Positions 1 through 64,000 of a stretch of DNA of 64,000 bases are shown piece by piece. How positions within the stretch are numbered: the stretch's first letter is position 1; the number at the start of each line of letters is the position of its first letter. Position numbers and translations under genes: made by a program. The DNA is taken from positions 1 to 64,000 of IMG/VR virus record IMGVR_UViG_3300042317_001568. One strand, given 5' to 3'. A model generated the notes under the pieces. The model did not search any database. It saw only the letters and a list, made by a program, of their open reading frames with translations, and was not told the origin of the DNA.

Positions 1-12
1 GGGGGGGGGGGG

Positions 13-1011
13 GTGGGGGGGGGGGGTGGGGGGTGGGGCGGCGGATGGTATTGGGGTTGGGGAGGCCTTGCCCCTAACGAAGAAAACAAATCGTGCACGC
101 CGGTAATTCGCTGGAAAGAAGATTTTTACCGCAAATGGTTTTGCGGCTCAGAGTGTTATGTCTACATGTCGTGGGCCTACGATAGCTGCTCGACACCGTG
201 GGGCGAGTATGAGGTCGTGGAAGCAGGCGAGGCGTGCAACAACAGATTTCGTGGTTGCTGCGCTAGCGCGCCTTCTAATCCGTGCGACTGCGTGTCTAAT
301 TGTTATGGCTGCGGTCCCTGCGGCGGCTCGTGGTACGGCTGGGGCTGGGGCGGCGGCTATTGGGGCGGCGGATGGTGGGGTTGGGGTGGTAATACTTTTG
401 GCTGTCATTGTTACGAAAACACGGGCGAAAAAGAAGAAGGGCGCTGGGTGGATTGTTCGTCAGGTTGCGGCAGCGGGTGTCCTCCGTGCTGGTATGGGTA
501 CGTGGGCGGTTATGACATTTGGCAGGCTAAATACGGTTCGTGCTACAAGGGCAGCACAAATTCAAGTGTAGCGCGGCTGATCATGTGGGACTGCGAGTCG
601 GGCACATGGAAAAACGTCACAGAAGAAGCGTATGAAATTGTGCCCGGCACCGCCGCGGGCCCGGGTCAGTGGATAGGTTTTTTCAAAACAACCACCGGCC
701 CTGACGATGAAGGCTTTTACACCTGCGAAATGGCGCCGGAAGAAGAATGGGGCGGGCGCTGGAAAATGGAAATTGCCGACGGAGGTATTAAAACCTCGAA
801 TCAATATCGCCCGGGCTACTATACATGCGAGCAATGCGGCTCTAACCCAGATTGTAATCCGTACTGGGGCGACAATCCGTGCGGCTACTGTTGCGGAGAC
901 TGCCAGCCTATTACGTACTGCGCGTGGCCTGCAGAGTGTTCGCCGCGGGTCAAAGAAATTTCCGAATATCCTGTTACGTGCCCCGAAGAACCAAGCGGCC
1001 CTGATTGTTAG
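13..1011 (+). CDS. Cys/Gly/Trp-rich protein, probably 5'-truncated; possible virion surface protein
   Basis: Long ORF with GGGW(Y/W)GWGG repeats and many Cys. It begins in a poly-G run at the window edge. Confidence 0.65.
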   Translation: MGGGGGGWGGGWYWGWGGLAPNEENKSCTPVIRWKEDFYRKWFCGSECYVYMSWAYDSCSTPWGEYEVVEAGEACNNRFRGCCASAPSNPCDCVSNCYGCGPCGGSWYGWGWGGGYWGGGWWGWGGNTFGCHCYENTGEKEEGRWVDCSSGCGSGCPPCWYGYVGGYDIWQAKYGSCYKGSTNSSVARLIMWDCESGTWKNVTEEAYEIVPGTAAGPGQWIGFFKTTTGPDDEGFYTCEMAPEEEWGGRWKMEIADGGIKTSNQYRPGYYTCEQCGSNPDCNPYWGDNPCGYCCGDCQPITYCAWPAECSPRVKEISEYPVTCPEEPSGPDC

Positions 1012-1020
1012 TGTGCAACT

Positions 1021-1881
1021 ATGCCTGACTGCAACTATTCAGCGTGCAATCCCTGTGGCCCGATGCCGTCGTGGAAAGACCCGCCAGCAGACAAAAGCGT
1101 TGACTGCGAAGATTTAACAGAAGAAGATACGGGCGAAGAGCCTGAGCTAGAGTACGACAACTACGTGACTGATCCGGAAGATTGCCACATTGAAGGTAGC
1201 GTCACACCAGAGGTCACTGAATCATACGGCCCGTGTGGCGGTCAAATCATCAAAATTTGGAAGTTCGAAGAAGACTGCGCAAAGGCCACCAATCCAAACG
1301 ACCGGAAAATGGAGCATGTGCAAATCATTACGGTTAATTACTCAGATAATCCTGAGTGGGTAGAGCCCCCAGCAGATTTGGAACTTGGGTGTGTTGCTGG
1401 GCTGGAGTACATTGAAGACGGTCCGCAAGAATTGTCGTATGAGAACCACGCGGAGGGCGATGTAGACGGTTGTCGGGTATCTGGCACGGCGACTGGCTAC
1501 ATTTGCGCGGCTGTCGGGTACTGCTCCGGCATGATCACTCAAACGTGGACTGCCGACGACGAGTGCCGGCGTGTAATTGATCATACGCAAATTGTTACGA
1601 CGACGGCTGCCACGCAAGCTTCGTGGGTAAACCCGCCGCCTTCTCAGGGCATGACGTGCACGCAGGCGTATTTAACAACGCTGCAGCCATTGTCGGCGTT
1701 TCGGTTGCAGTACAAAAACAACTTGCGCGGGCCGTGCAAAATCGAAGGCTACATGGAGCCAAGAATCGAGGTAAATGTGCAGAATTGTACGGGAACTATT
1801 ACGCGGACATGGGAATTTACCGACCTTTGCCTGCGGACAATTACGCATGTGCAGGTGCTGACCGTCACTCCCGACGTTTGA
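1021..1881 (+). CDS. Cys-rich protein with three HYR-like beta-sandwich repeats
   Basis: Repeats of G-x-I-x-x-x-W-x-x-x-D/E-x-C...H-x-Q-x-x-T (GQIIKIWKFEEDC, GMITQTWTADDEC, GTITRTWEFTDLC). In frame with the upstream ORF across one TAG. Confidence 0.7.
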   Translation: MPDCNYSACNPCGPMPSWKDPPADKSVDCEDLTEEDTGEEPELEYDNYVTDPEDCHIEGSVTPEVTESYGPCGGQIIKIWKFEEDCAKATNPNDRKMEHVQIITVNYSDNPEWVEPPADLELGCVAGLEYIEDGPQELSYENHAEGDVDGCRVSGTATGYICAAVGYCSGMITQTWTADDECRRVIDHTQIVTTTAATQASWVNPPPSQGMTCTQAYLTTLQPLSAFRLQYKNNLRGPCKIEGYMEPRIEVNVQNCTGTITRTWEFTDLCLRTITHVQVLTVTPDV

Positions 1882-1945
1882 TTTTGATTGCTTGATGCTG
1901 CACTTGCTGTCGGCTATGATGCCCGCGAACAAGCGGAGCGCAAGC

Positions 1946-2590
1946 GTGGCAAAACTCTATTTCCGGCACGGCACTGTAGGCAGCGCAAAGACGTTAAATC
2001 TTCTTGCTGTAGCGCACAACTACCGACAGCAAGGCAAACAAGTTCTGCTGCTCAAGCCGGAGTTTGACACGCGCTTCGGCGTTGGGGTGATTCAGACCCG
2101 GGCTGGTATTTCTATGCCGGCTGACGTCATTGTGGGTGACACGCTTAAAGTGCCAGATTTGACACATATCGTGTGTATTCTGGTGGATGAGTGCCAGTTC
2201 TTGCACCATACGCATATCGACCGTCTGCGGGAGATTACGAACACTCACGATATCCCTGTCATCTGCTACGGCCTGCGCACAGACTTCCGCACGAACCTGT
2301 TTCCAGCCGCCCGACGCTTATTTGAACTGGCTGATAGCATTGAAGAGGTCAAAACCACGTGCAATTACTGCTTGCGAAAAGCCATCTTCAACCTTAAACT
2401 ACTCGACGGTAAGCCAACCCTCAGCGGGCCATCTGCAGAATTAGGCTGTGAAGAAAAATACCTTCCTGTCTGTGCGGACTGTTTTGATGAACACCATCTT
2501 AATGCCGGCAATGTTAGTAGCTGGAACTCTACTGTTAGCCGACGCAGCGCCTGTAACTGCGGAAGCGGCAGTTGCTGCTGTAAAAAGTGA
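1946..2590 (+). CDS. tdk: Thymidine kinase (type II)
   Basis: P-loop GTVGSAKT, ILVDECQFL, CYGLRTDF and C-terminal Zn cysteines (CNYC, CADC). GTG start chosen after GGAG. Confidence 0.95.
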   Translation: MAKLYFRHGTVGSAKTLNLLAVAHNYRQQGKQVLLLKPEFDTRFGVGVIQTRAGISMPADVIVGDTLKVPDLTHIVCILVDECQFLHHTHIDRLREITNTHDIPVICYGLRTDFRTNLFPAARRLFELADSIEEVKTTCNYCLRKAIFNLKLLDGKPTLSGPSAELGCEEKYLPVCADCFDEHHLNAGNVSSWNSTVSRRSACNCGSGSCCCKK

Positions 2591-2639
2591 TCCGTCGGCG
2601 TCCCTGTGTTTTGCGATTACGTTTAGCGTGTGCGCCGCG

Positions 2640-3038
2640 ATGCTCGCTATTGTTTTTGGCTTTATGACATTTGATGAAATAGCCAAGGTCCGCGCGCTAA
2701 AAAAGAAAAACGCGGATATCGAAGAACGCTATCGCCAAGTGCGCGCAGATATGTTGCAAGAGCTCGACCGCCGGCACCAAGCGGAGCAGGTTATTCGCGC
2801 TGCTATGCCCGCGGCTACAACGACGACTGCCTCAGCGGCTTTTCCTGTGACGTATGCTGTTAGCTCTACTTTTCCGCCGGGCACGTCAAGTAACGTTTTT
2901 CCATTACCGTTGACCAACATCGGCAACATCACGCTCCGTGCTTCAGATAGTCAATCAGCGGCTCCCACACCACCGCCGCACGACCAGAATCATTTTGAAC
3001 GTATTGCCGTGCCCCGCCGTTTTATACGCCTTGACTGA
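2640..3038 (+). CDS. Hypothetical membrane-anchored coiled-coil protein (start uncertain)
   Basis: Hydrophobic N-terminus, then a charged helix and an Ala/Thr/Pro tail. The ORF-track start at 2448 overlaps tdk. Confidence 0.55.
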   Translation: MLAIVFGFMTFDEIAKVRALKKKNADIEERYRQVRADMLQELDRRHQAEQVIRAAMPAATTTTASAAFPVTYAVSSTFPPGTSSNVFPLPLTNIGNITLRASDSQSAAPTPPPHDQNHFERIAVPRRFIRLD

Positions 3039-3047
3039 GGAGATTTC

Positions 3048-3233
3048 ATGGCAGGTCAGTATGTCACTGTTTCTTTTGGACCAGAAGAAAAGTATTCGTT
3101 ATTTATTCCCGTCACAGCAGAAAACCAAGAACAGCTTGCGACGCAGTTAAAAAAAGCTGCGGTGACAGTTAAAACGATAGCTGCGGCATCCGCGGCGCCG
3201 CAGCAACGCGTGTTCGATTTTTGCACTAAGTAA
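3048..3233 (+). CDS. Hypothetical protein
   Basis: GAGGAG RBS; fills the gap between genes. Confidence 0.65.
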   Translation: MAGQYVTVSFGPEEKYSLFIPVTAENQEQLATQLKKAAVTVKTIAAASAAPQQRVFDFCTK

Positions 3234-3246
3234 TTAGGTATTTCGC

Positions 3247-4362
3247 ATGGACGCCAAACCTACGCTGCACCTTATTGGTATCTTTCACACGATTCACAAT
3301 CAGGAGTATTCGCATTGCGCGTTTACTGGTAAAGCGCTGCGTTTCTCCAAGATGATGCGGGCCTATGGCTACAACGTCATTGAGTATGCCAACGAGGGCA
3401 GCGAAAGCGAAGCCAATGAAAAAGTCGTCATGCTGCGCTCTGACGAATTTCAAACAATGCTGGGCCGCACATCCAAAACAGCGTTCCACGGTGACCACGC
3501 GTCTACAGGGACTAAGCATCACAGTAAGTTTGAAGAGCGCTTAATCCCCGAATTAAAGAAACGCGTTCAGCCAAGAGACATTATTTGCCACCCGTTTGGC
3601 CACTCTCACGCGTCTGCCTGCAATGAGTTCCAGAAACATCTGCATTGCGAGACCGGCATCGGGTATCCTACGACCATGCCGGGAACAATGAAGATTTTCG
3701 AGAGCTACGCGTGGCGGCACTTTCATTGCGGCAAAGATAATCGGCAGGGCACAAACTACGAGTGGGTAATCCCGAACTACTTTGAAATTGACGACTGGGA
3801 CCCGCAGTACGAACCCGGCAAATACATTGCGTTTATGGGGCGCATCACAGAGTCCAAGGGCCTGCCCACGATTAGCGAGCTCGCCAAGTATGTAGATAAA
3901 AAAATCATCCTGTGCGGGCAGGGCGACCATAAGACCTACATGCGCCCGAACATCGAATACTGGGGCCCGCTTGAAGGCCGGCAGCGCAGTATGTTTATTG
4001 GTAATGCAATCTGTTCGCTTATGCCCACGACGTTTATTGAGCCCTTCGGTGGTTCTGGGGTTGAAGGCATGCTATGTGGCACGCCGTTGATTGCGTCGGA
4101 TTACGGCGCGTTTACAGAGACCGTGCTGGAGGGTGTGACCGGATATAGATGCAAAACCTTGTGGGATTGGATAGAAGCTATCGAACGCGTCGGCGAGCTA
4201 GACCGCAAAGTTATTGCTGATCGTGCCCGCGCGACATATAGCCTGCAGGCGTGCGGCAAGAAGTATGACAAAGCTTTTACGCAAATGTCGCAACTACACG
4301 ATGACGGCTGGTACACGTTGCCCCCAAAATACCGAAAAGAACAGCTCCAAAAAAGCGCCTGA
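3247..4362 (+). CDS. Glycosyltransferase, GT-B fold (GT4-like)
   Basis: FMGRITESKG and EPFGGSGVEGMLCGTPLIASDYGAFTETV (E-x7-E motif). Confidence 0.9.
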   Translation: MDAKPTLHLIGIFHTIHNQEYSHCAFTGKALRFSKMMRAYGYNVIEYANEGSESEANEKVVMLRSDEFQTMLGRTSKTAFHGDHASTGTKHHSKFEERLIPELKKRVQPRDIICHPFGHSHASACNEFQKHLHCETGIGYPTTMPGTMKIFESYAWRHFHCGKDNRQGTNYEWVIPNYFEIDDWDPQYEPGKYIAFMGRITESKGLPTISELAKYVDKKIILCGQGDHKTYMRPNIEYWGPLEGRQRSMFIGNAICSLMPTTFIEPFGGSGVEGMLCGTPLIASDYGAFTETVLEGVTGYRCKTLWDWIEAIERVGELDRKVIADRARATYSLQACGKKYDKAFTQMSQLHDDGWYTLPPKYRKEQLQKSA

Positions 4363-4367
4363 TAATA

Positions 4368-4396
4368 GCTAAATTGCTGTTAAATACAGGGCATAT
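4368..4396 (+). promoter_or_regulatory. Bipartite phage promoter-like motif, copy 1
   Basis: GCTAAAT-N15-GGCATAT, intergenic. Confidence 0.7.
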
Positions 4397-4458
4397 TCAT
4401 TGGCCCCCGCAGTAGCGTATTGCGGGTTTTCGCCACCGCGTATTGGGAGGAAACTACT

Positions 4459-4638
4459 ATGTCCCCGCGGAGAATCATTGGTGAATGCGCGTTAGTGGTC
4501 GGCGTGCTCGGCGGAACGGTTGTCGGCTTTTTAGCCGGCAGTCATTTCGTCGAACCGCAGATACAACTCGTGTTCGCTTTTATCGGCATGGCTCTTGGTG
4601 GAGCTTTTGTCGATATATGCTTAAGAGGAGGACAGTGA
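4459..4638 (+). CDS. Small two-TM membrane protein
   Basis: GGAGG RBS; two hydrophobic helices. Confidence 0.7.
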   Translation: MSPRRIIGECALVVGVLGGTVVGFLAGSHFVEPQIQLVFAFIGMALGGAFVDICLRGGQ

Positions 4639-5270
4639 TGTTTGCAAAGCTGTTGTTGATTGTCGTGTGCCTGACTGCCGTAGCTCACGGACAGAACCAG
4701 CCCACGCAGAAGGATATCGACCAGATGCGTGATTCGCTGGTCGCAAACTTCGACGCCCAGTCTCGCGAGGACGTCGATGCGATGATTGCGACGATCAGTC
4801 CGAAGGGTCAGCAGATGGCTGGCCCCACCGAGATGGCCGAGCTTCGGGAAGAATCCTTGAAACTCTTCGAGGAAACAAACCTGAAGCTACGGTTGGTCAG
4901 CCTGCACGTGTACGACTACTCGCCACCCAGCGTCAGCGGCTGCGCGTACGCCGACGTCGTGCAGCTCACGCTGCCGTCGGAGCATTCGTACGCGGACTTG
5001 GAGGAGTACCCGGCCGACATGAGCTCGCTCTGGCGGCACCACTCGGGGGCCTTGCCCACATCGCAGCTGGTGAAGTATGTTCTTCGGTTCGACTACGACC
5101 CGAAGGACCGCACGTGGAAACCGACGCGGATCGTGGAGCCGCCGAAGCCCGTGAGCAACTGGCCTGAGAACACTCAGGAAGTGATGCACGGCAAAGTGGC
5201 GGACCCGACAAGTCGGACCGGGGTGTGTTCAAACGGCAGATGTTCGAACAGGCTTACCAACAACCGGTAA
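4638..5270 (+). CDS. Secreted protein, possible NTF2/SnoaL-like fold
   Basis: GAGGAG RBS, signal peptide MFAKLLLIVVCLTAVAHG, then a helix-helix-beta pattern. Confidence 0.7.
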   Translation: MFAKLLLIVVCLTAVAHGQNQPTQKDIDQMRDSLVANFDAQSREDVDAMIATISPKGQQMAGPTEMAELREESLKLFEETNLKLRLVSLHVYDYSPPSVSGCAYADVVQLTLPSEHSYADLEEYPADMSSLWRHHSGALPTSQLVKYVLRFDYDPKDRTWKPTRIVEPPKPVSNWPENTQEVMHGKVADPTSRTGVCSNGRCSNRLTNNR

Positions 5271-5530
5271 GCGGTCGACTGGGCGACCTAAAATAGGACT
5301 TAAGCCTAGTGCGTGGGGAGCGCTAATCCGCTCCCCGATGTCTGCGTTCATAGTCGTTCATGATTGGCTGTGGCGTGGGTTATTGACACTCCTCGGCCTG
5401 CGTATGCCAACAGCCCTGCAAGGCTGCAAAAATACGTAGGCAGGCACGCCTGTGGTTGCAGCCGCAGTTTGGAAAGTCGCGCGCGTTATCGGGTTTCTCG
5501 GTGACGAAGTGTGGCGGCAGTGTCAGTCTC
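5271..5530 (+). ncRNA. Candidate structured RNA or leader upstream of tRNA-Lys
   Basis: No ORF. Hairpins 5315-5336 and 5396-5441, plus long-range pair TTGACACT(5383)/AGTGTCAG(5519). Confidence 0.4.
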
Positions 5531-5604
5531 GCCCCTTTAGCTCAGTTGGTTAGAGCATCGGACTTTTAATCCGTTGGTCCTAGGTTCGAATCCTAGAAGG
5601 GGCA
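5531..5604 (+). tRNA. tRNA-Lys(UUU)
   Basis: Cloverleaf; acceptor GCCCCTT/AAGGGGC, anticodon loop CT-TTT-AA, GGTTCGAATCC. No encoded CCA. Confidence 0.95.
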
Positions 5605-5642
5605 ATGGTTCAGTTGTTTTTTCACATCAAGGAGGGCGTGAA

Positions 5643-5852
5643 ATGAACTGGTTAATTATGTTGCTGATGTCGATCGTTGTGCCGGTCGTCCAGCCTGTCG
5701 TTCAGCAAGGAGTGCAGAACGTTCAGGTCCGCGTTGCGCAACGCATGCAACAACAGGCGGTCAAGCCCGTACAGCCCGCGGTCGTTTTTCATAACGGTCA
5801 GTGGTGGAAGTACGAGCAGGGCCAATGGTGGGTGTGGCAGGAACGCAGATGA
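5643..5852 (+). CDS. Small Gln/Val/Trp-rich exported protein
   Basis: GGAGGG RBS; hydrophobic N-terminus; GQWW repeats. Confidence 0.7.
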   Translation: MNWLIMLLMSIVVPVVQPVVQQGVQNVQVRVAQRMQQQAVKPVQPAVVFHNGQWWKYEQGQWWVWQERR

Positions 5853-6133
5853 CGAACTTTGAGTATCCGGTGGAAGAGTGGTTCACCGGACAGTACGCAG
5901 ACATCCCAATCCATATGCAGGAGACGATCAAACGGTACGTGATTGAAAAAGTCAGGCCGGGTGATTTTCTTTCTGCTATCATCACGAACGATCTCCGCGG
6001 CGCCGTTAACTACGCGGACGCCGACAACCTAGCCCGGATCAAGTTGTATGTGCAGTGGTTTTACAACCGCGCGCCAGCAATTTGCTCGGGTAGCAAGGAA
6101 GCGATGACCAACTGGCTTTCGGGTAACGCGTAA
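5849..6133 (+). CDS. Hypothetical phage protein
   Basis: ATGA overlap with the previous gene; PGDFLSAIITNDL segment. Confidence 0.75.
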   Translation: MTNFEYPVEEWFTGQYADIPIHMQETIKRYVIEKVRPGDFLSAIITNDLRGAVNYADADNLARIKLYVQWFYNRAPAICSGSKEAMTNWLSGNA

Positions 6134-6140
6134 ACCCGTC

Positions 6141-6225
6141 GGGGTTGTGGCGAAATGGCAGACGCAGCGGACTTAAAATCCGCTGGGAAGTAATTCCCGT
6201 GTGGGTTCGAGTCCCACCTCCCCCA
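6141..6225 (+). tRNA. tRNA-Leu(UAA), long variable arm
   Basis: GCGGA-CT-TAA-AA-TCCGC, variable arm GGGAA/TTCCC. The acceptor stem has two mismatches. Confidence 0.85.
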
Positions 6226-6343
6226 ATGATGATGACGATACACCGAAGTCGCCGGTCTTGTGTTCTGCAGTTTACTTCCTGACCTGCGGAACACGAGCGT
6301 ACGTTGCGCTCGCCGGCGATTTCTTTTTTCTATTGGAGCTCCC

Positions 6344-6598
6344 ATGAACAAGTGTCCGGAATGCAATGCCAGCCTCGACGGCGGCGGGATTTTTGAGACC
6401 TTGCGACCACAAGACTGGTGCGCACACATGGACGACGACGAATTGCGCAAATATGTGGAAGACCACTACGGCGCCGTCGATGCGCGATTCAGCCGGGTTA
6501 TTGGTGTCGAGTACCGCGGGCGTTACGACGGTGTGTGGGAATGGCGTTGCCCTGACTGTGCGGCAACGTGGCCTAGATTCGCGGAAGGGAAACGATGA
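6344..6598 (+). CDS. Hypothetical Zn-binding protein
   Basis: CPEC...CPDC; GGAG RBS. Confidence 0.75.
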   Translation: MNKCPECNASLDGGGIFETLRPQDWCAHMDDDELRKYVEDHYGAVDARFSRVIGVEYRGRYDGVWEWRCPDCAATWPRFAEGKR

Positions 6599-6894
6599 GT
6601 TTTTTACACCAGAAATACGCGTTTCGAGAAGGGTGCTGTACGACCACGCTGGTCGACGCAGAAACTACGCGCAACACGCTGCGTGTTGATGGCCCGTGTT
6701 TTTACTGCAAAGAGCCGCAATCTGTCACGGTTCCGGCGGAAGCGCTTATTCGGTTTGGGCAGGGCGATTTCGCTCAAAACTGTTTTCCAAACCTAACCCC
6801 GGGACAGCGCGAGTTCTTGATATCCGGGATTTGTGACCCGTGCTGGGATCAGATGTTTGGAGCCGATGAAGAAGATGAGGAACCTGACGCCTAG
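6595..6894 (+). CDS. Hypothetical Zn-binding phage protein
   Basis: CFYC...REFLISGICDPCW; ATGA overlap. Confidence 0.75.
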   Translation: MSFLHQKYAFREGCCTTTLVDAETTRNTLRVDGPCFYCKEPQSVTVPAEALIRFGQGDFAQNCFPNLTPGQREFLISGICDPCWDQMFGADEEDEEPDA

Positions 6895-6903
6895 GAGATC
6901 GAC

Positions 6904-7281
6904 ATGGCAGAGGAAGAAACAGTTGATCGGTTTGGATGGCGCAATTCCCACAAAGACTCGCCTGCAATGGGGCAGGAAGTCTACTATTTCGGTCCCAACA
7001 TAGGGATCGGAATCGGTCGGTACTCATACGAGGAAAACCGGTCATTTCGGCCGTATTCTTACGATGAAGCCGGCGTAAAAGTATATGACGACAAAGAGGT
7101 CGGGCTTTGTCCGCACATATTTACCAACAATAAATGGGGCGTGGTGGACGCGTGCGACGCCCCGCGATGGCAACCGTATGACCCAGAACGCGCCAAAAGC
7201 TGGTCGCCTATGCCGCCAGTCGGATATATCCGTCAAATCGTGCACGATCTCGACGCAATAACATATGTCGACGAGAAGTAA
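6904..7281 (+). CDS. Hypothetical protein
   Basis: GGAGA RBS; operon context. Confidence 0.7.
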   Translation: MAEEETVDRFGWRNSHKDSPAMGQEVYYFGPNIGIGIGRYSYEENRSFRPYSYDEAGVKVYDDKEVGLCPHIFTNNKWGVVDACDAPRWQPYDPERAKSWSPMPPVGYIRQIVHDLDAITYVDEK

Positions 7282-7299
7282 CAACAGAAAGAAGGTAAG

Positions 7300-7494
7300 A
7301 TGCCAGAAAATGTTTTTCTTTTTCAGCTGTTAACAGCGGCTGAAAAAAATATGCGCGAGGCTCTGGAGCCTTTGCAGAGTTTCGAGGCCGATGCTAAACA
7401 AAAAGATTCGCCGGCTGCGGTTCGTGGAAGGATCGCAGCAGACGCGATACGCGCGGCGTTGTTCGCGTTGCAGACAGTCAAGGCGGGAGCATGA
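7300..7494 (+). CDS. Hypothetical protein
   Basis: GAAGG RBS; helical sequence. Confidence 0.65.
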   Translation: MPENVFLFQLLTAAEKNMREALEPLQSFEADAKQKDSPAAVRGRIAADAIRAALFALQTVKAGA

Positions 7495-7498
7495 ACAA

Positions 7499-7572
7499 AG
7501 CCGCATAGCTCAATTGGTCAGAGCACCTCGTTTACACCGAGGGGGTTGGGGGTTCGAGTCCCTCTGCGGCTA
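7499..7572 (+). tRNA. tRNA-Val(UAC)
   Basis: Acceptor AGCCGCA/TGCGGCT; CCTCG-TT-TAC-AC-CGAGG; TTCGAGT loop. Confidence 0.95.
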
Positions 7573-7639
7573 TTAAACCCGGTGTGGGGCGCATCACGTG
7601 TTTTCAGGCACACCACTGAAAACAATCATGGAGGATTCT

Positions 7640-8017
7640 ATGGTCCGCAGTTTGCTGTGTCTGTTTTTGGTGGTGTCTGCCTTCACGGTCGAAGCAGCGC
7701 CACGGCGTCGTAGTTACACCTACACAACCCCGAGCACGTCATCGATGCCGCGCGTGTCAAGCTACACGTCAAGCTCGATGCCGGTTCATTCCAGTGGCGG
7801 CACTTCTTCCGCTCAGGGCGTTGCCGAGATGATGGCGTCTCGGGGCGTCATGCAGCATTTCGGAGGCAACTCCGGATATGAAGGGGTCGGCACCGGATCG
7901 ACGCCGGAACAGGCACTCGGCAATTGCTGCTATTCCAATAGCGGCATGGCTGTTGTTGATCAGGGCGTAGCCTGCGGCCGCAACGGCCGCTGGTACGCCT
8001 GCAAGCGTTACCGCTAG
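7640..8017 (+). CDS. Secreted protein with a minimal CAP/SCP-like domain
   Basis: GGAGG RBS, signal peptide, Ser-rich linker, then AQGVAEMMA...H-x-GG...EGVG...CCY...GRWYAC. Confidence 0.75.
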   Translation: MVRSLLCLFLVVSAFTVEAAPRRRSYTYTTPSTSSMPRVSSYTSSSMPVHSSGGTSSAQGVAEMMASRGVMQHFGGNSGYEGVGTGSTPEQALGNCCYSNSGMAVVDQGVACGRNGRWYACKRYR

Positions 8018-8067
8018 GCCCACTGGCGGGCGCTGGAGGAAGCCCAAGCCTCTGGCGCCCGCCTCAC

Positions 8068-8143
8068 GGGGCGTAAGGTAAGCCGGTTGCATCCAGCACT
8101 CTTATAAGGTGCCCATAGGTAGGTTCGACTCCTACACGCCCTA
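8068..8143 (+). tRNA. tRNA-Ile(UAU), atypical D-arm
   Basis: Acceptor GGGGCGT/ACGCCCT; GCACT-CT-TAT-AA-GGTGC; GTAGG-TTCGACT-CCTAC. Confidence 0.8.
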
Positions 8144-8162
8144 CTCACACTCGGAGACTGCG

Positions 8163-8588
8163 ATGAGTGACGTTCTAGTCGACATTCAGGAAGAGTACGG
8201 CTACCAGCATTGGTGGCTGCTCTGCACAGAAAAAGAATTTGCAGATATTTGCCGGCGCTGGCAGACTATGAAAAACCTATGCTGTTTGGTGCCGGTAGAC
8301 CTCGTGTTTCCCGGCGCCCGTGGACAGTTTAATCAATGGCCGCCGGAGGCCGCCTGCAAATCACGGGTAGAAAATGCCCGCGTAGTCCGCGCGCATGTAC
8401 ATCAGCACGACGATTCGTGGCTGGATGGCGTCACGTACAACATACCGGTCAGCGCCGACGAAAATGACGACTCTTTCGAGATTGACGGCGTGGTGTACAC
8501 TGGCGAGCAAATCATAGCGTTGCTCGCCGAGTCGCGCGCCAAGCGCACGGCAGACTATTTCGCGCTTCATCCGGAGGACGCGGGGTGA
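8163..8588 (+). CDS. Hypothetical protein
   Basis: GGAGA RBS; continuous ORF. Confidence 0.7.
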   Translation: MSDVLVDIQEEYGYQHWWLLCTEKEFADICRRWQTMKNLCCLVPVDLVFPGARGQFNQWPPEAACKSRVENARVVRAHVHQHDDSWLDGVTYNIPVSADENDDSFEIDGVVYTGEQIIALLAESRAKRTADYFALHPEDAG

Positions 8589-8863
8589 AACTCTTGCTTT
8601 GCCCGGAATGTTCTGACATATTCAACCTGCAAGCACACGTTAAAATGTGCAGCTGCGGGCAAACGCGTGGTCAGTACATTGACAATATAAATGCTGTCTA
8701 CTCTGGGGGTATACCTCTGGGGTTCGCTAACACCACGTTTCTTGAGGCGGTTGCAAATCAGCCTCAAGCTGGTGACGGCAAAACGTTTACTGCGTTTGTG
8801 ATTCCTGTTATGTGTCCCACTTTCAAGGAGCTACCCGATGGCCTTTCGAAGAGTGAACGCTGA
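8585..8863 (+). CDS. Hypothetical Zn-binding phage protein
   Basis: CPEC...CSCG; GTGA overlap. Confidence 0.75.
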   Translation: MKLLLCPECSDIFNLQAHVKMCSCGQTRGQYIDNINAVYSGGIPLGFANTTFLEAVANQPQAGDGKTFTAFVIPVMCPTFKELPDGLSKSER

Positions 8864-9005
8864 GCAGTATGTCGAGCTGTGTAACTTCTGCATGGAGAAT
8901 GACATCGCCTACGAGCTAAAAACGCTCGACAAGACGACGTTGCTCTTCGGGCTCGACCGACGATTCTGGCATGCGATTGACTACGGAGCGCTCGCGTGCG
9001 TGTAG
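8838..9005 (+). CDS. Small hypothetical protein (55 aa, not in the ORF track)
   Basis: AAGGAG RBS; MAFRRVNAEQYVELC...; ends just before tRNA-Glu. Confidence 0.55.
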   Translation: MAFRRVNAEQYVELCNFCMENDIAYELKTLDKTTLLFGLDRRFWHAIDYGALACV

Positions 9006-9008
9006 TTA

Positions 9009-9081
9009 GGCCCCATCGTCTAGAGGCCTAGGACACCACCCTTTCACGGTGGATACTGGGGTTCGAATCCCCATGGGGTCA
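9009..9081 (+). tRNA. tRNA-Glu(UUC)
   Basis: Acceptor GGCCCCA/TGGGGTC; CCACC-CT-TTC-AC-GGTGG. Confidence 0.95.
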
Positions 9082-9115
9082 GTGGTTCGATTTTCTTTAA
9101 CAACAAAGGTTTCCC

Positions 9116-9274
9116 GTGAAAAGCCAGTATTTTTTCATCGCTGCCGCAGGGCTGAGTTTTGTCTTCAGTGTTAGTCTCTGGTTTGCCGGAGAGACTGATT
9201 TGAATCGGCAGCAGGCCCTTTTCGTAGGGCTGTGGGTGCCTAGTATCTTGGGTCTGGGGACACTCTTAAAGTGA
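9116..9274 (+). CDS. Small two-TM membrane protein (52 aa, not in the track)
   Basis: MKSQYFFIAAAGLSFVFSVSLWF...LFVGLWVPSILGLG. Confidence 0.65.
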   Translation: MKSQYFFIAAAGLSFVFSVSLWFAGETDLNRQQALFVGLWVPSILGLGTLLK

Positions 9275-9372
9275 CTAACTTCACGATTTTCATCGTCGGA
9301 ATTATCGTGACACTGATAACAGGAATGGGCGTTCTGCTCAGTCTTGTGTCCATTGGGTACAAAAAAAAGTAA
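9271..9372 (+). CDS. Small single-TM peptide (33 aa, not in the track)
   Basis: GTGA overlap; MTNFTIFIVGIIVTLITGMGVLLSLVSIGYKKK. Confidence 0.6.
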   Translation: MTNFTIFIVGIIVTLITGMGVLLSLVSIGYKKK

Positions 9373-9386
9373 GTATCTTCTGGCGT

Positions 9387-9460
9387 GACTCGGTAGCCCA
9401 ACTGGCAGAGGCGCAGGATTTAGGTTCCTGTTGTTGTGGGTTCGACTCCCACCCGGGTCA
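9387..9460 (+). tRNA. tRNA with UAG anticodon (Leu), short variable loop
   Basis: Acceptor GACTCGG/CCGGGTC; CAGGA-TT-TAG-GT-TCCTG; 5-nt variable loop; A73. Confidence 0.85.
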
Positions 9461-9486
9461 TTGGTCTTTTTCTATAGGAGCGCATT

Positions 9487-9798
9487 ATGCGTATTTGGCT
9501 CGATGACGTTCGGCCCATGCCGGCTGAGTGGGACGTATGGCTCAGGACAGCCGAACAAGCTATTCTGGCTATCAAGCTTGGCGGCGTGACGGCTATTTCA
9601 CTGGACCACGATCTCGGCGACGAGTCTGCTAAGACCGGCTACGACGTGGCGAAGTTCATCGAAGAAGGAGCCTTTAAGGATACAATAGCTCCCATAGAAA
9701 TCTACGTCCACACCGCAAACGCGGCGGGCAGACAAAACATCATCCGTTCGATTCGCAAAGCCGAGAAGTTTTGGCATGAGCGACTCACGCGGACTTGA
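9487..9798 (+). CDS. Cyclic-phosphate-processing receiver-like domain protein
   Basis: IWLDDVR...ISLDHDLGD...TGYDVAK...VHTAN signature. Confidence 0.85.
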   Translation: MRIWLDDVRPMPAEWDVWLRTAEQAILAIKLGGVTAISLDHDLGDESAKTGYDVAKFIEEGAFKDTIAPIEIYVHTANAAGRQNIIRSIRKAEKFWHERLTRT

Positions 9799-9921
9799 CG
9801 ATTCGCTTCGGCAAAAACGGTGCTCTGATAGTTGGTAGAGCTTAATTGCGTTCAGCCCTAGTCGGTGTGTTTTCCTCCTTTCTTAACACCGGCCAAAAAA
9901 TGCAGCCGTTTTCTCTTACTC

Positions 9922-10268
9922 GGGGGCGTACTGGTATCGACAGGATAAAGAAGGTAAAGACTGCGTGTCGTGGTTGATCGGGTGGCCACGTTAAAACTCG
10001 ATTATGTTTCTAGCTGGCGCACATGCACCGGCCCTCGCTGCCTGACCTAGGTTAGGTGGTGAGTGGGGCGTCCTGAGCCCCATCGCCCAATCAGGATGAC
10101 GCCGATAATCGGCTGATCTGGCCCAGCAAGAAAGGGCAAGATGGTGGTAGCCCACCTGACGCCGATAATCGGCTAACTTTGGCAGTAGTGTAAACAACAA
10201 CTGCCTACACACGTAGACGTTTTTACTAGGCATATCTCTGGACGCGGGTTCGACTCCCGCCGCCTCCA
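9922..10268 (+). ncRNA. ssrA: tmRNA
   Basis: 5' GGGGGCGTACTGGTATCGAC; 3' GGACGCGGGTTCGACTCCCGCCGCCTCCA; internal reading frame ending ALAA-TGA (10043-10045). Confidence 0.93.
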
Positions 10269-10271
10269 CTG

Positions 10272-10332
10272 CACTACCGCGCTTTGACTGCATGGGTAAA
10301 ACCCTAAGTCAAAGCGCGGTAGTGTTTTTTTT
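10272..10332 (+). terminator. Intrinsic terminator with an 18-bp perfect stem
   Basis: CACTACCGCGCTTTGACT / AGTCAAAGCGCGGTAGTG followed by T8. Confidence 0.85.
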
Positions 10333-10337
10333 GTACT

Positions 10338-10367
10338 CCCATCGGCAACGTGCCGGTGGGTTTTTTT
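10338..10367 (+). terminator. Second tandem intrinsic terminator
   Basis: CCCATCGGCA-ACG-TGCCGGTGGG followed by T7. Confidence 0.75.
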
Positions 10368-10404
10368 GTTGATTATCTTTCCCCAGCAGAAGGAGTTGCT
10401 GCAA

Positions 10405-11037
10405 ATGGCAACGAAGGCACGGAGTAAGAAGTCGCGGATTGCCAATAAGACCGCGATCAAGAAGAAGCAGACGGCCACGAGCGTGAGCCGTATCGATGTC
10501 ACGAAGGTGGCGACAGGACTTGTGGCGCAGATCACCGCGGCGCTGAAGCGCTTCGGCAAGGTCGACCATCACAAGCTCCGGACGACTGTTTACGCTAACC
10601 GCGAGGTGGCGCTGAACATTCTGCCTGCGCACGTGCGAGGTGCTTCCAAGCGTGTGGACAACTCTTGTCCGGTCGCGAGGGCGCTGCTCGCGTCGCCGCT
10701 TGGTCAGTGGATCACCGACGCACATGTCGGTAATACCACTGTGCGTGTTTGGAACGCGGCTGTTCCAGACTTGGAGGTTAAGTTCCTGTTGTCCCCTGAG
10801 TTGATGTACGCTGTAAAGGCGTGGGATCGGCCGAACGGAAAGTGGGAACTTGATCCCGGAGTGTACTGGCTGCACTCGTACCCGCGATCGCTCCGACGTG
10901 GTTACGTGGCGCGTGAGCCGCGGACCTATTCAGAATCGGGTCCTCGTGTCCGCACGGCGATGCGGCATATCACGCGTCTCAACGACGTGCGGCGCGCGAT
11001 GGCTTTGTCGGATGTCAAGATGACCAAGAAGCGCTAA
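10405..11037 (+). CDS. Basic hypothetical protein
   Basis: AAGGAG RBS; Lys/Arg-rich termini; SCPVARAL segment. Confidence 0.75.
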   Translation: MATKARSKKSRIANKTAIKKKQTATSVSRIDVTKVATGLVAQITAALKRFGKVDHHKLRTTVYANREVALNILPAHVRGASKRVDNSCPVARALLASPLGQWITDAHVGNTTVRVWNAAVPDLEVKFLLSPELMYAVKAWDRPNGKWELDPGVYWLHSYPRSLRRGYVAREPRTYSESGPRVRTAMRHITRLNDVRRAMALSDVKMTKKR

Positions 11038-11169
11038 ACTCTAGCGCACTGAAAACAAGCTCCGCTGCTGGAAAGCGACTCAGCCACCGAGTTGTCAGGT
11101 AAAATCGCCCCGTACAGGGGCACAGGGACAACCAGCGGATACTTGTTTTTTTAACTACTGGAGCCAAGC

Positions 11170-11628
11170 ATGGACAAGCTGCTGTTTCTTGATGTCGATG
11201 GTGTGCTTAACAACGCCCGAATATTACGCGCAGAAAGTATTTTTGGGCTCGGTTGCAAGCAATTGAGTCTTCTAAAGCTTATCGTAGCTAACACTTGTTG
11301 TGAAATCGTACTCTCGTCAACGTGGCGACTGAACGACGAGCATAGAGAAGCGCTGCGTAACGCTTTTGAAGAACACTTAATACCTATGTGGATCGGGCAA
11401 ACGCCTGATTTGGGCATTTGCATGCGTCGTGACGAGATACTTTCGTGGATGATTGGGCATGAGGCGCCGGCCAAAGTCGTTATTCTCGACGACGACAAGG
11501 ACGCAATGCTGGTAAACGCGCCAGAACGCTTCCGAGAACGGCTTTTTGTGCACACTAACTTCGATCATGGTCTTACGTTAGACCACGCGGAGGCGATTTT
11601 GGAGTTTTTTAAGGAGGACTGTAAGTGA
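11170..11628 (+). CDS. HAD-superfamily phosphatase, RNA-repair (Swiss-army-knife) type
   Basis: LFLDVDGVLN (DxD), IVLSSTWR, VVILDDD, GLT. Confidence 0.85.
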   Translation: MDKLLFLDVDGVLNNARILRAESIFGLGCKQLSLLKLIVANTCCEIVLSSTWRLNDEHREALRNAFEEHLIPMWIGQTPDLGICMRRDEILSWMIGHEAPAKVVILDDDKDAMLVNAPERFRERLFVHTNFDHGLTLDHAEAILEFFKEDCK

Positions 11629-11837
11629 TTATGCGTCATTTAGAGGCAATGATTCTGCAAGAGCGCGGCGACAACCGAAATCTGCTCGCGGAAATCAAAG
11701 AAAAGCTGTCTCCTGAGTCGCAGGAACGGCTTTTCCGCCTTTTCCAAGACCATGAGCACGAGATTGGCCGCCTGAAAAGGAAAGCCAGCATGACTTCGGC
11801 AGCAATCGCGAGTCATCTGGCTGGTTTTGGACGCTGA
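11625..11837 (+). CDS. Hypothetical protein
   Basis: GGAGG RBS; GTGA overlap. Confidence 0.65.
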   Translation: MIMRHLEAMILQERGDNRNLLAEIKEKLSPESQERLFRLFQDHEHEIGRLKRKASMTSAAIASHLAGFGR

Positions 11838-11843
11838 AAAGCA

Positions 11844-11942
11844 GTGTTTTGACGTAACTCCTTATCGCGCAGTAGTTTACGACCGCTGGCATATGCTATT
11901 TGTCGTAAATGTCTGTGCGGTAAGGAGTTACGCAAAATACAC
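11844..11942 (+). repeat. About 40-bp imperfect inverted repeat (long hairpin)
   Basis: Arms 11844-11883 and 11902-11942; several mismatches are G-U on the + strand. Confidence 0.85.
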
Positions 11943-12012
11943 CAAACGCAACGATCCGTTTTTTTAGCTAATAGCGCCCCTGTATACTCATTTGTTTACA
12001 CAGGAGGGCGCT

Positions 12013-12084
12013 ATGGATACCTGCAGCTTCGATTTTGAGGACATTATGTCCTTCCTGTTCGACGACGACTGGGACGCCGAATAG
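12013..12084 (+). CDS. Putative 23-aa acidic peptide
   Basis: GGAGGG RBS; MDTCSFDFEDIMSFLFDDDWDAE. Confidence 0.45.
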   Translation: MDTCSFDFEDIMSFLFDDDWDAE

Positions 12085-12109
12085 CCCTAAATACCCCCTA
12101 TGGCGAATA

Positions 12110-12138
12110 GCTAAATATAGGCCAAAAACAGGGTATAT
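12110..12138 (+). promoter_or_regulatory. Bipartite promoter-like motif, copy 2
   Basis: GCTAAAT-N15-GGTATAT. Confidence 0.7.
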
Positions 12139-12140
12139 GA

Positions 12141-13142
12141 ATTGACGGGGATAATAGGTATTGCCTATAGACCCGTCCCGGAACCCGCTACGGTGAAAGT
12201 GGGACCAGACCTGCAGCAGCAGTGTTCTGGGCTTAATACTGCGGGGAAGCGCCGCAGGGCTGATGATCGGCCGCCACAATCCGTCGGGTCCGTTGCAGTG
12301 GACCAGTGAGACGTTAAAACAGAATCTCGACTGCGCGGCCTAATACGCCGTAACGTTCTGGCTGTAAAGTCAGATCGTTATCCGCACCGCTACAGGTGTG
12401 GGTGAGCCGGCCCTTCTCGATGGGGTCTGGTTTCCCGATGGGGGTGTGCACTCATTAGAGCACCTCCATTAAGACGTTGTGGCGCCTCTTCTGCGCGACC
12501 AACGTACGGCCTGTGTCAATATAAGTCGTACCCAAGGTACGCTTTTGAAACAGGGTTTGCTGCTAATTCCTCCAGCGCAGCACACGGTTTTCGCAAGCCG
12601 TCCAATCGGGAGTCGATTCAGTGTAGGGAGACAAAGTAGCCATGGCGAAATGTTTCCAGCAGTGTTGACAGGGCGTAACGCACCCTGTGTGTGACACACT
12701 GCGATCTACAGCTGCAATCGGCTGCGAACCCATCTTCGGTTCGTGAGTGGAGGACAATACACGCTAGCCGCAAGGCTGGCACGTCGTTTCTTCCGACGTA
12801 GCGGAAGAGGTTTGACCAACAAGCCTAACTGTTGGTGATCGTATGTGGGTTAAACCACAAACGTTCGCGAGCCGCTCAGTCGCCAAAGTTCCAAGAGCCC
12901 TTAGTTGCGTTACGGAAGTGAAACGCAACGGCTAGCCGTGTAGCAGGAACGTGTATTAAGACACGTACACGGCACAATAAACGCCTACCACCGGGCGATA
13001 TGGCGTGGCTGCCGCACGAGGGAAGTAACGTGCGTGGGGACCGGCACCTAGCCGGGGCTGTGGACGCACAGTTGACGCTTAAATGGAAGACGCGGCGAGG
13101 TGCACCTCAAAGCGAGCCGGGTTCGATTCCCGGCATAGTGTC
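12141..13142 (+). ncRNA. Candidate giant structured ncRNA 1 (about 1 kb)
   Basis: No credible ORF; many hairpins and long-range helices; T-arm-like 3' end; promoter motif directly upstream. Boundaries are approximate. Confidence 0.65.
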
Positions 13143-13228
13143 TAGTTTTTTGGCAAGGTACCGTTCCCTGCCACCCCATCTGAGGGCTTTTGAACGGACG
13201 CGTGTCTCGAAAGAGAAAGGGGAGTGCT

Positions 13229-14101
13229 ATGAGCACTTTCAAGTCAGTTGTCGCCAGCCCGTTTTACGGGTTCGGCTGGGTCGCTGGTCAGATCAAGAAC
13301 GGCTACGACAAGGCGGTGAACGCCACGTCGTCGGCCGCGTCGCAGGTGGCCACCGCCGCCACCTCGACGGCCAAGGCCGCCAAGGCCAAGGCCACCAAGG
13401 CGGGCAAGGCCGTGAAGGGCGGCGCCAAGGCGGCCAAGGCTGCTACGGTTAAGGCCGGCAGCTCGGCCAAGGCGAAGGTTGCGTCCTTCGCCCGCCACGC
13501 CGCCGCCGATGCCCGCGGGCTCGGCGCCATGCTGTTCGGCATGGTCAAAGTGGCCGCCGTGGGCGTTGTCACGATTGCCACCGCGGTTCTCCTCGGTGTC
13601 GTCAAGACGGTGGGCTTGGTGGCCCACGCCGTGGGGCTGATTGCCCTCGGCGTGGCGGCGTTGGTGGTGACTAGCTTCTCGCTGGTTGCCATTGCAGCGT
13701 TCTGCGTGGCGTTTCTCGCAACGCTCGCCGTGGTGTTCATCGTCCGCGGAATCTTCACAGCGCTCGCGGCTGTGGGGCGGTTTCTGACCGGCGAAGGCGG
13801 CATGGTTATCGCGACCGTGTTGCACGACCTGTCGGTGTTCTGCTGCTTCCTTGCCGCCGTTTACGCCTGCGTTGCGGTGGCGGCGGTGGCCATTCCGGCG
13901 CTCGGGATTGCCGCCGCCAATGCTGCCGCCGTGGCGGTGATCGCCACGTGGTGTGCCCTGCTGGGCGCGGGAACGGGGATTGCCGGCCTTCTGCTGGAGG
14001 CCGCCAACCGCCTCCCGGAGGTTGTGGTGTATGCGCCGCCCAGTCGGCGTATCCTGCCTAACGACGTCTATCCGGGCGTCATCGGCACCGCGACTGCCTG
14101 A
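13229..14101 (+). CDS. Ala/Lys-rich multi-pass membrane protein
   Basis: GGGGAG RBS; AKA repeats followed by several hydrophobic helices. Confidence 0.8.
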   Translation: MSTFKSVVASPFYGFGWVAGQIKNGYDKAVNATSSAASQVATAATSTAKAAKAKATKAGKAVKGGAKAAKAATVKAGSSAKAKVASFARHAAADARGLGAMLFGMVKVAAVGVVTIATAVLLGVVKTVGLVAHAVGLIALGVAALVVTSFSLVAIAAFCVAFLATLAVVFIVRGIFTALAAVGRFLTGEGGMVIATVLHDLSVFCCFLAAVYACVAVAAVAIPALGIAAANAAAVAVIATWCALLGAGTGIAGLLLEAANRLPEVVVYAPPSRRILPNDVYPGVIGTATA

Positions 14102-14179
14102 CTAAGGTCGGGTAGTAAACATTGACGCGCACACACGCGTGGAGGGCAGCAAGCCACCTCCTTACCAAAAAAGAATTGC

Positions 14180-14215
14180 ACGGGCCGGTCACGCCGACGC
14201 AGGCCCGTTTCTTTT
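14180..14215 (+). terminator. Probable intrinsic terminator
   Basis: ACGGGCC...GGCCCGT followed by a T-rich tail. Confidence 0.5.
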
Positions 14216-14259
14216 ATCTATTCCCAATCCCACATCCTTAAGAAAGGAACGCGTTAATT

Positions 14260-14886
14260 ATGGGAATTCTGGACACCAAGGCTGCCGTGGCGTGCACGGT
14301 TGCTCACGAGTCGATTCAGCAGATGCGGAAGTATGGCGACCGGCGCTATTACACGCACCCGCTGACGGTGGCCGCGCTCGTGCACACGCTGCCGGGCACG
14401 GACGAGGCGATGTTCGCTGCGGCGTGCCTCCATGACGTCATCGAAGACGTCTACCCGAAGAACCCCGCCTACGGCCCCGCGTGGGTTGCGAACAACTTCG
14501 GCGAGGAAGTGCTGCTGCTCGTTCATGAGCTCACCAACGAGTTCACGAAAGAGCGGTATCCCGACCTCAACCGCAACGAGCGGAAGCGGCGGGAGAGTCT
14601 GCGGCTCGCCGACATCTCCGACGCCGCGAAGGTTGTGAAGCAGGCAGACCTGTATCACAACAGCACGGAGATCAGCCCTGACACCCGCTTCTGGGGTCAA
14701 TGGTTGAAGGAGAAGAACGAGCTCGACGAGCTCATCGGCGCGTGGGAGGACCGCGAGTGCGGCTTCCTCACGGGTGGCGACGTCTGGAGTCTTGTCGGCT
14801 CTGGCGAGTTCAAGATGCTCGTCGCTACGGCGCACGAGATCGACGAGTTCTACAAGGTCGCCGACTGGGGCCTTGTGACTGCGTAA
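14260..14886 (+). CDS. HD-domain hydrolase, RelA/SpoT-HD (Mesh1/SAH-like)
   Basis: AH...Q-x-RK...Y-x-x-HP-x-x-VA...AA-x-LHDVIED...FG-x-EV-x-x-LV-x-ELT...VK-x-AD-x-x-HN. Confidence 0.85.
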   Translation: MGILDTKAAVACTVAHESIQQMRKYGDRRYYTHPLTVAALVHTLPGTDEAMFAAACLHDVIEDVYPKNPAYGPAWVANNFGEEVLLLVHELTNEFTKERYPDLNRNERKRRESLRLADISDAAKVVKQADLYHNSTEISPDTRFWGQWLKEKNELDELIGAWEDRECGFLTGGDVWSLVGSGEFKMLVATAHEIDEFYKVADWGLVTA

Positions 14887-14946
14887 ACAATTGGCGCGGC
14901 AGGGAGTCCTGCCCTCCCGCACCTTTTGTTTAGCTATTAGCGCGTA

Positions 14947-14975
14947 GCTAAATATACGACAAATAAACGGCATAT
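14947..14975 (+). promoter_or_regulatory. Bipartite promoter-like motif, copy 3
   Basis: GCTAAAT-N15-GGCATAT, preceded by TTTAGCTATTAGCGC. Confidence 0.7.
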
Positions 14976-15069
14976 CTAATGAGTACCGGGAATCATATTG
15001 CCACTGGTACTTGAGTTTTAAGCCGCACATCCGGCTAGCTCCACAAGGCAATTCTGAAGGAGCCCACAA

Positions 15070-15492
15070 ATGGCATCTATCTACACCGCCGTCCTCCTGA
15101 CCGAAGAGTCCCGCCAGAACCTGATCGCGTTCTACGGTCTCACGTCGTTCTACGCGGAGGGTTGGGTCATCAAGGCCCACCACATGACGATCGATACCAA
15201 GTCTGCGGATAAGGCCGGCGTCGCGGACTTGGTCGGCAAAGAGTTCACGATGGACGTGACCGCCGTCGGCAGGCTCATGGTGGACGACACCCGCGGCATC
15301 GTCGCCGTGACTGTCGAGACTGCGGCCCCGTCGAAAAACGCCATCAAGCACGTCACGGTGGCGCACGCGGATGGCGTCAAGCCTATGATGTCTAACAACA
15401 TCACCGACTGGCGGCCCGTCAAGCCGGGCACGCTCACGCTCACGGGCGTCGTGTGCATGCTTGAGTCGGCTCCCGTGCCGGCGAAGAGCTGA
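15070..15492 (+). CDS. 2H phosphoesterase (cyclic phosphodiesterase-like)
   Basis: Two H-x-T motifs (HHMTI, KHVTVA) with 2H spacing; AAGGAG RBS. Confidence 0.75.
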   Translation: MASIYTAVLLTEESRQNLIAFYGLTSFYAEGWVIKAHHMTIDTKSADKAGVADLVGKEFTMDVTAVGRLMVDDTRGIVAVTVETAAPSKNAIKHVTVAHADGVKPMMSNNITDWRPVKPGTLTLTGVVCMLESAPVPAKS

Positions 15493-15539
15493 ACACTCGC
15501 GGCGGCTTACAACGCCGCGCAGTAGGTCTGCATAGACCA

Positions 15540-15572
15540 GCCCCCAAACCGAAAGGTGCGGGGGCTTTTTTT
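15540..15572 (+). terminator. Intrinsic terminator
   Basis: GCCCCC..ACC-GAAA-GGT..GGGGGC followed by T7. Confidence 0.8.
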
Positions 15573-15586
15573 AGCTATCAGCGCGT

Positions 15587-15615
15587 GCTAAATATGGAAC
15601 AAATGCGCGGCATAT
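15587..15615 (+). promoter_or_regulatory. Bipartite promoter-like motif, copy 4
   Basis: GCTAAAT-N15-GGCATAT. Confidence 0.7.
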
Positions 15616-15805
15616 TGATTGTGCGCCAGTGATTTTTTGTTGGCGCGGGTTTGTTGACAACTGCAAAAGGACCTTGCGGTGTTTGAATTCTTTGACAACA
15701 TGTCGCTCAGCTCCTTGATGGCGTTCGCGTTAAGTACGTCATGGGTGCTTAGTTCTTTGTGTGAATTGTTCGAGGAGTAACGCTCTTTAAGAAGGGAGTC
15801 GTCCG

Positions 15806-16303
15806 GTGGATATTTTTCTAGACATAAAAAGGCAGCAAGAATACGCGAAACAGCTGGAAGACGGCGACAGGCGTAACGTGGAAGACTGGGCCCGCAACCA
15901 AGAGCGCCGTAATGAGGCAAAGCGCCGCGGCCTTTTTCAGCGCGATAAGCCCAAAGAGCGCCGCATTGCTATTTTTCAGCGCTGGCAAAAAATGCGTAAA
16001 GCGAGTGCCATCAAGCTGCGCGCCCCGGACGGCGACTCTAGGTTTTGTTTATGTAAATGCGGTCGGCCCAAGGCGTGCGCACAAACGCACTGCTACGACT
16101 GTCAGGACATGATGTTTATTGTCCGGCACAGGATACCAATGTCTGGCGCAGTAGAAGTCGAAAAGCGATATGGGCGAATATACGAAACGCCCCTGCTGCG
16201 CCACGACATCGACTACCGATCGTCTAGGTACGAGGACAGTGAGAACTTCGGTAGCCTCCACAATGTGATTCGGGCGATGGAAGACTCCCTAGCGTACGAT
16301 TAA
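15806..16303 (+). CDS. Hypothetical protein with a Cys cluster
   Basis: AAGGGAG RBS; CLCKC...CYDC. Confidence 0.65.
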   Translation: MDIFLDIKRQQEYAKQLEDGDRRNVEDWARNQERRNEAKRRGLFQRDKPKERRIAIFQRWQKMRKASAIKLRAPDGDSRFCLCKCGRPKACAQTHCYDCQDMMFIVRHRIPMSGAVEVEKRYGRIYETPLLRHDIDYRSSRYEDSENFGSLHNVIRAMEDSLAYD

Positions 16304-16305
16304 AC

Positions 16306-16387
16306 GCTAAATAGTCTCCAAAAGCCTGACATATACAGAAAATGCGGGTTTCTGCTGAGCTAAATATTCAGCAAAAACACGGCATAT
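16306..16387 (+). promoter_or_regulatory. Tandem bipartite promoter-like motifs, copies 5 and 6
   Basis: GCTAAAT-N15-GACATAT (16306-16334) and GCTAAAT-N15-GGCATAT (16359-16387). Confidence 0.7.
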
Positions 16388-16391
16388 CTAG

Positions 16392-17070
16392 TGCTCAGCG
16401 CGCTAGCTGTCGACGGCTACGCGCTAATTGACGTGAATTCGTTCTGAGCCTGCGCGGTGTACCATTGCTTGAACGGATGCTTCCGTGGTGATTCGAGCAG
16501 TGAGTAAAAGCTGCGCAGGCTTTTCCGTAAATACGTCCGCGGCAGGCAGTTAAGCCGCGTAGAAAACTGCCAATACACTCGACCTTCGCCTTGCGAGAAT
16601 GCGGCGAACAGAATCTGCCGTCACGGGCACCATCTTTGGTGGCTCGAAAGTTGGGCGATCATCGGCCCAAAGGCGGGATAGGACGCACACTATCCGCGCT
16701 ACGCGATTTGTAAATCCCAAAGTGGAAGGAGGAAATGTCGAATTCCCAAAGCAAGGAATTCCGTAGCAGGCTGTGTAAGACTGCGCAAAAAGCATTTCCA
16801 AGCGCCCCGGACCGCTAGCTCAAACACAACGACGCTAGAAGAGGGTTCGGTACCGGATGGGCCGGTCGTGATTCATAGCATAAACCTGCGTTTGTTACTT
16901 TGGTCGGCCAACCAAATAATAAACAAAGGCGCTACTGCAGTCGGTCGTACAACTGACTGTAGAGTAATCGCGTGACTGATGAGGATAGCAAACACGTAGT
17001 TGGGGAACTCGTAGCAGGTTAGCGTCTGCTGCGATGCTTCTTCCCAAAGGTGGTGCCCGTGACGGCAGTT
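16392..17070 (+). ncRNA. Candidate large structured ncRNA 2 (about 680 nt)
   Basis: No credible ORF; 25-bp long-range stem 16615-16639/17044-17068; many nested hairpins; tandem promoter motifs upstream. Confidence 0.65.
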
Positions 17071-17103
17071 GTTAGTTTAACCCCTAAGAAAGGATGGACT
17101 CTC

Positions 17104-17319
17104 ATGTTGTTTATTGGAATGCTCGGTGCGGTGTTCGTGCTCGGTGCGGTTGCTGGGACCATCAGCGACATGGTCAATACCGAAAAGCCTAAAATGGCCA
17201 CCACGTTTACTCGTGTTTCGACCAAGGTCACGAGCGGTATCGTCGACGTGGACCCGAATGGCAACATCATCAGGATCACCGACGCCTCCGGGCGCGTGGT
17301 CTATGAGGAGGGGGCTTAA
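17104..17319 (+). CDS. Small membrane-anchored protein
   Basis: AAGGA RBS; N-terminal TM segment. Confidence 0.7.
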   Translation: MLFIGMLGAVFVLGAVAGTISDMVNTEKPKMATTFTRVSTKVTSGIVDVDPNGNIIRITDASGRVVYEEGA

Positions 17320-17347
17320 CGCCCTTTCTTTTAGCTATCAGCGCCCA

Positions 17348-17376
17348 CCTAAATTAAACACAAAAGCCCGTCATAT
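17348..17376 (+). promoter_or_regulatory. Bipartite promoter-like motif, copy 7
   Basis: CCTAAAT-N15-GTCATAT after a terminator and TTTAGCTATCAGCGC. Confidence 0.6.
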
Positions 17377-17439
17377 TTATTGTTGTACGACATAGCTGCC
17401 AGTGTCGGCAGTTTATTTTCATCAAAGGAGGACCCGATC

Positions 17440-17886
17440 GTGTCAAAGACCGTTAAAAAAAAGCGCCCTGCTGAGTCGCTCCACGTACGCTATATGGGTG
17501 TCGATTCCCGTATCGCTGAAATTCGTGGCCACATCGTCAAAATGTGCGCTGCCATTGACGACATCGAGGCACGGCACAAGGAACACGGCGAAGTTCCCGA
17601 CGAGCACTTGTCGTGGTTGAACTCGTTTATCGATAACCTCGATGACACGATGTACCATCACAAGCTGATCTCCGTTAAAAAGCCGCCTAGCCATGGTGTT
17701 ATTGTCAAAAAGCGCACGGAATACTACGACCGCCGCTGGAAGAAACGGATGGCCATGCTCACCAAGTCGCTCAACACGATGTCGCGGAAAATCAAAAGCG
17801 CCTTCGATAACTTCCCGCCCGAAATCGAATCGCGGCTCACCGCGCTTGAGAGCACTGTCCCTGACATCGATAACAGTGATGACTGA
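17440..17886 (+). CDS. Hypothetical coiled-coil protein
   Basis: GGAGG RBS before GTG. Confidence 0.7.
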   Translation: MSKTVKKKRPAESLHVRYMGVDSRIAEIRGHIVKMCAAIDDIEARHKEHGEVPDEHLSWLNSFIDNLDDTMYHHKLISVKKPPSHGVIVKKRTEYYDRRWKKRMAMLTKSLNTMSRKIKSAFDNFPPEIESRLTALESTVPDIDNSDD

Positions 17887-17892
17887 TTTTTC

Positions 17893-17923
17893 GGGGGTGT
17901 GCAAACGCGCGCCCCCTTTTTTT
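17893..17923 (+). terminator. Intrinsic terminator
   Basis: GGGGGTGTGC-AAAC-GCGCGCCCCC followed by a T-run. Confidence 0.75.
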
Positions 17924-17974
17924 AACTATCAGCGCTCCGTTGCCATTCTATTCCCTTTTTGTCACAATATTCGT

Positions 17975-19048
17975 ATGCCATTCAAATCTGAAAAGCAGCG
18001 TCGTTTTCTCTGGGCCTCGCATCCCGATATAGCGAAGCGGTGGGCGCACGAATACCCCGAATCAAACAAAGGCCTGCCTATGTACGCGCACAAGAAGAAA
18101 GACGAGAAAGAGGCCGCATTAACAGCAATTCACAGTTACGTGAATAAACTTAACAATTTGTTAATATTGCCACATACCGTACAAAACAAGGCTTTTTCGA
18201 AAGTTGCCAATTCAAAGCAGACATATATTGAGATTCCCCACAGCGAAAAGCCAACGTACGCTGGGGAAGAACGGGAGAAAAACCCCGAACATCGCCCAGA
18301 CTTTGATGTCACGCAATCAGGCACAGAACAGCCTAAAAAACGCCAAGAAAACGCAATTAACTCGCTTCTCAAGAAGATCGCTTTGGTCGTAGGGCCCAAC
18401 ATCAGAAAGATAAAAGAAGAGCAAGACGCTGCGCTGGAAGGCCGCGAACCCGCCTACGTGCCGACAAACGCGGACGTAAAGCGCTATCCCGTCGCGACAA
18501 CGGGAATTATGCCGCCCATGGGCTCGCAACCACAGCCACAACAGCAAGCGCCGGTCAAGCAACCGCAGTCTCGCCCTTCTGCGCCCCCTGTCGGAAACGG
18601 TAGCAGCACGCAATCTCGTCCCATTCAGTCTTTAGGCGGCTTGTCTGTAAAAAACGAACTCACCGGAAACTCGGGTTCTGCTGGCGGACGTAATCCGGGC
18701 GCAGGTATCAAAACGTCAAGCAGTCCAGCGTGGCAACGAAGCGCTGGTAAAAATGACGAAGGCGGCTTAAACGCCAAAGGTCGCGCCAGCTACAACAACG
18801 CTACGGGCGGCAATCTCAAAGCCCCCGTGACCGAGTCCAGCCCCAAAGGCGATCGGGCAAAGCGCCAGAACTCATTTTGTTCGCGGATGTGCGGTATGAA
18901 AAAACATGAGACTGGCAGCAAGACCAAGAAAGACCCCGATTCCCGCATCAATAAAGCTTTGCGTAAATGGAACTGCAAGTGCAGCAGTGTCAATGGTCTA
19001 GTTGAAATGCTGCGTAATTCGCGTTTTGCCGGCCCCCAATCCCGATAA
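17975..19048 (+). CDS. Modular putative virion protein: MPFKS-type N-terminal module plus C-terminal module resembling DUF6321
   Basis: MPFKSEKQRRFLWASHPDIAKRW; AWQRSAGKN..GGLNAKGRASY..SFCSRM..DPDSRINKALRKWNC. The family name is from memory. Confidence 0.7.
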   Translation: MPFKSEKQRRFLWASHPDIAKRWAHEYPESNKGLPMYAHKKKDEKEAALTAIHSYVNKLNNLLILPHTVQNKAFSKVANSKQTYIEIPHSEKPTYAGEEREKNPEHRPDFDVTQSGTEQPKKRQENAINSLLKKIALVVGPNIRKIKEEQDAALEGREPAYVPTNADVKRYPVATTGIMPPMGSQPQPQQQAPVKQPQSRPSAPPVGNGSSTQSRPIQSLGGLSVKNELTGNSGSAGGRNPGAGIKTSSSPAWQRSAGKNDEGGLNAKGRASYNNATGGNLKAPVTESSPKGDRAKRQNSFCSRMCGMKKHETGSKTKKDPDSRINKALRKWNCKCSSVNGLVEMLRNSRFAGPQSR

Positions 19049-19120
19049 TTTGGTAATTGTTAACAATGCCTGTTATGTTAAATAGGCAAATACGGTAGCG
19101 ATTACCCCGAGGACCGCGTC

Positions 19121-19465
19121 ATGCGTTACTGGCTGGCATTCATTCTGAGCCTATTCGGCGCCCTAAGCTGGGCTGACGAACTAATCATCTTTCACATGCC
19201 CGGCTGCCGCCCCTGCGCGCAGCTTAAGCAGGTCCTAGACGAAAACCCTGAGCTTGTTCAGGGTTTTACTGTTTCACGCATTGATATTCTGGCGGATACC
19301 CAAAGCGCTGAGATATTTCGTGTCTCGTCTGTACCCACCGTGGTGCGACTAGACGCAAAAGACCGCGAAATCGCCCGCTCGGTTGGTTTCATGAACCGAA
19401 AAGAACTCGCCCACTGGCTTGATAATCCTTCGACGACCCGCAGTTTCCGTCGAACCCGCCGCTAA
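19121..19465 (+). CDS. Exported thioredoxin-like protein
   Basis: Signal peptide, CRPC motif, cis-Pro VPT. Confidence 0.85.
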   Translation: MRYWLAFILSLFGALSWADELIIFHMPGCRPCAQLKQVLDENPELVQGFTVSRIDILADTQSAEIFRVSSVPTVVRLDAKDREIARSVGFMNRKELAHWLDNPSTTRSFRRTRR

Positions 19466-19538
19466 TTACGTGCTCGTAACTGCATGGAAAGTGAGTAGAA
19501 CTGGCTTTATGTAAACACACTCTTGTTATAGGTGACCC

Positions 19539-20456
19539 ATGCATGGACGCATTTTCACGGTACTCCTACGTACCTTTTTCTTTTTTTTAGCTATTAGCGC
19601 TGGTGTAAACATCTGCGCCGGCACTCGTGACCCCAATACGCCAGACGCCCGATACCTCGAATTCGGACAAAAGTTCCCGAATGTGGTGAGCGTCAAAGCC
19701 CTGCGTGTTGAAGGCGTTGACGATATTATGCAAATTCAGGAGCTGGATTTAAGCCCTGATAGCAAAGAAAAAGGCATCAAAGTTTCTTTCCAATTCGGCT
19801 CGGCTGTCGTCATTCGGCCCAATTGGCTTCTGACCGCGGGGCATGTCGTCAAAGGCGCGCCGCTTGTGCTGGCTGTCACAGATGACAAGTCAGAGCACAA
19901 GCTGCACAAGATCATTGTCCACCCGCGCTTCGAAGACGAGGACTTTGGCTTTCACGATCTAGCGCTGTGCTACTCGGCTAAAGCATTTGAGATGGCGTTT
20001 TATCCTGAGCTGTACACCAAGCTGGACGAGGTTGGCGCGGCTATTACTATTGCTGGCTATGGCACGACCGGGACTTTCAATACTGGCGCAACTGGCGAAG
20101 ACCACCAAAAGCGTGGCGGCCATAACAGAATAGACTCCAGCGAGCGCACTATTCTTATCTGCACGCCCAGTATCCAGCACGATAAGTTTCCACTGGAGTT
20201 CATGATCGCCCCGGGAGATTCTGGCGGCGGTATGTTTATTGGTAACAAACTAGCTGGTATTAATTCGTTCCTAATGGCCCGGGATAAGAAACCTAATGGT
20301 TCTTACACGGACGAATCGGCTTTTACGCGAATTAGTCTGTACCACGAGTGGATTGAAGAACAGATTGCTTTGCACGAACTAGCCATTGCGAGCAAAAGCA
20401 CCATGGCGCCTGACTTGGACAAGATCACGCCGATTCTTACGGGAGTTGCGCCATGA
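19539..20456 (+). CDS. Exported trypsin-like serine protease (S1)
   Basis: LTAGHV, DLAL, GDSGG catalytic triad. Confidence 0.9.
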   Translation: MHGRIFTVLLRTFFFFLAISAGVNICAGTRDPNTPDARYLEFGQKFPNVVSVKALRVEGVDDIMQIQELDLSPDSKEKGIKVSFQFGSAVVIRPNWLLTAGHVVKGAPLVLAVTDDKSEHKLHKIIVHPRFEDEDFGFHDLALCYSAKAFEMAFYPELYTKLDEVGAAITIAGYGTTGTFNTGATGEDHQKRGGHNRIDSSERTILICTPSIQHDKFPLEFMIAPGDSGGGMFIGNKLAGINSFLMARDKKPNGSYTDESAFTRISLYHEWIEEQIALHELAIASKSTMAPDLDKITPILTGVAP

Positions 20457-21091
20457 AAAAGCCCGTCAAGCAGCTCGTATACGAACTTCGGCGCTGGGTG
20501 CACGCACCTAATGCAGTTTCAGCACAGGACATGCTGGACGAGGCTGCTGACAGGCTGGAAGAGCTTGCCCACGACAGCGACAAGTTCTGGCGCATGGCTG
20601 AACGCTGCAAAGAGAACTACATGGCGGCGACAAAAGAAAATGCGCAGTTTCGCCGGGCGCTGTACAGCCAGCCAGCGTTAATTCGTTTAGACGCCCCACA
20701 AGTAGCTGATTTGAACAAACTCATTGAACTTCACAACGACGCTCGGGCTAAGAAGAGCTGGTTTCGGCCACTGCGGGCATTGACCAAAAGCGCGGCCCTG
20801 ACTGAGTACGCCCAGCGCCACGCATTCAAGATGGCCGATGGCGGCTGGCTGCGGCACTCTTCTATGGACAATGTGCTCAAACTAGGATTTACAGCAGCCG
20901 GCGAGAATATTGCGTGGGGTCAGAATTCAGAAGAAAGCGTCTTAAATTCGTGGCTGTGGTCGTACGGGCACAGGGCCAATATTCTCAGCAGCAAATACGA
21001 CAGTATCGGCTGTGGCGCACGCAAAGATAAAGCTGGTCGGTTATACTGGTGCGTAGTGTTCGGCAAGTTAAAGCCGCAGTCCGCCAGTTAA
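20453..21091 (+). CDS. CAP/SCP domain protein
   Basis: HN-x-x-R...AQRHA...H...GENIAWGQ...GHRANIL...IGCG...YWCVVFG. Confidence 0.9.
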   Translation: MKKPVKQLVYELRRWVHAPNAVSAQDMLDEAADRLEELAHDSDKFWRMAERCKENYMAATKENAQFRRALYSQPALIRLDAPQVADLNKLIELHNDARAKKSWFRPLRALTKSAALTEYAQRHAFKMADGGWLRHSSMDNVLKLGFTAAGENIAWGQNSEESVLNSWLWSYGHRANILSSKYDSIGCGARKDKAGRLYWCVVFGKLKPQSAS

Positions 21092-21119
21092 TTTACGCCG
21101 ATTTAACGAGCTAGCGCCA

Positions 21120-21203
21120 ATGATGTACCGAGACATACCCCGGCTAATTCGGCTCGTGATTCTTTTTGGGATACTGGTCTGGCTTGTGGGGGCGACTCTA
21201 TGA
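21120..21203 (+). CDS. Possible 27-aa TM peptide coupled to the helicase start
   Basis: MMYRDIPRLIRLVILFGILVWLVGATL; ATGA overlap. Confidence 0.35.
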   Translation: MMYRDIPRLIRLVILFGILVWLVGATL

Positions 21204-23146
21204 CCACAGCAGCAGGTATGTTCTATGGCGGCAGCGCGCTAAACAAAGCAGCCGAACTCGTACCAGACGTCCAGTTACAAGACCACCAGCAGCGCATTGC
21301 AGACCGTATCTCGGGCGATGACCCCAGACTGCTTGTGTATCACGGACTGGGCTCTGGCAAGTCCCTGTCAGCTCTGGCAGCAGCTGAGAAAGCCCGCACA
21401 GAACAGGGCGGCGAATATGGCGTCGTCGTACCAGCCAGCCTCAAGGGCAACTTCGAGAAGGAGATCGCCAAGTTCACGCGCGACTCGAACCCGGAAGTCA
21501 TGAGCTACACGGGCTTGGGCATGGGCAAGGATTTTACGAATAATCCCGACACGCTGGTGATGGACGAAGCAGCTCGGCTAAGAAATCCCACAGCCGCGAG
21601 CACATCTGCCGCTATGCGCGCAGCCCAGAAAGCCAAAAGACTGGTCCTGCTCACAGGCACGCCGATCACCAATGAGCCGAGTGATATCGCCAGCTTGCTG
21701 TCTATGCTGCACAACAAACAAATCACGCCGCAGCAATTTGATCAGCAGTTTGTAAGCGAGAAGAAAGTTCGGCCGGGTATCTTAGCGTGGTTGCGTGGCA
21801 TAAAGCCCGGTATGAAGCCAGTTATCAAGAACGAAAGCAAGCTGCGCGCATTGCTAGAGGGCAAAGTCGATTACTTACCCAGCAAAACACCTGAAGGCGT
21901 AAACGTTAACGAAGAAGTCGTGCGTGTGCCGCTGTCAGCCGAACAGCAGCGTATCCAGAAGGCTATTCGGACCAAGATTCCGCCGGGCTTTCTCTGGAAA
22001 CTGGACCAAGAGTTCCCGCTGTCGCGCGATGAGCTGGCGAAACTAAACAGCTTTATGACTGGTCTGCGCCAAGTGAGTCTAAGTACACAGCCGTTTCGAG
22101 CTGACAAAGACATGTACCGCGCGTATTCTCAGTCCAGCAAATTACAGAAAGCCATGGCAGACTTGCAGGAGACGCTCAAGAGTGATCCGCGCAAGAAGGC
22201 TATTATCTACTCTAACTTCATTGACGCTGGATTAAATCCATATGCTGCGGCGTTAGAGAAGAACAAGATTCCCCACGCGTTCTTCCACGGCGGCATGCCC
22301 GTCAAAGCGCGTCAGCAGGCACTCAAGCAGTACAACGAAGGCAAGCTCAAGGCGCTCTTGCTCGGCCCCGCAGCAGCCGAAGGTATCTCGACTAAGGGCA
22401 CCAGTCTCATTCAGCTTCTGGACCCGCACTGGAACGAAGCACGCAGTCAGCAAGCTCGTGGTCGTGGTCTGCGCTTTGACTCCCACGAGGGCCTGCCCGA
22501 AGAGCTGCGCAACGTAGCTGTCCGGCGATATCTTAGCTCGTCAGAAAATCCGGGCATTGTTGGCAAATACTTGCTGGGCAGAAAGCGTGAACGCACCGGT
22601 GACGAAGTGCTGGAAAGACTCACGGCAGAGAAAGAACAGTTTAATGACGTGTTCCGCAACTTACTCCGCGAAGTCGGCAGCGAGAAGCAAAGTGACGAAG
22701 CGCCGCCAATAGCGAAAAAAAAGAAGCCGGTACCCGCGTTCACACCTGACTTTACGCCAGAACAGCTTGAAGAACTGGGCGTCTATAACTCGCTGTACCG
22801 CGGCATTGGCCCCCGTCTGGCTAGCTTGGGCGAATGGAAACCAGAGTGGGTGAATCCTGTCGACCCCAAAGGCTGGGCGCAGTGGTACAAGCGTTATTCT
22901 GGTGGCCGGAGATTAGGCGACGAAGATGAGCGTCAAATCAAGCGCTGGGCCAATTTTAAGTCCCGTCACGGCGGCCCATTTGTTAAAAAACCCACGCCTC
23001 GCCGCGGTTGGGCGCTGCAGAACTGGGGGATTGATCCTAGCCTGCTCGTTCCCGAAGAAGAATCTGATAAAATCAAAACCATGCTGCAGAACTATGCTGT
23101 TAAACAAACGGCAAAGCATGTAGCGAATACAACGCCGGAACAGTAA
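21200..23146 (+). CDS. SF2 (SNF2-like) helicase/ATPase with an extra C-terminal domain
   Basis: HGLGSGKS, MDEAA, LLTGTP, LLDPHWN, QARGRGLR. Confidence 0.88.
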   Translation: MTTAAGMFYGGSALNKAAELVPDVQLQDHQQRIADRISGDDPRLLVYHGLGSGKSLSALAAAEKARTEQGGEYGVVVPASLKGNFEKEIAKFTRDSNPEVMSYTGLGMGKDFTNNPDTLVMDEAARLRNPTAASTSAAMRAAQKAKRLVLLTGTPITNEPSDIASLLSMLHNKQITPQQFDQQFVSEKKVRPGILAWLRGIKPGMKPVIKNESKLRALLEGKVDYLPSKTPEGVNVNEEVVRVPLSAEQQRIQKAIRTKIPPGFLWKLDQEFPLSRDELAKLNSFMTGLRQVSLSTQPFRADKDMYRAYSQSSKLQKAMADLQETLKSDPRKKAIIYSNFIDAGLNPYAAALEKNKIPHAFFHGGMPVKARQQALKQYNEGKLKALLLGPAAAEGISTKGTSLIQLLDPHWNEARSQQARGRGLRFDSHEGLPEELRNVAVRRYLSSSENPGIVGKYLLGRKRERTGDEVLERLTAEKEQFNDVFRNLLREVGSEKQSDEAPPIAKKKKPVPAFTPDFTPEQLEELGVYNSLYRGIGPRLASLGEWKPEWVNPVDPKGWAQWYKRYSGGRRLGDEDERQIKRWANFKSRHGGPFVKKPTPRRGWALQNWGIDPSLLVPEEESDKIKTMLQNYAVKQTAKHVANTTPEQ

Positions 23147-23147
23147 A

Positions 23148-24419
23148 ATGCCGCCGTTTGTATACCGTAGTTTAAAAGACTTCATGCGCGCGTCAGCTAC
23201 GGCTCAGACGCGCCAAGAGCTTTTACAAAAACTCATAACCACCGCCGCAAAACGTAAAGCCCAATTCCACGTCGACGCCACTGACGCACGACTTGTCACA
23301 TCTCCGGAGACTTTTGGCATGAACCTCAGCAAACAAATCATGAATAAGCAAGCCAACATGGCCCTGCTTCGACAAATTCTCAGCCCGGCGATGAAGCAAC
23401 TGCAAACAGGTGCCGCAAAAACAATGGGCGGCTTGAAGACTTACGGCAAACGGCTTATGGGCGATTCAACCGTGCGACCGATTCGTAACCGCATTAATGT
23501 AATAAAGGACGTAGAGCGTGATTTGGCGCATAATATTCCCAACCCAAAAAACGTAGCGGTAAACAGCTTGCGTTACAACCCGCGCGCGGTTGGTAATCCA
23601 ACGCAAGCTGTGGCAGATGCGCGACGGGCCCGAAATATTGGCTTTGAAGCGTACAAAGATTTAAACACGCAAAGTTTGGACTCGTATGACGCGTTGTTTA
23701 AAGAATTGGAAGCTATCCGCAGGACACGCCTGTATACAGGTGGCGCCGTTTCCGGGGCCACGCTTGGCGTTATTGGCGACGCGGCATTAAAGAACACTGC
23801 CGGCACCAAGCAATCCATGACTATGCCGCAGCCGTCGTCACGCGGCCAGACTAAGAAAGTACAAATGCCCGAAGCAAGCCTAACTAAACCGGACTGCGAT
23901 CCGGAAGGAGTTCAGATGAGTAACAACAAGCAAGCGTTTATGGGTCTCGGCGCATTAGCCGGTATGGCAACGGCCCCGAACAAAGAAGAAGAGGACCTCT
24001 CGATTGGCCGCGGTGCGTTGCGTGGTGCCGGCACAGCTTTAGGTGCTAGTGCTGGTGCTGGTATTGGCGGAATTGGCGGAGCTGGTATTGGCGCAATTGG
24101 TGGCGGGCTACTAGGCGCACTTGCAGGCGCATTTGGAAAGAAGCCAGTTGGACCCGGTCGTCATACCTTGTTGCCTTTAGGTCAACGTGTCGCCAATGGT
24201 GCGGTCGCCGGCGGTGGCCTCGGCGCTCTTGCTGGTATTCCCGCCGGCGCGATTTATGGGGGCATCAAGGGCAACAAGGCTACCAAAGCCCTGCTCGACA
24301 AGAGCGCCCCGATTAGCGAAAAGAAGAAAGACAAGAAAGACGACAAAGAAGACGACAAGGAAGTGAAAGAAGCTGCTGCTGTCGTACTTGCTCAGCTGAA
24401 ACGCAATCACAACAAGTGA
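23148..24419 (+). CDS. Putative virion/inner-head protein with glycine-zipper segments
   Basis: GAG(I/L)GG repeats; KQA/KQS/KEA motifs. Confidence 0.7.
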   Translation: MPPFVYRSLKDFMRASATAQTRQELLQKLITTAAKRKAQFHVDATDARLVTSPETFGMNLSKQIMNKQANMALLRQILSPAMKQLQTGAAKTMGGLKTYGKRLMGDSTVRPIRNRINVIKDVERDLAHNIPNPKNVAVNSLRYNPRAVGNPTQAVADARRARNIGFEAYKDLNTQSLDSYDALFKELEAIRRTRLYTGGAVSGATLGVIGDAALKNTAGTKQSMTMPQPSSRGQTKKVQMPEASLTKPDCDPEGVQMSNNKQAFMGLGALAGMATAPNKEEEDLSIGRGALRGAGTALGASAGAGIGGIGGAGIGAIGGGLLGALAGAFGKKPVGPGRHTLLPLGQRVANGAVAGGGLGALAGIPAGAIYGGIKGNKATKALLDKSAPISEKKKDKKDDKEDDKEVKEAAAVVLAQLKRNHNK

Positions 24420-24420
24420 G

Positions 24421-24825
24421 TTGACTATGAACGCATTTCAATTCGGCCAGTCGGTCGCGCAGTTTATTAAACAAGCTGACGACATGTACAACAAATACCA
24501 GTCCAGCGGTCACGCGGGGACAATGTCGTACGAGGACTTTTTAGAGGCCCACGACGACGGGCCGACACCGCCCCAAGCCCCGACAACGCCAGAAATGCCC
24601 TCGACACCCGCAGCACCAGCCCAGCCGCAAGGCGGTTTCTTTTCTCGCATGGGCGCGAAAGCAGACGCCGCAGTAGCTTTACCCGGTCAAGTCGCCAAGG
24701 GTGTTTACAATTGGGGCACCCGGCCGCTTAATCAATCGTATCCCAACACCTTTAACTCGGCGCCAAAACCACCCAATCCGCAGTGGGAAGCCCAGCGTCA
24801 AAACTTCGAAGGGTCGATGTTTTAG
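24421..24825 (+). CDS. Putative inner-head protein
   Basis: AFQFG...IKQA N-terminus; Pro-rich. Confidence 0.7.
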   Translation: MTMNAFQFGQSVAQFIKQADDMYNKYQSSGHAGTMSYEDFLEAHDDGPTPPQAPTTPEMPSTPAAPAQPQGGFFSRMGAKADAAVALPGQVAKGVYNWGTRPLNQSYPNTFNSAPKPPNPQWEAQRQNFEGSMF

Positions 24826-24919
24826 GCGTAAATTAACGCAAAAAAACCCTCTGCGACAACCTATAGTCATACCTGTATAATCAAGCCCTGCTGGCAAGGA
24901 CGCCACAGGGAGAGCAGGC

Positions 24920-25267
24920 ATGGCAGCCAAATTTTACAATTACAAGATTCTCCTGTCGGCGCTCAAAAAAAAGTGCCCCGCGGCGTACCCAGTTAGCGTT
25001 CGTCGCGTTAAATTAACGAATTTTGAAGGGCGTTGCTGGAAACACGGCAAGCACTTTCATATTCAGGTCGACAGCAAGCTTGACGAACATCGGGCGATTG
25101 GCGTGCTTTTACACGAATGGGCGCACGCCCGGGCTTGGAATCACCGGCTAGACGCTGCCGATACCGACGAGCTTTTTAATAGCCTCGCTCACGACGCAAC
25201 GTGGGGTGTGGCGTATGCCGAAGTGTACGTCGTTTACGAGCGTGCGTTGACGGTTGCGCCGCTGTAA
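24920..25267 (+). CDS. Small HExxH metallopeptidase-like protein
   Basis: VLLHEWAH; GGAGAG RBS; GCGACA-N17-TATAAT upstream. Confidence 0.7.
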   Translation: MAAKFYNYKILLSALKKKCPAAYPVSVRRVKLTNFEGRCWKHGKHFHIQVDSKLDEHRAIGVLLHEWAHARAWNHRLDAADTDELFNSLAHDATWGVAYAEVYVVYERALTVAPL

Positions 25268-25518
25268 TGAGTGCGCGAAATAACGGTTCAGAGCCGCTTT
25301 CTCGGCAAACTCTGCTGTCTTGGGGCCGGTGCTGCGGGCGCAAATGCGTCAATTGCCCGTATATTCCTCGGCACAAACGCGGCGCTACAGAAACAACATT
25401 GGCTTGTATATGTTACGTCTGTGCGGGTACACTAGTAGAGATTCGCGGGAAACAAATTTGTAGCCAATGCCGCACAATTAATGAGACCTGTTGTGACGGC
25501 GGGCAGTGTCATTTTTAA
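25267..25518 (+). CDS. Small Cys-rich Zn-binding protein
   Basis: GRCCGRKCVNCPY, CYVC, CSQC. Confidence 0.65.
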   Translation: MSARNNGSEPLSRQTLLSWGRCCGRKCVNCPYIPRHKRGATETTLACICYVCAGTLVEIRGKQICSQCRTINETCCDGGQCHF

Positions 25519-26390
25519 CAACGAGTCTGCTCATGCCGCCAGCATTTACGGCGTTATCGCTTTACAAAATTGCCGTCATGGAAGGCGCCCCCAATGTTCC
25601 AGAGCGCACGTGGGGGCAGTTTGGCCGACAACTAGCATTTGGAAAGGGCCTTTCGCACATTCTCGATGCCGACAATCGCGGCATGGTGGCGGACGCGGCG
25701 CTGTATTCAAACCCATTTACTGGCGTTCCCACAGCCGTCCTCGATACTGGCCGCCATCTCTGGAACGGGCGATTTGGTAGTGCGCTCGGCTCGGCCGCGA
25801 TGGGCACCGTAAGTTTTCTCCCCGGAGCTGGTAGCGCTCTTGGTGTCGCTGGCCGTGGTGCGCTTGGTGCGGCAAAGGGTGTAGCCGGTGCTGCGGCAAA
25901 GGGCGTCGCTGGTCAAGCTGCGCGATCTGCCGCCCGGCAAGCTACCAGTAGCGGAGCACGCGCCGTCACGAATACACTGGCCTCCGCCGGTCGCCGAATG
26001 GGTTCCAGCTCGCTCGACAATGCAGCGCTGGCAGCTAACAACTACGCGCGTTCTGGCGCCCAAGCTGTTGGTAACGCGCAGCGCTCATTTGTTCAAGGCG
26101 CTGAACAAATACTTCCCGGCGGTTTCCAGTACAAATCGTGGCAACACGGACTCCAGAATCCGCTGTCTAATGGCGCAGGTGGTTGGGGTATGCGGTCGCC
26201 TGTAGCTGGCGGCCGCTATTTGCCGTCAATAAGCAAGTCAGTGCGCTCCGGCATTGACACTGTCGCGCAGAATCCGCTGAGCTCGGCTACGTTCTTCCAT
26301 GATTACGGCGCTGGCGGCGCATTCGACCCAACGAATACGCAAGCGTACGACGACGCGCACAGACAATGGCTTAACGAACAATTCAAGTAA
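25506..26390 (+). CDS. Gly/Ala-rich putative virion protein
   Basis: Low-complexity G/A helices. Confidence 0.7.
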   Translation: MSFLTTSLLMPPAFTALSLYKIAVMEGAPNVPERTWGQFGRQLAFGKGLSHILDADNRGMVADAALYSNPFTGVPTAVLDTGRHLWNGRFGSALGSAAMGTVSFLPGAGSALGVAGRGALGAAKGVAGAAAKGVAGQAARSAARQATSSGARAVTNTLASAGRRMGSSSLDNAALAANNYARSGAQAVGNAQRSFVQGAEQILPGGFQYKSWQHGLQNPLSNGAGGWGMRSPVAGGRYLPSISKSVRSGIDTVAQNPLSSATFFHDYGAGGAFDPTNTQAYDDAHRQWLNEQFK

Positions 26391-26401
26391 GAGTACACAC
26401 T

Positions 26402-27028
26402 ATGACACCATTTGAATTTGGCTGCCAATGCAGCCAGTTTGAAAAGCAATCGTTAAATCCAATTCTGGGCGGCTTGCTTCACGGCGGCAAAAAGATTGTC
26501 AAAGGTCTTGGCGGCATTGATAACGCTGCCGGCGGTCTGATGCGCAGTGTTGGTTCTTTGTCGGGCGGCATCGGCAAACTGTTTGGTTCTGCCGGGCAAA
26601 TGGCCAAACCGGTTGGACAAGCCATTACCCGTGGCGGCGAAGCAATGGCCAACACGAATATCAAAAATGAAACCGCCCGCGACCTTATTCGCATGCTCGG
26701 CTATGCCACGAAAACAACCGGTAAGGGCATAACGGCATCTGGTGGCGGCGCAAATATTGTCGGCGGCGGTTTTAACCTGCTCGACAAAGGTTTAAAACGC
26801 GTTGGTAATTTTGGTTACGGCGTGCCGACGCTTGGCACGTTAGGTTTGGGCGGCGCTGGATTCCAAGCTGGTGTGTTGCAAAACCCTGTGCGGATTGCGC
26901 CCAGCAATGACCACATTGACGTTCGGTCGCCCGTGACGCTGCCTGTTGCCGTACGCAACATGTTCGACGAGCCGGCTCCGCGGCGTCCTCGTCCCAAATA
27001 CACTGCTTCCGGCAAACGCATTCGTTAA
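26402..27028 (+). CDS. Gly-rich putative inner-head protein
   Basis: MTPFEFG...FEKQS N-terminus. Confidence 0.7.
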   Translation: MTPFEFGCQCSQFEKQSLNPILGGLLHGGKKIVKGLGGIDNAAGGLMRSVGSLSGGIGKLFGSAGQMAKPVGQAITRGGEAMANTNIKNETARDLIRMLGYATKTTGKGITASGGGANIVGGGFNLLDKGLKRVGNFGYGVPTLGTLGLGGAGFQAGVLQNPVRIAPSNDHIDVRSPVTLPVAVRNMFDEPAPRRPRPKYTASGKRIR

Positions 27029-27038
27029 GGAGAACCAC

Positions 27039-29225
27039 ATGTCGCATTATCACTATGATTTCGAAAAAGAAGCCGTTAAAGGTAAATTCCTCAAAGCGCT
27101 GCTTGGTGGCGCGAAAGACCTCGCTGTTCGCGGCGGCTCGACTGCGCTGGACTTTGGAAAAAAGATGGTCAGCCCCGGAACGAGCGCGTATCAGGCTGCA
27201 AAAGCGACTGGCAAATCCACTGCCCGCGCTCTTGGCGAAGCAACAAAAGATCAGGCTGTTGCGGCCGGCAAAGTCATGGGCGACGCCGGCACTGCGGTAT
27301 ACAACAATCCAACAGCGCAATCAGTAGGTAAAAAAGTAACTGAAACGCTATCTCCTGTAACATCTCGCGTCGGCCGCGTTGGTCAGTTTACGACAGACGT
27401 AAGCCGTAACGCGTTAAACATGGGCGATGATGCTGTGGCTCGGATGCGCGGACAAAACCGGCCCGCTGGCGCAGGTTGGGGACTCGGCGACGCAATAATT
27501 TCGCCGACGGCTAAAAATCCTTCGTCGTTACGAAATGTCGGTGTCGGCAGCGGCGTACTATACGGCGGTGCTCGCGCAACTGGCCTTACGGGCGGCAGCA
27601 ACGATCCGCAAGACGACGTTTATACGCCTGTGGCTCCCGGCGCTCAAATGCCGCGGCCTATTCAAAACTATTCGGGCGGCGGATTTTTAGGCGGTATTCC
27701 GAAAGAGATGCAATACGCCGCAGCCGCTGGCGTACCGCTCGCGCTCCTTGGCGCTTACATGGGCGGCGGCAAAGGTCTCGCGACGGGCGCTCTTGGTTTG
27801 GGCGCGCTTGGTCTTGGCGCCGCGGGCTCTGGCTACTTTGGTGACGGCGCTCGGCGAATGGTCGGCCAAGGCGCCAACAGCCTTATGGGGTTATTTGGTG
27901 GCAACCAGAATGGCGACATGATGTCCCAGATTGAACAGCTCAGCAATCTAAGCCCCGAGTTTGGCGTTACTATGTTAATGGGTAAGAATCCCGGGCTGTC
28001 ACGCGAAGACGCTGAGCAGATGTATCACTTTTTGACGCAAAACAAGGGCGTGATTTCCAAGATGGCTCCGATGATTACTGGAGCTAAGACGCCAATGGCC
28101 AAGGCCGGTGCTTTGCGGGCAATCTCGTCGGAGCTGGAAAAGGCCGCCCGATGCTGGAAGGGTTACGAGCCTGTTCCGGGTAAAGCGCCATATAGCAACA
28201 ATTCGTGCCGGCCTGCTGGCAGCGGCAAGAAAAAGAAAAAACAGGAAAAAACTTCGGCTTACACCTCTAACCATGAAAGTGACAACATGCTTACTCCGTA
28301 CGACTTTGGGCGGGCTCTTGTGAAGAGCGCCGCGTTTCCGTTTGACGCAAACAATGTGTTAACGTCTGGCGCTGGCGGCTCTATGTCCGGCGGCAGTTCG
28401 CCGACAATGTCGTTAGCTAATCCCGCCGTACATAACGTTTCTATGCAGGCCAAGCCGGTCGCGAAGCCAATGGTCAATCGCCCAGCAGCTCCGGCACCCG
28501 CGGCCGCTAAAAGCCTTACGGGCGGTTTCTCGGCTAATCAGGCGCCCATGACTGGCACGAGCCCTACCGGTCGTCGCTGGGATATGAAAGACAATCCCAT
28601 GCAGGCGAACGCCGTAGGCAGCATGCCTGTTCCTACGCTTTCGTTAGCGCGACCTGACGGTATGCGGCCGCAACACACGCTTACTACTAGCGGCACGCGT
28701 CCCGGGCAGGTAACGCCCGTTGCTCCGGCAAACACGCCGGTTGTTCGACCCTCTGCTGCGCCAAAGATGGCCCCGACACAGGCCGCTACTCCCGCAGCCA
28801 AACCGGCAATGACCGCCGAAGATTATTCGTCGCAAGCCAAGAGGATGCTGGCTGAGCTTAACGCGCGTGTGCGCGCTAATGGCGGTGTAACATCTGACTA
28901 CAAGCAGGTCAGTGATCAAGCGAATGCGCTGCTCGATCGCGCGAACAAGATGCGCAATGCTCCGGGATATAAGCCGGGAGCTAACGAGCAGAACATCGCG
29001 CAAGTGCAGCAACTAAACGCTGACCGTGCCCGTGCCGGCGGCGAAGTGGCTAATATTGGACAGCGCATGCAGGCGATCAACAACGCTAGCCGCGACTACG
29101 ACACAGCGTCGTGGAACCGCGCTACGCAGGGCATTCCGCAGCGCATGCCTGTTGGCAATCCCTCGCGTGTTCCCATGAACGGCCCGCCGGTTCAAGGCGG
29201 TCCTGTTCAGGTCGCCAAGCGCTAG
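27039..29225 (+). CDS. Large modular Gly/Ala/Pro-rich putative virion protein
   Basis: AAGGAG RBS; EKEA, EKAA, EKTS and KSAA motifs; CWKGY module. Confidence 0.75.
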   Translation: MSHYHYDFEKEAVKGKFLKALLGGAKDLAVRGGSTALDFGKKMVSPGTSAYQAAKATGKSTARALGEATKDQAVAAGKVMGDAGTAVYNNPTAQSVGKKVTETLSPVTSRVGRVGQFTTDVSRNALNMGDDAVARMRGQNRPAGAGWGLGDAIISPTAKNPSSLRNVGVGSGVLYGGARATGLTGGSNDPQDDVYTPVAPGAQMPRPIQNYSGGGFLGGIPKEMQYAAAAGVPLALLGAYMGGGKGLATGALGLGALGLGAAGSGYFGDGARRMVGQGANSLMGLFGGNQNGDMMSQIEQLSNLSPEFGVTMLMGKNPGLSREDAEQMYHFLTQNKGVISKMAPMITGAKTPMAKAGALRAISSELEKAARCWKGYEPVPGKAPYSNNSCRPAGSGKKKKKQEKTSAYTSNHESDNMLTPYDFGRALVKSAAFPFDANNVLTSGAGGSMSGGSSPTMSLANPAVHNVSMQAKPVAKPMVNRPAAPAPAAAKSLTGGFSANQAPMTGTSPTGRRWDMKDNPMQANAVGSMPVPTLSLARPDGMRPQHTLTTSGTRPGQVTPVAPANTPVVRPSAAPKMAPTQAATPAAKPAMTAEDYSSQAKRMLAELNARVRANGGVTSDYKQVSDQANALLDRANKMRNAPGYKPGANEQNIAQVQQLNADRARAGGEVANIGQRMQAINNASRDYDTASWNRATQGIPQRMPVGNPSRVPMNGPPVQGGPVQVAKR

Positions 29226-29228
29226 TAA

Positions 29229-29897
29229 TTAAAAACACGGCATAAGACTCGCCATGTTGATTAAACCGTTTCCGTGAAACAGCAGCGGCGTCGTGTCGAA
29301 CTGTTTGTTACGAATGGTCGTGCCGTCGATCACGAAGTCTGGCATATTAACGCCAGCGCCGACGCTACCGTTGTACAACGACTGAAACACCCGACACTCG
29401 TAGTCTAGCGCGAGTAAACCCGGCTGCGATAAGAACAGCAACGACAGCGCGTGCTGGTCGTCGCCGACCCGTACGATGTCTTCGAGCATCTCGTCGTACA
29501 TGCGTTTGACCGCGCTGACTTTACCGGCATAAAGCCCAGCATTGAGATAACGCCACTTACCGGGCGCTTTGGGATACTTTTGGGCAAGCTCTGCGGCCGG
29601 AAAACAGTTTGTCTCGGCATTGAACGTGACTTTGTCTAAATCAAAGTGCGTCTCTACGGCGTCGCGCAGTGTTTCTGCCGTGCACCCATTGAATGGCAAA
29701 ACGTCGTAGCCATCTAACAACACAATGATGTCGTCGTCCGGCAGTGATTTGACAAACTCGTGGACGCCGAAGGCTTTGGCGTAAAAGCTCCCGGTCCACG
29801 CAATAAGATTAGGCACAAACTCAATCGGGAGTTTCTGCCGTAACTGCCGTAAGTTTGAATGATCAGCATTTGTGACGTAAGTCAAGATTTTCAACAT
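29229..29897 (-). CDS. GT-A glycosyltransferase resembling the PLOD/procollagen glycosyltransferase domain
   Basis: LLDGYDV, AETNCFP, YLNAGLYAG, DDQ, LDY..VFQ, FHGNG. Confidence 0.8.
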   Translation of the reverse strand: MLKILTYVTNADHSNLRQLRQKLPIEFVPNLIAWTGSFYAKAFGVHEFVKSLPDDDIIVLLDGYDVLPFNGCTAETLRDAVETHFDLDKVTFNAETNCFPAAELAQKYPKAPGKWRYLNAGLYAGKVSAVKRMYDEMLEDIVRVGDDQHALSLLFLSQPGLLALDYECRVFQSLYNGSVGAGVNMPDFVIDGTTIRNKQFDTTPLLFHGNGLINMASLMPCF

Positions 29898-30002
29898 GAA
29901 TTTTTCTTTCGTGTGGAATAGTATCGTTTAGTCGTTAAGCGCGTTTGTTAAAATAGCGGTGGGTTAGTCAATGTCTCTAACCACTCTTATGAGGACCATC
30001 GC

Positions 30003-30701
30003 ATGGCGCGCAACTCTCGCAAGGCGGCACGGGTGCAACGAAAAGAACAAAAACAGGAGAAACAGGCACAGAATATTTATACACCACTTAACATTGAATT
30101 ACGTACAGAAACACAGAATCTTGCGTGGAAGACAATGGAAGATAAGCTGGTGACGTTTTTGCTCGGGGCAGCGGGCTCCGGTAAGACATTCTTGGCCATG
30201 GCATACGCGATCAACGCCGTGCTGACTCGCCAATGCGAGAAAATCGTTCTTACACGCCCCATTGTCGAATCGGGCGAGAAGCTGGGATTTCTCCCCGGCT
30301 CATTTGGTGAAAAAGTCAACCCGTACATGCAGCCCCTGTATGACGCCCTCGAAGTCATGGTTGGACGAGGCGGCGGTCAGCGGGAAGTCATCAACAAAGC
30401 TATTGTGCTGGCGCCGCTGTGCTATATGCGCGGTAGAACGTTCGATAACTCTATTTGCGTTTTTGACGAAGCCCAGAACGCGAGCTACATGCAACTAAAG
30501 CTCTTTCTGAGCCGGTTTGGGCAGAATACGCAATTTATTATCACTGGTGACCCAGAGCAGAGTGACCTGTATTCGCGCGACGTGCCTTTAATGGATGTCG
30601 TGAAGAAGCTGCAGTCCGTGGGCGAAATCGGCACAATCCGTTTCGATAACGCCGACATTGTGCGCCATCCATTGATATCAAAAATACTCAAGAAACTCTG
30701 A
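30003..30701 (+). CDS. phoH: PhoH-like ATPase
   Basis: GAAGSGKT, LTRPIVESGEKLGFLPG, YMRGRTF, DEAQN, GDPEQSD, IVRHPLI. Confidence 0.95.
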   Translation: MARNSRKAARVQRKEQKQEKQAQNIYTPLNIELRTETQNLAWKTMEDKLVTFLLGAAGSGKTFLAMAYAINAVLTRQCEKIVLTRPIVESGEKLGFLPGSFGEKVNPYMQPLYDALEVMVGRGGGQREVINKAIVLAPLCYMRGRTFDNSICVFDEAQNASYMQLKLFLSRFGQNTQFIITGDPEQSDLYSRDVPLMDVVKKLQSVGEIGTIRFDNADIVRHPLISKILKKL

Positions 30702-30746
30702 AAACGCTGTTGCCGGCTTATTTAGACCGCGATACATTTATGTGCG

Positions 30747-31340
30747 TTGAATGGAGTCAACCACATGATGTTAACACTGTTTCCCGCGGCAAAGCAGATC
30801 AAGCTCGCAGAAAAACGTGAGCGGACAATGCGCGCTGAAATTCAAGCGCAAACTGGCCGAACACATCTTCGCAACTCAATTACTGCTGGCGCTGGAACGC
30901 TGGCAAGCTTGGTGTGCGAAGTCTGCCTGCGCGAGTTTTACGACCTCGAATTCTCGCCTGACGACGAGAAGCACGACTATGACCTCGTGCATCCGTTGCG
31001 TTTCGGCAAGATTGACAACAAGACTAAGATTCGTACAGTAGCGCCCAAGCCGGAATACCTCGGCACTGTGGCGTCGTACAACACGCGGCAGCAGTGTGAC
31101 TTCTACTGCTTTACGAGCATTCTCAAAGATTTCAGCCAGATGTGGATCGCTGGCTTTATGCCCAAAGCCGCGTTTGGCGAGCAAGCAGTATTTCACAAAA
31201 AAGGCGATATTGACCCAAGCTCAGACCGTGGTTGGCGTTTCAAAGCCGACTGCTGGAATATGCCATACGGCGACATGTGGACCCCGCCGGCACCCGACAA
31301 AATTGACGAGCGCTATTTAGTTTCGACAAACGTGACGTAA
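30747..31340 (+). CDS. Hypothetical phage protein, possibly nuclease-like (start uncertain)
   Basis: YDL...KIDNKTK pattern loosely resembling PD-(D/E)xK. Confidence 0.6.
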   Translation: MNGVNHMMLTLFPAAKQIKLAEKRERTMRAEIQAQTGRTHLRNSITAGAGTLASLVCEVCLREFYDLEFSPDDEKHDYDLVHPLRFGKIDNKTKIRTVAPKPEYLGTVASYNTRQQCDFYCFTSILKDFSQMWIAGFMPKAAFGEQAVFHKKGDIDPSSDRGWRFKADCWNMPYGDMWTPPAPDKIDERYLVSTNVT

Positions 31341-31352
31341 CAGGAGCTTCGC

Positions 31353-32297
31353 GTGCGCCGGATTCTGTTTTTTGTTGATTCGGAATGGGCATTTGGCAAT
31401 ATCCACAACTCGCTGCGTAAATGCCTGTACCCCGAATATGACTGCGACCTCATGTGCTGGTCGAAGGTCTACACAGCTGAGACGTTCAAGTACCTGATCG
31501 ACAAGTACGACTTGTTCTGGTCTACGCCAGCGGGTGCTTTTGCGCTGCACAGCTCGTACGGCGTGCCCAACGAAAAACTGGTCGGGCTCGCCCACCACGA
31601 CTTCGACATATCCAGCCCGATTGAGAAGGCACGCGCTGACCAACTCAACGGCTACGTCGGATCGCCAAAGCATTTTGCAGACCTGCGCGGTTTTGCTGTC
31701 GTGGGCAAGAAGCTGCTGACGACCTCGATTGCGTATGGCGTATCACGGCTGCCGACAATTCTGCCAATGGGCTTGCACACGCGCGAATATGTCAGGCCGA
31801 TGTCGACTGAAGTAAAACGTTTAGGTTATTTTGGCCGTCTAGAGCGGTTTGATCACCGCGACTTTGACAGCAAACGTGGCCGGCTTGCGATCGCCGCGGC
31901 TGAAAAGACCGGCATGACGTTATACGCGCCGCAGTTCCAGAAAGACATTCATTATTTGGCCACCAGCCAGATGTATCGAGACATCGACCTGCTGATGTTT
32001 TGTTCGCTGCAGGAGGGCCAACCGTGCACGGCGTTTGAGGCGTTAGCGTCCGGCGTGCCGGTCTTAGGCACCGCAGCGGGCGTGTTTGACGAGCTGGCTG
32101 AGTTTGGCGGCGGCGGTGTGCTGCCGTACGACGAAAACGCGTTCTTAGAGCAAGCGGTAGAAGTTATTCAGGCCCTTCAGGCCGACCACACGCTGTATGC
32201 TAAGATGCACTTTGCGGCCGTAGAAACCAGCAGAAACTTCGATTGGGCCGTATTAAAACCGACATGGCTTGAATACCTTGACGGGTTATTCGCATGA
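31353..32297 (+). CDS. Glycosyltransferase, GT-B fold (GT4-like)
   Basis: EGQPCTAFEALASGVPVLGT. Confidence 0.85.
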   Translation: MRRILFFVDSEWAFGNIHNSLRKCLYPEYDCDLMCWSKVYTAETFKYLIDKYDLFWSTPAGAFALHSSYGVPNEKLVGLAHHDFDISSPIEKARADQLNGYVGSPKHFADLRGFAVVGKKLLTTSIAYGVSRLPTILPMGLHTREYVRPMSTEVKRLGYFGRLERFDHRDFDSKRGRLAIAAAEKTGMTLYAPQFQKDIHYLATSQMYRDIDLLMFCSLQEGQPCTAFEALASGVPVLGTAAGVFDELAEFGGGGVLPYDENAFLEQAVEVIQALQADHTLYAKMHFAAVETSRNFDWAVLKPTWLEYLDGLFA

Positions 32298-32881
32298 TTG
32301 TCGATGTTGTGGTGGCGCGGTATTCAGAGCCGCTAGACTGGCTGGCCACAATCCCAGACGAGTGGCGCATCTTTGTATATGACAAAGGCGGCACGCCAGC
32401 ATTACAGAATGGCCCGCTAAAGCGCGCTATTATCACAATTCCGCGCCCCAACATCGGCCGCGATCTGGAAACGTTTTTGTGGCATAACTTGACGACCACG
32501 CACGCTGACTACACCATTTATTTACAGGGCCGTCCGTTTGACCACTGCGCTGACCCTATTCCGCGTGCCCAATCGGTTATTGCAAAAAAAGAGAAGCTCG
32601 GCTGGCTCGGCCCGACATGGGACGCCACATGGAACGCGCTCCCGCACCGACTGTGTGATTTAGGCACTGCGGAAGTCTGGCCGCAAATATTTCCCAACGA
32701 ACCAGTACCGGAAAACTTTCTGTTTCCAGCTGGCGCTCAGATGATCGTCCACCGCGATCGTTTGGTTGCGAGAACAAAAGAGTGGTGGTATAACGCGCAT
32801 CGGGTTTCGTTTACAAATGACTGGCGCATGCCGCACTGTATCGAGCGGTTTTGCCCGGCTATCTACGGCAGCACGCTTTAA
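32294..32881 (+). CDS. DUF3431-like protein (glycosyltransferase-associated)
   Basis: VVVARY-x-E-x-LDW, PNIGR, LQG-x-PFDH, FPAGAQ-x-IV, IER. Confidence 0.75.
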   Translation: MIVDVVVARYSEPLDWLATIPDEWRIFVYDKGGTPALQNGPLKRAIITIPRPNIGRDLETFLWHNLTTTHADYTIYLQGRPFDHCADPIPRAQSVIAKKEKLGWLGPTWDATWNALPHRLCDLGTAEVWPQIFPNEPVPENFLFPAGAQMIVHRDRLVARTKEWWYNAHRVSFTNDWRMPHCIERFCPAIYGSTL

Positions 32882-32890
32882 GGACATATC

Positions 32891-33376
32891 ATGACGCTCA
32901 GCGACTTTTTGCAATTAATGAACGCGGACCTACAGAACGAGTGGACGCATCTGCAGTTCTATCTTTATCACGCGTCGTCTGTAATCGGCATCCACGCCGC
33001 CGAATATCGAGAGTTTTTCTCGGAATCTGCTAAGGGAGAAATGCAGCATGTCCAGCAGTTTCTAGATCGGCTGTTTGGGCTGCACTTTAATCTGCCAAAT
33101 TCCAGCGGCAAACAGTTTCCGCTGTGTCGGAATACTGAAACGGCACTAGGCGAAGCTTTAAAGCTAGAAGAAGAAGTTATCAAGAACTACGCCACGCGGC
33201 TCGCACAACTTGACGCCCTGATGATCAACAATCCCGTTGAAGCGACGTACCTTCGTATTTTTTACGAAGATCAGCTGCAAGATAGCTACGAAGACTGTGA
33301 ACGTATTCGGCAGATTTTAGGCGATACTCTGGCACACGCTTTCCGGGCGCTCAACACGTCGACCGCCAAGGAATAA
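32891..33376 (+). CDS. Ferritin-like (bacterioferritin/Dps-fold) protein
   Basis: NEW..Y...EMQH...E...Y four-helix bundle pattern. Confidence 0.8.
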   Translation: MTLSDFLQLMNADLQNEWTHLQFYLYHASSVIGIHAAEYREFFSESAKGEMQHVQQFLDRLFGLHFNLPNSSGKQFPLCRNTETALGEALKLEEEVIKNYATRLAQLDALMINNPVEATYLRIFYEDQLQDSYEDCERIRQILGDTLAHAFRALNTSTAKE

Positions 33377-33381
33377 AACAA

Positions 33382-33453
33382 TGCCCGATAGCACAACGGT
33401 AGTGCGGCAAACTGTTAATTTGTAGGTTGTAGGTTCGAATCCTACTCGGGCAG
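33382..33453 (+). tRNA. tRNA-Asn(GUU)
   Basis: Acceptor TGCCCGA/TCGGGCA; GCAAA-CT-GTT-AA-TTTGT; G73. Confidence 0.95.
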
Positions 33454-33607
33454 CTATGGACCTTCACGACAAATTCTTTGGGGCTACAAACATGACTGTC
33501 CCCGTGGCCATTGCAACCGCGATTGCATTGTGCTGTGGGCTTGTGGTTGTCGTAATTACGGTATTGTGTCTCGACCTGTGGCGAGTTGGGCGCAGGAGAC
33601 GTTAAAC

Positions 33608-33958
33608 ATGTCGCCTGAAAATCGTTGGACTGCCGGAACACGCCTGTCAGCCCTTAGCTGGTCTACTGACCCGAGAGTACGCGCGATCGCTGTTGAAGAA
33701 GAAAACGTGACAGAAAAACTTGATTCTCGACGCGCGCGTATTTCTGCGCTGTTGCTCACGTGGTGGTTTTTGAGTTGCGTACTTTGGTTTGGGCTGTCAT
33801 ATTTGTGGACGTTCGACAGTTGGCAGCAGCTTTTGCAGGTTTTTAAATATGCGGGAATGGTCGTAGGCGTTGTCGCAGCTATTTTCGGCTGCATGACCAC
33901 GTTCGCTTTTGTTCTCACCCGCGGCCGGCTGTTTGAAGGTAATTACCGTGACTTTTAA
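33608..33958 (+). CDS. Two-TM membrane protein (start uncertain)
   Basis: GGAGA RBS; two hydrophobic helices. Confidence 0.55.
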   Translation: MSPENRWTAGTRLSALSWSTDPRVRAIAVEEENVTEKLDSRRARISALLLTWWFLSCVLWFGLSYLWTFDSWQQLLQVFKYAGMVVGVVAAIFGCMTTFAFVLTRGRLFEGNYRDF

Positions 33959-33974
33959 CAACAAGGACAAAGCC

Positions 33975-34217
33975 ATGCCAGACCGTTTTGACTTAGAAAA
34001 CGAAATCACGAACCTGACGGCTGTGTCAGACGACCTTGTATTGCTAGCAGGCGCGGTGCTCGAAAGAGAAGAGTTTTCAGCAGACGAGCTTTCTAACGCG
34101 CTGCTTGGTCTGAGCGTTATGGTGACGCTGCGCTCTGAAAAGCTGTTTGACATCTTTAAGGCGGTCTTCCAGCTCGACGAATACTCGCCCGAGATGCAGA
34201 AGTACACCCGCGAGTGA
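33975..34217 (+). CDS. Hypothetical phage protein (DRFDLE type)
   Basis: AAGGA RBS; MPDRFDLENEI. Confidence 0.75.
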   Translation: MPDRFDLENEITNLTAVSDDLVLLAGAVLEREEFSADELSNALLGLSVMVTLRSEKLFDIFKAVFQLDEYSPEMQKYTRE

Positions 34218-34220
34218 CGC

Positions 34221-34472
34221 ATGGAAGACTTTAGCTGGCTCCGCGCGATTACCGTATTCTTTGTGTACGTGCTGTTTGACATCTTGTACGCCTTATACGT
34301 AATTTGCGTCAGCAAGCAGCGGCCGCTTGCAGCCAGTGGAATCAGCGCCGTTATGTACAGCGTTGGTGCGTATGGCGTCATGAGCTATCTACACAACCCG
34401 ATCTACCTTATTCCGCTCGCGTGCGGAGCGTTTATCGGCACGTACGTCGCCGTAAAATACATGAGCAAGTAA
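34221..34472 (+). CDS. Small three-TM membrane protein
   Basis: Hydrophobic; GAFIGTY. Confidence 0.7.
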
Positions 34473-34477
34473 CGGGC

Positions 34478-34888
34478 ATGACGCCGTTTCGGCATACGAC
34501 GATTGCCATAGACTTCGACCGCACGTTTACCAGTGACGTCGAATTCTGGCGATTTTTTATCCGGCACGCTGTTCGACGCGGGCACAAAGTTCTTTGCGTG
34601 ACCGGCCGGACGGAGAGCGCCTTTACCCGGCGCGAGCTGTTCTCTGTCTTTGGCGAGAAGACGTACAGCCTGCTGCACGACGTGATTTTCTGCAATCATT
34701 CTCCCAAACGCGACCGCACGCTGGCGCTGGGCTACAAAATAGATATCTGGATCGACGACATGCCCGAGGGTATTGGCGCGGCAGACAAGGCCGTCTTTGA
34801 GCGGCTTGAAGATATGTTTCCGGTATGCGAGACTCTTCCTGTGTTCACTAAAGGTAACGTAGACCCTAGTAAGGTTTGGACACCATGA
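34478..34888 (+). CDS. HAD-superfamily hydrolase
   Basis: [17 protein letters not shown]. Confidence 0.8.
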
Positions 34889-35142
34889 CACTGCCCTATG
34901 AGCGCACCCGGTCGGTCGTTAACGTGCATGACTTTCTTGTGCGCTTAATCAGTCCGTACAATAAAGACGGCTTCAAGAGAATTCCCAAGGTTGTTCGGCA
35001 AGAGGCGTTAGCGCTACTTCGGCACTATCCGCAGCCGTACGATATTCACGCCGCAGCCAAATGCGCGCCAGATGTGTTCGACGCGCAGGAAATACTTCGC
35101 TATAACGAAGAGCGCAACCCCGAGCCCCTTACCGATATTTAA
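34885..35142 (+). CDS. BPSL0761-like hypothetical protein
   Basis: [11 protein letters not shown]...RQEA..LLRHYP. Confidence 0.7.
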
Positions 35143-35155
35143 GCTGTGGTATACT

Positions 35156-35506
35156 ATGATTGGCGTCAATTTATTAACTGTAGTTGTCGCCGCGTGGTTT
35201 GCAGGCGTACTTATCGGATACACGATTGCGCGCCTCGACGGTATTGGTCGGCATCTGTATAACTCGTCTGCAAACAACCTTCAGCCGGAAATGCGGCAGC
35301 CGGGATTTTTTACGAAAAATCGGGCCGCTGCGCCGGCTGAAGTTATTAAAACAGCCAAGATTGATATCGATACCAGCAAGGTCGTCACAGAAATAAGCAC
35401 CAAAGGACTTGAACGCGTCTCGCCGGCTGAGCTGGGCACAACCACGACGACCGAAGACACGATCAATAAATCGGTATCTCGGCTCTCGCAACTAAAGGGT
35501 AAATGA
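35156..35506 (+). CDS. Membrane-anchored hypothetical protein
   Basis: N-terminal TM segment; abuts the actin-like gene. Confidence 0.65.
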   Translation: MIGVNLLTVVVAAWFAGVLIGYTIARLDGIGRHLYNSSANNLQPEMRQPGFFTKNRAAAPAEVIKTAKIDIDTSKVVTEISTKGLERVSPAELGTTTTTEDTINKSVSRLSQLKGK

Positions 35507-35507
35507 C

Positions 35508-36542
35508 ATGGCCAAAGGACTCGACGTCGGTACCTCGTTTATTGTTCTTGCCGCGAACTCTTCTGCCCCCGCGAGTTTCACGGGTGACGAGACGTTTGAC
35601 TACGTTCAGTACAAAGAGTTCCGGGACGCGTTCTACGTCATTAAGCCTACGACCCCTGTAGCCACGAAAATGATCGAAAAGGGCCTGCAGGGCAAAGTCT
35701 TTGTCAAAGACGCCGACGGCACGTTTATCATTCTGGGCCAAGACGCTATTGAGAAAGCTGTCGAGCGCAACGACTCCGCCAAGCGTCCGATGTACCGCGG
35801 CGTCGTGTCGAGCAAAGAAAAAGAAGCGAAGCGCGTACTCGCCTACATTCTGAAACAAGTTTGTGGCAAGGCCGACGAGCCAAATGAGAAGCTCGTGTTC
35901 TGCATTCCAGCGCAGCCTGTAGACCAAGACGACGACGACTTTGACGTCGGCTACCACGAAGACGTGGTCCGGACTATTTTGGCTGAATGCGGCTACAGCG
36001 CGCGAGCCATCAATGAGGCCGAAGCGCTGTGCTACTCGGAGCTAGAGAGCGACGATTACACCGGCGTAGCGCTTTCCTGTGGCGCCGGCATGGTGAACTG
36101 CTGCGTTATGCTCAACGGCGAGCCTACGGTGATGTTCAGCACCACAAAGTCCGGCGACTGGATTGATCGCATGACCGCTGTAGCCGTTGGCGAACCAGAT
36201 AGCGTGGTGCAGGCTGAAAAAGAGAACGGCGAGTTTGTGATTGGCGAACAGAATGACAATCCAATTTTGGCGGCTGTGTCGAGCTACTACGAGCGCCTGA
36301 TCGATTACACAACAAAGAATCTTGCCGCTGCTATGACGGGCCACAAGCTGTTGCCGAAGTTCAAGAATCCGCTGCCGGTTGTCATTGCCGGCGGAACATC
36401 ACAGGCGGCGGGTTTTGTTGCGCTGTTTCAGAAGAAACTTGCTGACAATGAGTTTCCGCTCCCAGTCAGCGAAGTGCGTCACGCCAAAGACCCGCTGCAC
36501 GCTGTTGCTCGCGGCTGTCTAATCGCCGCAAAAGTTCTTTGA
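35508..36542 (+). CDS. Actin-like ATPase (ASKHA; MamK/MreB/ParM-related)
   Basis: GLDVGT (phosphate 1), INEAEA (connect 1), SCGAGMVN (phosphate 2), IAGGTS (adenosine), AVARG (connect 2). Confidence 0.85.
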   Translation: MAKGLDVGTSFIVLAANSSAPASFTGDETFDYVQYKEFRDAFYVIKPTTPVATKMIEKGLQGKVFVKDADGTFIILGQDAIEKAVERNDSAKRPMYRGVVSSKEKEAKRVLAYILKQVCGKADEPNEKLVFCIPAQPVDQDDDDFDVGYHEDVVRTILAECGYSARAINEAEALCYSELESDDYTGVALSCGAGMVNCCVMLNGEPTVMFSTTKSGDWIDRMTAVAVGEPDSVVQAEKENGEFVIGEQNDNPILAAVSSYYERLIDYTTKNLAAAMTGHKLLPKFKNPLPVVIAGGTSQAAGFVALFQKKLADNEFPLPVSEVRHAKDPLHAVARGCLIAAKVL

Positions 36543-36608
36543 CGCGCTAGACGCGATTCTGACCGCGGTGTACCATGGCACCTTTGCACGAACGCAGAAG
36601 GTGAACAT

Positions 36609-37076
36609 ATGCGGCGACGGGCTAAGTTTGAAGGAATTATCATTGCGCGATACGGAAACATTAACGGACCCGACGAGCTGCAGAATTCACCAAAATTTGT
36701 CGAACAAACTTTAAAAGCGGGCTGGCACGTATGCGTCGAAGTGGTTTTCCACAACGGCGCATTTTTATTGCCCCACGCAGAGATTAACGGGCACTCTTTT
36801 ACGCCTGTCCCGCCGTCCTTTTTTTCTCGGCAGCGTGTGTGGGCGTGCGCAACAAATCCTGAAACGTTAGACGCGCTGTGCAATATTAATGCGCACTGCT
36901 TTATGTTTTCTGGAGAGCAGCCTACGCTGACGAGCGCGCATTTTATCTGGACGCCGACGCCACACGCGCTGACAGACCGCGGAATTGCCTATTTGCCTGA
37001 AACCGCCCCGCCGGACTGGCTTGAGAATTGTGAGCCAGCCGGCCTATGCAGTGACCAACCCGCGCAGTATATCTAA
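36609..37076 (+). CDS. Hypothetical protein, remotely GDPD-like
   Basis: IIARYGNINGP...EN.P...G.CSD; the usual HRG is altered. Confidence 0.55.
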   Translation: MRRRAKFEGIIIARYGNINGPDELQNSPKFVEQTLKAGWHVCVEVVFHNGAFLLPHAEINGHSFTPVPPSFFSRQRVWACATNPETLDALCNINAHCFMFSGEQPTLTSAHFIWTPTPHALTDRGIAYLPETAPPDWLENCEPAGLCSDQPAQYI

Positions 37077-37220
37077 GCGTAGTGGTCTGCGTTCGTTGAC
37101 AACTTGGCCGGCAAAAGCGGTTTTATTCGGGTTTATCGCTGCGCGATAAAACTGTTAAAATACGTGTGCGTCGAGAATTAGTTGTGGCGGTCAACTGGTT
37201 AGGGCTGTAGAACGACAGGG

Positions 37221-37430
37221 ATGTCTATTTTGCAGCTGGTGTCGTGGTCAGGTACTAGCCGAGAACACGATTGGAGGCACGGCGAATGCCGCACGAGACA
37301 ATTTTTTGTCTTCGAAAGTCGCCGTAAAGTCTCGATTTTTAATCGAGATACGGACTCGCGGAAGGGGATCGCGAGAATTCTCGACGCACACAAATCTTTA
37401 CCCGCCAACGGTTTAAACGATGTTAAATGA
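37221..37430 (+). CDS. Hypothetical protein
   Basis: Short ORF overlapping the next gene. Confidence 0.5.
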   Translation: MSILQLVSWSGTSREHDWRHGECRTRQFFVFESRRKVSIFNRDTDSRKGIARILDAHKSLPANGLNDVK

Positions 37431-37776
37431 AATAACAGAGCCGTTGGCGGTCTTTTTTAGCGCCTTTGGTGTTTCGGCTTTTGCCGGGCTGGCAACGCTT
37501 TTGCGCTTTGCCCGGAAACTGTCTAAACTATCTATCATCAGCGCGATGCTAAACGCCGGTTTTATGGGTTTAGCGATTTCGCTGCTTTGGTATCAAAACT
37601 ACAGAAAAGCAGAAAACATTTCGGGCCTGATTGGCATCTGTGTTGTAGCCGGGATGGGTGGCGGAACACTAACAGACATTTTAATCTCGTTACTGTCCGG
37701 CGCCGGCATTCGTGTTACCATTACCCACGAAAGGGAGCAGCATGAAAGCGATCGCGATACCCCAACATTACCGTAA
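37420..37776 (+). CDS. Holin-like three-TM membrane protein
   Basis: Three short TM helices and a charged C-tail. Confidence 0.55.
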   Translation: MLNEITEPLAVFFSAFGVSAFAGLATLLRFARKLSKLSIISAMLNAGFMGLAISLLWYQNYRKAENISGLIGICVVAGMGGGTLTDILISLLSGAGIRVTITHEREQHESDRDTPTLP

Positions 37777-37915
37777 TCAACTAAGTCTTTTGTCTTGGGT
37801 CTTCGCGGCAATTTGCGCGGGGCTCCTTTTTTTGGCGGCGGCTGCTTCGGCCAATTCCAGTCACGCCGATACACGCGCCACGAACACGGTAGTTGTATCC
37901 GCTCAGACAAAGTAG
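37742..37915 (+). CDS. Small membrane protein
   Basis: AGGGAG RBS; one TM segment. Confidence 0.5.
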   Translation: MKAIAIPQHYRNQLSLLSWVFAAICAGLLFLAAAASANSSHADTRATNTVVVSAQTK

Positions 37916-37925
37916 TGGTGCCGCC

Positions 37926-39311
37926 ATGGACGGCCTCTCCGTACTTGACCCGTCGGGCTGGGAGCCGACCAGCCTAAAGAAATGCGCCGCGTATGCGCAG
38001 GGTAATGCGCTAGGCTGGCTGAGCCGTTCTGATAAGCAAGCGAGCGTCAATCACCCGCTCGCCGGCCGCCTGTATTTAGCCAAAAGCGGGTGGCTGCTTC
38101 TTTCTGTCCCGAACGCCTTTGTGCGTGGCGTGTACGACGCCCTTGTTGCGCCGGGCGCTGAACTTCCGCTTGCCGGCACCATGAACGTGCCCAATGTCGA
38201 CGCGGGCGTCCTGAACGCCCATATTTCCGTAATGACTGCCGACGAGGTGCAGTCAATCGGCGCCGACAAGATTAACGAGCGCGGGCACATGTTTTACTAC
38301 GGCCTCGGCCCAGTGAAAGAGATTCCCGTTACCAGCATCGAAGGCGTCAGCAAAGTCTGGGTTGTGCAGGTAGCCAGCCCGACCCTCGCGGCTTTGCGCA
38401 AAAGCTACGGCCTGACCCCGCTACCGAAAGGAAACCACCCGTTCCACATCACTATTGCCGCTCGGCGCAAGCACGTGATGGGCAACAACACTGTCAGCAA
38501 ATTTGACACAGCCCAAGGCCGCGGCGAGCTAAAAGCCGCAGAACTTTCCCGTTCGGGACAAAAAGTTGCCCGCTCGGGACAAAACGACCTTTTACCGGGC
38601 GGAAAAGCCGACAATTTACCCGATCGGGATTTTTCTTCGTCTGCCTTAGCTGAAGGAGCTAAACATGAACACGAACACGTCACAAATGACCAAATCGCCA
38701 AAGAAATTGCCAAAGATCATTTGCTCGAAGACCCCACCTACTACGAAAAAGTAAAGAAGATCGAAAAAGCGGCCAGCCCCGTGTTGAAAATGCTGCGCGA
38801 GGCCAAAGAGCACTCTGATAACAAGCGCTACGAGCACAAGGCGCGCATTTTGCGGCAATTGATGTCACAGTCTCCGCAAGACTGGGTGATCGACGACAAT
38901 AAGCCCAAGTTCAAGGGTGTGACACATAAACCTACGAACTTCCGCCTGCACGCCGACCCGCGCAGCATTGATCCGAGAGTAAAAGCCGCTTACTTCAACA
39001 CCAACTCGCCTTATCGCAGCGTGTACGTTCAGGAGATGCTCAATCAGTTTAACCGGCGCATTCCGATTACGTACGATCACAACTTGCCGCTGTTTAAAAA
39101 CATCCAGAATCAGTTGCTAGAGGTCAAGAACCGCGGAGACTTTATTCTGCGCACGAGGCAGAACGCCGAGATGTACCGGGCGCATCTTGATCCGATGTAT
39201 CGCCAGCAGCGGGCGCTTGATGCGTTCCACAACCGCGACCAGCAGATGCCCATGCTCGACCGCGTGATTTCGCGACACGGTAACGACATTCTTGGCGCTG
39301 GAGGTGCGTGA
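37926..39311 (+). CDS. Modular protein: 2H-phosphoesterase-like domain, a module resembling DUF5661, and further modules
   Basis: NAHISV and FHITIA; EGAKHEHEH...AKEIAKDHL.EDP.YY. Confidence 0.7.
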   Translation: MDGLSVLDPSGWEPTSLKKCAAYAQGNALGWLSRSDKQASVNHPLAGRLYLAKSGWLLLSVPNAFVRGVYDALVAPGAELPLAGTMNVPNVDAGVLNAHISVMTADEVQSIGADKINERGHMFYYGLGPVKEIPVTSIEGVSKVWVVQVASPTLAALRKSYGLTPLPKGNHPFHITIAARRKHVMGNNTVSKFDTAQGRGELKAAELSRSGQKVARSGQNDLLPGGKADNLPDRDFSSSALAEGAKHEHEHVTNDQIAKEIAKDHLLEDPTYYEKVKKIEKAASPVLKMLREAKEHSDNKRYEHKARILRQLMSQSPQDWVIDDNKPKFKGVTHKPTNFRLHADPRSIDPRVKAAYFNTNSPYRSVYVQEMLNQFNRRIPITYDHNLPLFKNIQNQLLEVKNRGDFILRTRQNAEMYRAHLDPMYRQQRALDAFHNRDQQMPMLDRVISRHGNDILGAGGA

Positions 39312-39580
39312 TGTTAGGCAGCAATCTCAAAAAGTTATGGACCGACCTCACTAAAAAGACGCCAACCGATATTCCGGCGCTTCCTGAAATACCGAACAAG
39401 CCGCCGAACGCGTTGCATTTGATGTGGCTGCTCTGGCGGCAGAAAATCGACAAAACAAAGTGGTATTCGATGCTCGTAACAGTACCGATGATTGTTTTTT
39501 TATCTATCAGTGGGATTGTGGCGTGGGTGGCTGTACTCGGCGGATTTTTTTGGCGTTTGTTTAAGGCTATCGCTACATGA
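39308..39580 (+). CDS. Membrane protein
   Basis: C-terminal TM segment. Confidence 0.6.
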   Translation: MMLGSNLKKLWTDLTKKTPTDIPALPEIPNKPPNALHLMWLLWRQKIDKTKWYSMLVTVPMIVFLSISGIVAWVAVLGGFFWRLFKAIAT

Positions 39581-40560
39581 CGCTCATTTCGTGGAAAAAC
39601 GTACCGGATATTGTGACGCAAACGCTCCCGCACGCGCTTGCGGCGAAGAACGCTTATCTAGAGCAAGCGAAAGAGCGTTTCCAGTTTCCGGGTGAGATCG
39701 TGACATGGCAACCCGGCAGCGACCGCATTCGTATTTACAGCATAGAAACAAACACGCCGCTGAAGTTCGACAAGTACGCGTTTGAGTTTGTGCCAATGTC
39801 TCGGCAGCCTGACTTGACCGCGGAGATATTAATTAAACGCGCAGCGCTTCCGGTTGTCGGGCCCGTGTTTGATTTTGCGCACAAAGCTCTAGGTGGCCCT
39901 CGGCCCCTGTCAAACGCTATCGTCGCTGGTTTACTAGCCGGCGGACTTGGCTATGGCGCAGGCACACTGATGGAGCAGCTGTTTCCAGAACGCTATTTAC
40001 GCCGCGGTAAGATTCGGCGCACTCTTGGTTTAACTGGCGTCGGCGCTGGCGCATTGCTCGGCTTGAACAACGCTTACGCAAACGCTGAGCACACAGGGCA
40101 AAGTTTTGTTGACGGTCTACTGACCCGTAACGACTCGATGCCGGATTACCCCGAACCGCCCGACGTAATCAAAAAAGCGTTCATGACAAATAGCGGGTTG
40201 GATAACGCTATGTATCAGCCTTCTATTTCTGTGCCACAATTTAACAATGCCGCGTGGCGCGACGTAAACATGGGTTTTCAGCGGGGCACGCCATTTTCCA
40301 CCCCACCGGCCTACGCGGCCGCGACAACCGGGTTAATGTCGGGGCTAAGCACCGGCATGAATTCACCGATTATTCGGCCTGTCGACGTTGTGCGCGGTAT
40401 TGCATCCGCTGGTGTTGGTTTAGCCACGGCCACGGTAGCAGGCAAAGCTTTATCGGCGCTGGCGGGGTTAACTCCCGCCGGACAGCAAAAACTGCAAGAC
40501 ATGGGCATGTGGGGCGGAATGATGCGCGCCATCGTTCCATCTATGTTCGGCATGCGTTAA
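39577..40560 (+). CDS. Gly-zipper putative virion protein
   Basis: GLLAGGLGYGAG; KRA/KKA motifs. Confidence 0.7.
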   Translation: MTLISWKNVPDIVTQTLPHALAAKNAYLEQAKERFQFPGEIVTWQPGSDRIRIYSIETNTPLKFDKYAFEFVPMSRQPDLTAEILIKRAALPVVGPVFDFAHKALGGPRPLSNAIVAGLLAGGLGYGAGTLMEQLFPERYLRRGKIRRTLGLTGVGAGALLGLNNAYANAEHTGQSFVDGLLTRNDSMPDYPEPPDVIKKAFMTNSGLDNAMYQPSISVPQFNNAAWRDVNMGFQRGTPFSTPPAYAAATTGLMSGLSTGMNSPIIRPVDVVRGIASAGVGLATATVAGKALSALAGLTPAGQQKLQDMGMWGGMMRAIVPSMFGMR

Positions 40561-40584
40561 AATAAACAACACAGGAAATTTATC

Positions 40585-40953
40585 ATGGAATCAAAAGAAC
40601 TGCCAGTCGTCGCTGAATTTCGTGAAATGAACGCCGCGATGGGCGTAGACGAGAAGTACCTTGTCGAGAAGTGGTTAACACCCGAATTCTGGACTATGGC
40701 TGTTGCCGTAGTGACGAACGTACTGACCGTCGGCGTATTGCTCGGTTTTGTAAACGCGTCTGACGTGCAAGAACTCAGCAAGTCTTTGACTGGCATCATT
40801 ACCGCCACCGAAGTTGTGGTTGTGAACGCACTGCTTGTGTGGAAGTATCTTTCTGGTCGGCAGCAGCTGCGGTCTCAAATGCTGGCATCTCGTTACCGGA
40901 TGATTGAAGCGGTCACAGTAGAGCGCATGCGTTTAGCGAGCACACAAAAATGA
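40585..40953 (+). CDS. Two-TM membrane protein (holin-like candidate)
   Basis: WLTPEFW followed by two TM segments. Confidence 0.6.
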   Translation: MESKELPVVAEFREMNAAMGVDEKYLVEKWLTPEFWTMAVAVVTNVLTVGVLLGFVNASDVQELSKSLTGIITATEVVVVNALLVWKYLSGRQQLRSQMLASRYRMIEAVTVERMRLASTQK

Positions 40954-41372
40954 AATCAATTGACATGGACAAACTGGAGCAGGCAATTAACAGCTCTCCG
41001 GCTTTGTCCGCTGTCGTAAACGAATTAGAAAAATCGATTGCCGATGAAATGGGTGAAAACAACATCGGCATTGATCCGTTTTTAATTCTGATGTTGATTT
41101 CGGTAATTATTCAAGTCGTCCGATTCTGCCAAGAGCGCAACAAGCAGACGGACGACGTTATTGTGGCGGCGTTAACCGGGCTCGACAAATTGCCGCTGCG
41201 CCGGACGATTGTATTACGCCGCCGGGTGGATAAGGCGTGGGTTGAATACTGCCGCAATCGAAATATCTCTGCAACGGCGCCTAATCCTTTACTCGGCGCG
41301 TTGCGAACAATATCTAACAAAATGACCGCAGAAACAGCGCAAGAGTTTGTTGCGGTCGCCAAAACCGTATAG
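40950..41372 (+). CDS. Hypothetical membrane-associated protein
   Basis: GIDPFLILMLISVIIQVVRFC. Confidence 0.65.
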   Translation: MKSIDMDKLEQAINSSPALSAVVNELEKSIADEMGENNIGIDPFLILMLISVIIQVVRFCQERNKQTDDVIVAALTGLDKLPLRRTIVLRRRVDKAWVEYCRNRNISATAPNPLLGALRTISNKMTAETAQEFVAVAKTV

Positions 41373-41379
41373 GTGCCAC

Positions 41380-42198
41380 ATGGCGAAAAAAACAACAGGC
41401 CGTACGAAAGACGTACTGCCGACAAATGAAGTATTGAAATTTTTGTACGACTACGGCTATTTCGGCGGCAAGACGTGGGCGCAAGTGAAAAGCATCCGCG
41501 GCAAAGCTTTAAAAGACGCCGTGTGCGCGTACCAGAAATTTAACGGCATTAATGAGTGCGGTTGCGTGAATGAGGTTACGGCGCACCGCATCAAGAAACG
41601 CCGCTGCGGCCTTCCAGACTTTAATCTGACGGACCCGAGCAGCGTGTGCAAATGGCCGATGAAGAAAATCACGTACCATCACGACATCGCGCTTCCGGGT
41701 TTATCCAACGAGCAGATTGCGCAGGCGTATGACATCGCTTTTTCTCAGTGGGCTGCCGTATGCGACCTTGAGCCTACCCGCGTAGACGCCCCCAACAAAG
41801 CTAACATTTATGCGCGTTCAGGCAGCGGTAAGAAACACCAACTAGACGGTTCTGGCGGCACATTAGCGTGGAGTGAACTGCCGTGCGGTGTGCACGAGAC
41901 CATTCAGCTCGACCAAATGTTCGACGAAGCAGAAGATTGGTCGTTTAACATGGCAATCGCGGTTATTTGTCATGAACTCGGTCACGCGCTTGGTTTACCG
42001 CATTTAAGTTGGGGCAACCTCATGGCGCCGTATTACGACCCGAACGTCACCGCGCCGCAAGCCGGAGACGTCGAAGAAATTGTTAAATTATATGGTTCGC
42101 GGAAGGCGCCCTATAGCGCGATAAAAGACGCTGTTATAGAAGTGAACGGCACTATTACAATTAATGGCCGCCCTTATCTGTTGATACCCCAAACGTGA
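41380..42198 (+). CDS. Matrixin-family (M10) metalloprotease with PG-binding-like pro-domain and cysteine switch
   Basis: FLYDYGY, RRCGLPD, HELGHALGLPH, LMAPYY Met-turn. Confidence 0.9.
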   Translation: MAKKTTGRTKDVLPTNEVLKFLYDYGYFGGKTWAQVKSIRGKALKDAVCAYQKFNGINECGCVNEVTAHRIKKRRCGLPDFNLTDPSSVCKWPMKKITYHHDIALPGLSNEQIAQAYDIAFSQWAAVCDLEPTRVDAPNKANIYARSGSGKKHQLDGSGGTLAWSELPCGVHETIQLDQMFDEAEDWSFNMAIAVICHELGHALGLPHLSWGNLMAPYYDPNVTAPQAGDVEEIVKLYGSRKAPYSAIKDAVIEVNGTITINGRPYLLIPQT

Positions 42199-42239
42199 AC
42201 ATGGTATATTGACCTATTGCCTATTTAAGGGAGCTACAC

Positions 42240-42515
42240 ATGACAAATTTTCAACTAATCTCGCTCGGTGTCGCGCTCGTTGCAGTTGCCGCCGCGTACC
42301 GAAATGAATTACTTGTGCTGGTAAAGAAACTGGTCGGTCGGGCCGGCATGGGCGTGAAGCCGTCGATTGCCGTGACGATTGTGAGCGAGCTTATCTCGGT
42401 CACCGAGCTGCGTGACAAGCTCGCCGCCGAAGGTTGTCCAGAAGGCGTCGAAGCGTGCACGAATCTTCTGCGTGTCATTGTTGAACAATCGCAGCCGGCA
42501 AAAACGGCTGGTTGA
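42240..42515 (+). CDS. Membrane-anchored protein
   Basis: GGAG RBS; N-terminal TM segment. Confidence 0.7.
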   Translation: MTNFQLISLGVALVAVAAAYRNELLVLVKKLVGRAGMGVKPSIAVTIVSELISVTELRDKLAAEGCPEGVEACTNLLRVIVEQSQPAKTAG

Positions 42516-42535
42516 GCCTTTTCGGAATTACAGCC

Positions 42536-42985
42536 ATGAAAAAACTAGTAGCGTTACTCGCGGTCAGCTTAGTCCTGTTTTCATTCGCATTTCCGAATGG
42601 GGTCTCACTCCCGACACGGCCAGCCGTTGTGCAGCCTGAAGACGTCATCACTGCGTTTCCGGACGACGTAATTGTTTCGCTGCTGCGCAAAGCACCGGCG
42701 ACAGACCGTGCGCGGATTGTCGGCGTATACAGCGGCCTTCGCACCGTGCTGATGCGAGACAAAGGCGTGCGCGTATCGAACACCGAAAAGCTGGCCGAAC
42801 TGCATGCTAACACGTTGCAGCTGGCTATTAGCGAAGTCGGCAAGTATCCCGGACTAGACGTGGCAATCGACAACGTATTCAAAAAGGTTGTTGGCACTGA
42901 CGATGTCGTCGCCGCCACACCGCAAATCGTGTCCAATCTTGTAAAAGCCTGCGAAACCGTAATAGTATCCGCGCAAACAAAATGA
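42536..42985 (+). CDS. Exported helical protein
   Basis: Signal peptide MKKLVALLAVSLVLFSFA. Confidence 0.7.
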   Translation: MKKLVALLAVSLVLFSFAFPNGVSLPTRPAVVQPEDVITAFPDDVIVSLLRKAPATDRARIVGVYSGLRTVLMRDKGVRVSNTEKLAELHANTLQLAISEVGKYPGLDVAIDNVFKKVVGTDDVVAATPQIVSNLVKACETVIVSAQTK

Positions 42986-43515
42986 CTTTTATAGAACTAG
43001 TAGCGATTAGTTTGTTAGGCGCGCTCTGGTTGTTAGTCGTAATCAAATCGGTTGCGGCGCTGGCGCGTGCGAAGAGTGTGGTGATTTCGTCACCACAGGG
43101 TTTATCTGTTCGACAGATAGAAAGGGATGATGAAGCTATGGCTGATACCATGACCTATGAAATCACCGTCGCTGCTCCGGCCGCGAATGACGTCGTAAGC
43201 CGCGAAATGACTGTGGTTGTTGATGGCGTGTATCGTGATCCTGTAGTTTTTCCGGCGTATGAAGTGAATCTCGGCCAAGTAAGCGCGCCGCAAGATTCGA
43301 ATGTTGTTGTATCGCTCGTCGACGTTGACGACAGCGGTAATCGGTCTGAACCGGCTACCGTTAGCTTTCAAGCGCTAGACGTTGTTCCCCCTGCAGTTCC
43401 GGGCGGACTCAGCGTCACGGTTGTTGGCGAAACGTTCGTCACCCCCGACGCGCCCGAAGTTGTTGAGCCGGAAGTAACGCCGGAAGTAACGCCTGACAGC
43501 GAAGAGAACAGCTGA
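42982..43515 (+). CDS. Membrane-anchored Ig/Fn3-like protein
   Basis: N-terminal TM; DVDDSGNRSEP...DVVPPAVPGGL. Confidence 0.65.
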   Translation: MTFIELVAISLLGALWLLVVIKSVAALARAKSVVISSPQGLSVRQIERDDEAMADTMTYEITVAAPAANDVVSREMTVVVDGVYRDPVVFPAYEVNLGQVSAPQDSNVVVSLVDVDDSGNRSEPATVSFQALDVVPPAVPGGLSVTVVGETFVTPDAPEVVEPEVTPEVTPDSEENS

Positions 43516-43536
43516 TAATTTTCTCATAGGTGTTTT

Positions 43537-44571
43537 ATGGCTGCAAATGACCGCGAAGTAATGTTTTCCAGCGTCTTTGACGTTGTAAAAGCCTATGAGA
43601 CTGGTTTTGTCGGCGCCTACGCTGACCCAGAAGCGGGTACCGCCCTGCGCGACTACATTAAGTCGTCGGGCGGTACCCCAAATGGGGCCGACGCTTGCAC
43701 GCAGTACGGTTTGCAAGAATCTGGCGCGGGCAAATTAAGTTTGCCCGTGCTGGAGATTCTTGAACTCTATCCAGACTCTCTTCCCGGCGGTGCTCAAGGC
43801 CGTGGTGACTGCGTAAGTTGGTCGACGCGCAATGCGGGCCTCGGCACCATGTGCTGCGAGATCAACAGCGGCATTCCTGACGACGTAACCGGAAAGCTTG
43901 AAGGCGCGCCTGAAGTAAGCGAAGCTGCGCGCGTAAATGGCGTGCTCAGCACAGAAGCCATTTACAATTGGCGCCGCCATGGGGGCGACGGCTGGAGCTG
44001 TCAGGCCGCGGCTAATGTCGTGTTAAAAGAAAGCGGCTTGTGGCTGCGTAAGAAATACGACGAGATCGACGTCGACTTCACCACATACAGTTCGCGCAAT
44101 GCCGGCTTGTACGGGTCAAGAACACCGCCTGAAGCGTGGCTTAAAATTGGGCGGGAGCACCTTATCCGCACCGCGACCGAAGCCAGTAGCTTTGAGGAAG
44201 TGCGCGACCTATTAACAAACGGTTACTGCATTTCGTCATGCGGCGGCGAGTCGTTCTCGGAAGAGCGCGATGAAAACGGCGTATCAAAGAGAACACCGCG
44301 TGGTTGGGCGCACGCGCTCGCCTATCTCGGCGTCGACGACCGTGACGACACCAAGAAAATTTACGGCGGGCCGCTCGTATTAGTTCAAAACAGCTGGGGT
44401 GATTGGAATAACGGCCCGCGGAAGATTCGCGGCACGCGGTTCAGTATTCCTGTGGGCTCGTTCTGGGCGAGGTGGTCGGACATTAGCAACCGGACAGCCA
44501 TTGCGTTTTCTGGCGTTAACGGTTTCCCGCCGAAGAAACTGAAGCATTTTGGCGCGCTCGGCAATATCTAG
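43537..44571 (+). CDS. Papain-like cysteine protease (C1-like)
   Basis: QGRGDCVSW, WAHAL, VQNSWG. Confidence 0.85.
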   Translation: MAANDREVMFSSVFDVVKAYETGFVGAYADPEAGTALRDYIKSSGGTPNGADACTQYGLQESGAGKLSLPVLEILELYPDSLPGGAQGRGDCVSWSTRNAGLGTMCCEINSGIPDDVTGKLEGAPEVSEAARVNGVLSTEAIYNWRRHGGDGWSCQAAANVVLKESGLWLRKKYDEIDVDFTTYSSRNAGLYGSRTPPEAWLKIGREHLIRTATEASSFEEVRDLLTNGYCISSCGGESFSEERDENGVSKRTPRGWAHALAYLGVDDRDDTKKIYGGPLVLVQNSWGDWNNGPRKIRGTRFSIPVGSFWARWSDISNRTAIAFSGVNGFPPKKLKHFGALGNI

Positions 44572-44583
44572 TGAGGAAATACC

Positions 44584-44904
44584 ATGGACTGGCTTTTCGC
44601 TTTGCTTTTCGGCGCCCCTGTCGCCCCACCTGATTACGTCGGGCAGGTTTCGGCTGAGGCGGCCTATTCGGCCATGCTCCAGACAGACGTACCCGAAGAA
44701 GACGACACCCGCCCTGTAAATCCAGATTGCAAGACATGCAACGGCACCGGTCGCGTCCGTTCGGGCGACGGGCAAGGGTGGTCGAAATGCCCCAGTTGCT
44801 TTCCTCTGGCCGCGGCTATGGAAAATCCGGCCGCCCCACTCCCGACAGGAAAGTTTCAGACTGGCGCGCCGGTAAAAAATACCTATCCGAATAGTCAAAA
44901 ATGA
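44584..44904 (+). CDS. Small protein with a DnaJ-type zinc finger
   Basis: CKTCNGTG...CPSC. Confidence 0.7.
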   Translation: MDWLFALLFGAPVAPPDYVGQVSAEAAYSAMLQTDVPEEDDTRPVNPDCKTCNGTGRVRSGDGQGWSKCPSCFPLAAAMENPAAPLPTGKFQTGAPVKNTYPNSQK

Positions 44905-44955
44905 CTTCGGGGGTTATATTGCCGGCAGTCGACTCGGCTTTAATAGGAGCGCGCT

Positions 44956-45447
44956 ATGACTGCGGCAAAAACCGGAAAGTGTTACACATTTCGCGGGCTT
45001 AAGTTCTACGCCCAAAACGGCTTTGTTTGTTTACACGATGAACAAAGCGGCGAGTTCTTCGTGCTGACTCGAAAAGAGTTTCTACAGCGCGCGCAGGCTC
45101 TTAGCGAAGAAGCACGGCGGCTTCGCACAATCGCGGCGGAAAACCCGGCAAAAGCGGCATGGATGTCGGCTGACCGCGCTGATTTAATTCGGGCCGTTGA
45201 AGAAATGATTGCCTGCACCGGCGAGGCTAAAGAGCAGGGCGACAGAATGGACCCCACCGTAGACGCGTGGTTTATGAAGCACCGCCCGCATCGCCGAAGT
45301 AAAATATCCATGGCGTCCGCCGCCGACTTTACGACCTCTTTGCCCGGTAATTTGCCGCGCGGATTAGACACTGGTAAACACGTGTCGCCAGATTTTACAA
45401 TAGGGGCACCAGCGACGAAACGAAAACTCATACTCCCCGGTGAATGA
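44956..45447 (+). CDS. Hypothetical protein
   Basis: GGAG RBS. Confidence 0.7.
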   Translation: MTAAKTGKCYTFRGLKFYAQNGFVCLHDEQSGEFFVLTRKEFLQRAQALSEEARRLRTIAAENPAKAAWMSADRADLIRAVEEMIACTGEAKEQGDRMDPTVDAWFMKHRPHRRSKISMASAADFTTSLPGNLPRGLDTGKHVSPDFTIGAPATKRKLILPGE

Positions 45448-45898
45448 CATGCCAGACGCAGACAAAGACTTGTTTAAATTAGGCTTTTTAACTCGGTGCG
45501 CGGAAGAGGGCCTAGCGCCCGAAGAAGTCTCCGTACGTATTGAAAAAGCCAGCACCAAAAGCGCGTCGTCGTTGTTTTGGCGCGCAGCCCTTCCCGCGGC
45601 CGGTGTCGGTCTTTTGTCGCACATACTCAGCAGTGGCCAAAACGCTGCAAATGCCGTTAACACGGCCGCGAGCGGATTCGATCTTGCTGGCCGCGGCGCG
45701 TTAGCGCTTGGCAGTGCCGCCGCAGGTGCCGGTCTTTTAGGTGGTGGCGCCCTTGGTTATGGCGCCGCAAAGATTACAGAGCCGACTATCACCGATGAAG
45801 ATATCAAAAAGCAAGAGTTAGCCGAGACTTATCGCATTTACGCAGAACGTGCCCGCGCCAAACGTAAGGTAAGGAAATACCGCCCACAATCGTCATGA
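45440..45898 (+). CDS. Gly-zipper putative inner-head protein
   Basis: FKLGF...IEKAS.KSA. Confidence 0.7.
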   Translation: MNDMPDADKDLFKLGFLTRCAEEGLAPEEVSVRIEKASTKSASSLFWRAALPAAGVGLLSHILSSGQNAANAVNTAASGFDLAGRGALALGSAAAGAGLLGGGALGYGAAKITEPTITDEDIKKQELAETYRIYAERARAKRKVRKYRPQSS

Positions 45899-46248
45899 GC
45901 ATCAACAAATATCACGGTCTCGACCGCGGCGGCCCCCGACACGACAATCAAAACCTTTTTTGGCCGGGCACGGCAGACGGTTTTCCGGCAATTGGTCCGC
46001 CCGGCGCCGCCGCGCACCTCAAAAAAGAGGAATTTGAAAATCTCGACATTCGGCTGGACTTTAAATCACAGATGTTTCAGCTGTGGGAACCGGCGCAAAA
46101 AGCGGAATTTGACGACATAAACGATAGAATAGTAAACGGCTGGTATTACCTACAAAAACGTAGCGACCATTGGGACGAAGAAAACAAACATTACCGCGTG
46201 TGGCTAGAGTGGTGCCAAGTTTACGGAATGGTGCCCGCCCCCAAGTGA
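45895..46248 (+). CDS. Hypothetical protein
   Basis: ATGA overlap. Confidence 0.7.
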   Translation: MSINKYHGLDRGGPRHDNQNLFWPGTADGFPAIGPPGAAAHLKKEEFENLDIRLDFKSQMFQLWEPAQKAEFDDINDRIVNGWYYLQKRSDHWDEENKHYRVWLEWCQVYGMVPAPK

Positions 46249-46258
46249 GAGGTTAATT

Positions 46259-47092
46259 ATGCCGACATACGATCCTACGCCGTTTGGAAAAGAAATCGTA
46301 CAGAGCGGGCTTACCGGCGCAGGAGTCGGGACCTCGGCTATGGCGCTTTACTACCTTCTCAACAGACTTCGCCCCGCCGAGCTGCCCAAAACACTTTTAC
46401 AGGATCAGTCAGCCGAGAAGCTCCCGACGGCGTTAACACCGACGGAAAAAAAGAAAAAGCAGGTTAAAGACGAAGCGCTTGCTAAAACGGCAATGGGCGT
46501 AAACGACATTTACGCTAGCATCGGCAGCGCCATCCCGACGACGTTTAATCCGTTCGCCGGCAATCCCGGTTCTGGCGGCCCGGGCCTCGAAAGCCCGACA
46601 ATAGCGCACGCTGGTTGGCGTACCGCGGCCAACGTCGCTGCGCTGCTCGGCGGCCTTTATGGCGGCCGGAAGCTTGTAAACACCATGGAGTCGCACAAGA
46701 AAAAGAAGCAGCTGGCGCAAGAGGTCGAAGATGCGCGCCGACAATATTTTACGGCGCTGACAGAAAAAGAGTCGCAAGTTCTTGATGCGGTTTACGAGCA
46801 GCTTGCGGAAAAAAAGGCTGATCCTGCCGGCATCGTACAACAGCAGGTTATCGGCCCCGCGTCAGACTTCACAAAGAATTACGTCGGTATTCCGCTGTGG
46901 CGCGCGCTGCTTATGACTGGTTTAGGTACCGGCGCTCTTGGCGCGCACTACATGTATAACCGCACAAAAGACACGTCGCAGTCGCGCAACCTGCAACGCG
47001 CGCAAAAAGCTCGCGCGAGGTTAAAGTCGCTGCAGGAAACTCCGTGGGTTGACCCGGCAGAACTGGAAGCCCTATCCACCGCCGCGAAGTAA
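46259..47092 (+). CDS. Gly-zipper putative virion protein
   Basis: GAGG RBS; KTA/KKA motifs. Confidence 0.7.
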   Translation: MPTYDPTPFGKEIVQSGLTGAGVGTSAMALYYLLNRLRPAELPKTLLQDQSAEKLPTALTPTEKKKKQVKDEALAKTAMGVNDIYASIGSAIPTTFNPFAGNPGSGGPGLESPTIAHAGWRTAANVAALLGGLYGGRKLVNTMESHKKKKQLAQEVEDARRQYFTALTEKESQVLDAVYEQLAEKKADPAGIVQQQVIGPASDFTKNYVGIPLWRALLMTGLGTGALGAHYMYNRTKDTSQSRNLQRAQKARARLKSLQETPWVDPAELEALSTAAK

Positions 47093-47107
47093 GCCACGGG
47101 TGCACCT

Positions 47108-50100
47108 ATGCCGAGCATTTTGCCGTCATCCGGTTTACAGCCGCCGGCACCACAACCTGCGCAGTACCGGGCATTCGGCGACGTACCGGCACTTCGAGAC
47201 AATATTTTTAACAACGCTTTGCAGAGCGCTCAAAGTATCGAGCCGATGCAAAACGATCTTTATACGCTGCGACTATCCGACGTCACTTACGACGGGCCTG
47301 AGCGGTTTACTAAAGCCGACCAGAAGAACGCTATTTTGACGCACGGCTCGCTGCACAGAAAAATGAGGGGCACATGGACTCTGCTGGACAACAAGACACA
47401 GAAGCCTGTTGCGACGAGGGCCGCTACGATTGCCAACGTGCCGTACCTAACGGACGCCGGTACGTTCGTCAATCGGGGGGTGGAGTACACGCTGGCGCAC
47501 CAACTGAGGCTGCGTCCCGGTATCTTCACACGCGAGAAAGAAAACGGGGAGCTGGAAGCCCACGTGAATGCGTTACCGGGCAAAGGCCGGTCGCACCGCT
47601 ATTATCTGGACCCAAAGACGGGGGTGTTCAAGATACAGATCGGCCAAGCGCAGATTCCGGTCATGCCGTTGTTAAAAGCGATGGGGATGCGGGACAACGA
47701 CATCCGGTCAGCGTGGGGGAACGAGATCACAGCCGCGAACATGGAGAAGGGGGACGCGGGGACGATCGACAAGTTGTACCAGCGCCTAGTGTACAAGCCG
47801 AAACCGGGGATCGACGAGCTGGGAAAGATCAAGGAGATAGCGCAGGAGTTCGCGAAGACGGAGTTCGACGAGGAAGTGACAAAAAGAACGCTCGGAAAGC
47901 CGTACAAGCAGCTGACTCCGGAAACGATCATGGACATAACGAAAAAGCTGATCGCGGTGAATCGGAAGGAGGCTGATTCCGACGACCGCGACAGCATGGC
48001 GTTCCAGCAGGTTTATGGCCCCGAAGATTTAATCGCTGAGCGTTTCGTAAAAGACAAAACTGGATTACGGCAGTTACTCTGGAAAGCAACCGCGAAAAAG
48101 TCGCTGGATCACATTCCGTCGGGCGTGTTCAACAAAGGCATTAACGCCGCCCTGATTGGCTCGGGTCTTGGTTCGTCGCTGGAAGAAATCAATCCGGCAG
48201 AAATCTTTGATCACCAGACTCGTGTAACGCGCCTAGGCGAAGGCGGCATCGGTTCGATCGACGCCATTCCCGCCGAGTCCCGCAGCGTGCAACCGAGTCA
48301 TTTCGGTTTTATCGACTATTTGCGTACGCCAGAGTCCGGCAAAGTTGGCGTCGATATGCGGTTTGCCGCCGGTGCCCGAAAAAGCCCGACAAATATTCAT
48401 ACGTTCGTGGTGCCGGTAAAAAACGTTCACACCGGCGACACGGTCTACAAGACGCCGCAAGAACTAGCCGACACGCCGCTGGTATTTCCGGGCGAAGAGC
48501 GCAGCGACCTGCCCATGGTAGCCGCTTTGCAGAACGGCAAAATTAAATACGTGCCTAAGAAAGACGCGCAGTTCATGTTGCCGAGCATGGACAACTCACT
48601 CTCCATGCTTTCAAACATGGTGCCGATGAAGTCGATGTCTAAGGGCCAGCGCGTCATCATGGGTAGCCGCATGTTTACGCAGGCACTGCCCCTAGTAAAC
48701 GCTGAATCGCCGTTTGTGCAGTCAGCAACGAGCGACGACCCGAATATTTCTTATGAAGACAAGATGGGCGAGCATCTTGGTGCCGTAAAAGCCTCCGCGC
48801 CCGGAATTGTCGAGAAAGTGACCCCCGACGAGATCATCATTAAAGGCGCAGACGGCAAACGACAGTCTATCGAGCTTTACAACGACATGCCGTTTAATCG
48901 CAAGACGTTGTGGACGCAAAGGCCGACTGTGCAGCCCGGAGATCAGATTACGCCCGGGCAATTACTCGCCACGTCGAACTTTACCGATAAAAACGGCACG
49001 ACGGCGCTGGGTTTAAATCTTCGCGTCGGGTATGTCCCTTTCCGCGGCCGTAACTATGAAGACGGCGTGGTTATCAGCGAATCAGCCGCCAAGCGCCTGA
49101 CCAGCGAGCACATGTATCAGAACGAAGTCGAGTTTGACGACAACACGCATGTCGGCAAGCGGGCGTTTGTGAGTTTGTTCCCGGGCGTTTACGACAAAAA
49201 GATGCTGGAGCGCTTTGACGACAACGGCGCAGTGAAAAAAGGCCAAGTCGTCAATTTCGGCGACCCGCTGGTGTTAATGGCCAAGAAGCGCGAAGCGGTG
49301 TACGGCAAAGTACACCGAGGCCGCGCTGGCAGCTTCGCTAACGAGACGATTACGTGGGACCATCATTCTCCCGGCGTAGTCACGGACGTTGGCGTAACAA
49401 AAAACGGTGTGAACGTAGTAGTAAAAGCGCAATCGCCGATGGAAGTCGGCGACAAGCTTTCTGGGCGATTTGGCGATAAAGGCGTTGTGGCTGAGATAGT
49501 CCCGGATCATCAGATGCCCCAAGACGCCGACGGGCGTGCGATGGAGGTGCTGGTTAGCCCGCTGGGTTTAATCAGCCGCGTAAATCCGTCTCAGGTTATC
49601 GAGGCTGCGCTGGGTAAGATTTCAGCCAAGACGGGTAAAGCATATAAGGTCAAAGATTTCGATCAGGACACAGACCTCGTTGACTTTGCGCAGGGAGAGT
49701 TAGCCAAGCACGGGCTGTCAGACACAGAAGACTTGACAGACCCGGAGACTGGTAGAAAGATTCGGGGCGTGCTGACGGGCTCCCGGTTCTACATGAAGCT
49801 CCACCATACGGCTGAATCAAAGGGTCAGGGGCGGTCTACGGGCAGTTACACAGCTGAAGGCACGCCGGCCAAGGGCGGTTCCGAAGGCGCCAAGCGCGTC
49901 GGCATGCTCGATCTTGGCGCGCTGTTAAGCCACGGTGCCGGAAAAGTTATCCGCGACGCCAAGATGGTGCGCGGCCAAGCTAATCCGGAGTATTGGGCGC
50001 AGTTCATGGCTGGCTATGACCCGCCGCTGCCCAAGGTCCCGCACGTCTACGAGAAGTTTGTCAGTCAACTGCGTGGCGCTGGCGTTAACACGGTAAAGTC

Positions 50101-51511
50101 CGGCTCCAAGGTTAATATCATGGCCCTCACCGATAAAGACATCGATGAGCTGGCCGGCGACCGAGAAATCCAGAACACTGAGACCGTGGACTGGAAAGGT
50201 AACTTAAAGCCGAAGCAGGGCGGCCTGTTTGACGAAAAGCTCACCGGCGGCCACAACGGCACGCGATGGTCAAAAGTCACGCTCCACGAGCCGATGCCCA
50301 ATCCTGTGATGGAAGAGCCCATTCGCCGCGTGCTGGGCCTTACAGAAAAGGAATTCCGCGGCGTGCTGGCCGGCGAAGAAAAGCTTTACGACAAGACAGG
50401 CCCGGCGGCTATTCGTACGGCGCTCGAAAACATCAACGTACCGAAAGCTATTGAGCAGGCTCGGCAGGATATCCAGTCTGGGCGCAAAACACTGCGTGAC
50501 GCCGCTGTCCGCCGGCTCGGGTTCTTGAAGGGCTCTGAAACCACGGGTGTTCATCCAAAAGACTGGATGCTGACCAAAATGCCGGTCCTGCCGCCAATGT
50601 TCCGGCCGGTGTCGCAAATCGGCTCCAAAAAGATGCAGCTGATCGACGACGCCAATTATCTCTACAAAGAACTGCTTGAATCTAACTCAGTGCTTAAAGA
50701 AGCTACCGGCGTGCTCGGTAACGTAGGCAACGAGCGCTTGGCCCTGTACGACGCCATGAAAGGCGTTACGGGCCTCGGCGACCCTGTAAACCCCAAACAC
50801 GTCGAAAAGAACGTCCGGGGTTATTTACGCAAGATATTCGGCGACAGCCCCAAGTTCGGCACCATGCAGCGCAAACTGCTGTCAAGCACGGTAGACCTTG
50901 TCGGCCGGGCGGTGATTACCCCCAACTCCGACCTAGACATGGACGAGGTTGCCCTGCCGGAAGAAAAGGCGTGGGATATTTACAAACCGTTTATTGTCCG
51001 CGGCCTTGTGCGTCGCGGTATGCCCCGGATGACCGCGCTCCAGTCCGTTGAAGACAAAAACAAGATCGCGTTCGACGAGATGCATAAACAAATGAATTCG
51101 CGGCCGATTGTTATTAATCGTGCCCCGGTTTTACACCGATATGGTATGATGGCCTTCTACCCCCGGCTTACGAAAAACAAGGTTATGGAGGTCAATCCGG
51201 TCATCACCAAGGGCTTTAACGCCGACTTCGACGGTGACGCGATGCAGTATCACGTCCCCAGTACCGAAGAGGCGGCCAAAGAGGCAATTGAGAAAATGCT
51301 GCCCAGCAAAAATCTGTTTGCGGCGGCTTCTTTCAAGGCGCACTACATGCCGACGATGGATTACCACACAGGCATCTATCTCGCGTCGAGTCGCATTAAC
51401 TCTAAAGCTAAGCCCCGTGTTTACCGAAATAAGAAAGACGCCGTCCGCGCGTATCGTGCCGGCGAAATTGATGTGGACACGCCGGTACACATCGTGGAAG
51501 ATAAAGACTGA
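47108..51511 (+). CDS. rpoBC: Phage multisubunit RNA polymerase: full beta fused to the N-terminal part of beta' (contains the catalytic site)
   Basis: Beta motifs VPYLTDAGTF, GSRMFTQALPL, GRNYEDGVVIS, GDKLSGRFGDKGVV, YMKLHH. Beta' motifs VLPPMFRP, KLLSSTVDLVGRAVI, NRAPVLHR, NADFDGD. Confidence 0.95.
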   Translation: MPSILPSSGLQPPAPQPAQYRAFGDVPALRDNIFNNALQSAQSIEPMQNDLYTLRLSDVTYDGPERFTKADQKNAILTHGSLHRKMRGTWTLLDNKTQKPVATRAATIANVPYLTDAGTFVNRGVEYTLAHQLRLRPGIFTREKENGELEAHVNALPGKGRSHRYYLDPKTGVFKIQIGQAQIPVMPLLKAMGMRDNDIRSAWGNEITAANMEKGDAGTIDKLYQRLVYKPKPGIDELGKIKEIAQEFAKTEFDEEVTKRTLGKPYKQLTPETIMDITKKLIAVNRKEADSDDRDSMAFQQVYGPEDLIAERFVKDKTGLRQLLWKATAKKSLDHIPSGVFNKGINAALIGSGLGSSLEEINPAEIFDHQTRVTRLGEGGIGSIDAIPAESRSVQPSHFGFIDYLRTPESGKVGVDMRFAAGARKSPTNIHTFVVPVKNVHTGDTVYKTPQELADTPLVFPGEERSDLPMVAALQNGKIKYVPKKDAQFMLPSMDNSLSMLSNMVPMKSMSKGQRVIMGSRMFTQALPLVNAESPFVQSATSDDPNISYEDKMGEHLGAVKASAPGIVEKVTPDEIIIKGADGKRQSIELYNDMPFNRKTLWTQRPTVQPGDQITPGQLLATSNFTDKNGTTALGLNLRVGYVPFRGRNYEDGVVISESAAKRLTSEHMYQNEVEFDDNTHVGKRAFVSLFPGVYDKKMLERFDDNGAVKKGQVVNFGDPLVLMAKKREAVYGKVHRGRAGSFANETITWDHHSPGVVTDVGVTKNGVNVVVKAQSPMEVGDKLSGRFGDKGVVAEIVPDHQMPQDADGRAMEVLVSPLGLISRVNPSQVIEAALGKISAKTGKAYKVKDFDQDTDLVDFAQGELAKHGLSDTEDLTDPETGRKIRGVLTGSRFYMKLHHTAESKGQGRSTGSYTAEGTPAKGGSEGAKRVGMLDLGALLSHGAGKVIRDAKMVRGQANPEYWAQFMAGYDPPLPKVPHVYEKFVSQLRGAGVNTVKSGSKVNIMALTDKDIDELAGDREIQNTETVDWKGNLKPKQGGLFDEKLTGGHNGTRWSKVTLHEPMPNPVMEEPIRRVLGLTEKEFRGVLAGEEKLYDKTGPAAIRTALENINVPKAIEQARQDIQSGRKTLRDAAVRRLGFLKGSETTGVHPKDWMLTKMPVLPPMFRPVSQIGSKKMQLIDDANYLYKELLESNSVLKEATGVLGNVGNERLALYDAMKGVTGLGDPVNPKHVEKNVRGYLRKIFGDSPKFGTMQRKLLSSTVDLVGRAVITPNSDLDMDEVALPEEKAWDIYKPFIVRGLVRRGMPRMTALQSVEDKNKIAFDEMHKQMNSRPIVINRAPVLHRYGMMAFYPRLTKNKVMEVNPVITKGFNADFDGDAMQYHVPSTEEAAKEAIEKMLPSKNLFAAASFKAHYMPTMDYHTGIYLASSRINSKAKPRVYRNKKDAVRAYRAGEIDVDTPVHIVEDKD

Positions 51512-51526
51512 TTTCGGAGGCAAAAA

Positions 51527-52258
51527 ATGTACACAGTAAATCCTGAACTCTTTCGACTCGCGCAACAAAAGCTATTTGAAAAGTCCGCGGTAGTTCCCGG
51601 ACAAATGGCGATGCCGCCACAAGACCCGGCGGCTATGGGCGCAGTGCCTCCAGCGGGCCCAATGGACCCGTCACAGCAGATGGGCGCAGCTCCTCCCGCA
51701 GGTGGAGACCCGTCGGCGGCTATGGCCAGCATGGCCCCGCCGATGGACCCGACAGCTTCTATGCAGCAACCTCCGGCAGCGCCAGCCCCGACAGCGCAGC
51801 CGCAGCAGAAGCTAAAACCAGAACAGATGATGCAGATGCTCGATTATCGGCTGTATAACATGCAGCAGCAGCTCACGGCAATTATGAATGCCATGGGTGT
51901 CGAAGTCGCGCCTGAATCTCTCGTTTTGCCGCCGGGCACAACAGGTGCTCCCCCTGCTGAAGCTGCGTTACCGGGTGGTCCCATGGCGCCCCCGCCTCCC
52001 GCGCAAGATCAAGCAGGCGGTCCGATGCCCCCCGGCGGCCCTGTACCTCCCGGCGGCCCTATGCCGCCGAATGCGCCACCAGCCGATGACGGCGCGCCCA
52101 AAACAGCGCAATGGTGGCAGACGGAGCACACCGCACAGAGAATTGGCCGCCCCACCGCACAAGGCGACAATCTTGACGTTAACAGCCCGACACCGATGCA
52201 AACAAAAGCAGGTGCGATCGCCGCCCTTTGCCGGAATTTGCTGAATAATGATCATTGA
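51527..52258 (+). CDS. Pro/Ala/Met/Gln-rich, largely disordered protein
   Basis: GGAGG RBS; composition; EKSA/PKTA motifs. Confidence 0.75.
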   Translation: MYTVNPELFRLAQQKLFEKSAVVPGQMAMPPQDPAAMGAVPPAGPMDPSQQMGAAPPAGGDPSAAMASMAPPMDPTASMQQPPAAPAPTAQPQQKLKPEQMMQMLDYRLYNMQQQLTAIMNAMGVEVAPESLVLPPGTTGAPPAEAALPGGPMAPPPPAQDQAGGPMPPGGPVPPGGPMPPNAPPADDGAPKTAQWWQTEHTAQRIGRPTAQGDNLDVNSPTPMQTKAGAIAALCRNLLNNDH

Positions 52259-52466
52259 GTCCCAACACGCGCTTATCCCTAACAAGATAGCCGCGCACAA
52301 TGTTGTAATACGCGACGATGCCGGTAACGCCATATTCGCAGCTATTCACTTTGCAGACAGCATCGTGTATTCGGCGATCGGCAATAAAGATTTTGCATCC
52401 GTGCTCAGACTCATCGTGGACGAAGCACCGCCAAAAGTAACAGAATTTCCGCCCGTTAAAAAATAG
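52248..52466 (+). CDS. Hypothetical protein
   Basis: Fills the gap between genes. Confidence 0.6.
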   Translation: MIIESQHALIPNKIAAHNVVIRDDAGNAIFAAIHFADSIVYSAIGNKDFASVLRLIVDEAPPKVTEFPPVKK

Positions 52467-52473
52467 GTGCCGT

Positions 52474-54384
52474 ATGCTGAAAACGACACTCGGGCAAATC
52501 ATGATCAACGACGCGCTACCGCAGGAGATGCGGGACTACAATCGCGTCATGGATAAGAAGACGCTGAGCTCGTTATCGACCGAGCTCGCCAAGAATTATC
52601 CCGAACAGTACCGCGAAGTTACCAAGAAGCTGTTCGATGTTGGGCGAGACGCCTCCTACTCAACAGGCGGTTTGACGTTCTCCCTGCGAGACATCAAACA
52701 AACGCTCGCCGGTCAGCGGGCTAAGCTGGAAGTGCGAAAGCAGCTTCGCGGCATTATGGCCACGCCGGGCTTGTCTGAAAAAGACCGCAACTTAAAAATC
52801 CTCCAGCTGGCGGCGAACACGCAAAACAAGCTGCTTGAAGAAGTTTTTAACGAGGCGCAAGATCAAGACAACCCGCTCGCGACCCAAGTCAAATCGGCTA
52901 TTCGCGGCAATAAGTACAGTCTTAGCTCACTTATTGGCGCCGACATGCTTTACGTCGACCACAAGGACGAGCCGATTCCGATCCCCGTTCTTAACAACTA
53001 TGGTAGGGGTCTTACACCCGCAGAATATTTCGCGGGCGCCTTCGGCGCCCGCAAGGGTCTAATTGACACGAAGACAGCCACGGCTGACGCCGGGTTCTAC
53101 GGCAAGCAATTGACGCAAATGGCGCACCGATTACTGGTGACGGCTGACGACGAAGACGACGACGCGCACAAGGACGCTTTAGAAGTCAGAGGGTTCCCAA
53201 CCGATGTCGATGACGCCGACAATGAGGGCGCGCTTCTTGCCCGCGGTGCGGGCCCCTATAAACGAAATACAGTGCTGACGCCAAAAATCCTAAAAGACCT
53301 GAAACAGATGGGCGTAAAGGACATCCTTGTTCGTAGTCCATTGGTCGGCGGCCCCGGCGATGGCGGCGTGTTCGGTAAGGACGTCGGCTACCGCGAAAAG
53401 GGCCGCATTCCTCCAATTGGCGACTATGTCGGTATTGCCGCCGCCCAAGCGTTAAGCGAGCCGGTGTCGCAGTCGCAATTGTCGTCAAAGCACTCCGGCG
53501 GTGTTGGTGGCGCGCGGGCCATTGGCGGCTTCAAAGCTATTAACGCGCTGGTGCAGGTTCCCAAAACTTATCCTGACGGCGCGACACACGCGCAGCGCGA
53601 CGGAGCGGTTCAAGAAGTACGCCCCGCGGCTCAGGGCGGCTTTTACGTGCGCGTTGACGGAGAAGATCATTACATCCGCGCCGATCAAAACGTGTCTGTC
53701 AAAAAGGGCGACCCGATCGAAGCCGGCGACGTGCTTTCGGACGGCATGCCCAACCCGTCTGAGGTCGTACGGCATAAAGGCGTCGGCGAGGGGCGTCGGT
53801 ACTTCGTGGGCGCCATGCGTGACGTGTTAAAAAATAGCGGCATTACACCGCACCGACGAAACATCGAACTGGTGGCCCGCGGGCTGATCAATCATGTGCG
53901 GTTAACTGACGAATACGGCAGTTACGCCCCAGATGACGTCGTGCCGTATTCGACGTTAGAGCGCGACTGGCAGCCGAGAGAAGGCGCTGTCTCTGGCGCG
54001 CCCTCTTCGTTAAAGGGGCATTACTTGGAAAAACCGGTGCTGCACTACTCGGTCGGCACAAAGATTGGTAAGGGCGTAATTGACAATATGAGCCGCTACG
54101 GAATTAACAACGTGCAGGCCCACAGAAACCCGCCGCCGTTCCAGCCAGAAATGGTCCGCGGCATGGCGAACATTTCCAACGACCCGGACTGGATGACGCG
54201 CATGCTTGGCTCCTACCAAGAACGCGGATTCTTAAACAGCGTGCACCGGGGACTAAAAAGCGACACAAGCGGCAGTAGTTATGTGCCGGCCCTTGCCCGC
54301 GGCGAACAATTCGGGCTTTCTGGCCCCACAAGCGGCTGGAATCCGGCAACAACTAGGATAGACAGCCAAAACACTGTAAATTAG
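52474..54384 (+). CDS. rpoC: Phage RNA polymerase beta' C-terminal part
   Basis: KTTLG, bridge helix GARKGLIDT..TADAG, trigger loop IAAAQALSEP...KHSGG, RRNIELVAR. Confidence 0.92.
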   Translation: MLKTTLGQIMINDALPQEMRDYNRVMDKKTLSSLSTELAKNYPEQYREVTKKLFDVGRDASYSTGGLTFSLRDIKQTLAGQRAKLEVRKQLRGIMATPGLSEKDRNLKILQLAANTQNKLLEEVFNEAQDQDNPLATQVKSAIRGNKYSLSSLIGADMLYVDHKDEPIPIPVLNNYGRGLTPAEYFAGAFGARKGLIDTKTATADAGFYGKQLTQMAHRLLVTADDEDDDAHKDALEVRGFPTDVDDADNEGALLARGAGPYKRNTVLTPKILKDLKQMGVKDILVRSPLVGGPGDGGVFGKDVGYREKGRIPPIGDYVGIAAAQALSEPVSQSQLSSKHSGGVGGARAIGGFKAINALVQVPKTYPDGATHAQRDGAVQEVRPAAQGGFYVRVDGEDHYIRADQNVSVKKGDPIEAGDVLSDGMPNPSEVVRHKGVGEGRRYFVGAMRDVLKNSGITPHRRNIELVARGLINHVRLTDEYGSYAPDDVVPYSTLERDWQPREGAVSGAPSSLKGHYLEKPVLHYSVGTKIGKGVIDNMSRYGINNVQAHRNPPPFQPEMVRGMANISNDPDWMTRMLGSYQERGFLNSVHRGLKSDTSGSSYVPALARGEQFGLSGPTSGWNPATTRIDSQNTVN

Positions 54385-54422
54385 AGTACCGAGTTTCGAC
54401 CAATTGCCGCATGGAGGTGGCT

Positions 54423-56792
54423 GTGTACAACAAACGAGAAAAAAAGGCGTCAGTGCCCCAACTGCTGAAAATTGTGCGTAGTTTTGACCGCACAAACACG
54501 AAAACAGCGGCGATCGGCGGTCACGGCGACGACACATCGTTCGAGCAGGCTTTTTCGAATCTGGCGCATGCTTATTTGCGCGATTCTGCGCCGAAACTCC
54601 TTGACCACGAGGTTGGTTTCCAGCTTCTTGACCGAAACCGCGAAAATACCAAAGCAGTCGGCGTTTTTGCGTTTAAAGTCGGCTCAAATTGGATGTACGC
54701 CCCGGTTTTCTTTTTAAATGGCGATCTTAAGGGTCACGAGCTGCTGTATCTGAAAAATCAGGACATGTTCGTGCCGCTCAAAGAAAACTGGATTAATTAT
54801 TTACTCAACCGCAAGCCGAGCATTCTGGGCAGCGGTATTCAACGAAATTTAACGTCTCTCGGCCAACGGCAGCCTGACTTTACACAGCTTTCCCGTTCGC
54901 CCGCAAAGTTTGGTTCCGCGCAACCGACGCTCAAGGAAATGATGGCGTCCGTTATGCCGACGTTTGCCCGCACGGCGACGATGAACACCAAAGAGGCATT
55001 TGAACAGCTTGGGAAGTCTCTCCATCTGGGCACGTTTTTAAAGCAAGCGCGACTCGAAACGGTCGAAATGCTTGTGAAGCTCTGTCAGCATGCTCCGCAA
55101 GTCGCGGAGGCTCTCGACGAGTTTCACGGGCTAAATATCGTTAAAGAAGCGATTGCCGAAATCAAGGAACGTGACCGGCTGAGCAAAATTAGCAGCGTGC
55201 TGACGAAAAAGGCCGAGAAGCCGGAAGCGCAGGGCACGTTGCAGGTCATCACGTACGACCTCACGGTGCAAAAGGCTTTACCGCCAGAATACACCGAAGA
55301 AGATCAAGAAAAACTGCTTCGGGACGGCGTGCTGATTAAAGACCAGCGGGACCGCGACGCTGTGTCCATTCCGTACAACATTCAAGTCTCGCAGAAGTTC
55401 TTCAACCCGACCGAAAGCGGTCTCTACGAAGTGTTAGTCAAGCCCGGTGAGATTGAGCGGTGCTACATCGCCGTCCACCCAATGGGTCCCAGCAAGCGCG
55501 CTGACTTTGCCACTGTAGTGCGCATTGACGGTAAACCGGACTGGCTGAATACGCGACCTGATCATATTTTTTGTTTAGCGCACGTCGAAGGCGACGAGTT
55601 CGATTCTTGGTACAACGCGCTCCCTGACGCCAACAGCGTTGGTAAGGATGCGCGGTACATGGTGCTTAACAAAAACGGAGATACGTCCGTACCGTTCCGC
55701 GTGCTCAAAGAGCACGGCGAAAATTCGTACGGGACGACGACCTATGAGGTCCACATGGAAGATCATTCAAAATTTCCTCCGCGTGGAAGCATTGGCCCGT
55801 GCTGCTACTCAGACCCGTTGAATTACGACAAGTACCGCGACGGGGTCCGCGTCCATCTGAACGGTAAGAAGGGCGCTGGCTTGCGTTCCAGCATGGGCGA
55901 CATTTTCGTTCCAGAGAGTTTCAAGCTGTTAAAAGTCAGCAAGGGCGAAGATGACGACGAATTAGACGGGCAAGATACCTGCGGCTGCGGCGAAAGCGAC
56001 CCGCCAGCCCTGCAGCCCGGCAACCTGCTTGATGTGCAGTCTGTGCTTATGAACAAGCTCGGCAGCCTTGAAGTCCGGCATAACGGCTCTGACGTCTGGA
56101 TTAACAACGAGCAATTTACAACAAAGAGCGCGCTGATCTCACTGGTAAAACAGCACGGCCTGCGCGAGGCAGCCGCCCGCGAGATTCTTAGCAAAGCAGC
56201 CGCACAGCGTAAATTCGCGTGCCACGTCAAATATGCCGACCCGTACGGCGGCCCGATGATGATTCACGGCGCCCCGACTGCTCCGGCTGATCCGGGACCG
56301 GTTATGGGCGGCGAAAGCATTATGGGGACGAACATTCCAACGCAGCTTGGCATTGACGTTGGCGTTCCGGTGCCGGGCATGAGCGCGACCCAAACAGACC
56401 GCAGCGTTTACAACCCCAACACCCAGTTCGACCAAAAGGCCGTGCAGCAGGTACTCGACGCCGCCCAGTCTGGTCAGCGTGAAGTGTTTGATACGGCCAT
56501 GATCGGCACCATGTTGCGCGCCGTCCGAGACGACGGCCTTGTCGACCGGTACATGGGCGACCTGACAAAGGGTCTGGATAAGATCGGCCGTATTTTGTTT
56601 ATGTTTTACTGGCACGGTGACCGCTTTGCCGATCGTTACGGTAAGTCGGACATGCCCGAACTAGAAGACTCGTTGCGCAATGCTTTTGAAATGCTCGGCG
56701 ACGTTATTCTGTTCTTGAAGCAAAAAACAATCGAGCCGTACCCCGAAGAGTCATCGCAGGACGTCGACTTGAACGCGCCTGCTAACGTATAG
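54423..56792 (+). CDS. Large putative virion/head-morphogenesis protein
   Basis: GTG start after GGAGG; located in the head module; function not assigned. Confidence 0.75.
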   Translation: MYNKREKKASVPQLLKIVRSFDRTNTKTAAIGGHGDDTSFEQAFSNLAHAYLRDSAPKLLDHEVGFQLLDRNRENTKAVGVFAFKVGSNWMYAPVFFLNGDLKGHELLYLKNQDMFVPLKENWINYLLNRKPSILGSGIQRNLTSLGQRQPDFTQLSRSPAKFGSAQPTLKEMMASVMPTFARTATMNTKEAFEQLGKSLHLGTFLKQARLETVEMLVKLCQHAPQVAEALDEFHGLNIVKEAIAEIKERDRLSKISSVLTKKAEKPEAQGTLQVITYDLTVQKALPPEYTEEDQEKLLRDGVLIKDQRDRDAVSIPYNIQVSQKFFNPTESGLYEVLVKPGEIERCYIAVHPMGPSKRADFATVVRIDGKPDWLNTRPDHIFCLAHVEGDEFDSWYNALPDANSVGKDARYMVLNKNGDTSVPFRVLKEHGENSYGTTTYEVHMEDHSKFPPRGSIGPCCYSDPLNYDKYRDGVRVHLNGKKGAGLRSSMGDIFVPESFKLLKVSKGEDDDELDGQDTCGCGESDPPALQPGNLLDVQSVLMNKLGSLEVRHNGSDVWINNEQFTTKSALISLVKQHGLREAAAREILSKAAAQRKFACHVKYADPYGGPMMIHGAPTAPADPGPVMGGESIMGTNIPTQLGIDVGVPVPGMSATQTDRSVYNPNTQFDQKAVQQVLDAAQSGQREVFDTAMIGTMLRAVRDDGLVDRYMGDLTKGLDKIGRILFMFYWHGDRFADRYGKSDMPELEDSLRNAFEMLGDVILFLKQKTIEPYPEESSQDVDLNAPANV

Positions 56793-56801
56793 AGGTAAAC
56801 T

Positions 56802-57200
56802 ATGCCCGCTACCGTATGGTCCAACGCGCAAAGCTTCTCCGTTAACTCCGGCGCCGCCACCGTCGTGCCGATTCGCGTGCCGTATCGCGGCGTCTTGCGC
56901 GGTTACAGCTTAATTCAAACCAGCGGCACAAATGCCGGGGCGACAGCCAAACTATTGTCGAGCAACCGGGAAAAAGCGCCGAATAGCACATATCCCGAGG
57001 ATTCGTTTATTGTCACGACAATGACCGTCGCGGCCAGCAGCGCTTCAACATCGCAAGAAAGTTTGAACATCGCCTATCAAAACCGCGACGGCGATCCCAG
57101 CAACGGAAAGCGGTTCCTGTATCTAAAAATTACGCCGGCTGGTTCTGGCAGCAAAGATTTTACGCTCACGGTCACAATTGAAACACCGCGGCTAAACTAA
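56802..57200 (+). CDS. Beta-rich putative structural protein
   Basis: GAGG RBS; Ser/Thr/Gly-rich beta pattern. Confidence 0.7.
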   Translation: MPATVWSNAQSFSVNSGAATVVPIRVPYRGVLRGYSLIQTSGTNAGATAKLLSSNREKAPNSTYPEDSFIVTTMTVAASSASTSQESLNIAYQNRDGDPSNGKRFLYLKITPAGSGSKDFTLTVTIETPRLN

Positions 57201-58144
57201 TGACTCAGGCGCTGTGCGACAATCTAAAGCGCGCGCCAAGCTGGCGGTGGTTGCGCGCCATGGAAATTGACGGCGGTGGCTTCAAGGCCACGAAGGCGCT
57301 CGACGGGTCTGACGGCTTTCGGTGGATTCGACGCTCGTTGCGGTTTAAGCGACGTTTTGACGCGGCGGGCAATCAAACCCCCGCTATTTACGCCGTGGTG
57401 TTGGCGGACAGGCCACTATTCTGGGCGCACTCTATCTGGGCTGACGAGAAAAGCCCCGTTCGTTGGGCGATCGAAGCCCGCATCCTTGCCGGCGAGTCTG
57501 ACGAAGCAATCGCCGAGAAGCTGGGGACAAAAGCCGACGTTATCGATGTTTACGCTAATACGTTCTTTGACGTTCGGAGCAAGTTGCAGAACATGGATTA
57601 CGTGCTGACGGTCGTATTAGCCGACGCTGTCACACGCGGATTACAAGAACGGCACTACGACCTATTGTGGAAAATGCTGGGATATTGCGGCGGCGCTCAC
57701 GTGCTGGACGCTACGATCAGCCGGTTCACAAAAATGGTTAAACCGGATAGCCCCGAACAAGTTTCCACGTTTTTCCAAGAATTTGCCGTTAATACCATGA
57801 AATACAAGGCCGCGCTGTCTGCCATGACGGTTCCGGTCAACACGCACACACAATTGCCTTTAATCGACTCTTTTGTAAAATATGTAGAGATCGAGCGTAC
57901 AACCGAAAATGCAGTAAAGGCACAATCGTCTATCGTCGAAAACATTGGGGAAATGCTAAAATCGCTTACGTTCACAGTCGGCACCAAACTAGAAGCAAAT
58001 CCGATCAAAGTGTTGCCGTATGACGATCAGGCTGCGGAATTAAGAAGTGACGAGCTGCTATCTGCGGCAGTCGGCGGTGTGGTTTTAAATGGCGCCGACA
58101 TTCAAAAATTAAACTTCCCGGAGAAGGACAATGCAGGCACTTAA
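57200..58144 (+). CDS. Hypothetical protein
   Basis: TAATG coupling. Confidence 0.75.
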   Translation: MTQALCDNLKRAPSWRWLRAMEIDGGGFKATKALDGSDGFRWIRRSLRFKRRFDAAGNQTPAIYAVVLADRPLFWAHSIWADEKSPVRWAIEARILAGESDEAIAEKLGTKADVIDVYANTFFDVRSKLQNMDYVLTVVLADAVTRGLQERHYDLLWKMLGYCGGAHVLDATISRFTKMVKPDSPEQVSTFFQEFAVNTMKYKAALSAMTVPVNTHTQLPLIDSFVKYVEIERTTENAVKAQSSIVENIGEMLKSLTFTVGTKLEANPIKVLPYDDQAAELRSDELLSAAVGGVVLNGADIQKLNFPEKDNAGT

Positions 58145-59690
58145 CAAACAAGCGGAGGCGAAGCTCATCAGCGCGATTGAACGCGCGGCTACATTCGCCA
58201 ACGAGGGCATGAGTCCTAACGACGCGATCATCAAAAGTGCCGGCGAGGCCAACGTGCCTGCCGGGCATATTAACTTGATGGTGCACGCGTACAACACGGG
58301 TCGTACGACAAAACAACGAGAAGCTGGCGAAGACACGCTGCAGAAGGCGGCCGACTTTCAATTAGCAGACGCCGACGTTGTATTAAAAGCGCTTTACCCT
58401 GAAACGGTAAAGACTTCCGCGGAAATATCGCAAAACTCGATAGTGTCGGCAGAGTATGCTGTGTCCCCCGTCGGCATGCTCCAGCGCCGGCAGGCCGAGA
58501 TGCGCAAAGCCGCGGCTGCCAAGGTAGCGCTTCCTGAAAAGACATACGTACCGCCTCCCCGCGACGAGCACGCGGCTGCCATGCGTTCGCAGAGCGAAAA
58601 GGTAGCCGCGCAGCGTGCTGCCGACGAAAAACGCCGCTTAGCTTTTATTGCGTATAACGAAGCCGCGGCTGACATGGCGAAGCTTGCCGAGTATTTCCGT
58701 CGGCCGGGCAACATGCCGTTTCAAGACGCCCTGCGCGAGGTCGGGCTGCGCTTCGGTGACAGCGGCGTGGCTGTGTTGAACAAGGTCGCCGAGGTGTACC
58801 CGCACTTCGCGAAACAAGCCAGCGCAAAAGCCAACTACTTCGGTAACGACGATGTTTACGGCCTTGTTACAAAGGTCGTAAACGGCATTGAGCGGTACAA
58901 CGATTTAAAAAGCGCTGTGCCGGAACTGAACACAAAGGTAGCGCAAAAAAAAAATCTTGAGCCCGCCCAAATTGTGACCGGGTCGGTGCTCAACGCGCTG
59001 CAGCAAAAGCCGTTGCAGCTTAAAACCGCGTACAACCCGCGTGGTGCCGGGGCGTGGAACAACGCTGGACCGCAAGACCCAGATGAAGCCGCCGCTGTAA
59101 TGGGCGCTTTAGGAATTGGCGGTGACGAGCCGCCACCTCCGCCTCCTAACGATATGCCGCGGTACGTGCCGGACTGGAATAACACAGTCAGGCGAGAAAG
59201 AGACTACGGCGACTTCCGCCTTAACAACGTTTATTCTCGCGGCGACGACTCAGTGCTGAGCTCTATCGGCGGCATGCTCGCCGGCCCGCAGCAAGCCGCG
59301 ATGGGCGCTATCGGCAAAGAGCTTTTTGATCCGGCAAAAAAAGAAAAAATGAAGCGGCAAGAGTACGAGAAGCTGACTTCACCCGACCACGAAACGGCGC
59401 TGAAAAATATCAAGGCTCAGGCCACGCTTCACGACTTGTTGTTAAATGACGACGTCGTTTCCGGGCATGATCCGAAAGAGGTCGCCGTGGCGTTTAATGA
59501 AATTGCTAACGCCGCTCCCGGCGTCGTTGACTCGCCCGCTGTGCTGCAGGCCCTCCTGCGGAAGCGATTAGAGTCTGGCCAGCTGGCTGACTTCGACGTC
59601 AAGCAACTGCTGGAAATGGACAAGCTCAAGGCCGAGCGCGACAAGCTGCGAACCGAAACCATGGAAAAGGAGCGCAACCTCGTTGCGTAA
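58131..59690 (+). CDS. Putative head-associated helical protein
   Basis: GAAGGA RBS; multiple K-x-A motifs. Confidence 0.7.
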   Translation: MQALNKQAEAKLISAIERAATFANEGMSPNDAIIKSAGEANVPAGHINLMVHAYNTGRTTKQREAGEDTLQKAADFQLADADVVLKALYPETVKTSAEISQNSIVSAEYAVSPVGMLQRRQAEMRKAAAAKVALPEKTYVPPPRDEHAAAMRSQSEKVAAQRAADEKRRLAFIAYNEAAADMAKLAEYFRRPGNMPFQDALREVGLRFGDSGVAVLNKVAEVYPHFAKQASAKANYFGNDDVYGLVTKVVNGIERYNDLKSAVPELNTKVAQKKNLEPAQIVTGSVLNALQQKPLQLKTAYNPRGAGAWNNAGPQDPDEAAAVMGALGIGGDEPPPPPPNDMPRYVPDWNNTVRRERDYGDFRLNNVYSRGDDSVLSSIGGMLAGPQQAAMGAIGKELFDPAKKEKMKRQEYEKLTSPDHETALKNIKAQATLHDLLLNDDVVSGHDPKEVAVAFNEIANAAPGVVDSPAVLQALLRKRLESGQLADFDVKQLLEMDKLKAERDKLRTETMEKERNLVA

Positions 59691-59702
59691 TGAAGTGCCG
59701 CT

Positions 59703-61181
59703 ATGAGCATGATTAAAGTAATTCAGCCGCACGCACAAAACTTTAGCGAGCCCGTAGCCGCGCTCATCAAAGTATCTAGCCGCGGAATAATCGGGTCTGA
59801 TCGGTCAGCGCTGATTAAACGTGCCGGCGCTGAGTTCGTAGATCATTTGGCCAACATCAAGTTTGCCGCGGATGAGGTGCCTGTGCATCTTATCGCCATC
59901 GGCGCCACCGAGGATTACGGCCCGAACCGCAACGGAGACGGTTTCACGCGTGACTGCTGCAAGAAGTATCACCACACGTTTGAAAAGTTTGCGCGGTTCT
60001 ATCGGGATCACGCCAACAAGAATCCGGCAAAAAGCTACGGGCTTGTAAAGGCGTCGTTTTACAACGAACCAATGCGCCGAATCGAACTGGTATGCGCTTT
60101 AAATAGCACCAAAGAAGCAGCAGAGCGTAACGGCGGTTTAGTGGCCGACAAAGAACTAGAGAAGCTGTCGAACGACCAAGAGATTCCAGTTTCGATGGCG
60201 TGCAAAATTCCATTCGACAAGTGTTCGTCGTGCGGCAACATGGCCCGCACCCGCGCCGAGTACTGCGACTCGATTGAGAATGGCGGTCACTGCAAAGCTG
60301 GCGGTTTGAAACACAACATCGGTCGGGTAATGTCTGACGGTCACATCCTGCACGCCGACAACCCTGACCCTTCGTTCTTTGATATTTCGCATGTGTTTCG
60401 TCCGGCTGACCGCATCGCGTACGTTTCCGGACAACTGCAAAAAGCTGCCTCAAGTGCCGGCTGTATGTCTGGCGCAGAGTTAGCTGAGCAAATGGGTGTA
60501 ACGCTCCCCGTATCGCTCTTAACCAACGAATTTACTAGTAAGCGGGCGCAGGCGCAGTTACAGGCTTTACAGTTACTCGCTGACACGGAGCGCACCCTGA
60601 ACCTGCGTGATCTTACGAAAGCGGCCGCGTACACCCCAACCGGTCTCTCCGCAGCCATTCAGCAGCCGATTGATTTTGAAAGCGCCCCGATTGTCGGCTC
60701 CGTTAAGCTTGCAGAGTTGCTGCGCGGCTTGGCTGACGCGGCGGTTGTCTTACCCGTGCGCGACTTCTTGATGTTAACAATTAAACAAGCTGATTTTGGG
60801 CTCGTGAACGCGGTATCATCTGCGACAATTAGCATTTTTGACCGGCTGTTGAACGAGCCAAATATTGCATCTACACTTGAAAATAACGTATACTTTCCGG
60901 CAGACGCAGCTCCGCCGGCCGTGCGTTTATGGGCCGAAAAAGTGGCGTGCACTTACAGCGTACTAGAAGATCGTATGCAAAAACAGGCTTATACAGCGGC
61001 ATTGCGCGGTGCAACGCCGCGTCATCTTGTAGAGAAGACTGCATCGGCAACGCCAGCGATAAATGCTCTTGCAAAGCACTACGCTCTCTATAAGATTGCT
61101 GCATTAACGGCAGTCACTGAGAAATATGGAAATAACTTGTTGACAGTAGGCCACTGCATACTGCAAAATTACATTACTTGA
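59703..61181 (+). CDS. Prohead (maturation) protease-like protein
   Basis: GPNRNGDGF, RDH (His), VSMAC (Ser), FFDIS-x-V-x-x-PAD; position upstream of the scaffold and capsid genes. Confidence 0.7.
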   Translation: MSMIKVIQPHAQNFSEPVAALIKVSSRGIIGSDRSALIKRAGAEFVDHLANIKFAADEVPVHLIAIGATEDYGPNRNGDGFTRDCCKKYHHTFEKFARFYRDHANKNPAKSYGLVKASFYNEPMRRIELVCALNSTKEAAERNGGLVADKELEKLSNDQEIPVSMACKIPFDKCSSCGNMARTRAEYCDSIENGGHCKAGGLKHNIGRVMSDGHILHADNPDPSFFDISHVFRPADRIAYVSGQLQKAASSAGCMSGAELAEQMGVTLPVSLLTNEFTSKRAQAQLQALQLLADTERTLNLRDLTKAAAYTPTGLSAAIQQPIDFESAPIVGSVKLAELLRGLADAAVVLPVRDFLMLTIKQADFGLVNAVSSATISIFDRLLNEPNIASTLENNVYFPADAAPPAVRLWAEKVACTYSVLEDRMQKQAYTAALRGATPRHLVEKTASATPAINALAKHYALYKIAALTAVTEKYGNNLLTVGHCILQNYIT

Positions 61182-61227
61182 ACCGAAGCTGGTCACATGA
61201 CGTGACCCAGTCTTTAAGGAGAAAAAC

Positions 61228-62613
61228 ATGGCACGGATGCAACGTTCTCTTTTTGCTCAGTTAAACGCGTTAGCGGAAGAAATTTCGCAGGGCGCCGTCA
61301 AGGCCGCGTCGGAAAAGTCGGCTGGCCCCGTTCCTTCCGATCCGGGTGGGTATCAGGGCGCTTCGAGCCACCCCACAACGAGCATTGATAACAACGTACG
61401 AGACGCTGCGACCGGTGCGCGAGCTTCTGAGTATGAGGCTGACATCAAGAAGCAGCAGGGCCCCCTTTCAGTCGACAACGCTCCTGAGATGTCTCAAGAA
61501 GGTCGGCAGGACGAGGTTCAACTTAACATCAATACAAAGGCCACGGCTGTCGGTGAAGACCCGTCGGTTGAAAAGGATTACAAGGGCGACAAGGACGACC
61601 CGGGCACAGCTCACCCCGCCAAGACAAACGACGGCGAGAAGTACAGCTCGGTAACTTTCAAGACTGCGCGCGAAGCTTGCGGCAATCTTGGAAACGATAT
61701 CCTCGCTAACCTGATCAATTTCGGCACTGCCCGTCTTAACGCCGAGAAGGCCGCTGAAATGCCGGCCTTCATTCAGGCGAAAATGGACGAAAAAAAAGAG
61801 TCGCCCGCTAAAGAAAAAGCCGAGCACGGCAAACTGAAGGGCGACCAGCACAAGCTCGACGTCGACAACGACGGCAAGATTGAGGGTTCGGACCTCGCTT
61901 CGCTGCGCGGAGACAAAGAAGCCGCTTATAGCGCCGGTTATGAGCTGGCAGCACATCTTGGCGTAGAAAAAGAGGCTGCTGAAGCCGCCGTTCGCGAGGT
62001 GTGTGCAAACACGCTGCGCGAAGCCGACGAGATGGCCGACCTGCTCATTGGATTTTTAACAACCAAGCGTGCGAATGACGACGCGCTTGGTGATGCGTCT
62101 GAAGGCGAAGATCACGACACCGCTGGTGACGAAGACTCCGGCGCTGGCGATGCCCCTATGATGGGCGGCGCTGACGAATCCGCTGCGCTTGCCGGAGCCG
62201 AAGGTGACCCTGCCGCCGGTGGCGACATGGGCGGCATGATGGACGGCGGCATGGGCGGAGAACCGTCTGAAGACGAAGCTGTTCAAGAACTGGCGATGGC
62301 TTTAGAAGAACTCGGCATTCCGCCGGAAGCACTTCTTGAAGCTGTTCAATCTGGCGCTCTCGGCGGAGACGCCGGCGGTGCTGGTGGAATGCCCCCAGCC
62401 GGCGGCGAAATTCCTGCTGAAGCTGCTGCGCCCGGTATGGACGCTGCGCCGAAGATGGCTGCCGACCGCGCGCAAGCCCTAACTGAAGTTGGCTCTGCTG
62501 TAATCAACTTCAAGCGCTCTGGCAAGTTTCAAATCAAAGAAGCTCGTACAAAGCGTTCCCGCCAGTTGCGTGATATAATGAAGCAGCATGTAATCGAACT
62601 GGTAAACCGATAA
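61228..62613 (+). CDS. Acidic scaffold/inner-core-like protein
   Basis: AAGGAG RBS; acidic, Gly/Ala-rich; follows the protease. Confidence 0.6.
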   Translation: MARMQRSLFAQLNALAEEISQGAVKAASEKSAGPVPSDPGGYQGASSHPTTSIDNNVRDAATGARASEYEADIKKQQGPLSVDNAPEMSQEGRQDEVQLNINTKATAVGEDPSVEKDYKGDKDDPGTAHPAKTNDGEKYSSVTFKTAREACGNLGNDILANLINFGTARLNAEKAAEMPAFIQAKMDEKKESPAKEKAEHGKLKGDQHKLDVDNDGKIEGSDLASLRGDKEAAYSAGYELAAHLGVEKEAAEAAVREVCANTLREADEMADLLIGFLTTKRANDDALGDASEGEDHDTAGDEDSGAGDAPMMGGADESAALAGAEGDPAAGGDMGGMMDGGMGGEPSEDEAVQELAMALEELGIPPEALLEAVQSGALGGDAGGAGGMPPAGGEIPAEAAAPGMDAAPKMAADRAQALTEVGSAVINFKRSGKFQIKEARTKRSRQLRDIMKQHVIELVNR

Positions 62614-62627
62614 TTACGGAGGTTTTA

Positions 62628-63059
62628 ATGTCCGCTAACAACACAAATACACTTGTGCAAAAAATCATCGATTACATTGGTTATTCCGATGCCGCGATGA
62701 CAAAGGCTGCCGCATCGCTGCAGGTCCAAGAAACACAGGCGACAAAGATTGCCTCGCTGATTCCGACCGCCGTGAAGGCGTGCGTTGAAAATGAACGGAT
62801 CGAACCGCATCAAAAAGAAGCGCTTGAACAAGCCCTTCGCGACCCAGTAGCGACCATGGAGCTTGTTGTAAAACTTGCTTCGCATCGCAACTCCGCCGAA
62901 CTCGGCCGCCTCGGCCAGCCGGTTGGTCAGCAAAAGTCTGCGTCGTACGATCCGAACACAAGTCTGACGAACGGGTACGTGGGTGCCCGTGACGGCCGCG
63001 TAAAGGCGTCCGACGTGAAGTTGTTCACGGGTCTCGGTCTGAATCCGCCCACCACCTGA
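62628..63059 (+). CDS. Putative head/scaffold-associated protein
   Basis: GGAGG RBS. Confidence 0.65.
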   Translation: MSANNTNTLVQKIIDYIGYSDAAMTKAAASLQVQETQATKIASLIPTAVKACVENERIEPHQKEALEQALRDPVATMELVVKLASHRNSAELGRLGQPVGQQKSASYDPNTSLTNGYVGARDGRVKASDVKLFTGLGLNPPTT

Positions 63060-63093
63060 TCCTTAAAAACTACTTAGACATGGAGGTCTAACA

Positions 63094-63687
63094 ATGGCTG
63101 TTCCTGAGCAAATGTTTGCGCACGGTTTAGACGTCAAAAAGGGCTGGTTCGACATGGCCTCGCTCGATTATTCGGCGAAGCTTGCGACTACCGTCACGTT
63201 TGACGTAAAGCGCGGTCGCGTTGTCCACGTTAACACTAACGGTGAGTTCGTGCCGGGTGCGCACAAGACGTGCCCCGCGGTCTTCCTGCTTAACGGTTCG
63301 GACGACGCCGACGTAAGTAACCCCGGTTACAACTCGCCGATGACATCGGCGAATTTCATGCACATCGCAGTTGCGCCGACCGGCAAGATGTCCGGCCTCG
63401 TAGCGACTGGCGGTTACGAAATCTCCTCGACGGAGTTCGTGACTGCTAACACCTACACGCCCGGCGATCTGCTTTCGGTAACTACGAAAACTGGCGCTGG
63501 CAGCACCGTAGCTGCTACCGACGGTCTTCTGACGAACTACAGCGTTACGCAGTATGCGCAGCCGGTAGTCGGCGTTGTATCCAGCGGTGCTGGCAAGAAT
63601 CACAACGGGATTCAAGCCCTTTCGTTCTGGTGCGTCTATCTCCCGGGCGCGGCCAACTGGAACGGCGTACAGGCGGCTAGCGCCTAA
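63094..63687 (+). CDS. Putative capsid decoration/cement protein
   Basis: Beta-rich; directly before the capsid candidate; GGAGGT RBS. Confidence 0.55.
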   Translation: MAVPEQMFAHGLDVKKGWFDMASLDYSAKLATTVTFDVKRGRVVHVNTNGEFVPGAHKTCPAVFLLNGSDDADVSNPGYNSPMTSANFMHIAVAPTGKMSGLVATGGYEISSTEFVTANTYTPGDLLSVTTKTGAGSTVAATDGLLTNYSVTQYAQPVVGVVSSGAGKNHNGIQALSFWCVYLPGAANWNGVQAASA

Positions 63688-63718
63688 CTCTAACTAATAG
63701 AACATGGAGGTTCTTAAG

Positions 63719-64000
63719 ATGCCCACTCAGCAAGAAATCCAACTGCTCAACGAGACTCTTTTTGAGCAGCTTGATACACCCGGCATGCAGAAGCAGGCCA
63801 TTGATGCGGTTAACGACTTCACGCGCACCAAGATGCGTGAAGACGGCTTCTACCGTCGTATTATCCCGCCGCTAACCATCACCAACGACGAACTCGATCG
63901 TCAGGTTGATACGGACAAGCCGGTGAAGGTAGTCGACAAGGAGCCCGATTCCCCGGCAGCCGTGTCGATTCCGTTCGCCACGCTCCCGAGCAACTTTTAC
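63719..64000 (+). CDS. Probable major capsid protein (3'-truncated, not in the track)
   Basis: GGAGGT RBS; open frame MPTQQEIQLLNETLFEQLDTPGMQKQAIDAVNDFTRTKMREDGFYRRIIPP...; gene order protease-scaffold-decoration-capsid. Confidence 0.6.
   Translation, partial: MPTQQEIQLLNETLFEQLDTPGMQKQAIDAVNDFTRTKMREDGFYRRIIPPLTITNDELDRQVDTDKPVKVVDKEPDSPAAVSIPFATLPSNFY

What the first reader, a model, noticed from the sequence alone, without database searches (positions are those of the whole stretch)
17975..64000. K-x-A/S motifs at module boundaries: candidate protease-processed virion polyproteins
Seen: K-x-[A/S], often preceded by E or a hydrophobic residue, recurs at the edges of recognisable modules. 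Examples: NKAA-[SF2 helicase]-EKQS-[C-domain] (21200); DKQA-[2H domain]-LKAA-[DUF5661-like]-EKAA-...-VKAA (37926); EKEA...EKAA-[CWKGY module]-EKTS...VKSAA (27039); EKEAA...IKTS-[C-module] (17975); EKSA, FKTA, EKAA, DKEA, TKRA, PKMA (61228); QKSA (62628); and QKQA about 25 residues into the capsid candidate. Known: T4 gp21 and phiKZ gp175 cleave many head proteins at short motifs ending in Glu. Inference: the protease at 59703 cuts at K-x-A/S, maturing the capsid and releasing packaged enzymes and peptides from polyproteins. This would be a different specificity and would give a sequence tag for the ejected proteome. Enrichment was judged by eye.
Basis: partly seen in the sequence, partly recalled or inferred. 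Interest (0 to 1): 0.8.

Follow-up and report, generated by a model that had tools for sequence, protein, structure and literature searches.

The report
K-x-A cleavage tag of phage head protease
A short Lys-x-Ala motif is packed into the head-assembly proteins of this uncultured jumbo phage and sits between modules of a few multi-domain proteins. It is most likely the previously undescribed cutting site of the phage's own head-maturation protease.

Summary
K-x-A is the top of 1,246 gapped residue pairs in the head module at 54.4-63.1 kb (56 observed, 23.5 expected; five proteins 52 vs 19.5, z 8.5). It is not enriched in the 17.7-54.4 kb proteins (66 vs 69).

The same motif ranks first in the head modules of Salmonella phage Arash and Vibrio phage D69. 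It is also raised in phage G, in mycobacteriophage Alice, and in all 111 diverse homologues of the 59703 protein. The same scan on T4 recovers its known I/L-x-E site.

The extended logo is [L/M/I]-x-K-x-A followed by S or A, which resembles the herpesvirus assemblin site. The 59703 N-domain model matches predicted structures of annotated prohead proteases, but no solved structure and no Pfam or NCBIfam model.

Single conserved K-x-A sites, with a free middle residue, occur at:
- the helicase N-terminus;
- the capsid protein N-terminus;
- between modules of the 2H/DUF5661 protein;
- around the CWKGY peptide;
- before DUF6321.

In T4-like cyanophages the DUF6321 junction instead mostly ends in Glu.

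Cleavage itself is inferred, not shown. This is a new specificity of a known kind of system.

The parts
59703..61181 (+). Candidate head-maturation protease (492 aa). It has an N-terminal protease-fold domain (residues 1-233), a disordered linker (234-254) and a helical C-terminal domain (255-492). It carries 13 K-x-A sites.
   Evidence: Homologous to Arash gp222, phage G gp19, and the Alice gp90 and Gordonia Pupper 'capsid maturation protease' genes. AF2 models have pLDDT 86 and 93.5. BFVD fold matches are to annotated prohead proteases. H103, S164, N75/N77/D79 and three Cys (C174, C177, C188) are invariant; a fourth Cys (C197) is nearly invariant.
60441..60449 (+). K247-A-A249 in the disordered linker between the protease domain and the C-terminal domain. 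It is a candidate self-cleavage site.
   Evidence: The site is nearly invariant in 52 diverse homologues. It lies in the only segment with pLDDT below 50. Coordinates checked.
54411..56792 (+). 793-aa head-module protein of unknown role that is rich in K-x-A (13 sites). The conserved sites are at residues 31, 211, 245 and 607.
   Evidence: Orthologues show 354 sites against 157 expected.
58131..59030 (+). N-terminal 300 residues of the 519-aa protein (gene 58131-59690). All 12 of its K-x-A sites lie here, so this is a candidate long propeptide that is cut into small pieces. The C-terminal 219 residues have none.
   Evidence: Eight sites are conserved in at least 86% of 14 orthologues, with a variable middle residue.
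61228..62613 (+). 461-aa Ala/Glu-rich candidate scaffold with 9 K-x-A sites.
   Evidence: Site K and A residues are 99% and 96% conserved, against 76% and 56% for other K and A in the protein. The ESM Atlas model is largely unstructured (pLDDT 0.41).
62628..63059 (+). 143-aa head-module protein with 5 K-x-A sites, all invariant in 30 orthologues.
   Evidence: observed/expected 3.25.
63704..64000 (+). Start of the HK97-fold major capsid protein. The full gene is 313 aa and runs past the window end. It holds a single conserved site, K30-Q-A32, at 63791-63799.
   Evidence: Weak NCBIfam HK97-fold hit. The site is conserved in position in Arash and Vibrio D69 (K27-E-A29). Residues 41 to the end have 1 K-x-A against 23.2 expected over 27 orthologues.
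56802..57200 (+). 132-aa head-module protein that avoids the motif.
   Evidence: 3 K-x-A against 16.1 expected over 32 orthologues.
63094..63687 (+). 197-aa head-module protein that avoids the motif.
   Evidence: 8 against 24.7 expected over 30 orthologues.
51581..51589 (+). K19-S-A21 near the N-terminus of the 243-aa protein encoded between the RNA polymerase genes. It is a candidate short propeptide site.
   Evidence: Present in 20 of 20 orthologues, with middle residue A, Q or S.
21245..21253 (+). K16-A-A18 (context A-L-N-K-A-A-E) at the N-terminus of the SNF2-type helicase (gene 21200-23146). It is a candidate 18-residue propeptide.
   Evidence: Conserved in 93% of 28 orthologues, with eight different middle residues. 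PSSM score 3.1. The Arash virion helicase gp217 begins where residue 20 aligns.
37926..39311 (+). 461-aa multi-module protein (2H-SAK phosphoesterase plus DUF5661). K-x-A sites lie between modules at residues 37, 203, 281 and 353 (nt 38034, 38532, 38766 and 38982).
   Evidence: Pfam domains. Across 120 homologues the sites at 37 and 353 are 89% and 92% conserved with a free middle residue. The sites at 203 and 281 are retained within 5 residues in 73% and 71%. The extra NUDIX module in relatives is bracketed by K-x-A.
28140..28256 (+). The stretch E-K-A-A-R, then the CWKGY...SCRP module, then a poly-Lys tail ending in E-K-T-S, in the 27039-29225 protein. This is a candidate excised cationic peptide of about 35 residues.
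   Evidence: A K-x-A lies 0-2 residues before the Cys in 95 of 111 distinct modules, with a free middle residue. A second K-x-A follows 25-35 residues after the Cys in most of the 99 of 113 modules that have one within 20-60 residues. Homology blocks end at residue 390-399.
18710..18970 (+). I-K-T-S junction followed by the C-terminal DUF6321 module of the 17693/17975-19048 protein.
   Evidence: Pfam DUF6321 hit. In 23 distinct contexts the module is preceded within 1-3 residues by K-x-A (15), K-x-S (4), K-x-G (2) or nothing (2), whatever lies upstream.

Best explanation
The window is the first 64 kb of a roughly 205-kb uncultured jumbo phage. The phage carries a multisubunit RNA polymerase of the kind found in virions of its relative Arash. 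The gene at 59703 encodes its head-maturation serine protease.

This protease belongs to a very large, experimentally uncharacterised family. The family includes phage G gp19, the N-terminal domain of cluster-C mycobacteriophage gp90, and Arash gp222.

I propose that the protease recognises [L/M/I]-x-K-x-A and cuts after the Ala, before a small residue (Ser, Ala or Gly).

Proposed events inside the prohead:
1. The protease cuts itself free of its helical C-terminal domain at K247-A-A249.
2. It chops that domain, the scaffold-like 461-aa protein, the 143-aa protein and the 300-residue propeptide of the 519-aa protein into small fragments.
3. It removes about 32 residues from the capsid protein.
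4. It removes about 20-residue N-terminal leaders from some packaged proteins (the helicase and the 243-aa protein).
5. It separates the modules of a few mosaic proteins: 2H / NUDIX / DUF5661, the CWKGY-polyLys peptide, and DUF6321.

Proteins that must stay intact have lost the motif.

Shown here: the motif statistics, their replication in other phages, site conservation, the fold match and the gene context.
Inferred: that the motif is cut, which bond is cut, which protease cuts it, and that the mosaic proteins are packaged.
For: 1. K-x-A is the single top residue pair in the head module (z 6.7; z 8.5 for five proteins). Neighbouring patterns are flat.
2. The signal replicates independently. 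K-x-A ranks first in Arash (46 vs 21) and Vibrio D69 (51 vs 22), second in phage G and fifth in Alice. All 111 representatives of the protease family at 50% identity or less carry 8-19 sites against 3.5 expected. The ratio is 4.5-fold in the poorly conserved C-terminal half.
3. The method is validated. The same scan on T4 head genes returns I-x-E first and L-x-E second, which is the known gp21 site.
4. In the 519-, 461- and 143-aa proteins, site K and A residues are more conserved than other K and A, while the middle residue varies freely.
5. The motif is avoided in the mature capsid protein (1 vs 23.2) and in three small head proteins.
6. The logo from 169 sites in five genomes is hydrophobic at K-2 (p 6e-20), E/T/V at K-1, and S (41 vs 11) or A after the Ala. 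This is close to the herpesvirus assemblin site (V/L/I)-x-A|S, which I cite from established knowledge.
7. A PSSM trained only on the four other genomes finds 16 sites in the window's head module against 1.5 expected (z 11). It finds 10 against 3.9 (z 3.2) in the 17.7-54.4 kb proteins.
8. The N-domain model (pLDDT 93.5) matches 47 BFVD models at E <= 1e-3. Most are named prohead protease. H103 and S164 are invariant. The gene lies between portal and capsid genes in all relatives examined.
9. Module junctions carry conserved K-x-A sites.
10. The junction residue tracks the resident protease type. Before DUF6321 it is K-x-A/S/G in this clade. In 8 of 9 sampled T4-like cyanophages, whose gp21-type protease cuts after Glu (established knowledge, not tested here), it ends in Glu; three of these are exact [L/I]-x-E. 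Two small phages encode the module alone, starting M-A-K-[S/T]-P-A-W.
Against: - No proteomic or biochemical datum shows cleavage at any K-x-A. The only virion mass spectrometry for a relative (Arash) reported no processing, and its supplement holds no peptide list.
- Foldseek against solved structures found nothing, not even T4 gp21 or the herpes assemblins. Pfam and NCBIfam protease models do not hit.
- Several conserved K-x-A sites lie inside the folded protease domain (residues 39, 53, 95, 137). These could be structural rather than cleaved.
- The 17.7-54.4 kb proteins show no overall enrichment.
- One T4-like cyanophage (P-RSM4) has K-A-A before DUF6321. S-CAM9 has both I-D-E and K-S-A.
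- Orthologue counts are not phylogenetically independent.
Confidence: 0.66

Rival explanations
1. The motif is a genuine protease site in head and scaffold proteins. However, the K-x-A sites at module boundaries of the 18-47 kb proteins are only conserved linker or module-edge residues. Those proteins are not packaged and are never cut.
For: There is no enrichment in these proteins. The neighbouring genes are a mixed set of PhoH, glycosyltransferase, actin-like protein and secreted protease. No virion evidence exists for the 37926 or 27039 proteins, and neither has an Arash homologue. P-RSM4 keeps K-A-A before DUF6321 although it has a T4-type head.
Against: The flanks match the head-site logo: PSSM-positive sites number 10 against 3.9 expected. 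The middle residue is free at conserved junction sites. The same junction precedes DUF6321 behind unrelated upstream modules. The junction changes to Glu in most T4-like cyanophages. The helicase homologue is abundant in Arash virions.
Confidence: 0.2
2. K-x-A is an uncut docking or targeting motif, for example for binding the capsid interior, the scaffold or the protease.
For: Enrichment and conservation alone do not distinguish binding from cutting. Some sites sit within helices of the protease C-terminal domain.
Against: A strong preference for a small residue right after the Ala, and the exclusion of G, P and D at the middle position, are typical of a protease subsite pattern. The motif is purged from mature shell proteins. 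It marks N-terminal leaders and inter-module linkers. T4's cleavage motif shows the same kind of enrichment.
Confidence: 0.08
3. A different protease makes the cuts, and cuts after the Lys. Candidates are the trypsin-like protein at 19539, the matrixin at 41347, or a host enzyme.
For: The window encodes a trypsin-family protein with an intact H/D/S triad (Pfam 59.5 bits) and an M10 metalloprotease.
Against: The trypsin-like protein has an N-terminal signal or membrane segment and lacks the Asp-189 specificity residue. R-x-A is not enriched. The motif tracks the 59703 family across phages of Bacillus, Mycobacterium, Vibrio and Salmonella, which argues against a host enzyme. The matrixin is fused to a peptidoglycan-binding domain, which suggests a cell-wall role.
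Confidence: 0.04
4. The excess is a by-product of Lys/Ala-rich helical composition or of a DNA-level motif.
For: The enriched proteins are Ala-rich (12-17%) and partly helical.
Against: The shuffles preserve composition. A-x-K, K-A and K-x-x-A are flat. The DNA pattern is in-frame only. The motif recurs in phages from a wide range of hosts (Bacillus, Mycobacterium, Vibrio, Salmonella).
Confidence: 0.02

Closest known systems
T4 gp21 and phiKZ gp175 / SPN3US gp245 prohead proteases with their multi-site cleavage motifs
   Same: The protease is encoded in the head module. Its short motif is repeated many times in scaffold, core and propeptide regions and in the protease's own tail. Packaged proteins carry N-terminal propeptides (PMC5694885, PMC10052503). 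My scan recovers T4's motif in the same way as K-x-A here.
   Different: Those enzymes cut after Glu (L/I-x-E, S/A/G-x-E, A-x-E). Here the motif is K-x-A with Ala at the inferred P1 position. The protease does not hit the S77 or S78 sequence models.
Herpesvirus assemblin (MEROPS S21), site (V/L/I)-x-A|S
   Same: Ala at the inferred P1 and Ser or Ala after it. The enzyme is a self-cleaving protease fused to a scaffold-like C-terminal region. Phage prohead proteases share its fold (Cheng et al. 2004, cited in PMC10052503).
   Different: Lys rather than a hydrophobic residue occupies P3, and the hydrophobic residue is shifted to P5. No detectable Foldseek match to solved assemblin structures.
Phage G gp19, cluster-C mycobacteriophage gp90 (Alice) and Gordonia Pupper gp94 'capsid maturation protease'
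   Same: Direct sequence homologues (26-32% identity over the protease domain). They occupy the same place between portal and capsid genes, and K-x-A is raised in them too.
   Different: No cleavage motif has been reported for them in the papers I could search. Alice fuses the domain to a 1,500-aa protein.
Polyvalent proteins of phages and conjugative elements (Iyer et al. 2017, PMC5512222)
   Same: These are mosaic proteins of shuffled effector modules, including 2H phosphoesterase. They are predicted to be packaged with the DNA and sometimes processed.
   Different: That work proposed self-processing by an embedded zincin-like peptidase domain. Here the modules are delimited by the motif of the head-maturation protease, and no embedded peptidase is present.

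Membership tests
Prohead (capsid maturation) serine proteases, assemblin-like fold (T4 gp21 / HK97 gp4 type) | The gene lies in the head-morphogenesis module, between portal and major capsid protein and next to a scaffold. | tested here: met
   Window order: 59703, then the scaffold-like 61228, then the capsid gene at 63704. The placement is the same in Arash, D69, phage G and Alice.
Prohead (capsid maturation) serine proteases, assemblin-like fold (T4 gp21 / HK97 gp4 type) | Three-dimensional fold shared with known prohead proteases. | tested here: inconclusive
   The N-domain model (pLDDT 93.5) matches 47 BFVD predicted structures at E <= 1e-3, mostly named prohead protease, COG3740 or DUF2213, with TM 0.36-0.67. 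No solved structure matches at E < 0.2.
Prohead (capsid maturation) serine proteases, assemblin-like fold (T4 gp21 / HK97 gp4 type) | Match to curated sequence models (Pfam Peptidase_S77 / S78, NCBIfam). | tested here: not met
   No Pfam or NCBIfam protease hit at E <= 0.1. The only PHROG hit is to an unnamed family.
Prohead (capsid maturation) serine proteases, assemblin-like fold (T4 gp21 / HK97 gp4 type) | Conserved catalytic Ser and His. | tested here: inconclusive
   H103, S164 and S229 are invariant across 50 sequences including phage G, Alice and Arash.
Prohead (capsid maturation) serine proteases, assemblin-like fold (T4 gp21 / HK97 gp4 type) | Demonstrated proteolysis of head proteins. 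| not testable with these tools
   Needs virion N-terminomics or a co-expression assay.
Glu-specific giant-phage head proteases (T4 L/I-x-E; phiKZ S/A/G-x-E; SPN3US A-x-E) | A motif ending in Glu is enriched in head proteins. | tested here: not met
   No x-E pair with a one-residue gap appears among the top pairs in the window's head module, where K-x-A is first. The T4 control shows I-x-E and L-x-E.
Phage G gp19 / cluster-C actinophage capsid maturation protease family | Significant sequence homology over the protease domain. | tested here: met
   tblastn E 2e-11 to phage G, 8e-7 to Alice-type phages and 1e-30 to Arash. The motifs N-x-N-G-D-x-F, H-x-N, V-S-M and C-x-x-C are shared and invariant.
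Polyvalent proteins (Iyer et al. 2017) | Several unrelated effector domains in one polypeptide, with module shuffling among relatives. | tested here: met
   The 37926 protein has 2H-SAK plus DUF5661. Relatives add a NUDIX or kinase module. The 27039 and 17693 families swap the CWKGY and DUF6321 modules.
Polyvalent proteins (Iyer et al. 2017) | Packaged in the capsid and delivered with the DNA. | not testable with these tools
   Only the helicase has a virion-detected homologue (Arash gp217).

The most novel reading that the evidence does not exclude
A very large, uncharacterised family of prohead proteases has a Lys-P3 / Ala-P1 specificity. The family has at least 2,600 clusters at 50% identity and spans uncultured jumbo phages, phage G and cluster-C mycobacteriophages. 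Besides maturing the head, these proteases dissect packaged 'Swiss-army-knife' polyproteins into separate effector enzymes and small cationic peptides.

The junction motif is exchanged when a module moves to a phage with a different head protease: K-x-A here, and Glu in T4-like cyanophages. The motif would then be a readable tag for the processed, ejected proteome in thousands of uncultivated phages.
Probability: 0.45. Interest if true: 0.78.

Novelty: new variant of a known kind. Interest (0 to 1): 0.64.

Why it matters
Head-maturation proteases with repeated short cleavage motifs are established for T4 and phiKZ-like phages, and every described motif ends in Glu. A K-x-A specificity would define the substrate rule for a separate and very abundant protease family. 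That family includes cultivable models such as phage G, Bxz1/Alice-type mycobacteriophages, Arash and Vibrio D69.

The rule would let mature ends of capsid, scaffold and internal proteins be predicted from sequence alone. It would also link the 'polyvalent protein' idea to a concrete processing enzyme. Because the motif appears to switch with the resident protease type at the same module junction, it offers a comparative way to recognise virion-delivered effector modules in metagenomic phage genomes. All of this can be tested directly with existing phages and standard mass spectrometry.

Tried and rejected
- **Nearest phage by DNA.** A megablast of the head region against GenBank phages found nothing. 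Relatives were reached only at the protein level.
- **Naming the head proteins.** Pfam, NCBIfam, PHROGs and PDB sequence searches did not name the 793-, 519-, 461-, 143- and 197-aa head proteins. The ESM Atlas gave no usable lead for the 793- and 461-aa proteins. A tblastn of the 793-aa protein found no phage match.
- **Fold search against solved structures.** Foldseek of both models against the PDB gave only chance-level hits. I therefore do not claim a solved-structure relative.
- **Trypsin-like protease as the cutter.** The protein at 19539 was considered and set aside. It has a signal or membrane segment and no Asp-189 equivalent, and R-x-A is not enriched.
- **Composition and DNA-motif artefacts.** Both were tested and rejected.
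- **N-terminal enrichment.** K-x-A within the first 50 residues of the 17.7-54.4 kb proteins was only judged informally, at about 15 sites against about 10 expected. That is not significant, and I do not use it.
- **NUDIX bracket control.** The downstream K-x-A bracket of the NUDIX module was no more frequent than control patterns in the wide window I used. Only the fixed spacing (-42 and +94) is noteworthy, and it may reflect one ancestral insertion.
- **Related loci.** Scans seeded with the 27039 and 39577 proteins returned almost only identical contigs.
- **Literature.** Searches for a K-x-A specificity, or for cleavage data on phage G, Arash or cluster-C phages, found none. The Arash supplement holds gene tables only.
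- **Tool restriction.** I rebuilt it without them.

Full report
**What the window is.**
The window is the first 64 kb of IMG/VR contig 3300042317_001568 (205 kb). Genes lie almost entirely on the + strand. There are seven tRNAs and a tmRNA at 5.5-10.3 kb, and one further tRNA at 33.4 kb.

Two large genes, 47108-51511 and 52474-54384, match phage multisubunit RNA polymerase families. Megablast finds no relative among GenBank phages.

At the protein level the nearest isolates are the 'orphan' Salmonella phage Arash and three Vibrio phages (D69, D181, D148). Arash virions contain RNA polymerase subunits and a helicase by mass spectrometry (PMC10585845).

**Checking the observation.**
- I translated a non-overlapping gene set and compared K-x-[AS] counts with shuffles of each protein. 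Excess is confined to five neighbouring genes: 54411, 58131, 59703, 61228 and 62628.
In the head module K-x-A is first of 1,246 pairs (56 vs 23.5, z 6.7; the next has z 4.0). In the 17.7-54.4 kb proteins it is not among the leaders.
- For the five proteins together the count is 52 vs 19.5 (z 8.5). A-x-K, K-A, K-x-x-A, R-x-A and K-x-G are flat, and K-x-S is marginal.
- In the 17.7-54.4 kb proteins K-x-A is 66 vs 69.4, and K-x-S is depleted.
- The DNA pattern is in-frame only (52 vs 9 and 5) and uses all synonymous codons.

The motif is therefore real and protein-level, but it is enriched only in the head module.

**Replication and a positive control.**
- The same scan on the head module of Arash puts K-x-A first (46 vs 21) and L-x-K second.
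- Vibrio D69 also has it first (51 vs 22.3). Phage G has it second, concentrated in gp19 and gp21. Mycobacteriophage Alice has it fifth, concentrated in gp90.
- An exhaustive search found 2,608 clusters at 50% identity related to the 59703 protein. All 111 full-length representatives carry 8-19 K-x-A against 3.5 expected. The ratio is 4.5-fold in the weakly conserved C-terminal half.
- Applied to T4 genes 20-24, the scan returns I-x-E first and L-x-E second in the core proteins. That is the established gp21 site (motif as reviewed in PMC5694885).

**Conservation and avoidance.**
I fetched 46 related contigs at 60-70% identity and built orthologue sets.

| Protein | K-x-A observed / expected across orthologues |
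|---|---|
| 793-aa | 2.3 |
| 519-aa | 2.4 |
| Protease candidate (492 aa) | 2.95 |
| 461-aa | 1.8 |
| 143-aa | 3.25 |
| 131-aa protein just past the window | 2.4 |
| 132-aa | 0.19 |
| 197-aa | 0.32 |
| 137-aa | 0.06 |

- In the 519-, 461- and 143-aa proteins the K and A of sites are more conserved than other K and A, while the middle residue varies widely.
- All twelve sites of the 519-aa protein lie in its first 300 residues.
- The capsid protein has a weak HK97-fold hit. It has one invariant site at residues 30-32, matched in position by K27-E-A29 in Arash and D69. Its remaining sequence has 1 site against 23.2 expected over 27 orthologues.
- These orthologue counts are not phylogenetically independent, so I treat them as supporting evidence.

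**The extended motif.**
From 169 sites in five genomes:
- K-2 is L/M/I (hydrophobic in 98 of 169, p 6e-20).
- K-1 favours E/T/V.
- The middle residue avoids G, P and D.
- The residue after Ala is Ser (41 vs 11) or Ala.

A matrix trained only on the four non-window genomes finds 16 sites in the window's head module against 1.5 expected (z 11). It finds 10 against 3.9 in the 17.7-54.4 kb proteins (z 3.2).

Ala followed by Ser or Ala resembles the herpesvirus assemblin site (established knowledge). That resemblance is my only basis for placing the cut after the Ala.

**The enzyme.**
- Sequence models do not name the 59703 protein.
- AF2 gives a confident two-domain model. Its only disordered stretch, residues 234-254, contains the nearly invariant K247-A-A249.
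- The N-domain model (pLDDT 93.5) matches nothing in the PDB.
- It does match 47 BFVD models at E <= 1e-3. Most are annotated prohead protease. Phage G gp19 and uncharacterised proteins of Gordonia Pupper, PaBG and phiRSL1 are among the hits.
- H103, S164 and the N-x-N-G-D motif are invariant, as are three Cys; a fourth Cys is nearly invariant.
- In every relative examined the gene lies between the portal and capsid genes. A 2024 preprint lists phage G gp19 as a head maturation protease without cleavage data.
- Two other protease-like genes exist. The trypsin-like protein at 19539 has a signal or membrane segment and no Asp-189 equivalent. The matrixin at 41347 is fused to a peptidoglycan-binding domain. 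Neither fits as the maturation enzyme.

**The polyprotein idea.**
Enrichment fails in the 17.7-54.4 kb proteins, but specific sites hold up.

- *Helicase (21200).* A-L-N-K16-A-A18-E is kept in 93% of 28 orthologues with eight different middle residues. The homologous Arash virion helicase starts where residue 20 aligns.
- *243-aa protein.* It has an invariant K19-x-A21.
- *37926 protein (2H-SAK plus DUF5661).* In 120 homologues the sites at 37 and 353 are 89% and 92% conserved with free middle residues. The sites near 203 and 281 are retained within five residues in about 72%. Relatives with an extra NUDIX module carry K-x-A at fixed distances on both sides. My downstream control was weak, and one insertion event may explain the pattern.
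- *27039 family.* The family is mosaic. Its CWxGY...SCRP-polyLys module is preceded by K-x-A in 95 of 111 distinct copies and followed by E-K-K-A.

**A natural swap.**
DUF6321 is common in marine phages. In 8 of 9 sampled T4-like cyanophages the residue before the module is Glu. The contexts are V-Q-N-E, V-T-N-E, L-P-E, I-T-E, I-D-E and L-T-T-E. One phage has K-A-A. T4-type proteases cut after Glu; this is established knowledge, and I did not examine the cyanophage proteases themselves.

Two small phages encode the module alone, beginning M-A-K-[S/T]-P-A-W.

The junction thus appears to follow the resident protease type. That is what a cleavage site would do. The sample is small.

**Comparison with what is known, and verdict.**
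Multi-site processing by a head protease is known for T4, phiKZ and SPN3US, always after Glu (PMC5694885, PMC10052503). Polyvalent proteins were proposed to be processed by embedded peptidases (PMC5512222). I found no report of a K-x-A specificity.

I conclude that this is a new specificity of a known kind of system, with an interesting extension to mosaic proteins. Cleavage, the scissile bond, and packaging of the mosaic proteins remain inferences.

Noticed in passing
window 59703-61181 (homologues P0126, P0149 and others): Many homologues of the protease are 850-1,300 aa long. They carry one or two inteins (Hint plus LAGLIDADG domains) inserted near residue 168-172, next to invariant S164/D172/C174, and near residue 74, next to invariant N75/N77/D79. 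Inteins usually sit at functional sites.
   Followed up: partly
window 60222-60293 (protease residues 174-197): Three invariant cysteines (C174, C177, C188) and a nearly invariant fourth (C197) form what looks like a zinc-ribbon insertion inside the protease domain. This would be unusual for prohead proteases.
   Followed up: no
window 35508-36542 (+): Full-length match to Pfam Volactin (E 5.5e-61), an actin-like protein family. This is a phage-encoded actin homologue.
   Followed up: no
window 28152-28256 (+): A module of about 35 residues, CWKGYEPVPGK.PYS..SCRP followed by a poly-Lys tail, is shared by more than 100 mosaic proteins. A related CWxGY module occurs in the gp114 family of T4-like cyanophages. 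It may be a small cationic DNA-binding peptide.
   Followed up: partly
window 19539-21091 (+): A trypsin-family protease with an N-terminal hydrophobic signal-like segment is followed by a CAP (cysteine-rich secretory protein) domain protein. This is an odd secreted pair for a phage.
   Followed up: partly
window 41347-42198 (+): A matrixin (Peptidase_M10, E 1.7e-19) is fused to a peptidoglycan-binding domain. It may be a cell-wall-directed enzyme.
   Followed up: no
window 5531-10269 and 33382-33454: A cluster of six tRNAs plus a tmRNA (tag peptide GAHAPALAA), and a separate tRNA-Asn.
   Followed up: no
window 47108-51511 and 52474-54384 (+): RNA polymerase beta/beta'-like sequences are encoded as one 1,467-aa protein and one 636-aa protein, separated by a 243-aa gene. 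The Arash homologues are abundant in virions, so this is probably a virion RNA polymerase.
   Followed up: partly
window 17693-54384 (39 proteins): K-x-S is under-represented (26 vs 41.5 expected, z -2.7). I have no explanation.
   Followed up: no
   Followed up: no

What the first reader, a model, noticed from the sequence alone, without database searches (positions are those of the whole stretch)
47108..54384. Multisubunit RNA polymerase with unusual architecture: beta fused to beta'-N, beta'-C separate, zinc sites lost
Seen: one 1467-aa chain carries all beta motifs and runs into beta' up to just past NADFDGD. The bridge helix and trigger loop are in a 636-aa gene starting MLKTTLG. The beta' zinc finger is deleted (GGLFDEKLTGGHNGTRW), and the C-terminal zinc cysteines are replaced (RSPLVGGPGDGG). 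No alpha or sigma is visible. Known: Helicobacter and Wolbachia fuse full beta-beta'; cyanobacterial RpoC1/C2 split just after the TTxG motif, whereas here the split is just before it; phiKZ-like RNAPs are split differently. The genes lie among virion genes, suggesting a packaged enzyme that may read the SCTAAAT-N15-GNYATAT motif.
Basis: partly seen in the sequence, partly recalled or inferred. Interest (0 to 1): 0.8.

Follow-up and report, generated by a model that had tools for sequence, protein, structure and literature searches.

The report
Two-chain, cysteine-free phage RNA polymerase
A 205-kb lake-water phage encodes a bacterial-type RNA polymerase built from only two chains (beta fused to the first half of beta', and the second half of beta' as a separate gene) with no cysteine and no zinc site; the phage also has its own sigma factor elsewhere in the genome, and the design is common in metagenomes but I found no paper describing it.

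Summary
Window 47108-51511 encodes a 1467-aa chain: a complete beta joined head-to-tail to beta' up to ~90 aa past NADFDGD. Window 52474-54384 encodes the rest of beta' (bridge helix, trigger loop, region H). The N-terminal beta' zinc ribbon is deleted and the four cysteines of the second zinc site are gone. Both chains (2103 aa) have no cysteine at all.

It is not an artefact. Identical DNA occurs in independent lake metagenomes from 2016-2024. At least 150 clusters at 50% identity share the fusion. Cultured Salmonella phage Arash and Vibrio phage D69 share the fusion, the zinc-ribbon deletion and the split site.

"No sigma or alpha" holds only for the 64-kb window. I scanned the rest of the 205-kb genome and found one sigma70-family gene (267 aa, ~88.5 kb). 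It is the homologue of Arash gp10, which was detected in virions. I also found a free-standing alpha-CTD-like gene (~120.9 kb). There is no alpha-NTD, omega or second polymerase.

Best reading: a sigma-dependent, two-chain phage RNA polymerase, probably packaged in the virion. Packaging rests on Arash virion proteomics, head-module synteny and the lack of cysteine. The link to the promoter-like motif is untested. I found no paper describing the architecture: a new variant of a known kind.

The parts
47108..50107 (+). Beta part of the fused chain (residues 1 to ~1000). It lacks the E. coli lineage-specific insertions SI1 and SI2. The catalytic motif GDKLSGRFGDKGVV is at 49448-49489.
   Evidence: Pfam Rpb2_2/_3/_6. 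PDB beta hits with E = 5e-72. MAFFT aligns it to E. coli beta up to residue 1336 of 1342.
50108..51511 (+). Beta' N-terminal half of the same chain (residues ~1001-1467), corresponding to E. coli beta' ~18-570. The zinc ribbon is deleted at 50219-50269. The clamp helices are retained. NADFDGD is at 51218-51238. The stop codon is at 51509-51511.
   Evidence: Pfam Rpb1_1/_2. PDB beta' residues 144-548. Alignments. Motif coordinates.
51527..52258 (+). Intervening 243-aa ORF rich in Pro, Ala, Gln and Met, of low complexity. It is syntenic in relatives but only 41-57% identical. It has no family match and its function is unknown.
   Evidence: Metatranscriptome contigs of a ~94%-identical strain cover it, with in-frame indels.
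52474..54384 (+). Beta' C-terminal half (636 aa), starting at the TTxG motif. Bridge helix 53026-53112. Former second zinc site without any cysteine 53329-53391. Trigger loop without SI3 53431-53556. Region H 54211-54264.
   Evidence: Pfam Rpb1_5 with E = 4.9e-25. PDB beta' hits with E = 2.6e-40. Alignments.
46259..47092 (+). Upstream 277-aa ORF with no cysteine. It ends 16 nt before the fused gene and is syntenic in relatives at 31-37% identity. Function unknown.
54411..56792 (+). Downstream 793-aa ORF, about 70% conserved and syntenic in relatives. It is a weak homologue of Arash gp218, which was detected in Arash virions.
21200..23146 (+). Helicase (648 aa, no cysteine), 35% identical to Arash gp217. 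In Arash, gp217 sits next to the beta'-C gene and was detected in virions. It is a possible partner of the polymerase.
59703..61181 (+). A 492-aa homologue of Arash gp222, a virion protein. It marks the head module.
63719..64000 (+). Start of the major capsid protein gene, a homologue of Arash gp226. The gene is cut off by the end of the window.
   Evidence: L019 10626-11552 matches Arash 150711-151595 with E = 2e-33. L019 is 100% identical to window 53094-64000.
4368..17376 (+). Seven promoter-like sites with the form GCTAAAT-N6-CAAA(A/T)-N4-GGCATAT, at 4368, 12110, 14947, 15587, 16306, 16359 and 17348. They are candidate targets of the phage holoenzyme; this link is not tested.
   Evidence: Four more sites lie elsewhere in the genome, all on the + strand.

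Best explanation
These two genes encode the catalytic core of a phage-encoded, bacterial-type multisubunit RNA polymerase reduced to two polypeptides.

Chain 1 is a complete beta joined directly to beta' residues ~18-570. That part of beta' includes the clamp helices, the lid and rudder region, and the NADFDGD magnesium site. Chain 2 is the rest of beta': bridge helix, a trigger loop without insertion, jaw and region H. I infer that the covalent beta-beta' link takes over the job of the alpha dimer, which normally brings beta and beta' together, because the genome has no alpha N-terminal domain and no omega.

I infer that promoter recognition comes from a phage sigma70-family protein. It is 267 aa, carries regions 3 and 4 and a degenerate region 2, and is encoded in the baseplate module about 36 kb downstream of the polymerase genes, outside the window. 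A free-standing alpha-CTD-like protein (143 aa) may add upstream DNA or activator contacts.

The enzyme, its sigma and a helicase are probably packaged into the virion and delivered with the DNA to transcribe early genes. The complete absence of cysteine and zinc sites fits a protein that must unfold, leave the capsid and refold.

Shown: the architecture, conservation of the active-site elements, loss of the zinc sites, the wide distribution, and the presence of the sigma and alpha-CTD-like genes. Inferred: assembly without alpha, use of the phage sigma, packaging, and which promoters are read.
For: Architecture and motifs.

Real and conserved:
- Identical protein on three IMG/VR contigs.
- A neighbouring gene of this genome (window 63094-63687) is indexed in 47 blocks of the assembly collection, 10 of them with contigs over 200 kb.
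- Lake DNA runs from 2016 and 2020 match the stretch with 0-1 differences across the junction and across the gap between the two genes.
- The same five-gene block occurs in relatives at 70-75% identity.
- More than 120 clusters at 90% identity and at least 150 clusters at 50% identity span the beta/beta' junction.
- In a tree, the fused forms separate from unsplit E. coli, Rhizobium phage TM30 and Vibrio phage Va2 beta' with 100/98 support.

Sigma:
- L023 18252-19055 scores Sigma70_r3 at 40.3 bits and Sigma70_r4 at 24.3 bits, both above the Pfam cut-offs.
- BLASTP against Arash gp10 gives E = 6e-18.
- PDB SigA and RpoS hits cover residues 74-255.
- It lies on the same record as L019, which is 100% identical to the window.

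Alpha-CTD-like protein: E = 7e-11 to bacterial alpha residues 246-314.

Nothing else found: no alpha-NTD, omega, second sigma or second polymerase across the 205 kb.

Packaging:
- In Arash virion mass spectrometry, gp206 is the most detected protein (3516 spectra). gp216, sigma gp10 and helicase gp217 are also present, while the second sigma gp196 is not listed in the part of the virion table I read (PMC10585845).
- The polymerase genes are syntenic with the Arash head module, and the capsid gene lies 9 kb downstream.
- There are no cysteines in 2103 aa, nor in the sigma or the helicase, against 1.7% in the rest of the window. 110 of 113 close relatives also have none.
Against: - No experiment exists for this phage. 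Packaging is extrapolated from a relative whose polymerase is only 32% identical.
- The Arash 'virion' list has 116 proteins, including ribonucleotide reductase and RNA ligases, so carry-over of abundant infection proteins is possible. The authors say so themselves.
- The sigma lacks the aromatic residues of region 2.3-2.4 that melt the -10 element, so how it opens promoters is unclear.
- Trigger-loop residues next to the conserved histidine differ from the bacterial ones (LSSKH against MRTFH).
- The precomputed Pfam annotations used for 64-178 kb could miss a very divergent factor.
- The cysteine-free argument is an inference, not an established rule.
- The RNA evidence comes from contigs of a related strain in one metatranscriptome and could be carried-over DNA.
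Confidence: 0.7

Rival explanations
1. The polymerase is not packaged. Host RNA polymerase reads the early genes. The phage enzyme, made after infection, transcribes middle or late genes together with the phage sigma.
For: The Arash virion proteome contains many metabolic enzymes, which suggests contamination by abundant infection proteins. The polymerase and sigma genes sit in late-looking structural modules. None of the promoter-like motif sites found in the sequence I could search lies directly upstream of the polymerase or sigma genes.
Against: In Arash, gp206 is the single most detected protein and gp216 is among the top five, ahead of or close to the capsid protein. Only one of the two Arash sigmas is listed in the part of the virion table I read. 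Genes placed in a structural module and expressed late are what a packaged enzyme would need. The cysteine-free state is shared by the polymerase, the sigma and the helicase.
Confidence: 0.25
2. The phage sigma redirects host core RNA polymerase, as T4 gp55 or SPO1 gp28 do. The phage core then works without sigma, or with an unrecognised factor such as the neighbouring 277-aa, 243-aa or 793-aa proteins.
For: Known phage multisubunit polymerases (phiKZ, AR9) use factors that are not sigma70 by sequence (PMC7598289, PMC13282480). Three conserved ORFs of unknown function flank the polymerase genes. The beta' residue equivalent to E. coli R275 in the sigma-binding clamp helix is not conserved (read from the alignment).
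Against: The beta' clamp coiled-coil and a flap-tip-like segment are retained. In Arash the orthologous sigma is found with the polymerase in virions. Atlas searches gave nothing sigma-like for the 277-aa and 793-aa neighbours.
Confidence: 0.15
3. The fusion or the split is an assembly, frameshift or chimera artefact.
For: None found.
Against: The locus is 100% identical in independent assemblies and samples. A whole gene lies between the two halves. The same fusion point and split point occur in cultured phages that have different intervening genes. Hundreds of metagenomic relatives share the architecture.
Confidence: 0.01

Closest known systems
RNA polymerase of Salmonella phage Arash (gp206 + gp216) and Vibrio phages D69, D181 and D148
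   Same: Beta is fused to beta'-N. The split lies at the same place before the TTxG motif. The N-terminal zinc ribbon is deleted in the same way. There is a homologous sigma (gp10), a homologous helicase (gp217), and the same position in the head module.
   Different: Identity is only 31-32%. Arash and D69 keep all four cysteines of the second zinc site; the window clade has none. Arash has a second sigma (gp196) and nine genes between the two halves. The Arash paper annotates the genes simply as beta and beta' and does not mention the architecture.
Cyanobacterial and plastid RNA polymerase (beta' split into RpoC1/gamma and RpoC2)
   Same: Beta' is broken at almost the same surface loop, within about 18 residues.
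   Different: In cyanobacteria the N-terminal half is a free subunit, not fused to beta. RpoC2 carries a very large trigger-loop insertion. Alpha, omega and both zinc sites are present (established knowledge).
Fused beta-beta' (RpoBC) of Helicobacter and Wolbachia
   Same: Head-to-tail covalent link from the C-terminus of beta to the N-terminus of beta'.
   Different: There the whole of beta' is fused, giving about 2900 aa, and alpha, omega and the zinc sites are kept (established knowledge). Here only the first ~40% of beta' is fused.
Other phage bacterial-type polymerases with unsplit beta' (Rhizobium phage RHph_TM30, Vibrio phage Va2; PHROGs 24349 and 25354; probably the mReC group of Weinheimer & Aylward 2020)
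   Same: They are phage-encoded beta and beta' recognisable with the cellular profiles.
   Different: Beta' is one chain of 1127-1192 aa and is not fused to beta. The N-terminal zinc ribbon is retained. They separate from the fused forms in the tree.
Virion and non-virion polymerases of phiKZ and AR9 jumbo phages
   Same: They are phage multisubunit polymerases without alpha or omega. One version is packaged in the virion. Beta' is split in two.
   Different: In those phages beta is also split, into two or three pieces, and nothing is fused. There are two paralogous enzymes per genome, no sigma70-family gene, and far greater divergence from the bacterial enzymes (PMC7824862).

Membership tests
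Bacterial-type multisubunit RNA polymerase (two double-psi beta-barrel core) | Beta barrel with the catalytic lysines, and beta' barrel with NADFDGD | tested here: met
   Rpb2_6 E = 7e-51 and Rpb1_2 E = 1.9e-26. GDKLSGRFGDKGVV and NADFDGD are present.
Bacterial-type multisubunit RNA polymerase (two double-psi beta-barrel core) | Bridge helix and trigger loop | tested here: met
   Rpb1_5. The alignment to E. coli residues 769-805 and 913-942/1130-1146 includes the conserved histidine. Neighbouring trigger-loop residues differ.
Bacterial-type multisubunit RNA polymerase (two double-psi beta-barrel core) | Alpha dimer (N-terminal domain) and omega as assembly subunits | tested here: not met
   No RNA_pol_A_bac, RNA_pol_L or Rpb6 hit anywhere in the 205 kb. 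Only a free alpha-CTD-like domain was found.
Bacterial-type multisubunit RNA polymerase (two double-psi beta-barrel core) | Two zinc sites in beta' | tested here: not met
   The zinc ribbon is deleted and the second site has no cysteine. There are no cysteines in either chain.
Bacterial-type multisubunit RNA polymerase (two double-psi beta-barrel core) | Sigma70-family initiation factor | tested here: inconclusive
   The gene is present in the genome. Binding to this core is not testable with these tools.
Arash-like fused/split phage RNA polymerase | Beta fused to beta'-N, split before TTxG, N-terminal zinc ribbon deleted | tested here: met
   Alignments. Tree bipartition with 100/98 support.
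Arash-like fused/split phage RNA polymerase | Second zinc site (CX73CX6CX2C) retained | tested here: not met
   Arash and D69 keep 4 cysteines. The window and its relatives in L012, L013, L016 and L018 have none.
Arash-like fused/split phage RNA polymerase | Presence of both chains in purified virions | not testable with these tools
   Shown only for Arash, by mass spectrometry (PMC10585845).
mReC (Weinheimer & Aylward 2020) | Contig belongs to the 97 published mReC contigs, or clusters with them | tested here: inconclusive
   The metagenome ids of the window and its IMG/VR relatives are absent from the supplementary files, one of which was truncated when stored. The paper mentions neither a fusion nor a split in mReC. 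No mReC sequence was available to place in a tree.
phiKZ/AR9-type phage polymerases | Beta split into two or three chains, two paralogous enzymes, no sigma70 homologue | tested here: not met
   There is a single enzyme, its beta is intact and fused, and a sigma70-family gene is present (genome scan).
Cyanobacterial-type split beta' | Free gamma subunit plus RpoC2 with a large trigger-loop insertion | tested here: not met
   The split site is nearly the same, but the N-terminal half is fused to beta and the trigger loop has no insertion.

The most novel reading that the evidence does not exclude
This lineage is a minimal, zinc-free and cysteine-free bacterial-type holoenzyme made of two core chains plus a sigma70-family factor. 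It is packaged in the capsid and ejected with the DNA. That would make it the first sigma70-dependent virion RNA polymerase. It would also be a natural case of a cellular-type core assembling without the alpha N-terminal domain, omega or structural zinc. The lineage is abundant in lakes and other waters.
Probability: 0.35. Interest if true: 0.8.

Novelty: new variant of a known kind. Interest (0 to 1): 0.62.

Why it matters
Phage multisubunit RNA polymerases studied so far (phiKZ, AR9, crAss-like, P23-45) are far removed from the bacterial enzyme and do not use sigma70-family factors. This lineage is easily recognised as bacterial-type but has been re-engineered by evolution:
- beta is tethered to the first half of beta';
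- beta' is broken at nearly the same place as in cyanobacteria;
- both zinc sites and every cysteine have been removed;
- there is no alpha N-terminal domain and no omega;
- a sigma and a free alpha-CTD-like protein are retained.

It therefore offers a natural test of what the alpha dimer, omega and the structural zinc ions are needed for. It is also a compact two-gene bacterial-type polymerase for biochemistry and structural work, and a possible new early-transcription strategy based on a packaged holoenzyme. Cultured relatives (Arash on Salmonella, D69 on Vibrio) make the ideas testable at once. The family is large (at least 150 clusters at 50% identity) and rich in inteins, so it also matters for annotating aquatic viromes, where such proteins are labelled only 'RNA polymerase beta subunit'.

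Tried and rejected
- **Nucleotide search of the phage collection:** no match. Only protein-level relatives exist.
- **Neighbours of the polymerase genes:** PHROGs and Pfam named almost nothing, so the "virion genes" context could not be confirmed directly. It came only from homology to Arash proteins.
- **Sigma inside the window:** phmmer with the Arash sigmas and with the newly found sigma gave nothing.
- **Specificity factor among the neighbours:** Atlas searches of the 277-aa and 793-aa ORFs gave nothing useful. The stored model of the 277-aa ORF has pTM 0.21.
- **mReC membership:** no id match in the supplements.
- **Literature:** searches for a description of the architecture covered mReC, Iyer et al. 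2021, the 2026 jumbo phage review, the moraphage paper and the boreal jumbophage paper. None describes it. Moraphages lack polymerase genes altogether.
- **Structure prediction:** not run. The fused chain exceeds the 1200-aa limit and no multimer tool is available.
- **Rejected readings:** bacterial contamination was rejected because the genes sit in a 205-kb phage genome with terminase, capsid and baseplate genes. The artefact reading was also rejected.

Full report
**Where the window comes from.** The window is the first 64 kb of IMG/VR contig IMGVR_UViG_3300042317_001568, which is 205,010 bp long (the same record appears as jgi Ga0453210_0000004). It is a lake-water phage: 23 lake or freshwater DNA runs from 2016-2024 hold the stretch. 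Nearly all genes are on the + strand.

**Check of the observation.** The ORFs are as stated.
- The 1467-aa product of 47108-51511 carries the beta domains Rpb2_2, Rpb2_3 and Rpb2_6, followed by the beta' domains Rpb1_1 and Rpb1_2.
- Against solved structures, residues 91-1028 match bacterial beta (best E = 5e-72) and residues 1070-1465 match beta' residues ~144-548.
- In MAFFT alignments, beta homology runs to E. coli beta residue 1336 of 1342 and passes within a few residues into beta' at about residue 18. This is a direct head-to-tail fusion at about residue 1000, window ~50105.
- The E. coli insertions SI1 and SI2 are absent.
- NADFDGD lies at residues 1371-1377, and the chain ends about 90 residues later.
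- The 636-aa product of 52474-54384 has Rpb1_5 and aligns to beta' from the TTVGR motif (E. coli ~572) onward. The bridge helix, a trigger loop without SI3 and region H are present.
- Residue 23 of this protein aligns to residue 5 of cyanobacterial RpoC2 (8h3v_B).

**Zinc sites and cysteine.** The N-terminal zinc ribbon of beta' (E. coli C70, C72, C85, C88) is deleted and replaced by TGGHNG. The second site (C814, C888, C895, C898) has no cysteine. 110 of 113 close relatives of the fused chain also have none.

**Not an artefact.**
- The fused protein is identical on three IMG/VR contigs from different metagenomes.
- A neighbouring gene of the same genome (window 63094-63687) is indexed in 47 blocks of the assembly collection, ten of which hold contigs over 200 kb.
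- Contigs from three lake DNA runs (2016, 2020) lie on 49000-54900 with 0-1 differences across both the fusion point and the gap between the genes.
- A whole 243-aa gene separates the two halves.
- The five-gene block (277-aa ORF, fused gene, 243-aa ORF, beta'-C, 793-aa ORF) is kept in relatives that are 70-75% identical.

**How widespread it is.**
- A word-indexed search gave more than 120 clusters at 90% identity, 74-94% identical to the query and about 1460 aa long, on contigs up to 212 kb.
- An exhaustive HMMER search was run with residues 700-1467, which span the junction. All 150 best representatives (clusters at 50% identity) were 44-59% identical to the query, and the full-length ones without inserts match it as a single stretch across the junction.
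- Many of these are 1800-3350 aa long with two to five matched stretches. This indicates inteins. One cluster carries the Pfam intein and LAGLIDADG domains (P0098), and loci L016-L018 have a 1-kb insert at residue ~410-427.
- In the phage collection, the same architecture is found in Salmonella phage Arash (gp206 1525 aa, gp216 606 aa) and in Vibrio phages D69, D181 and D148, at 31-32% identity.
- These share the fusion, the zinc-ribbon deletion and the split point, but keep the four cysteines of the second zinc site.
- Other phages (Rhizobium phage RHph_TM30, Vibrio phage Va2) have an unsplit, unfused beta' of 1127-1192 aa that keeps the zinc ribbon.
- In a maximum-likelihood tree of the beta'-N region, the 50 fused forms separate from E. 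coli, TM30 and Va2 with 100/98 support. Arash + D69 are sister to the metagenomic clade that holds the window. Few outgroups were used and the root is not determined.

**Sigma and alpha.** No sigma, alpha or omega family was found inside the window. This rests on Pfam scans of 62 ORFs, individual scans and phmmer with the Arash sigmas. Arash has two sigma genes, so I walked along the rest of the genome.
- *64-178 kb:* covered with loci that carry precomputed Pfam hits.
- *178-205 kb:* covered with IMG/VR loci that I scanned myself.
- *Same genome:* the first locus is 100% identical to window 53094-64000.

Two relevant genes turned up.
1. A 267-aa sigma70-family protein at about 88.5 kb, next to a Baseplate_J-like gene.
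   - Sigma70_r3 scores 40.3 bits and Sigma70_r4 scores 24.3 bits, both above the Pfam cut-offs.
   - BLASTP against Arash gp10 gives E = 6e-18.
   - PDB SigA and RpoS hits cover residues 74-255.
   - It has no cysteine.
2. A 143-aa protein at about 120.9 kb whose C-terminal 70 residues match the bacterial alpha C-terminal domain (E = 7e-11).

No alpha N-terminal domain, omega, second sigma or second polymerase was seen.

**Virion context.** Profile searches do not name the neighbours. Homology to Arash does help.
- 54411-56792 matches gp218.
- 59703-61181 matches gp222.
- The capsid gene (gp226 homologue) starts at window ~63719.
- 21200-23146 is 35% identical to helicase gp217.

In the Arash paper, virion mass spectrometry found gp206 to be the most detected protein (3516 spectra). 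gp216 had 1210 spectra. Sigma gp10 and helicase gp217 were also present. The second sigma gp196 does not appear in the part of the table I read (PMC10585845). The authors note that carry-over of abundant proteins is possible. In the lake phage, the four homologues of these virion-detected proteins are exactly the ones without cysteine.

**The promoter-like motif.** SCTAAAT-N15-GNYATAT occurs seven times in the window against 0 expected. All sites are on the + strand, between 4368 and 17376, and intergenic. A third conserved box, CAAA(A/T), lies in the spacer. Four more sites lie elsewhere in the genome. The two outer boxes are spaced like the -35 and -10 elements of a sigma70-type promoter, but they do not resemble the host consensus. 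This fits recognition by the phage sigma but does not show it.

**RNA.** One freshwater metatranscriptome holds contigs about 94% identical to parts of the stretch. Depth is highest over the 3' end of the fused gene and over the 243-aa ORF, where the indels are in frame. This is a related strain, and carried-over DNA cannot be excluded.

**Mechanism proposed.** The core has two chains, and the covalent link between beta and beta' replaces the assembly role of the alpha dimer. Artificially fused E. coli beta-beta', and E. coli beta' split at the chloroplast site, are functional; this is established knowledge from work of Severinov and colleagues, which I did not re-read here. Initiation would use the phage sigma. 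The alpha-CTD-like protein is a possible accessory. The core, sigma and helicase are probably packaged and ejected for early transcription. The loss of zinc sites and cysteine would then be an adaptation to unfolding and transit.

**Comparison and novelty.** The enzyme works like a bacterial holoenzyme and is a clear homologue of one. It fails three defining features of the canonical enzyme: alpha-NTD and omega, both zinc sites, and separate beta and beta' chains. It is not of the phiKZ/AR9 type. It belongs with the Arash-like enzymes but differs from them in having lost the second zinc site. I found no paper that describes this architecture. The Arash paper labels the genes beta and beta'. 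I therefore rate it a new variant of a known kind. It is of real interest to transcription and phage biologists, but it rests on sequence evidence only.

Noticed in passing
window 47108-51511 and 52474-54384: Both polymerase chains have no cysteine in 2103 aa. So do the helicase at 21200-23146, the ORFs at 25506-26390, 39577-40560, 46259-47092 and 58131-59690, and the sigma outside the window. The first two ORFs of the window are the opposite: 13-1011 has 9.6% cysteine and 1021-1881 has 5.6% with an HYR_4C domain.
   Followed up: partly
L027 12516-12947 (about 120.9 kb of the same genome, outside the window): A free-standing 143-aa protein with a bacterial alpha-subunit C-terminal domain (E = 7e-11) behind a Thr/Ala/Lys-rich N-terminus. 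No alpha N-terminal domain occurs anywhere in the genome.
   Followed up: partly
L016, L017 and L018 (insert at residue ~410-427 of the fused gene); proteins P0019, P0098 and P0121-P0270: Relatives of the fused gene are full of inteins. Lengths reach 3350 aa, with up to five matched stretches. Inserts sit at conserved motifs, and some lie within or right next to the catalytic aspartate motif (for example NADFDG-NC...). Vibrio phages D181 and D148 have a homing endonuclease inside the gene.
   Followed up: partly
P0121-P0270: Most distant relatives carry GADFDGD instead of NADFDGD at the catalytic site.
   Followed up: no
window 5531-10269 and 33382-33454: Seven tRNA genes (Lys, Leu x2, Val, Ile, Glu, Asn) and a tmRNA gene (tag peptide GAHAPALAA) are encoded by the phage.
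   Followed up: no
window 35508-36542: A 344-aa actin-like protein gives a full-length match to Pfam Volactin (E = 5.5e-61), an archaeal actin family. It also gives weak matches to Salactin and MreB.
   Followed up: no
window 37893-39311 and another ORF of the window: 'Swiss Army Knife' RNA-repair domains are present: 2H-SAK and DUF5661 in 37893-39311, and HAD_SAK_2 and cREC_REC in an ORF I did not pin down.
   Followed up: no
window 41347-42198: A matrixin-type (M10) zinc metallopeptidase with a weak peptidoglycan-binding domain match (below the Pfam cut-off). It may act on the cell wall.
   Followed up: no
window 51527-52258: The 243-aa Pro/Ala/Gln/Met-rich ORF between the polymerase genes evolves fast (41-57% identity in relatives). 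It has the highest depth in the one metatranscriptome that holds a related strain. Function unknown.
   Followed up: partly
window 4368-17376; L019 13599 and 14371; L027 2650; L033 17355: The promoter-like motif has three parts, GCTAAAT-N6-CAAA(A/T)-N4-GGCATAT. Several sites have no ORF directly downstream, and hairpin-like sequence follows some of them. Three sites share an upstream box TTTAGCTATCAGCGC.
   Followed up: partly
L027 5176-5394 and L025 16010-21979 (same genome, outside the window): The phage encodes a CsrA homologue (72 aa) and a 1989-aa collagen-repeat protein. Further collagen-repeat and laminin-G proteins lie at 178-205 kb.
   Followed up: no
window 1892-2590, 3247-4362, 30003-30701, 31353-32297: Auxiliary genes: thymidine kinase, two glycosyltransferases and a PhoH-like ATPase.
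   Followed up: no
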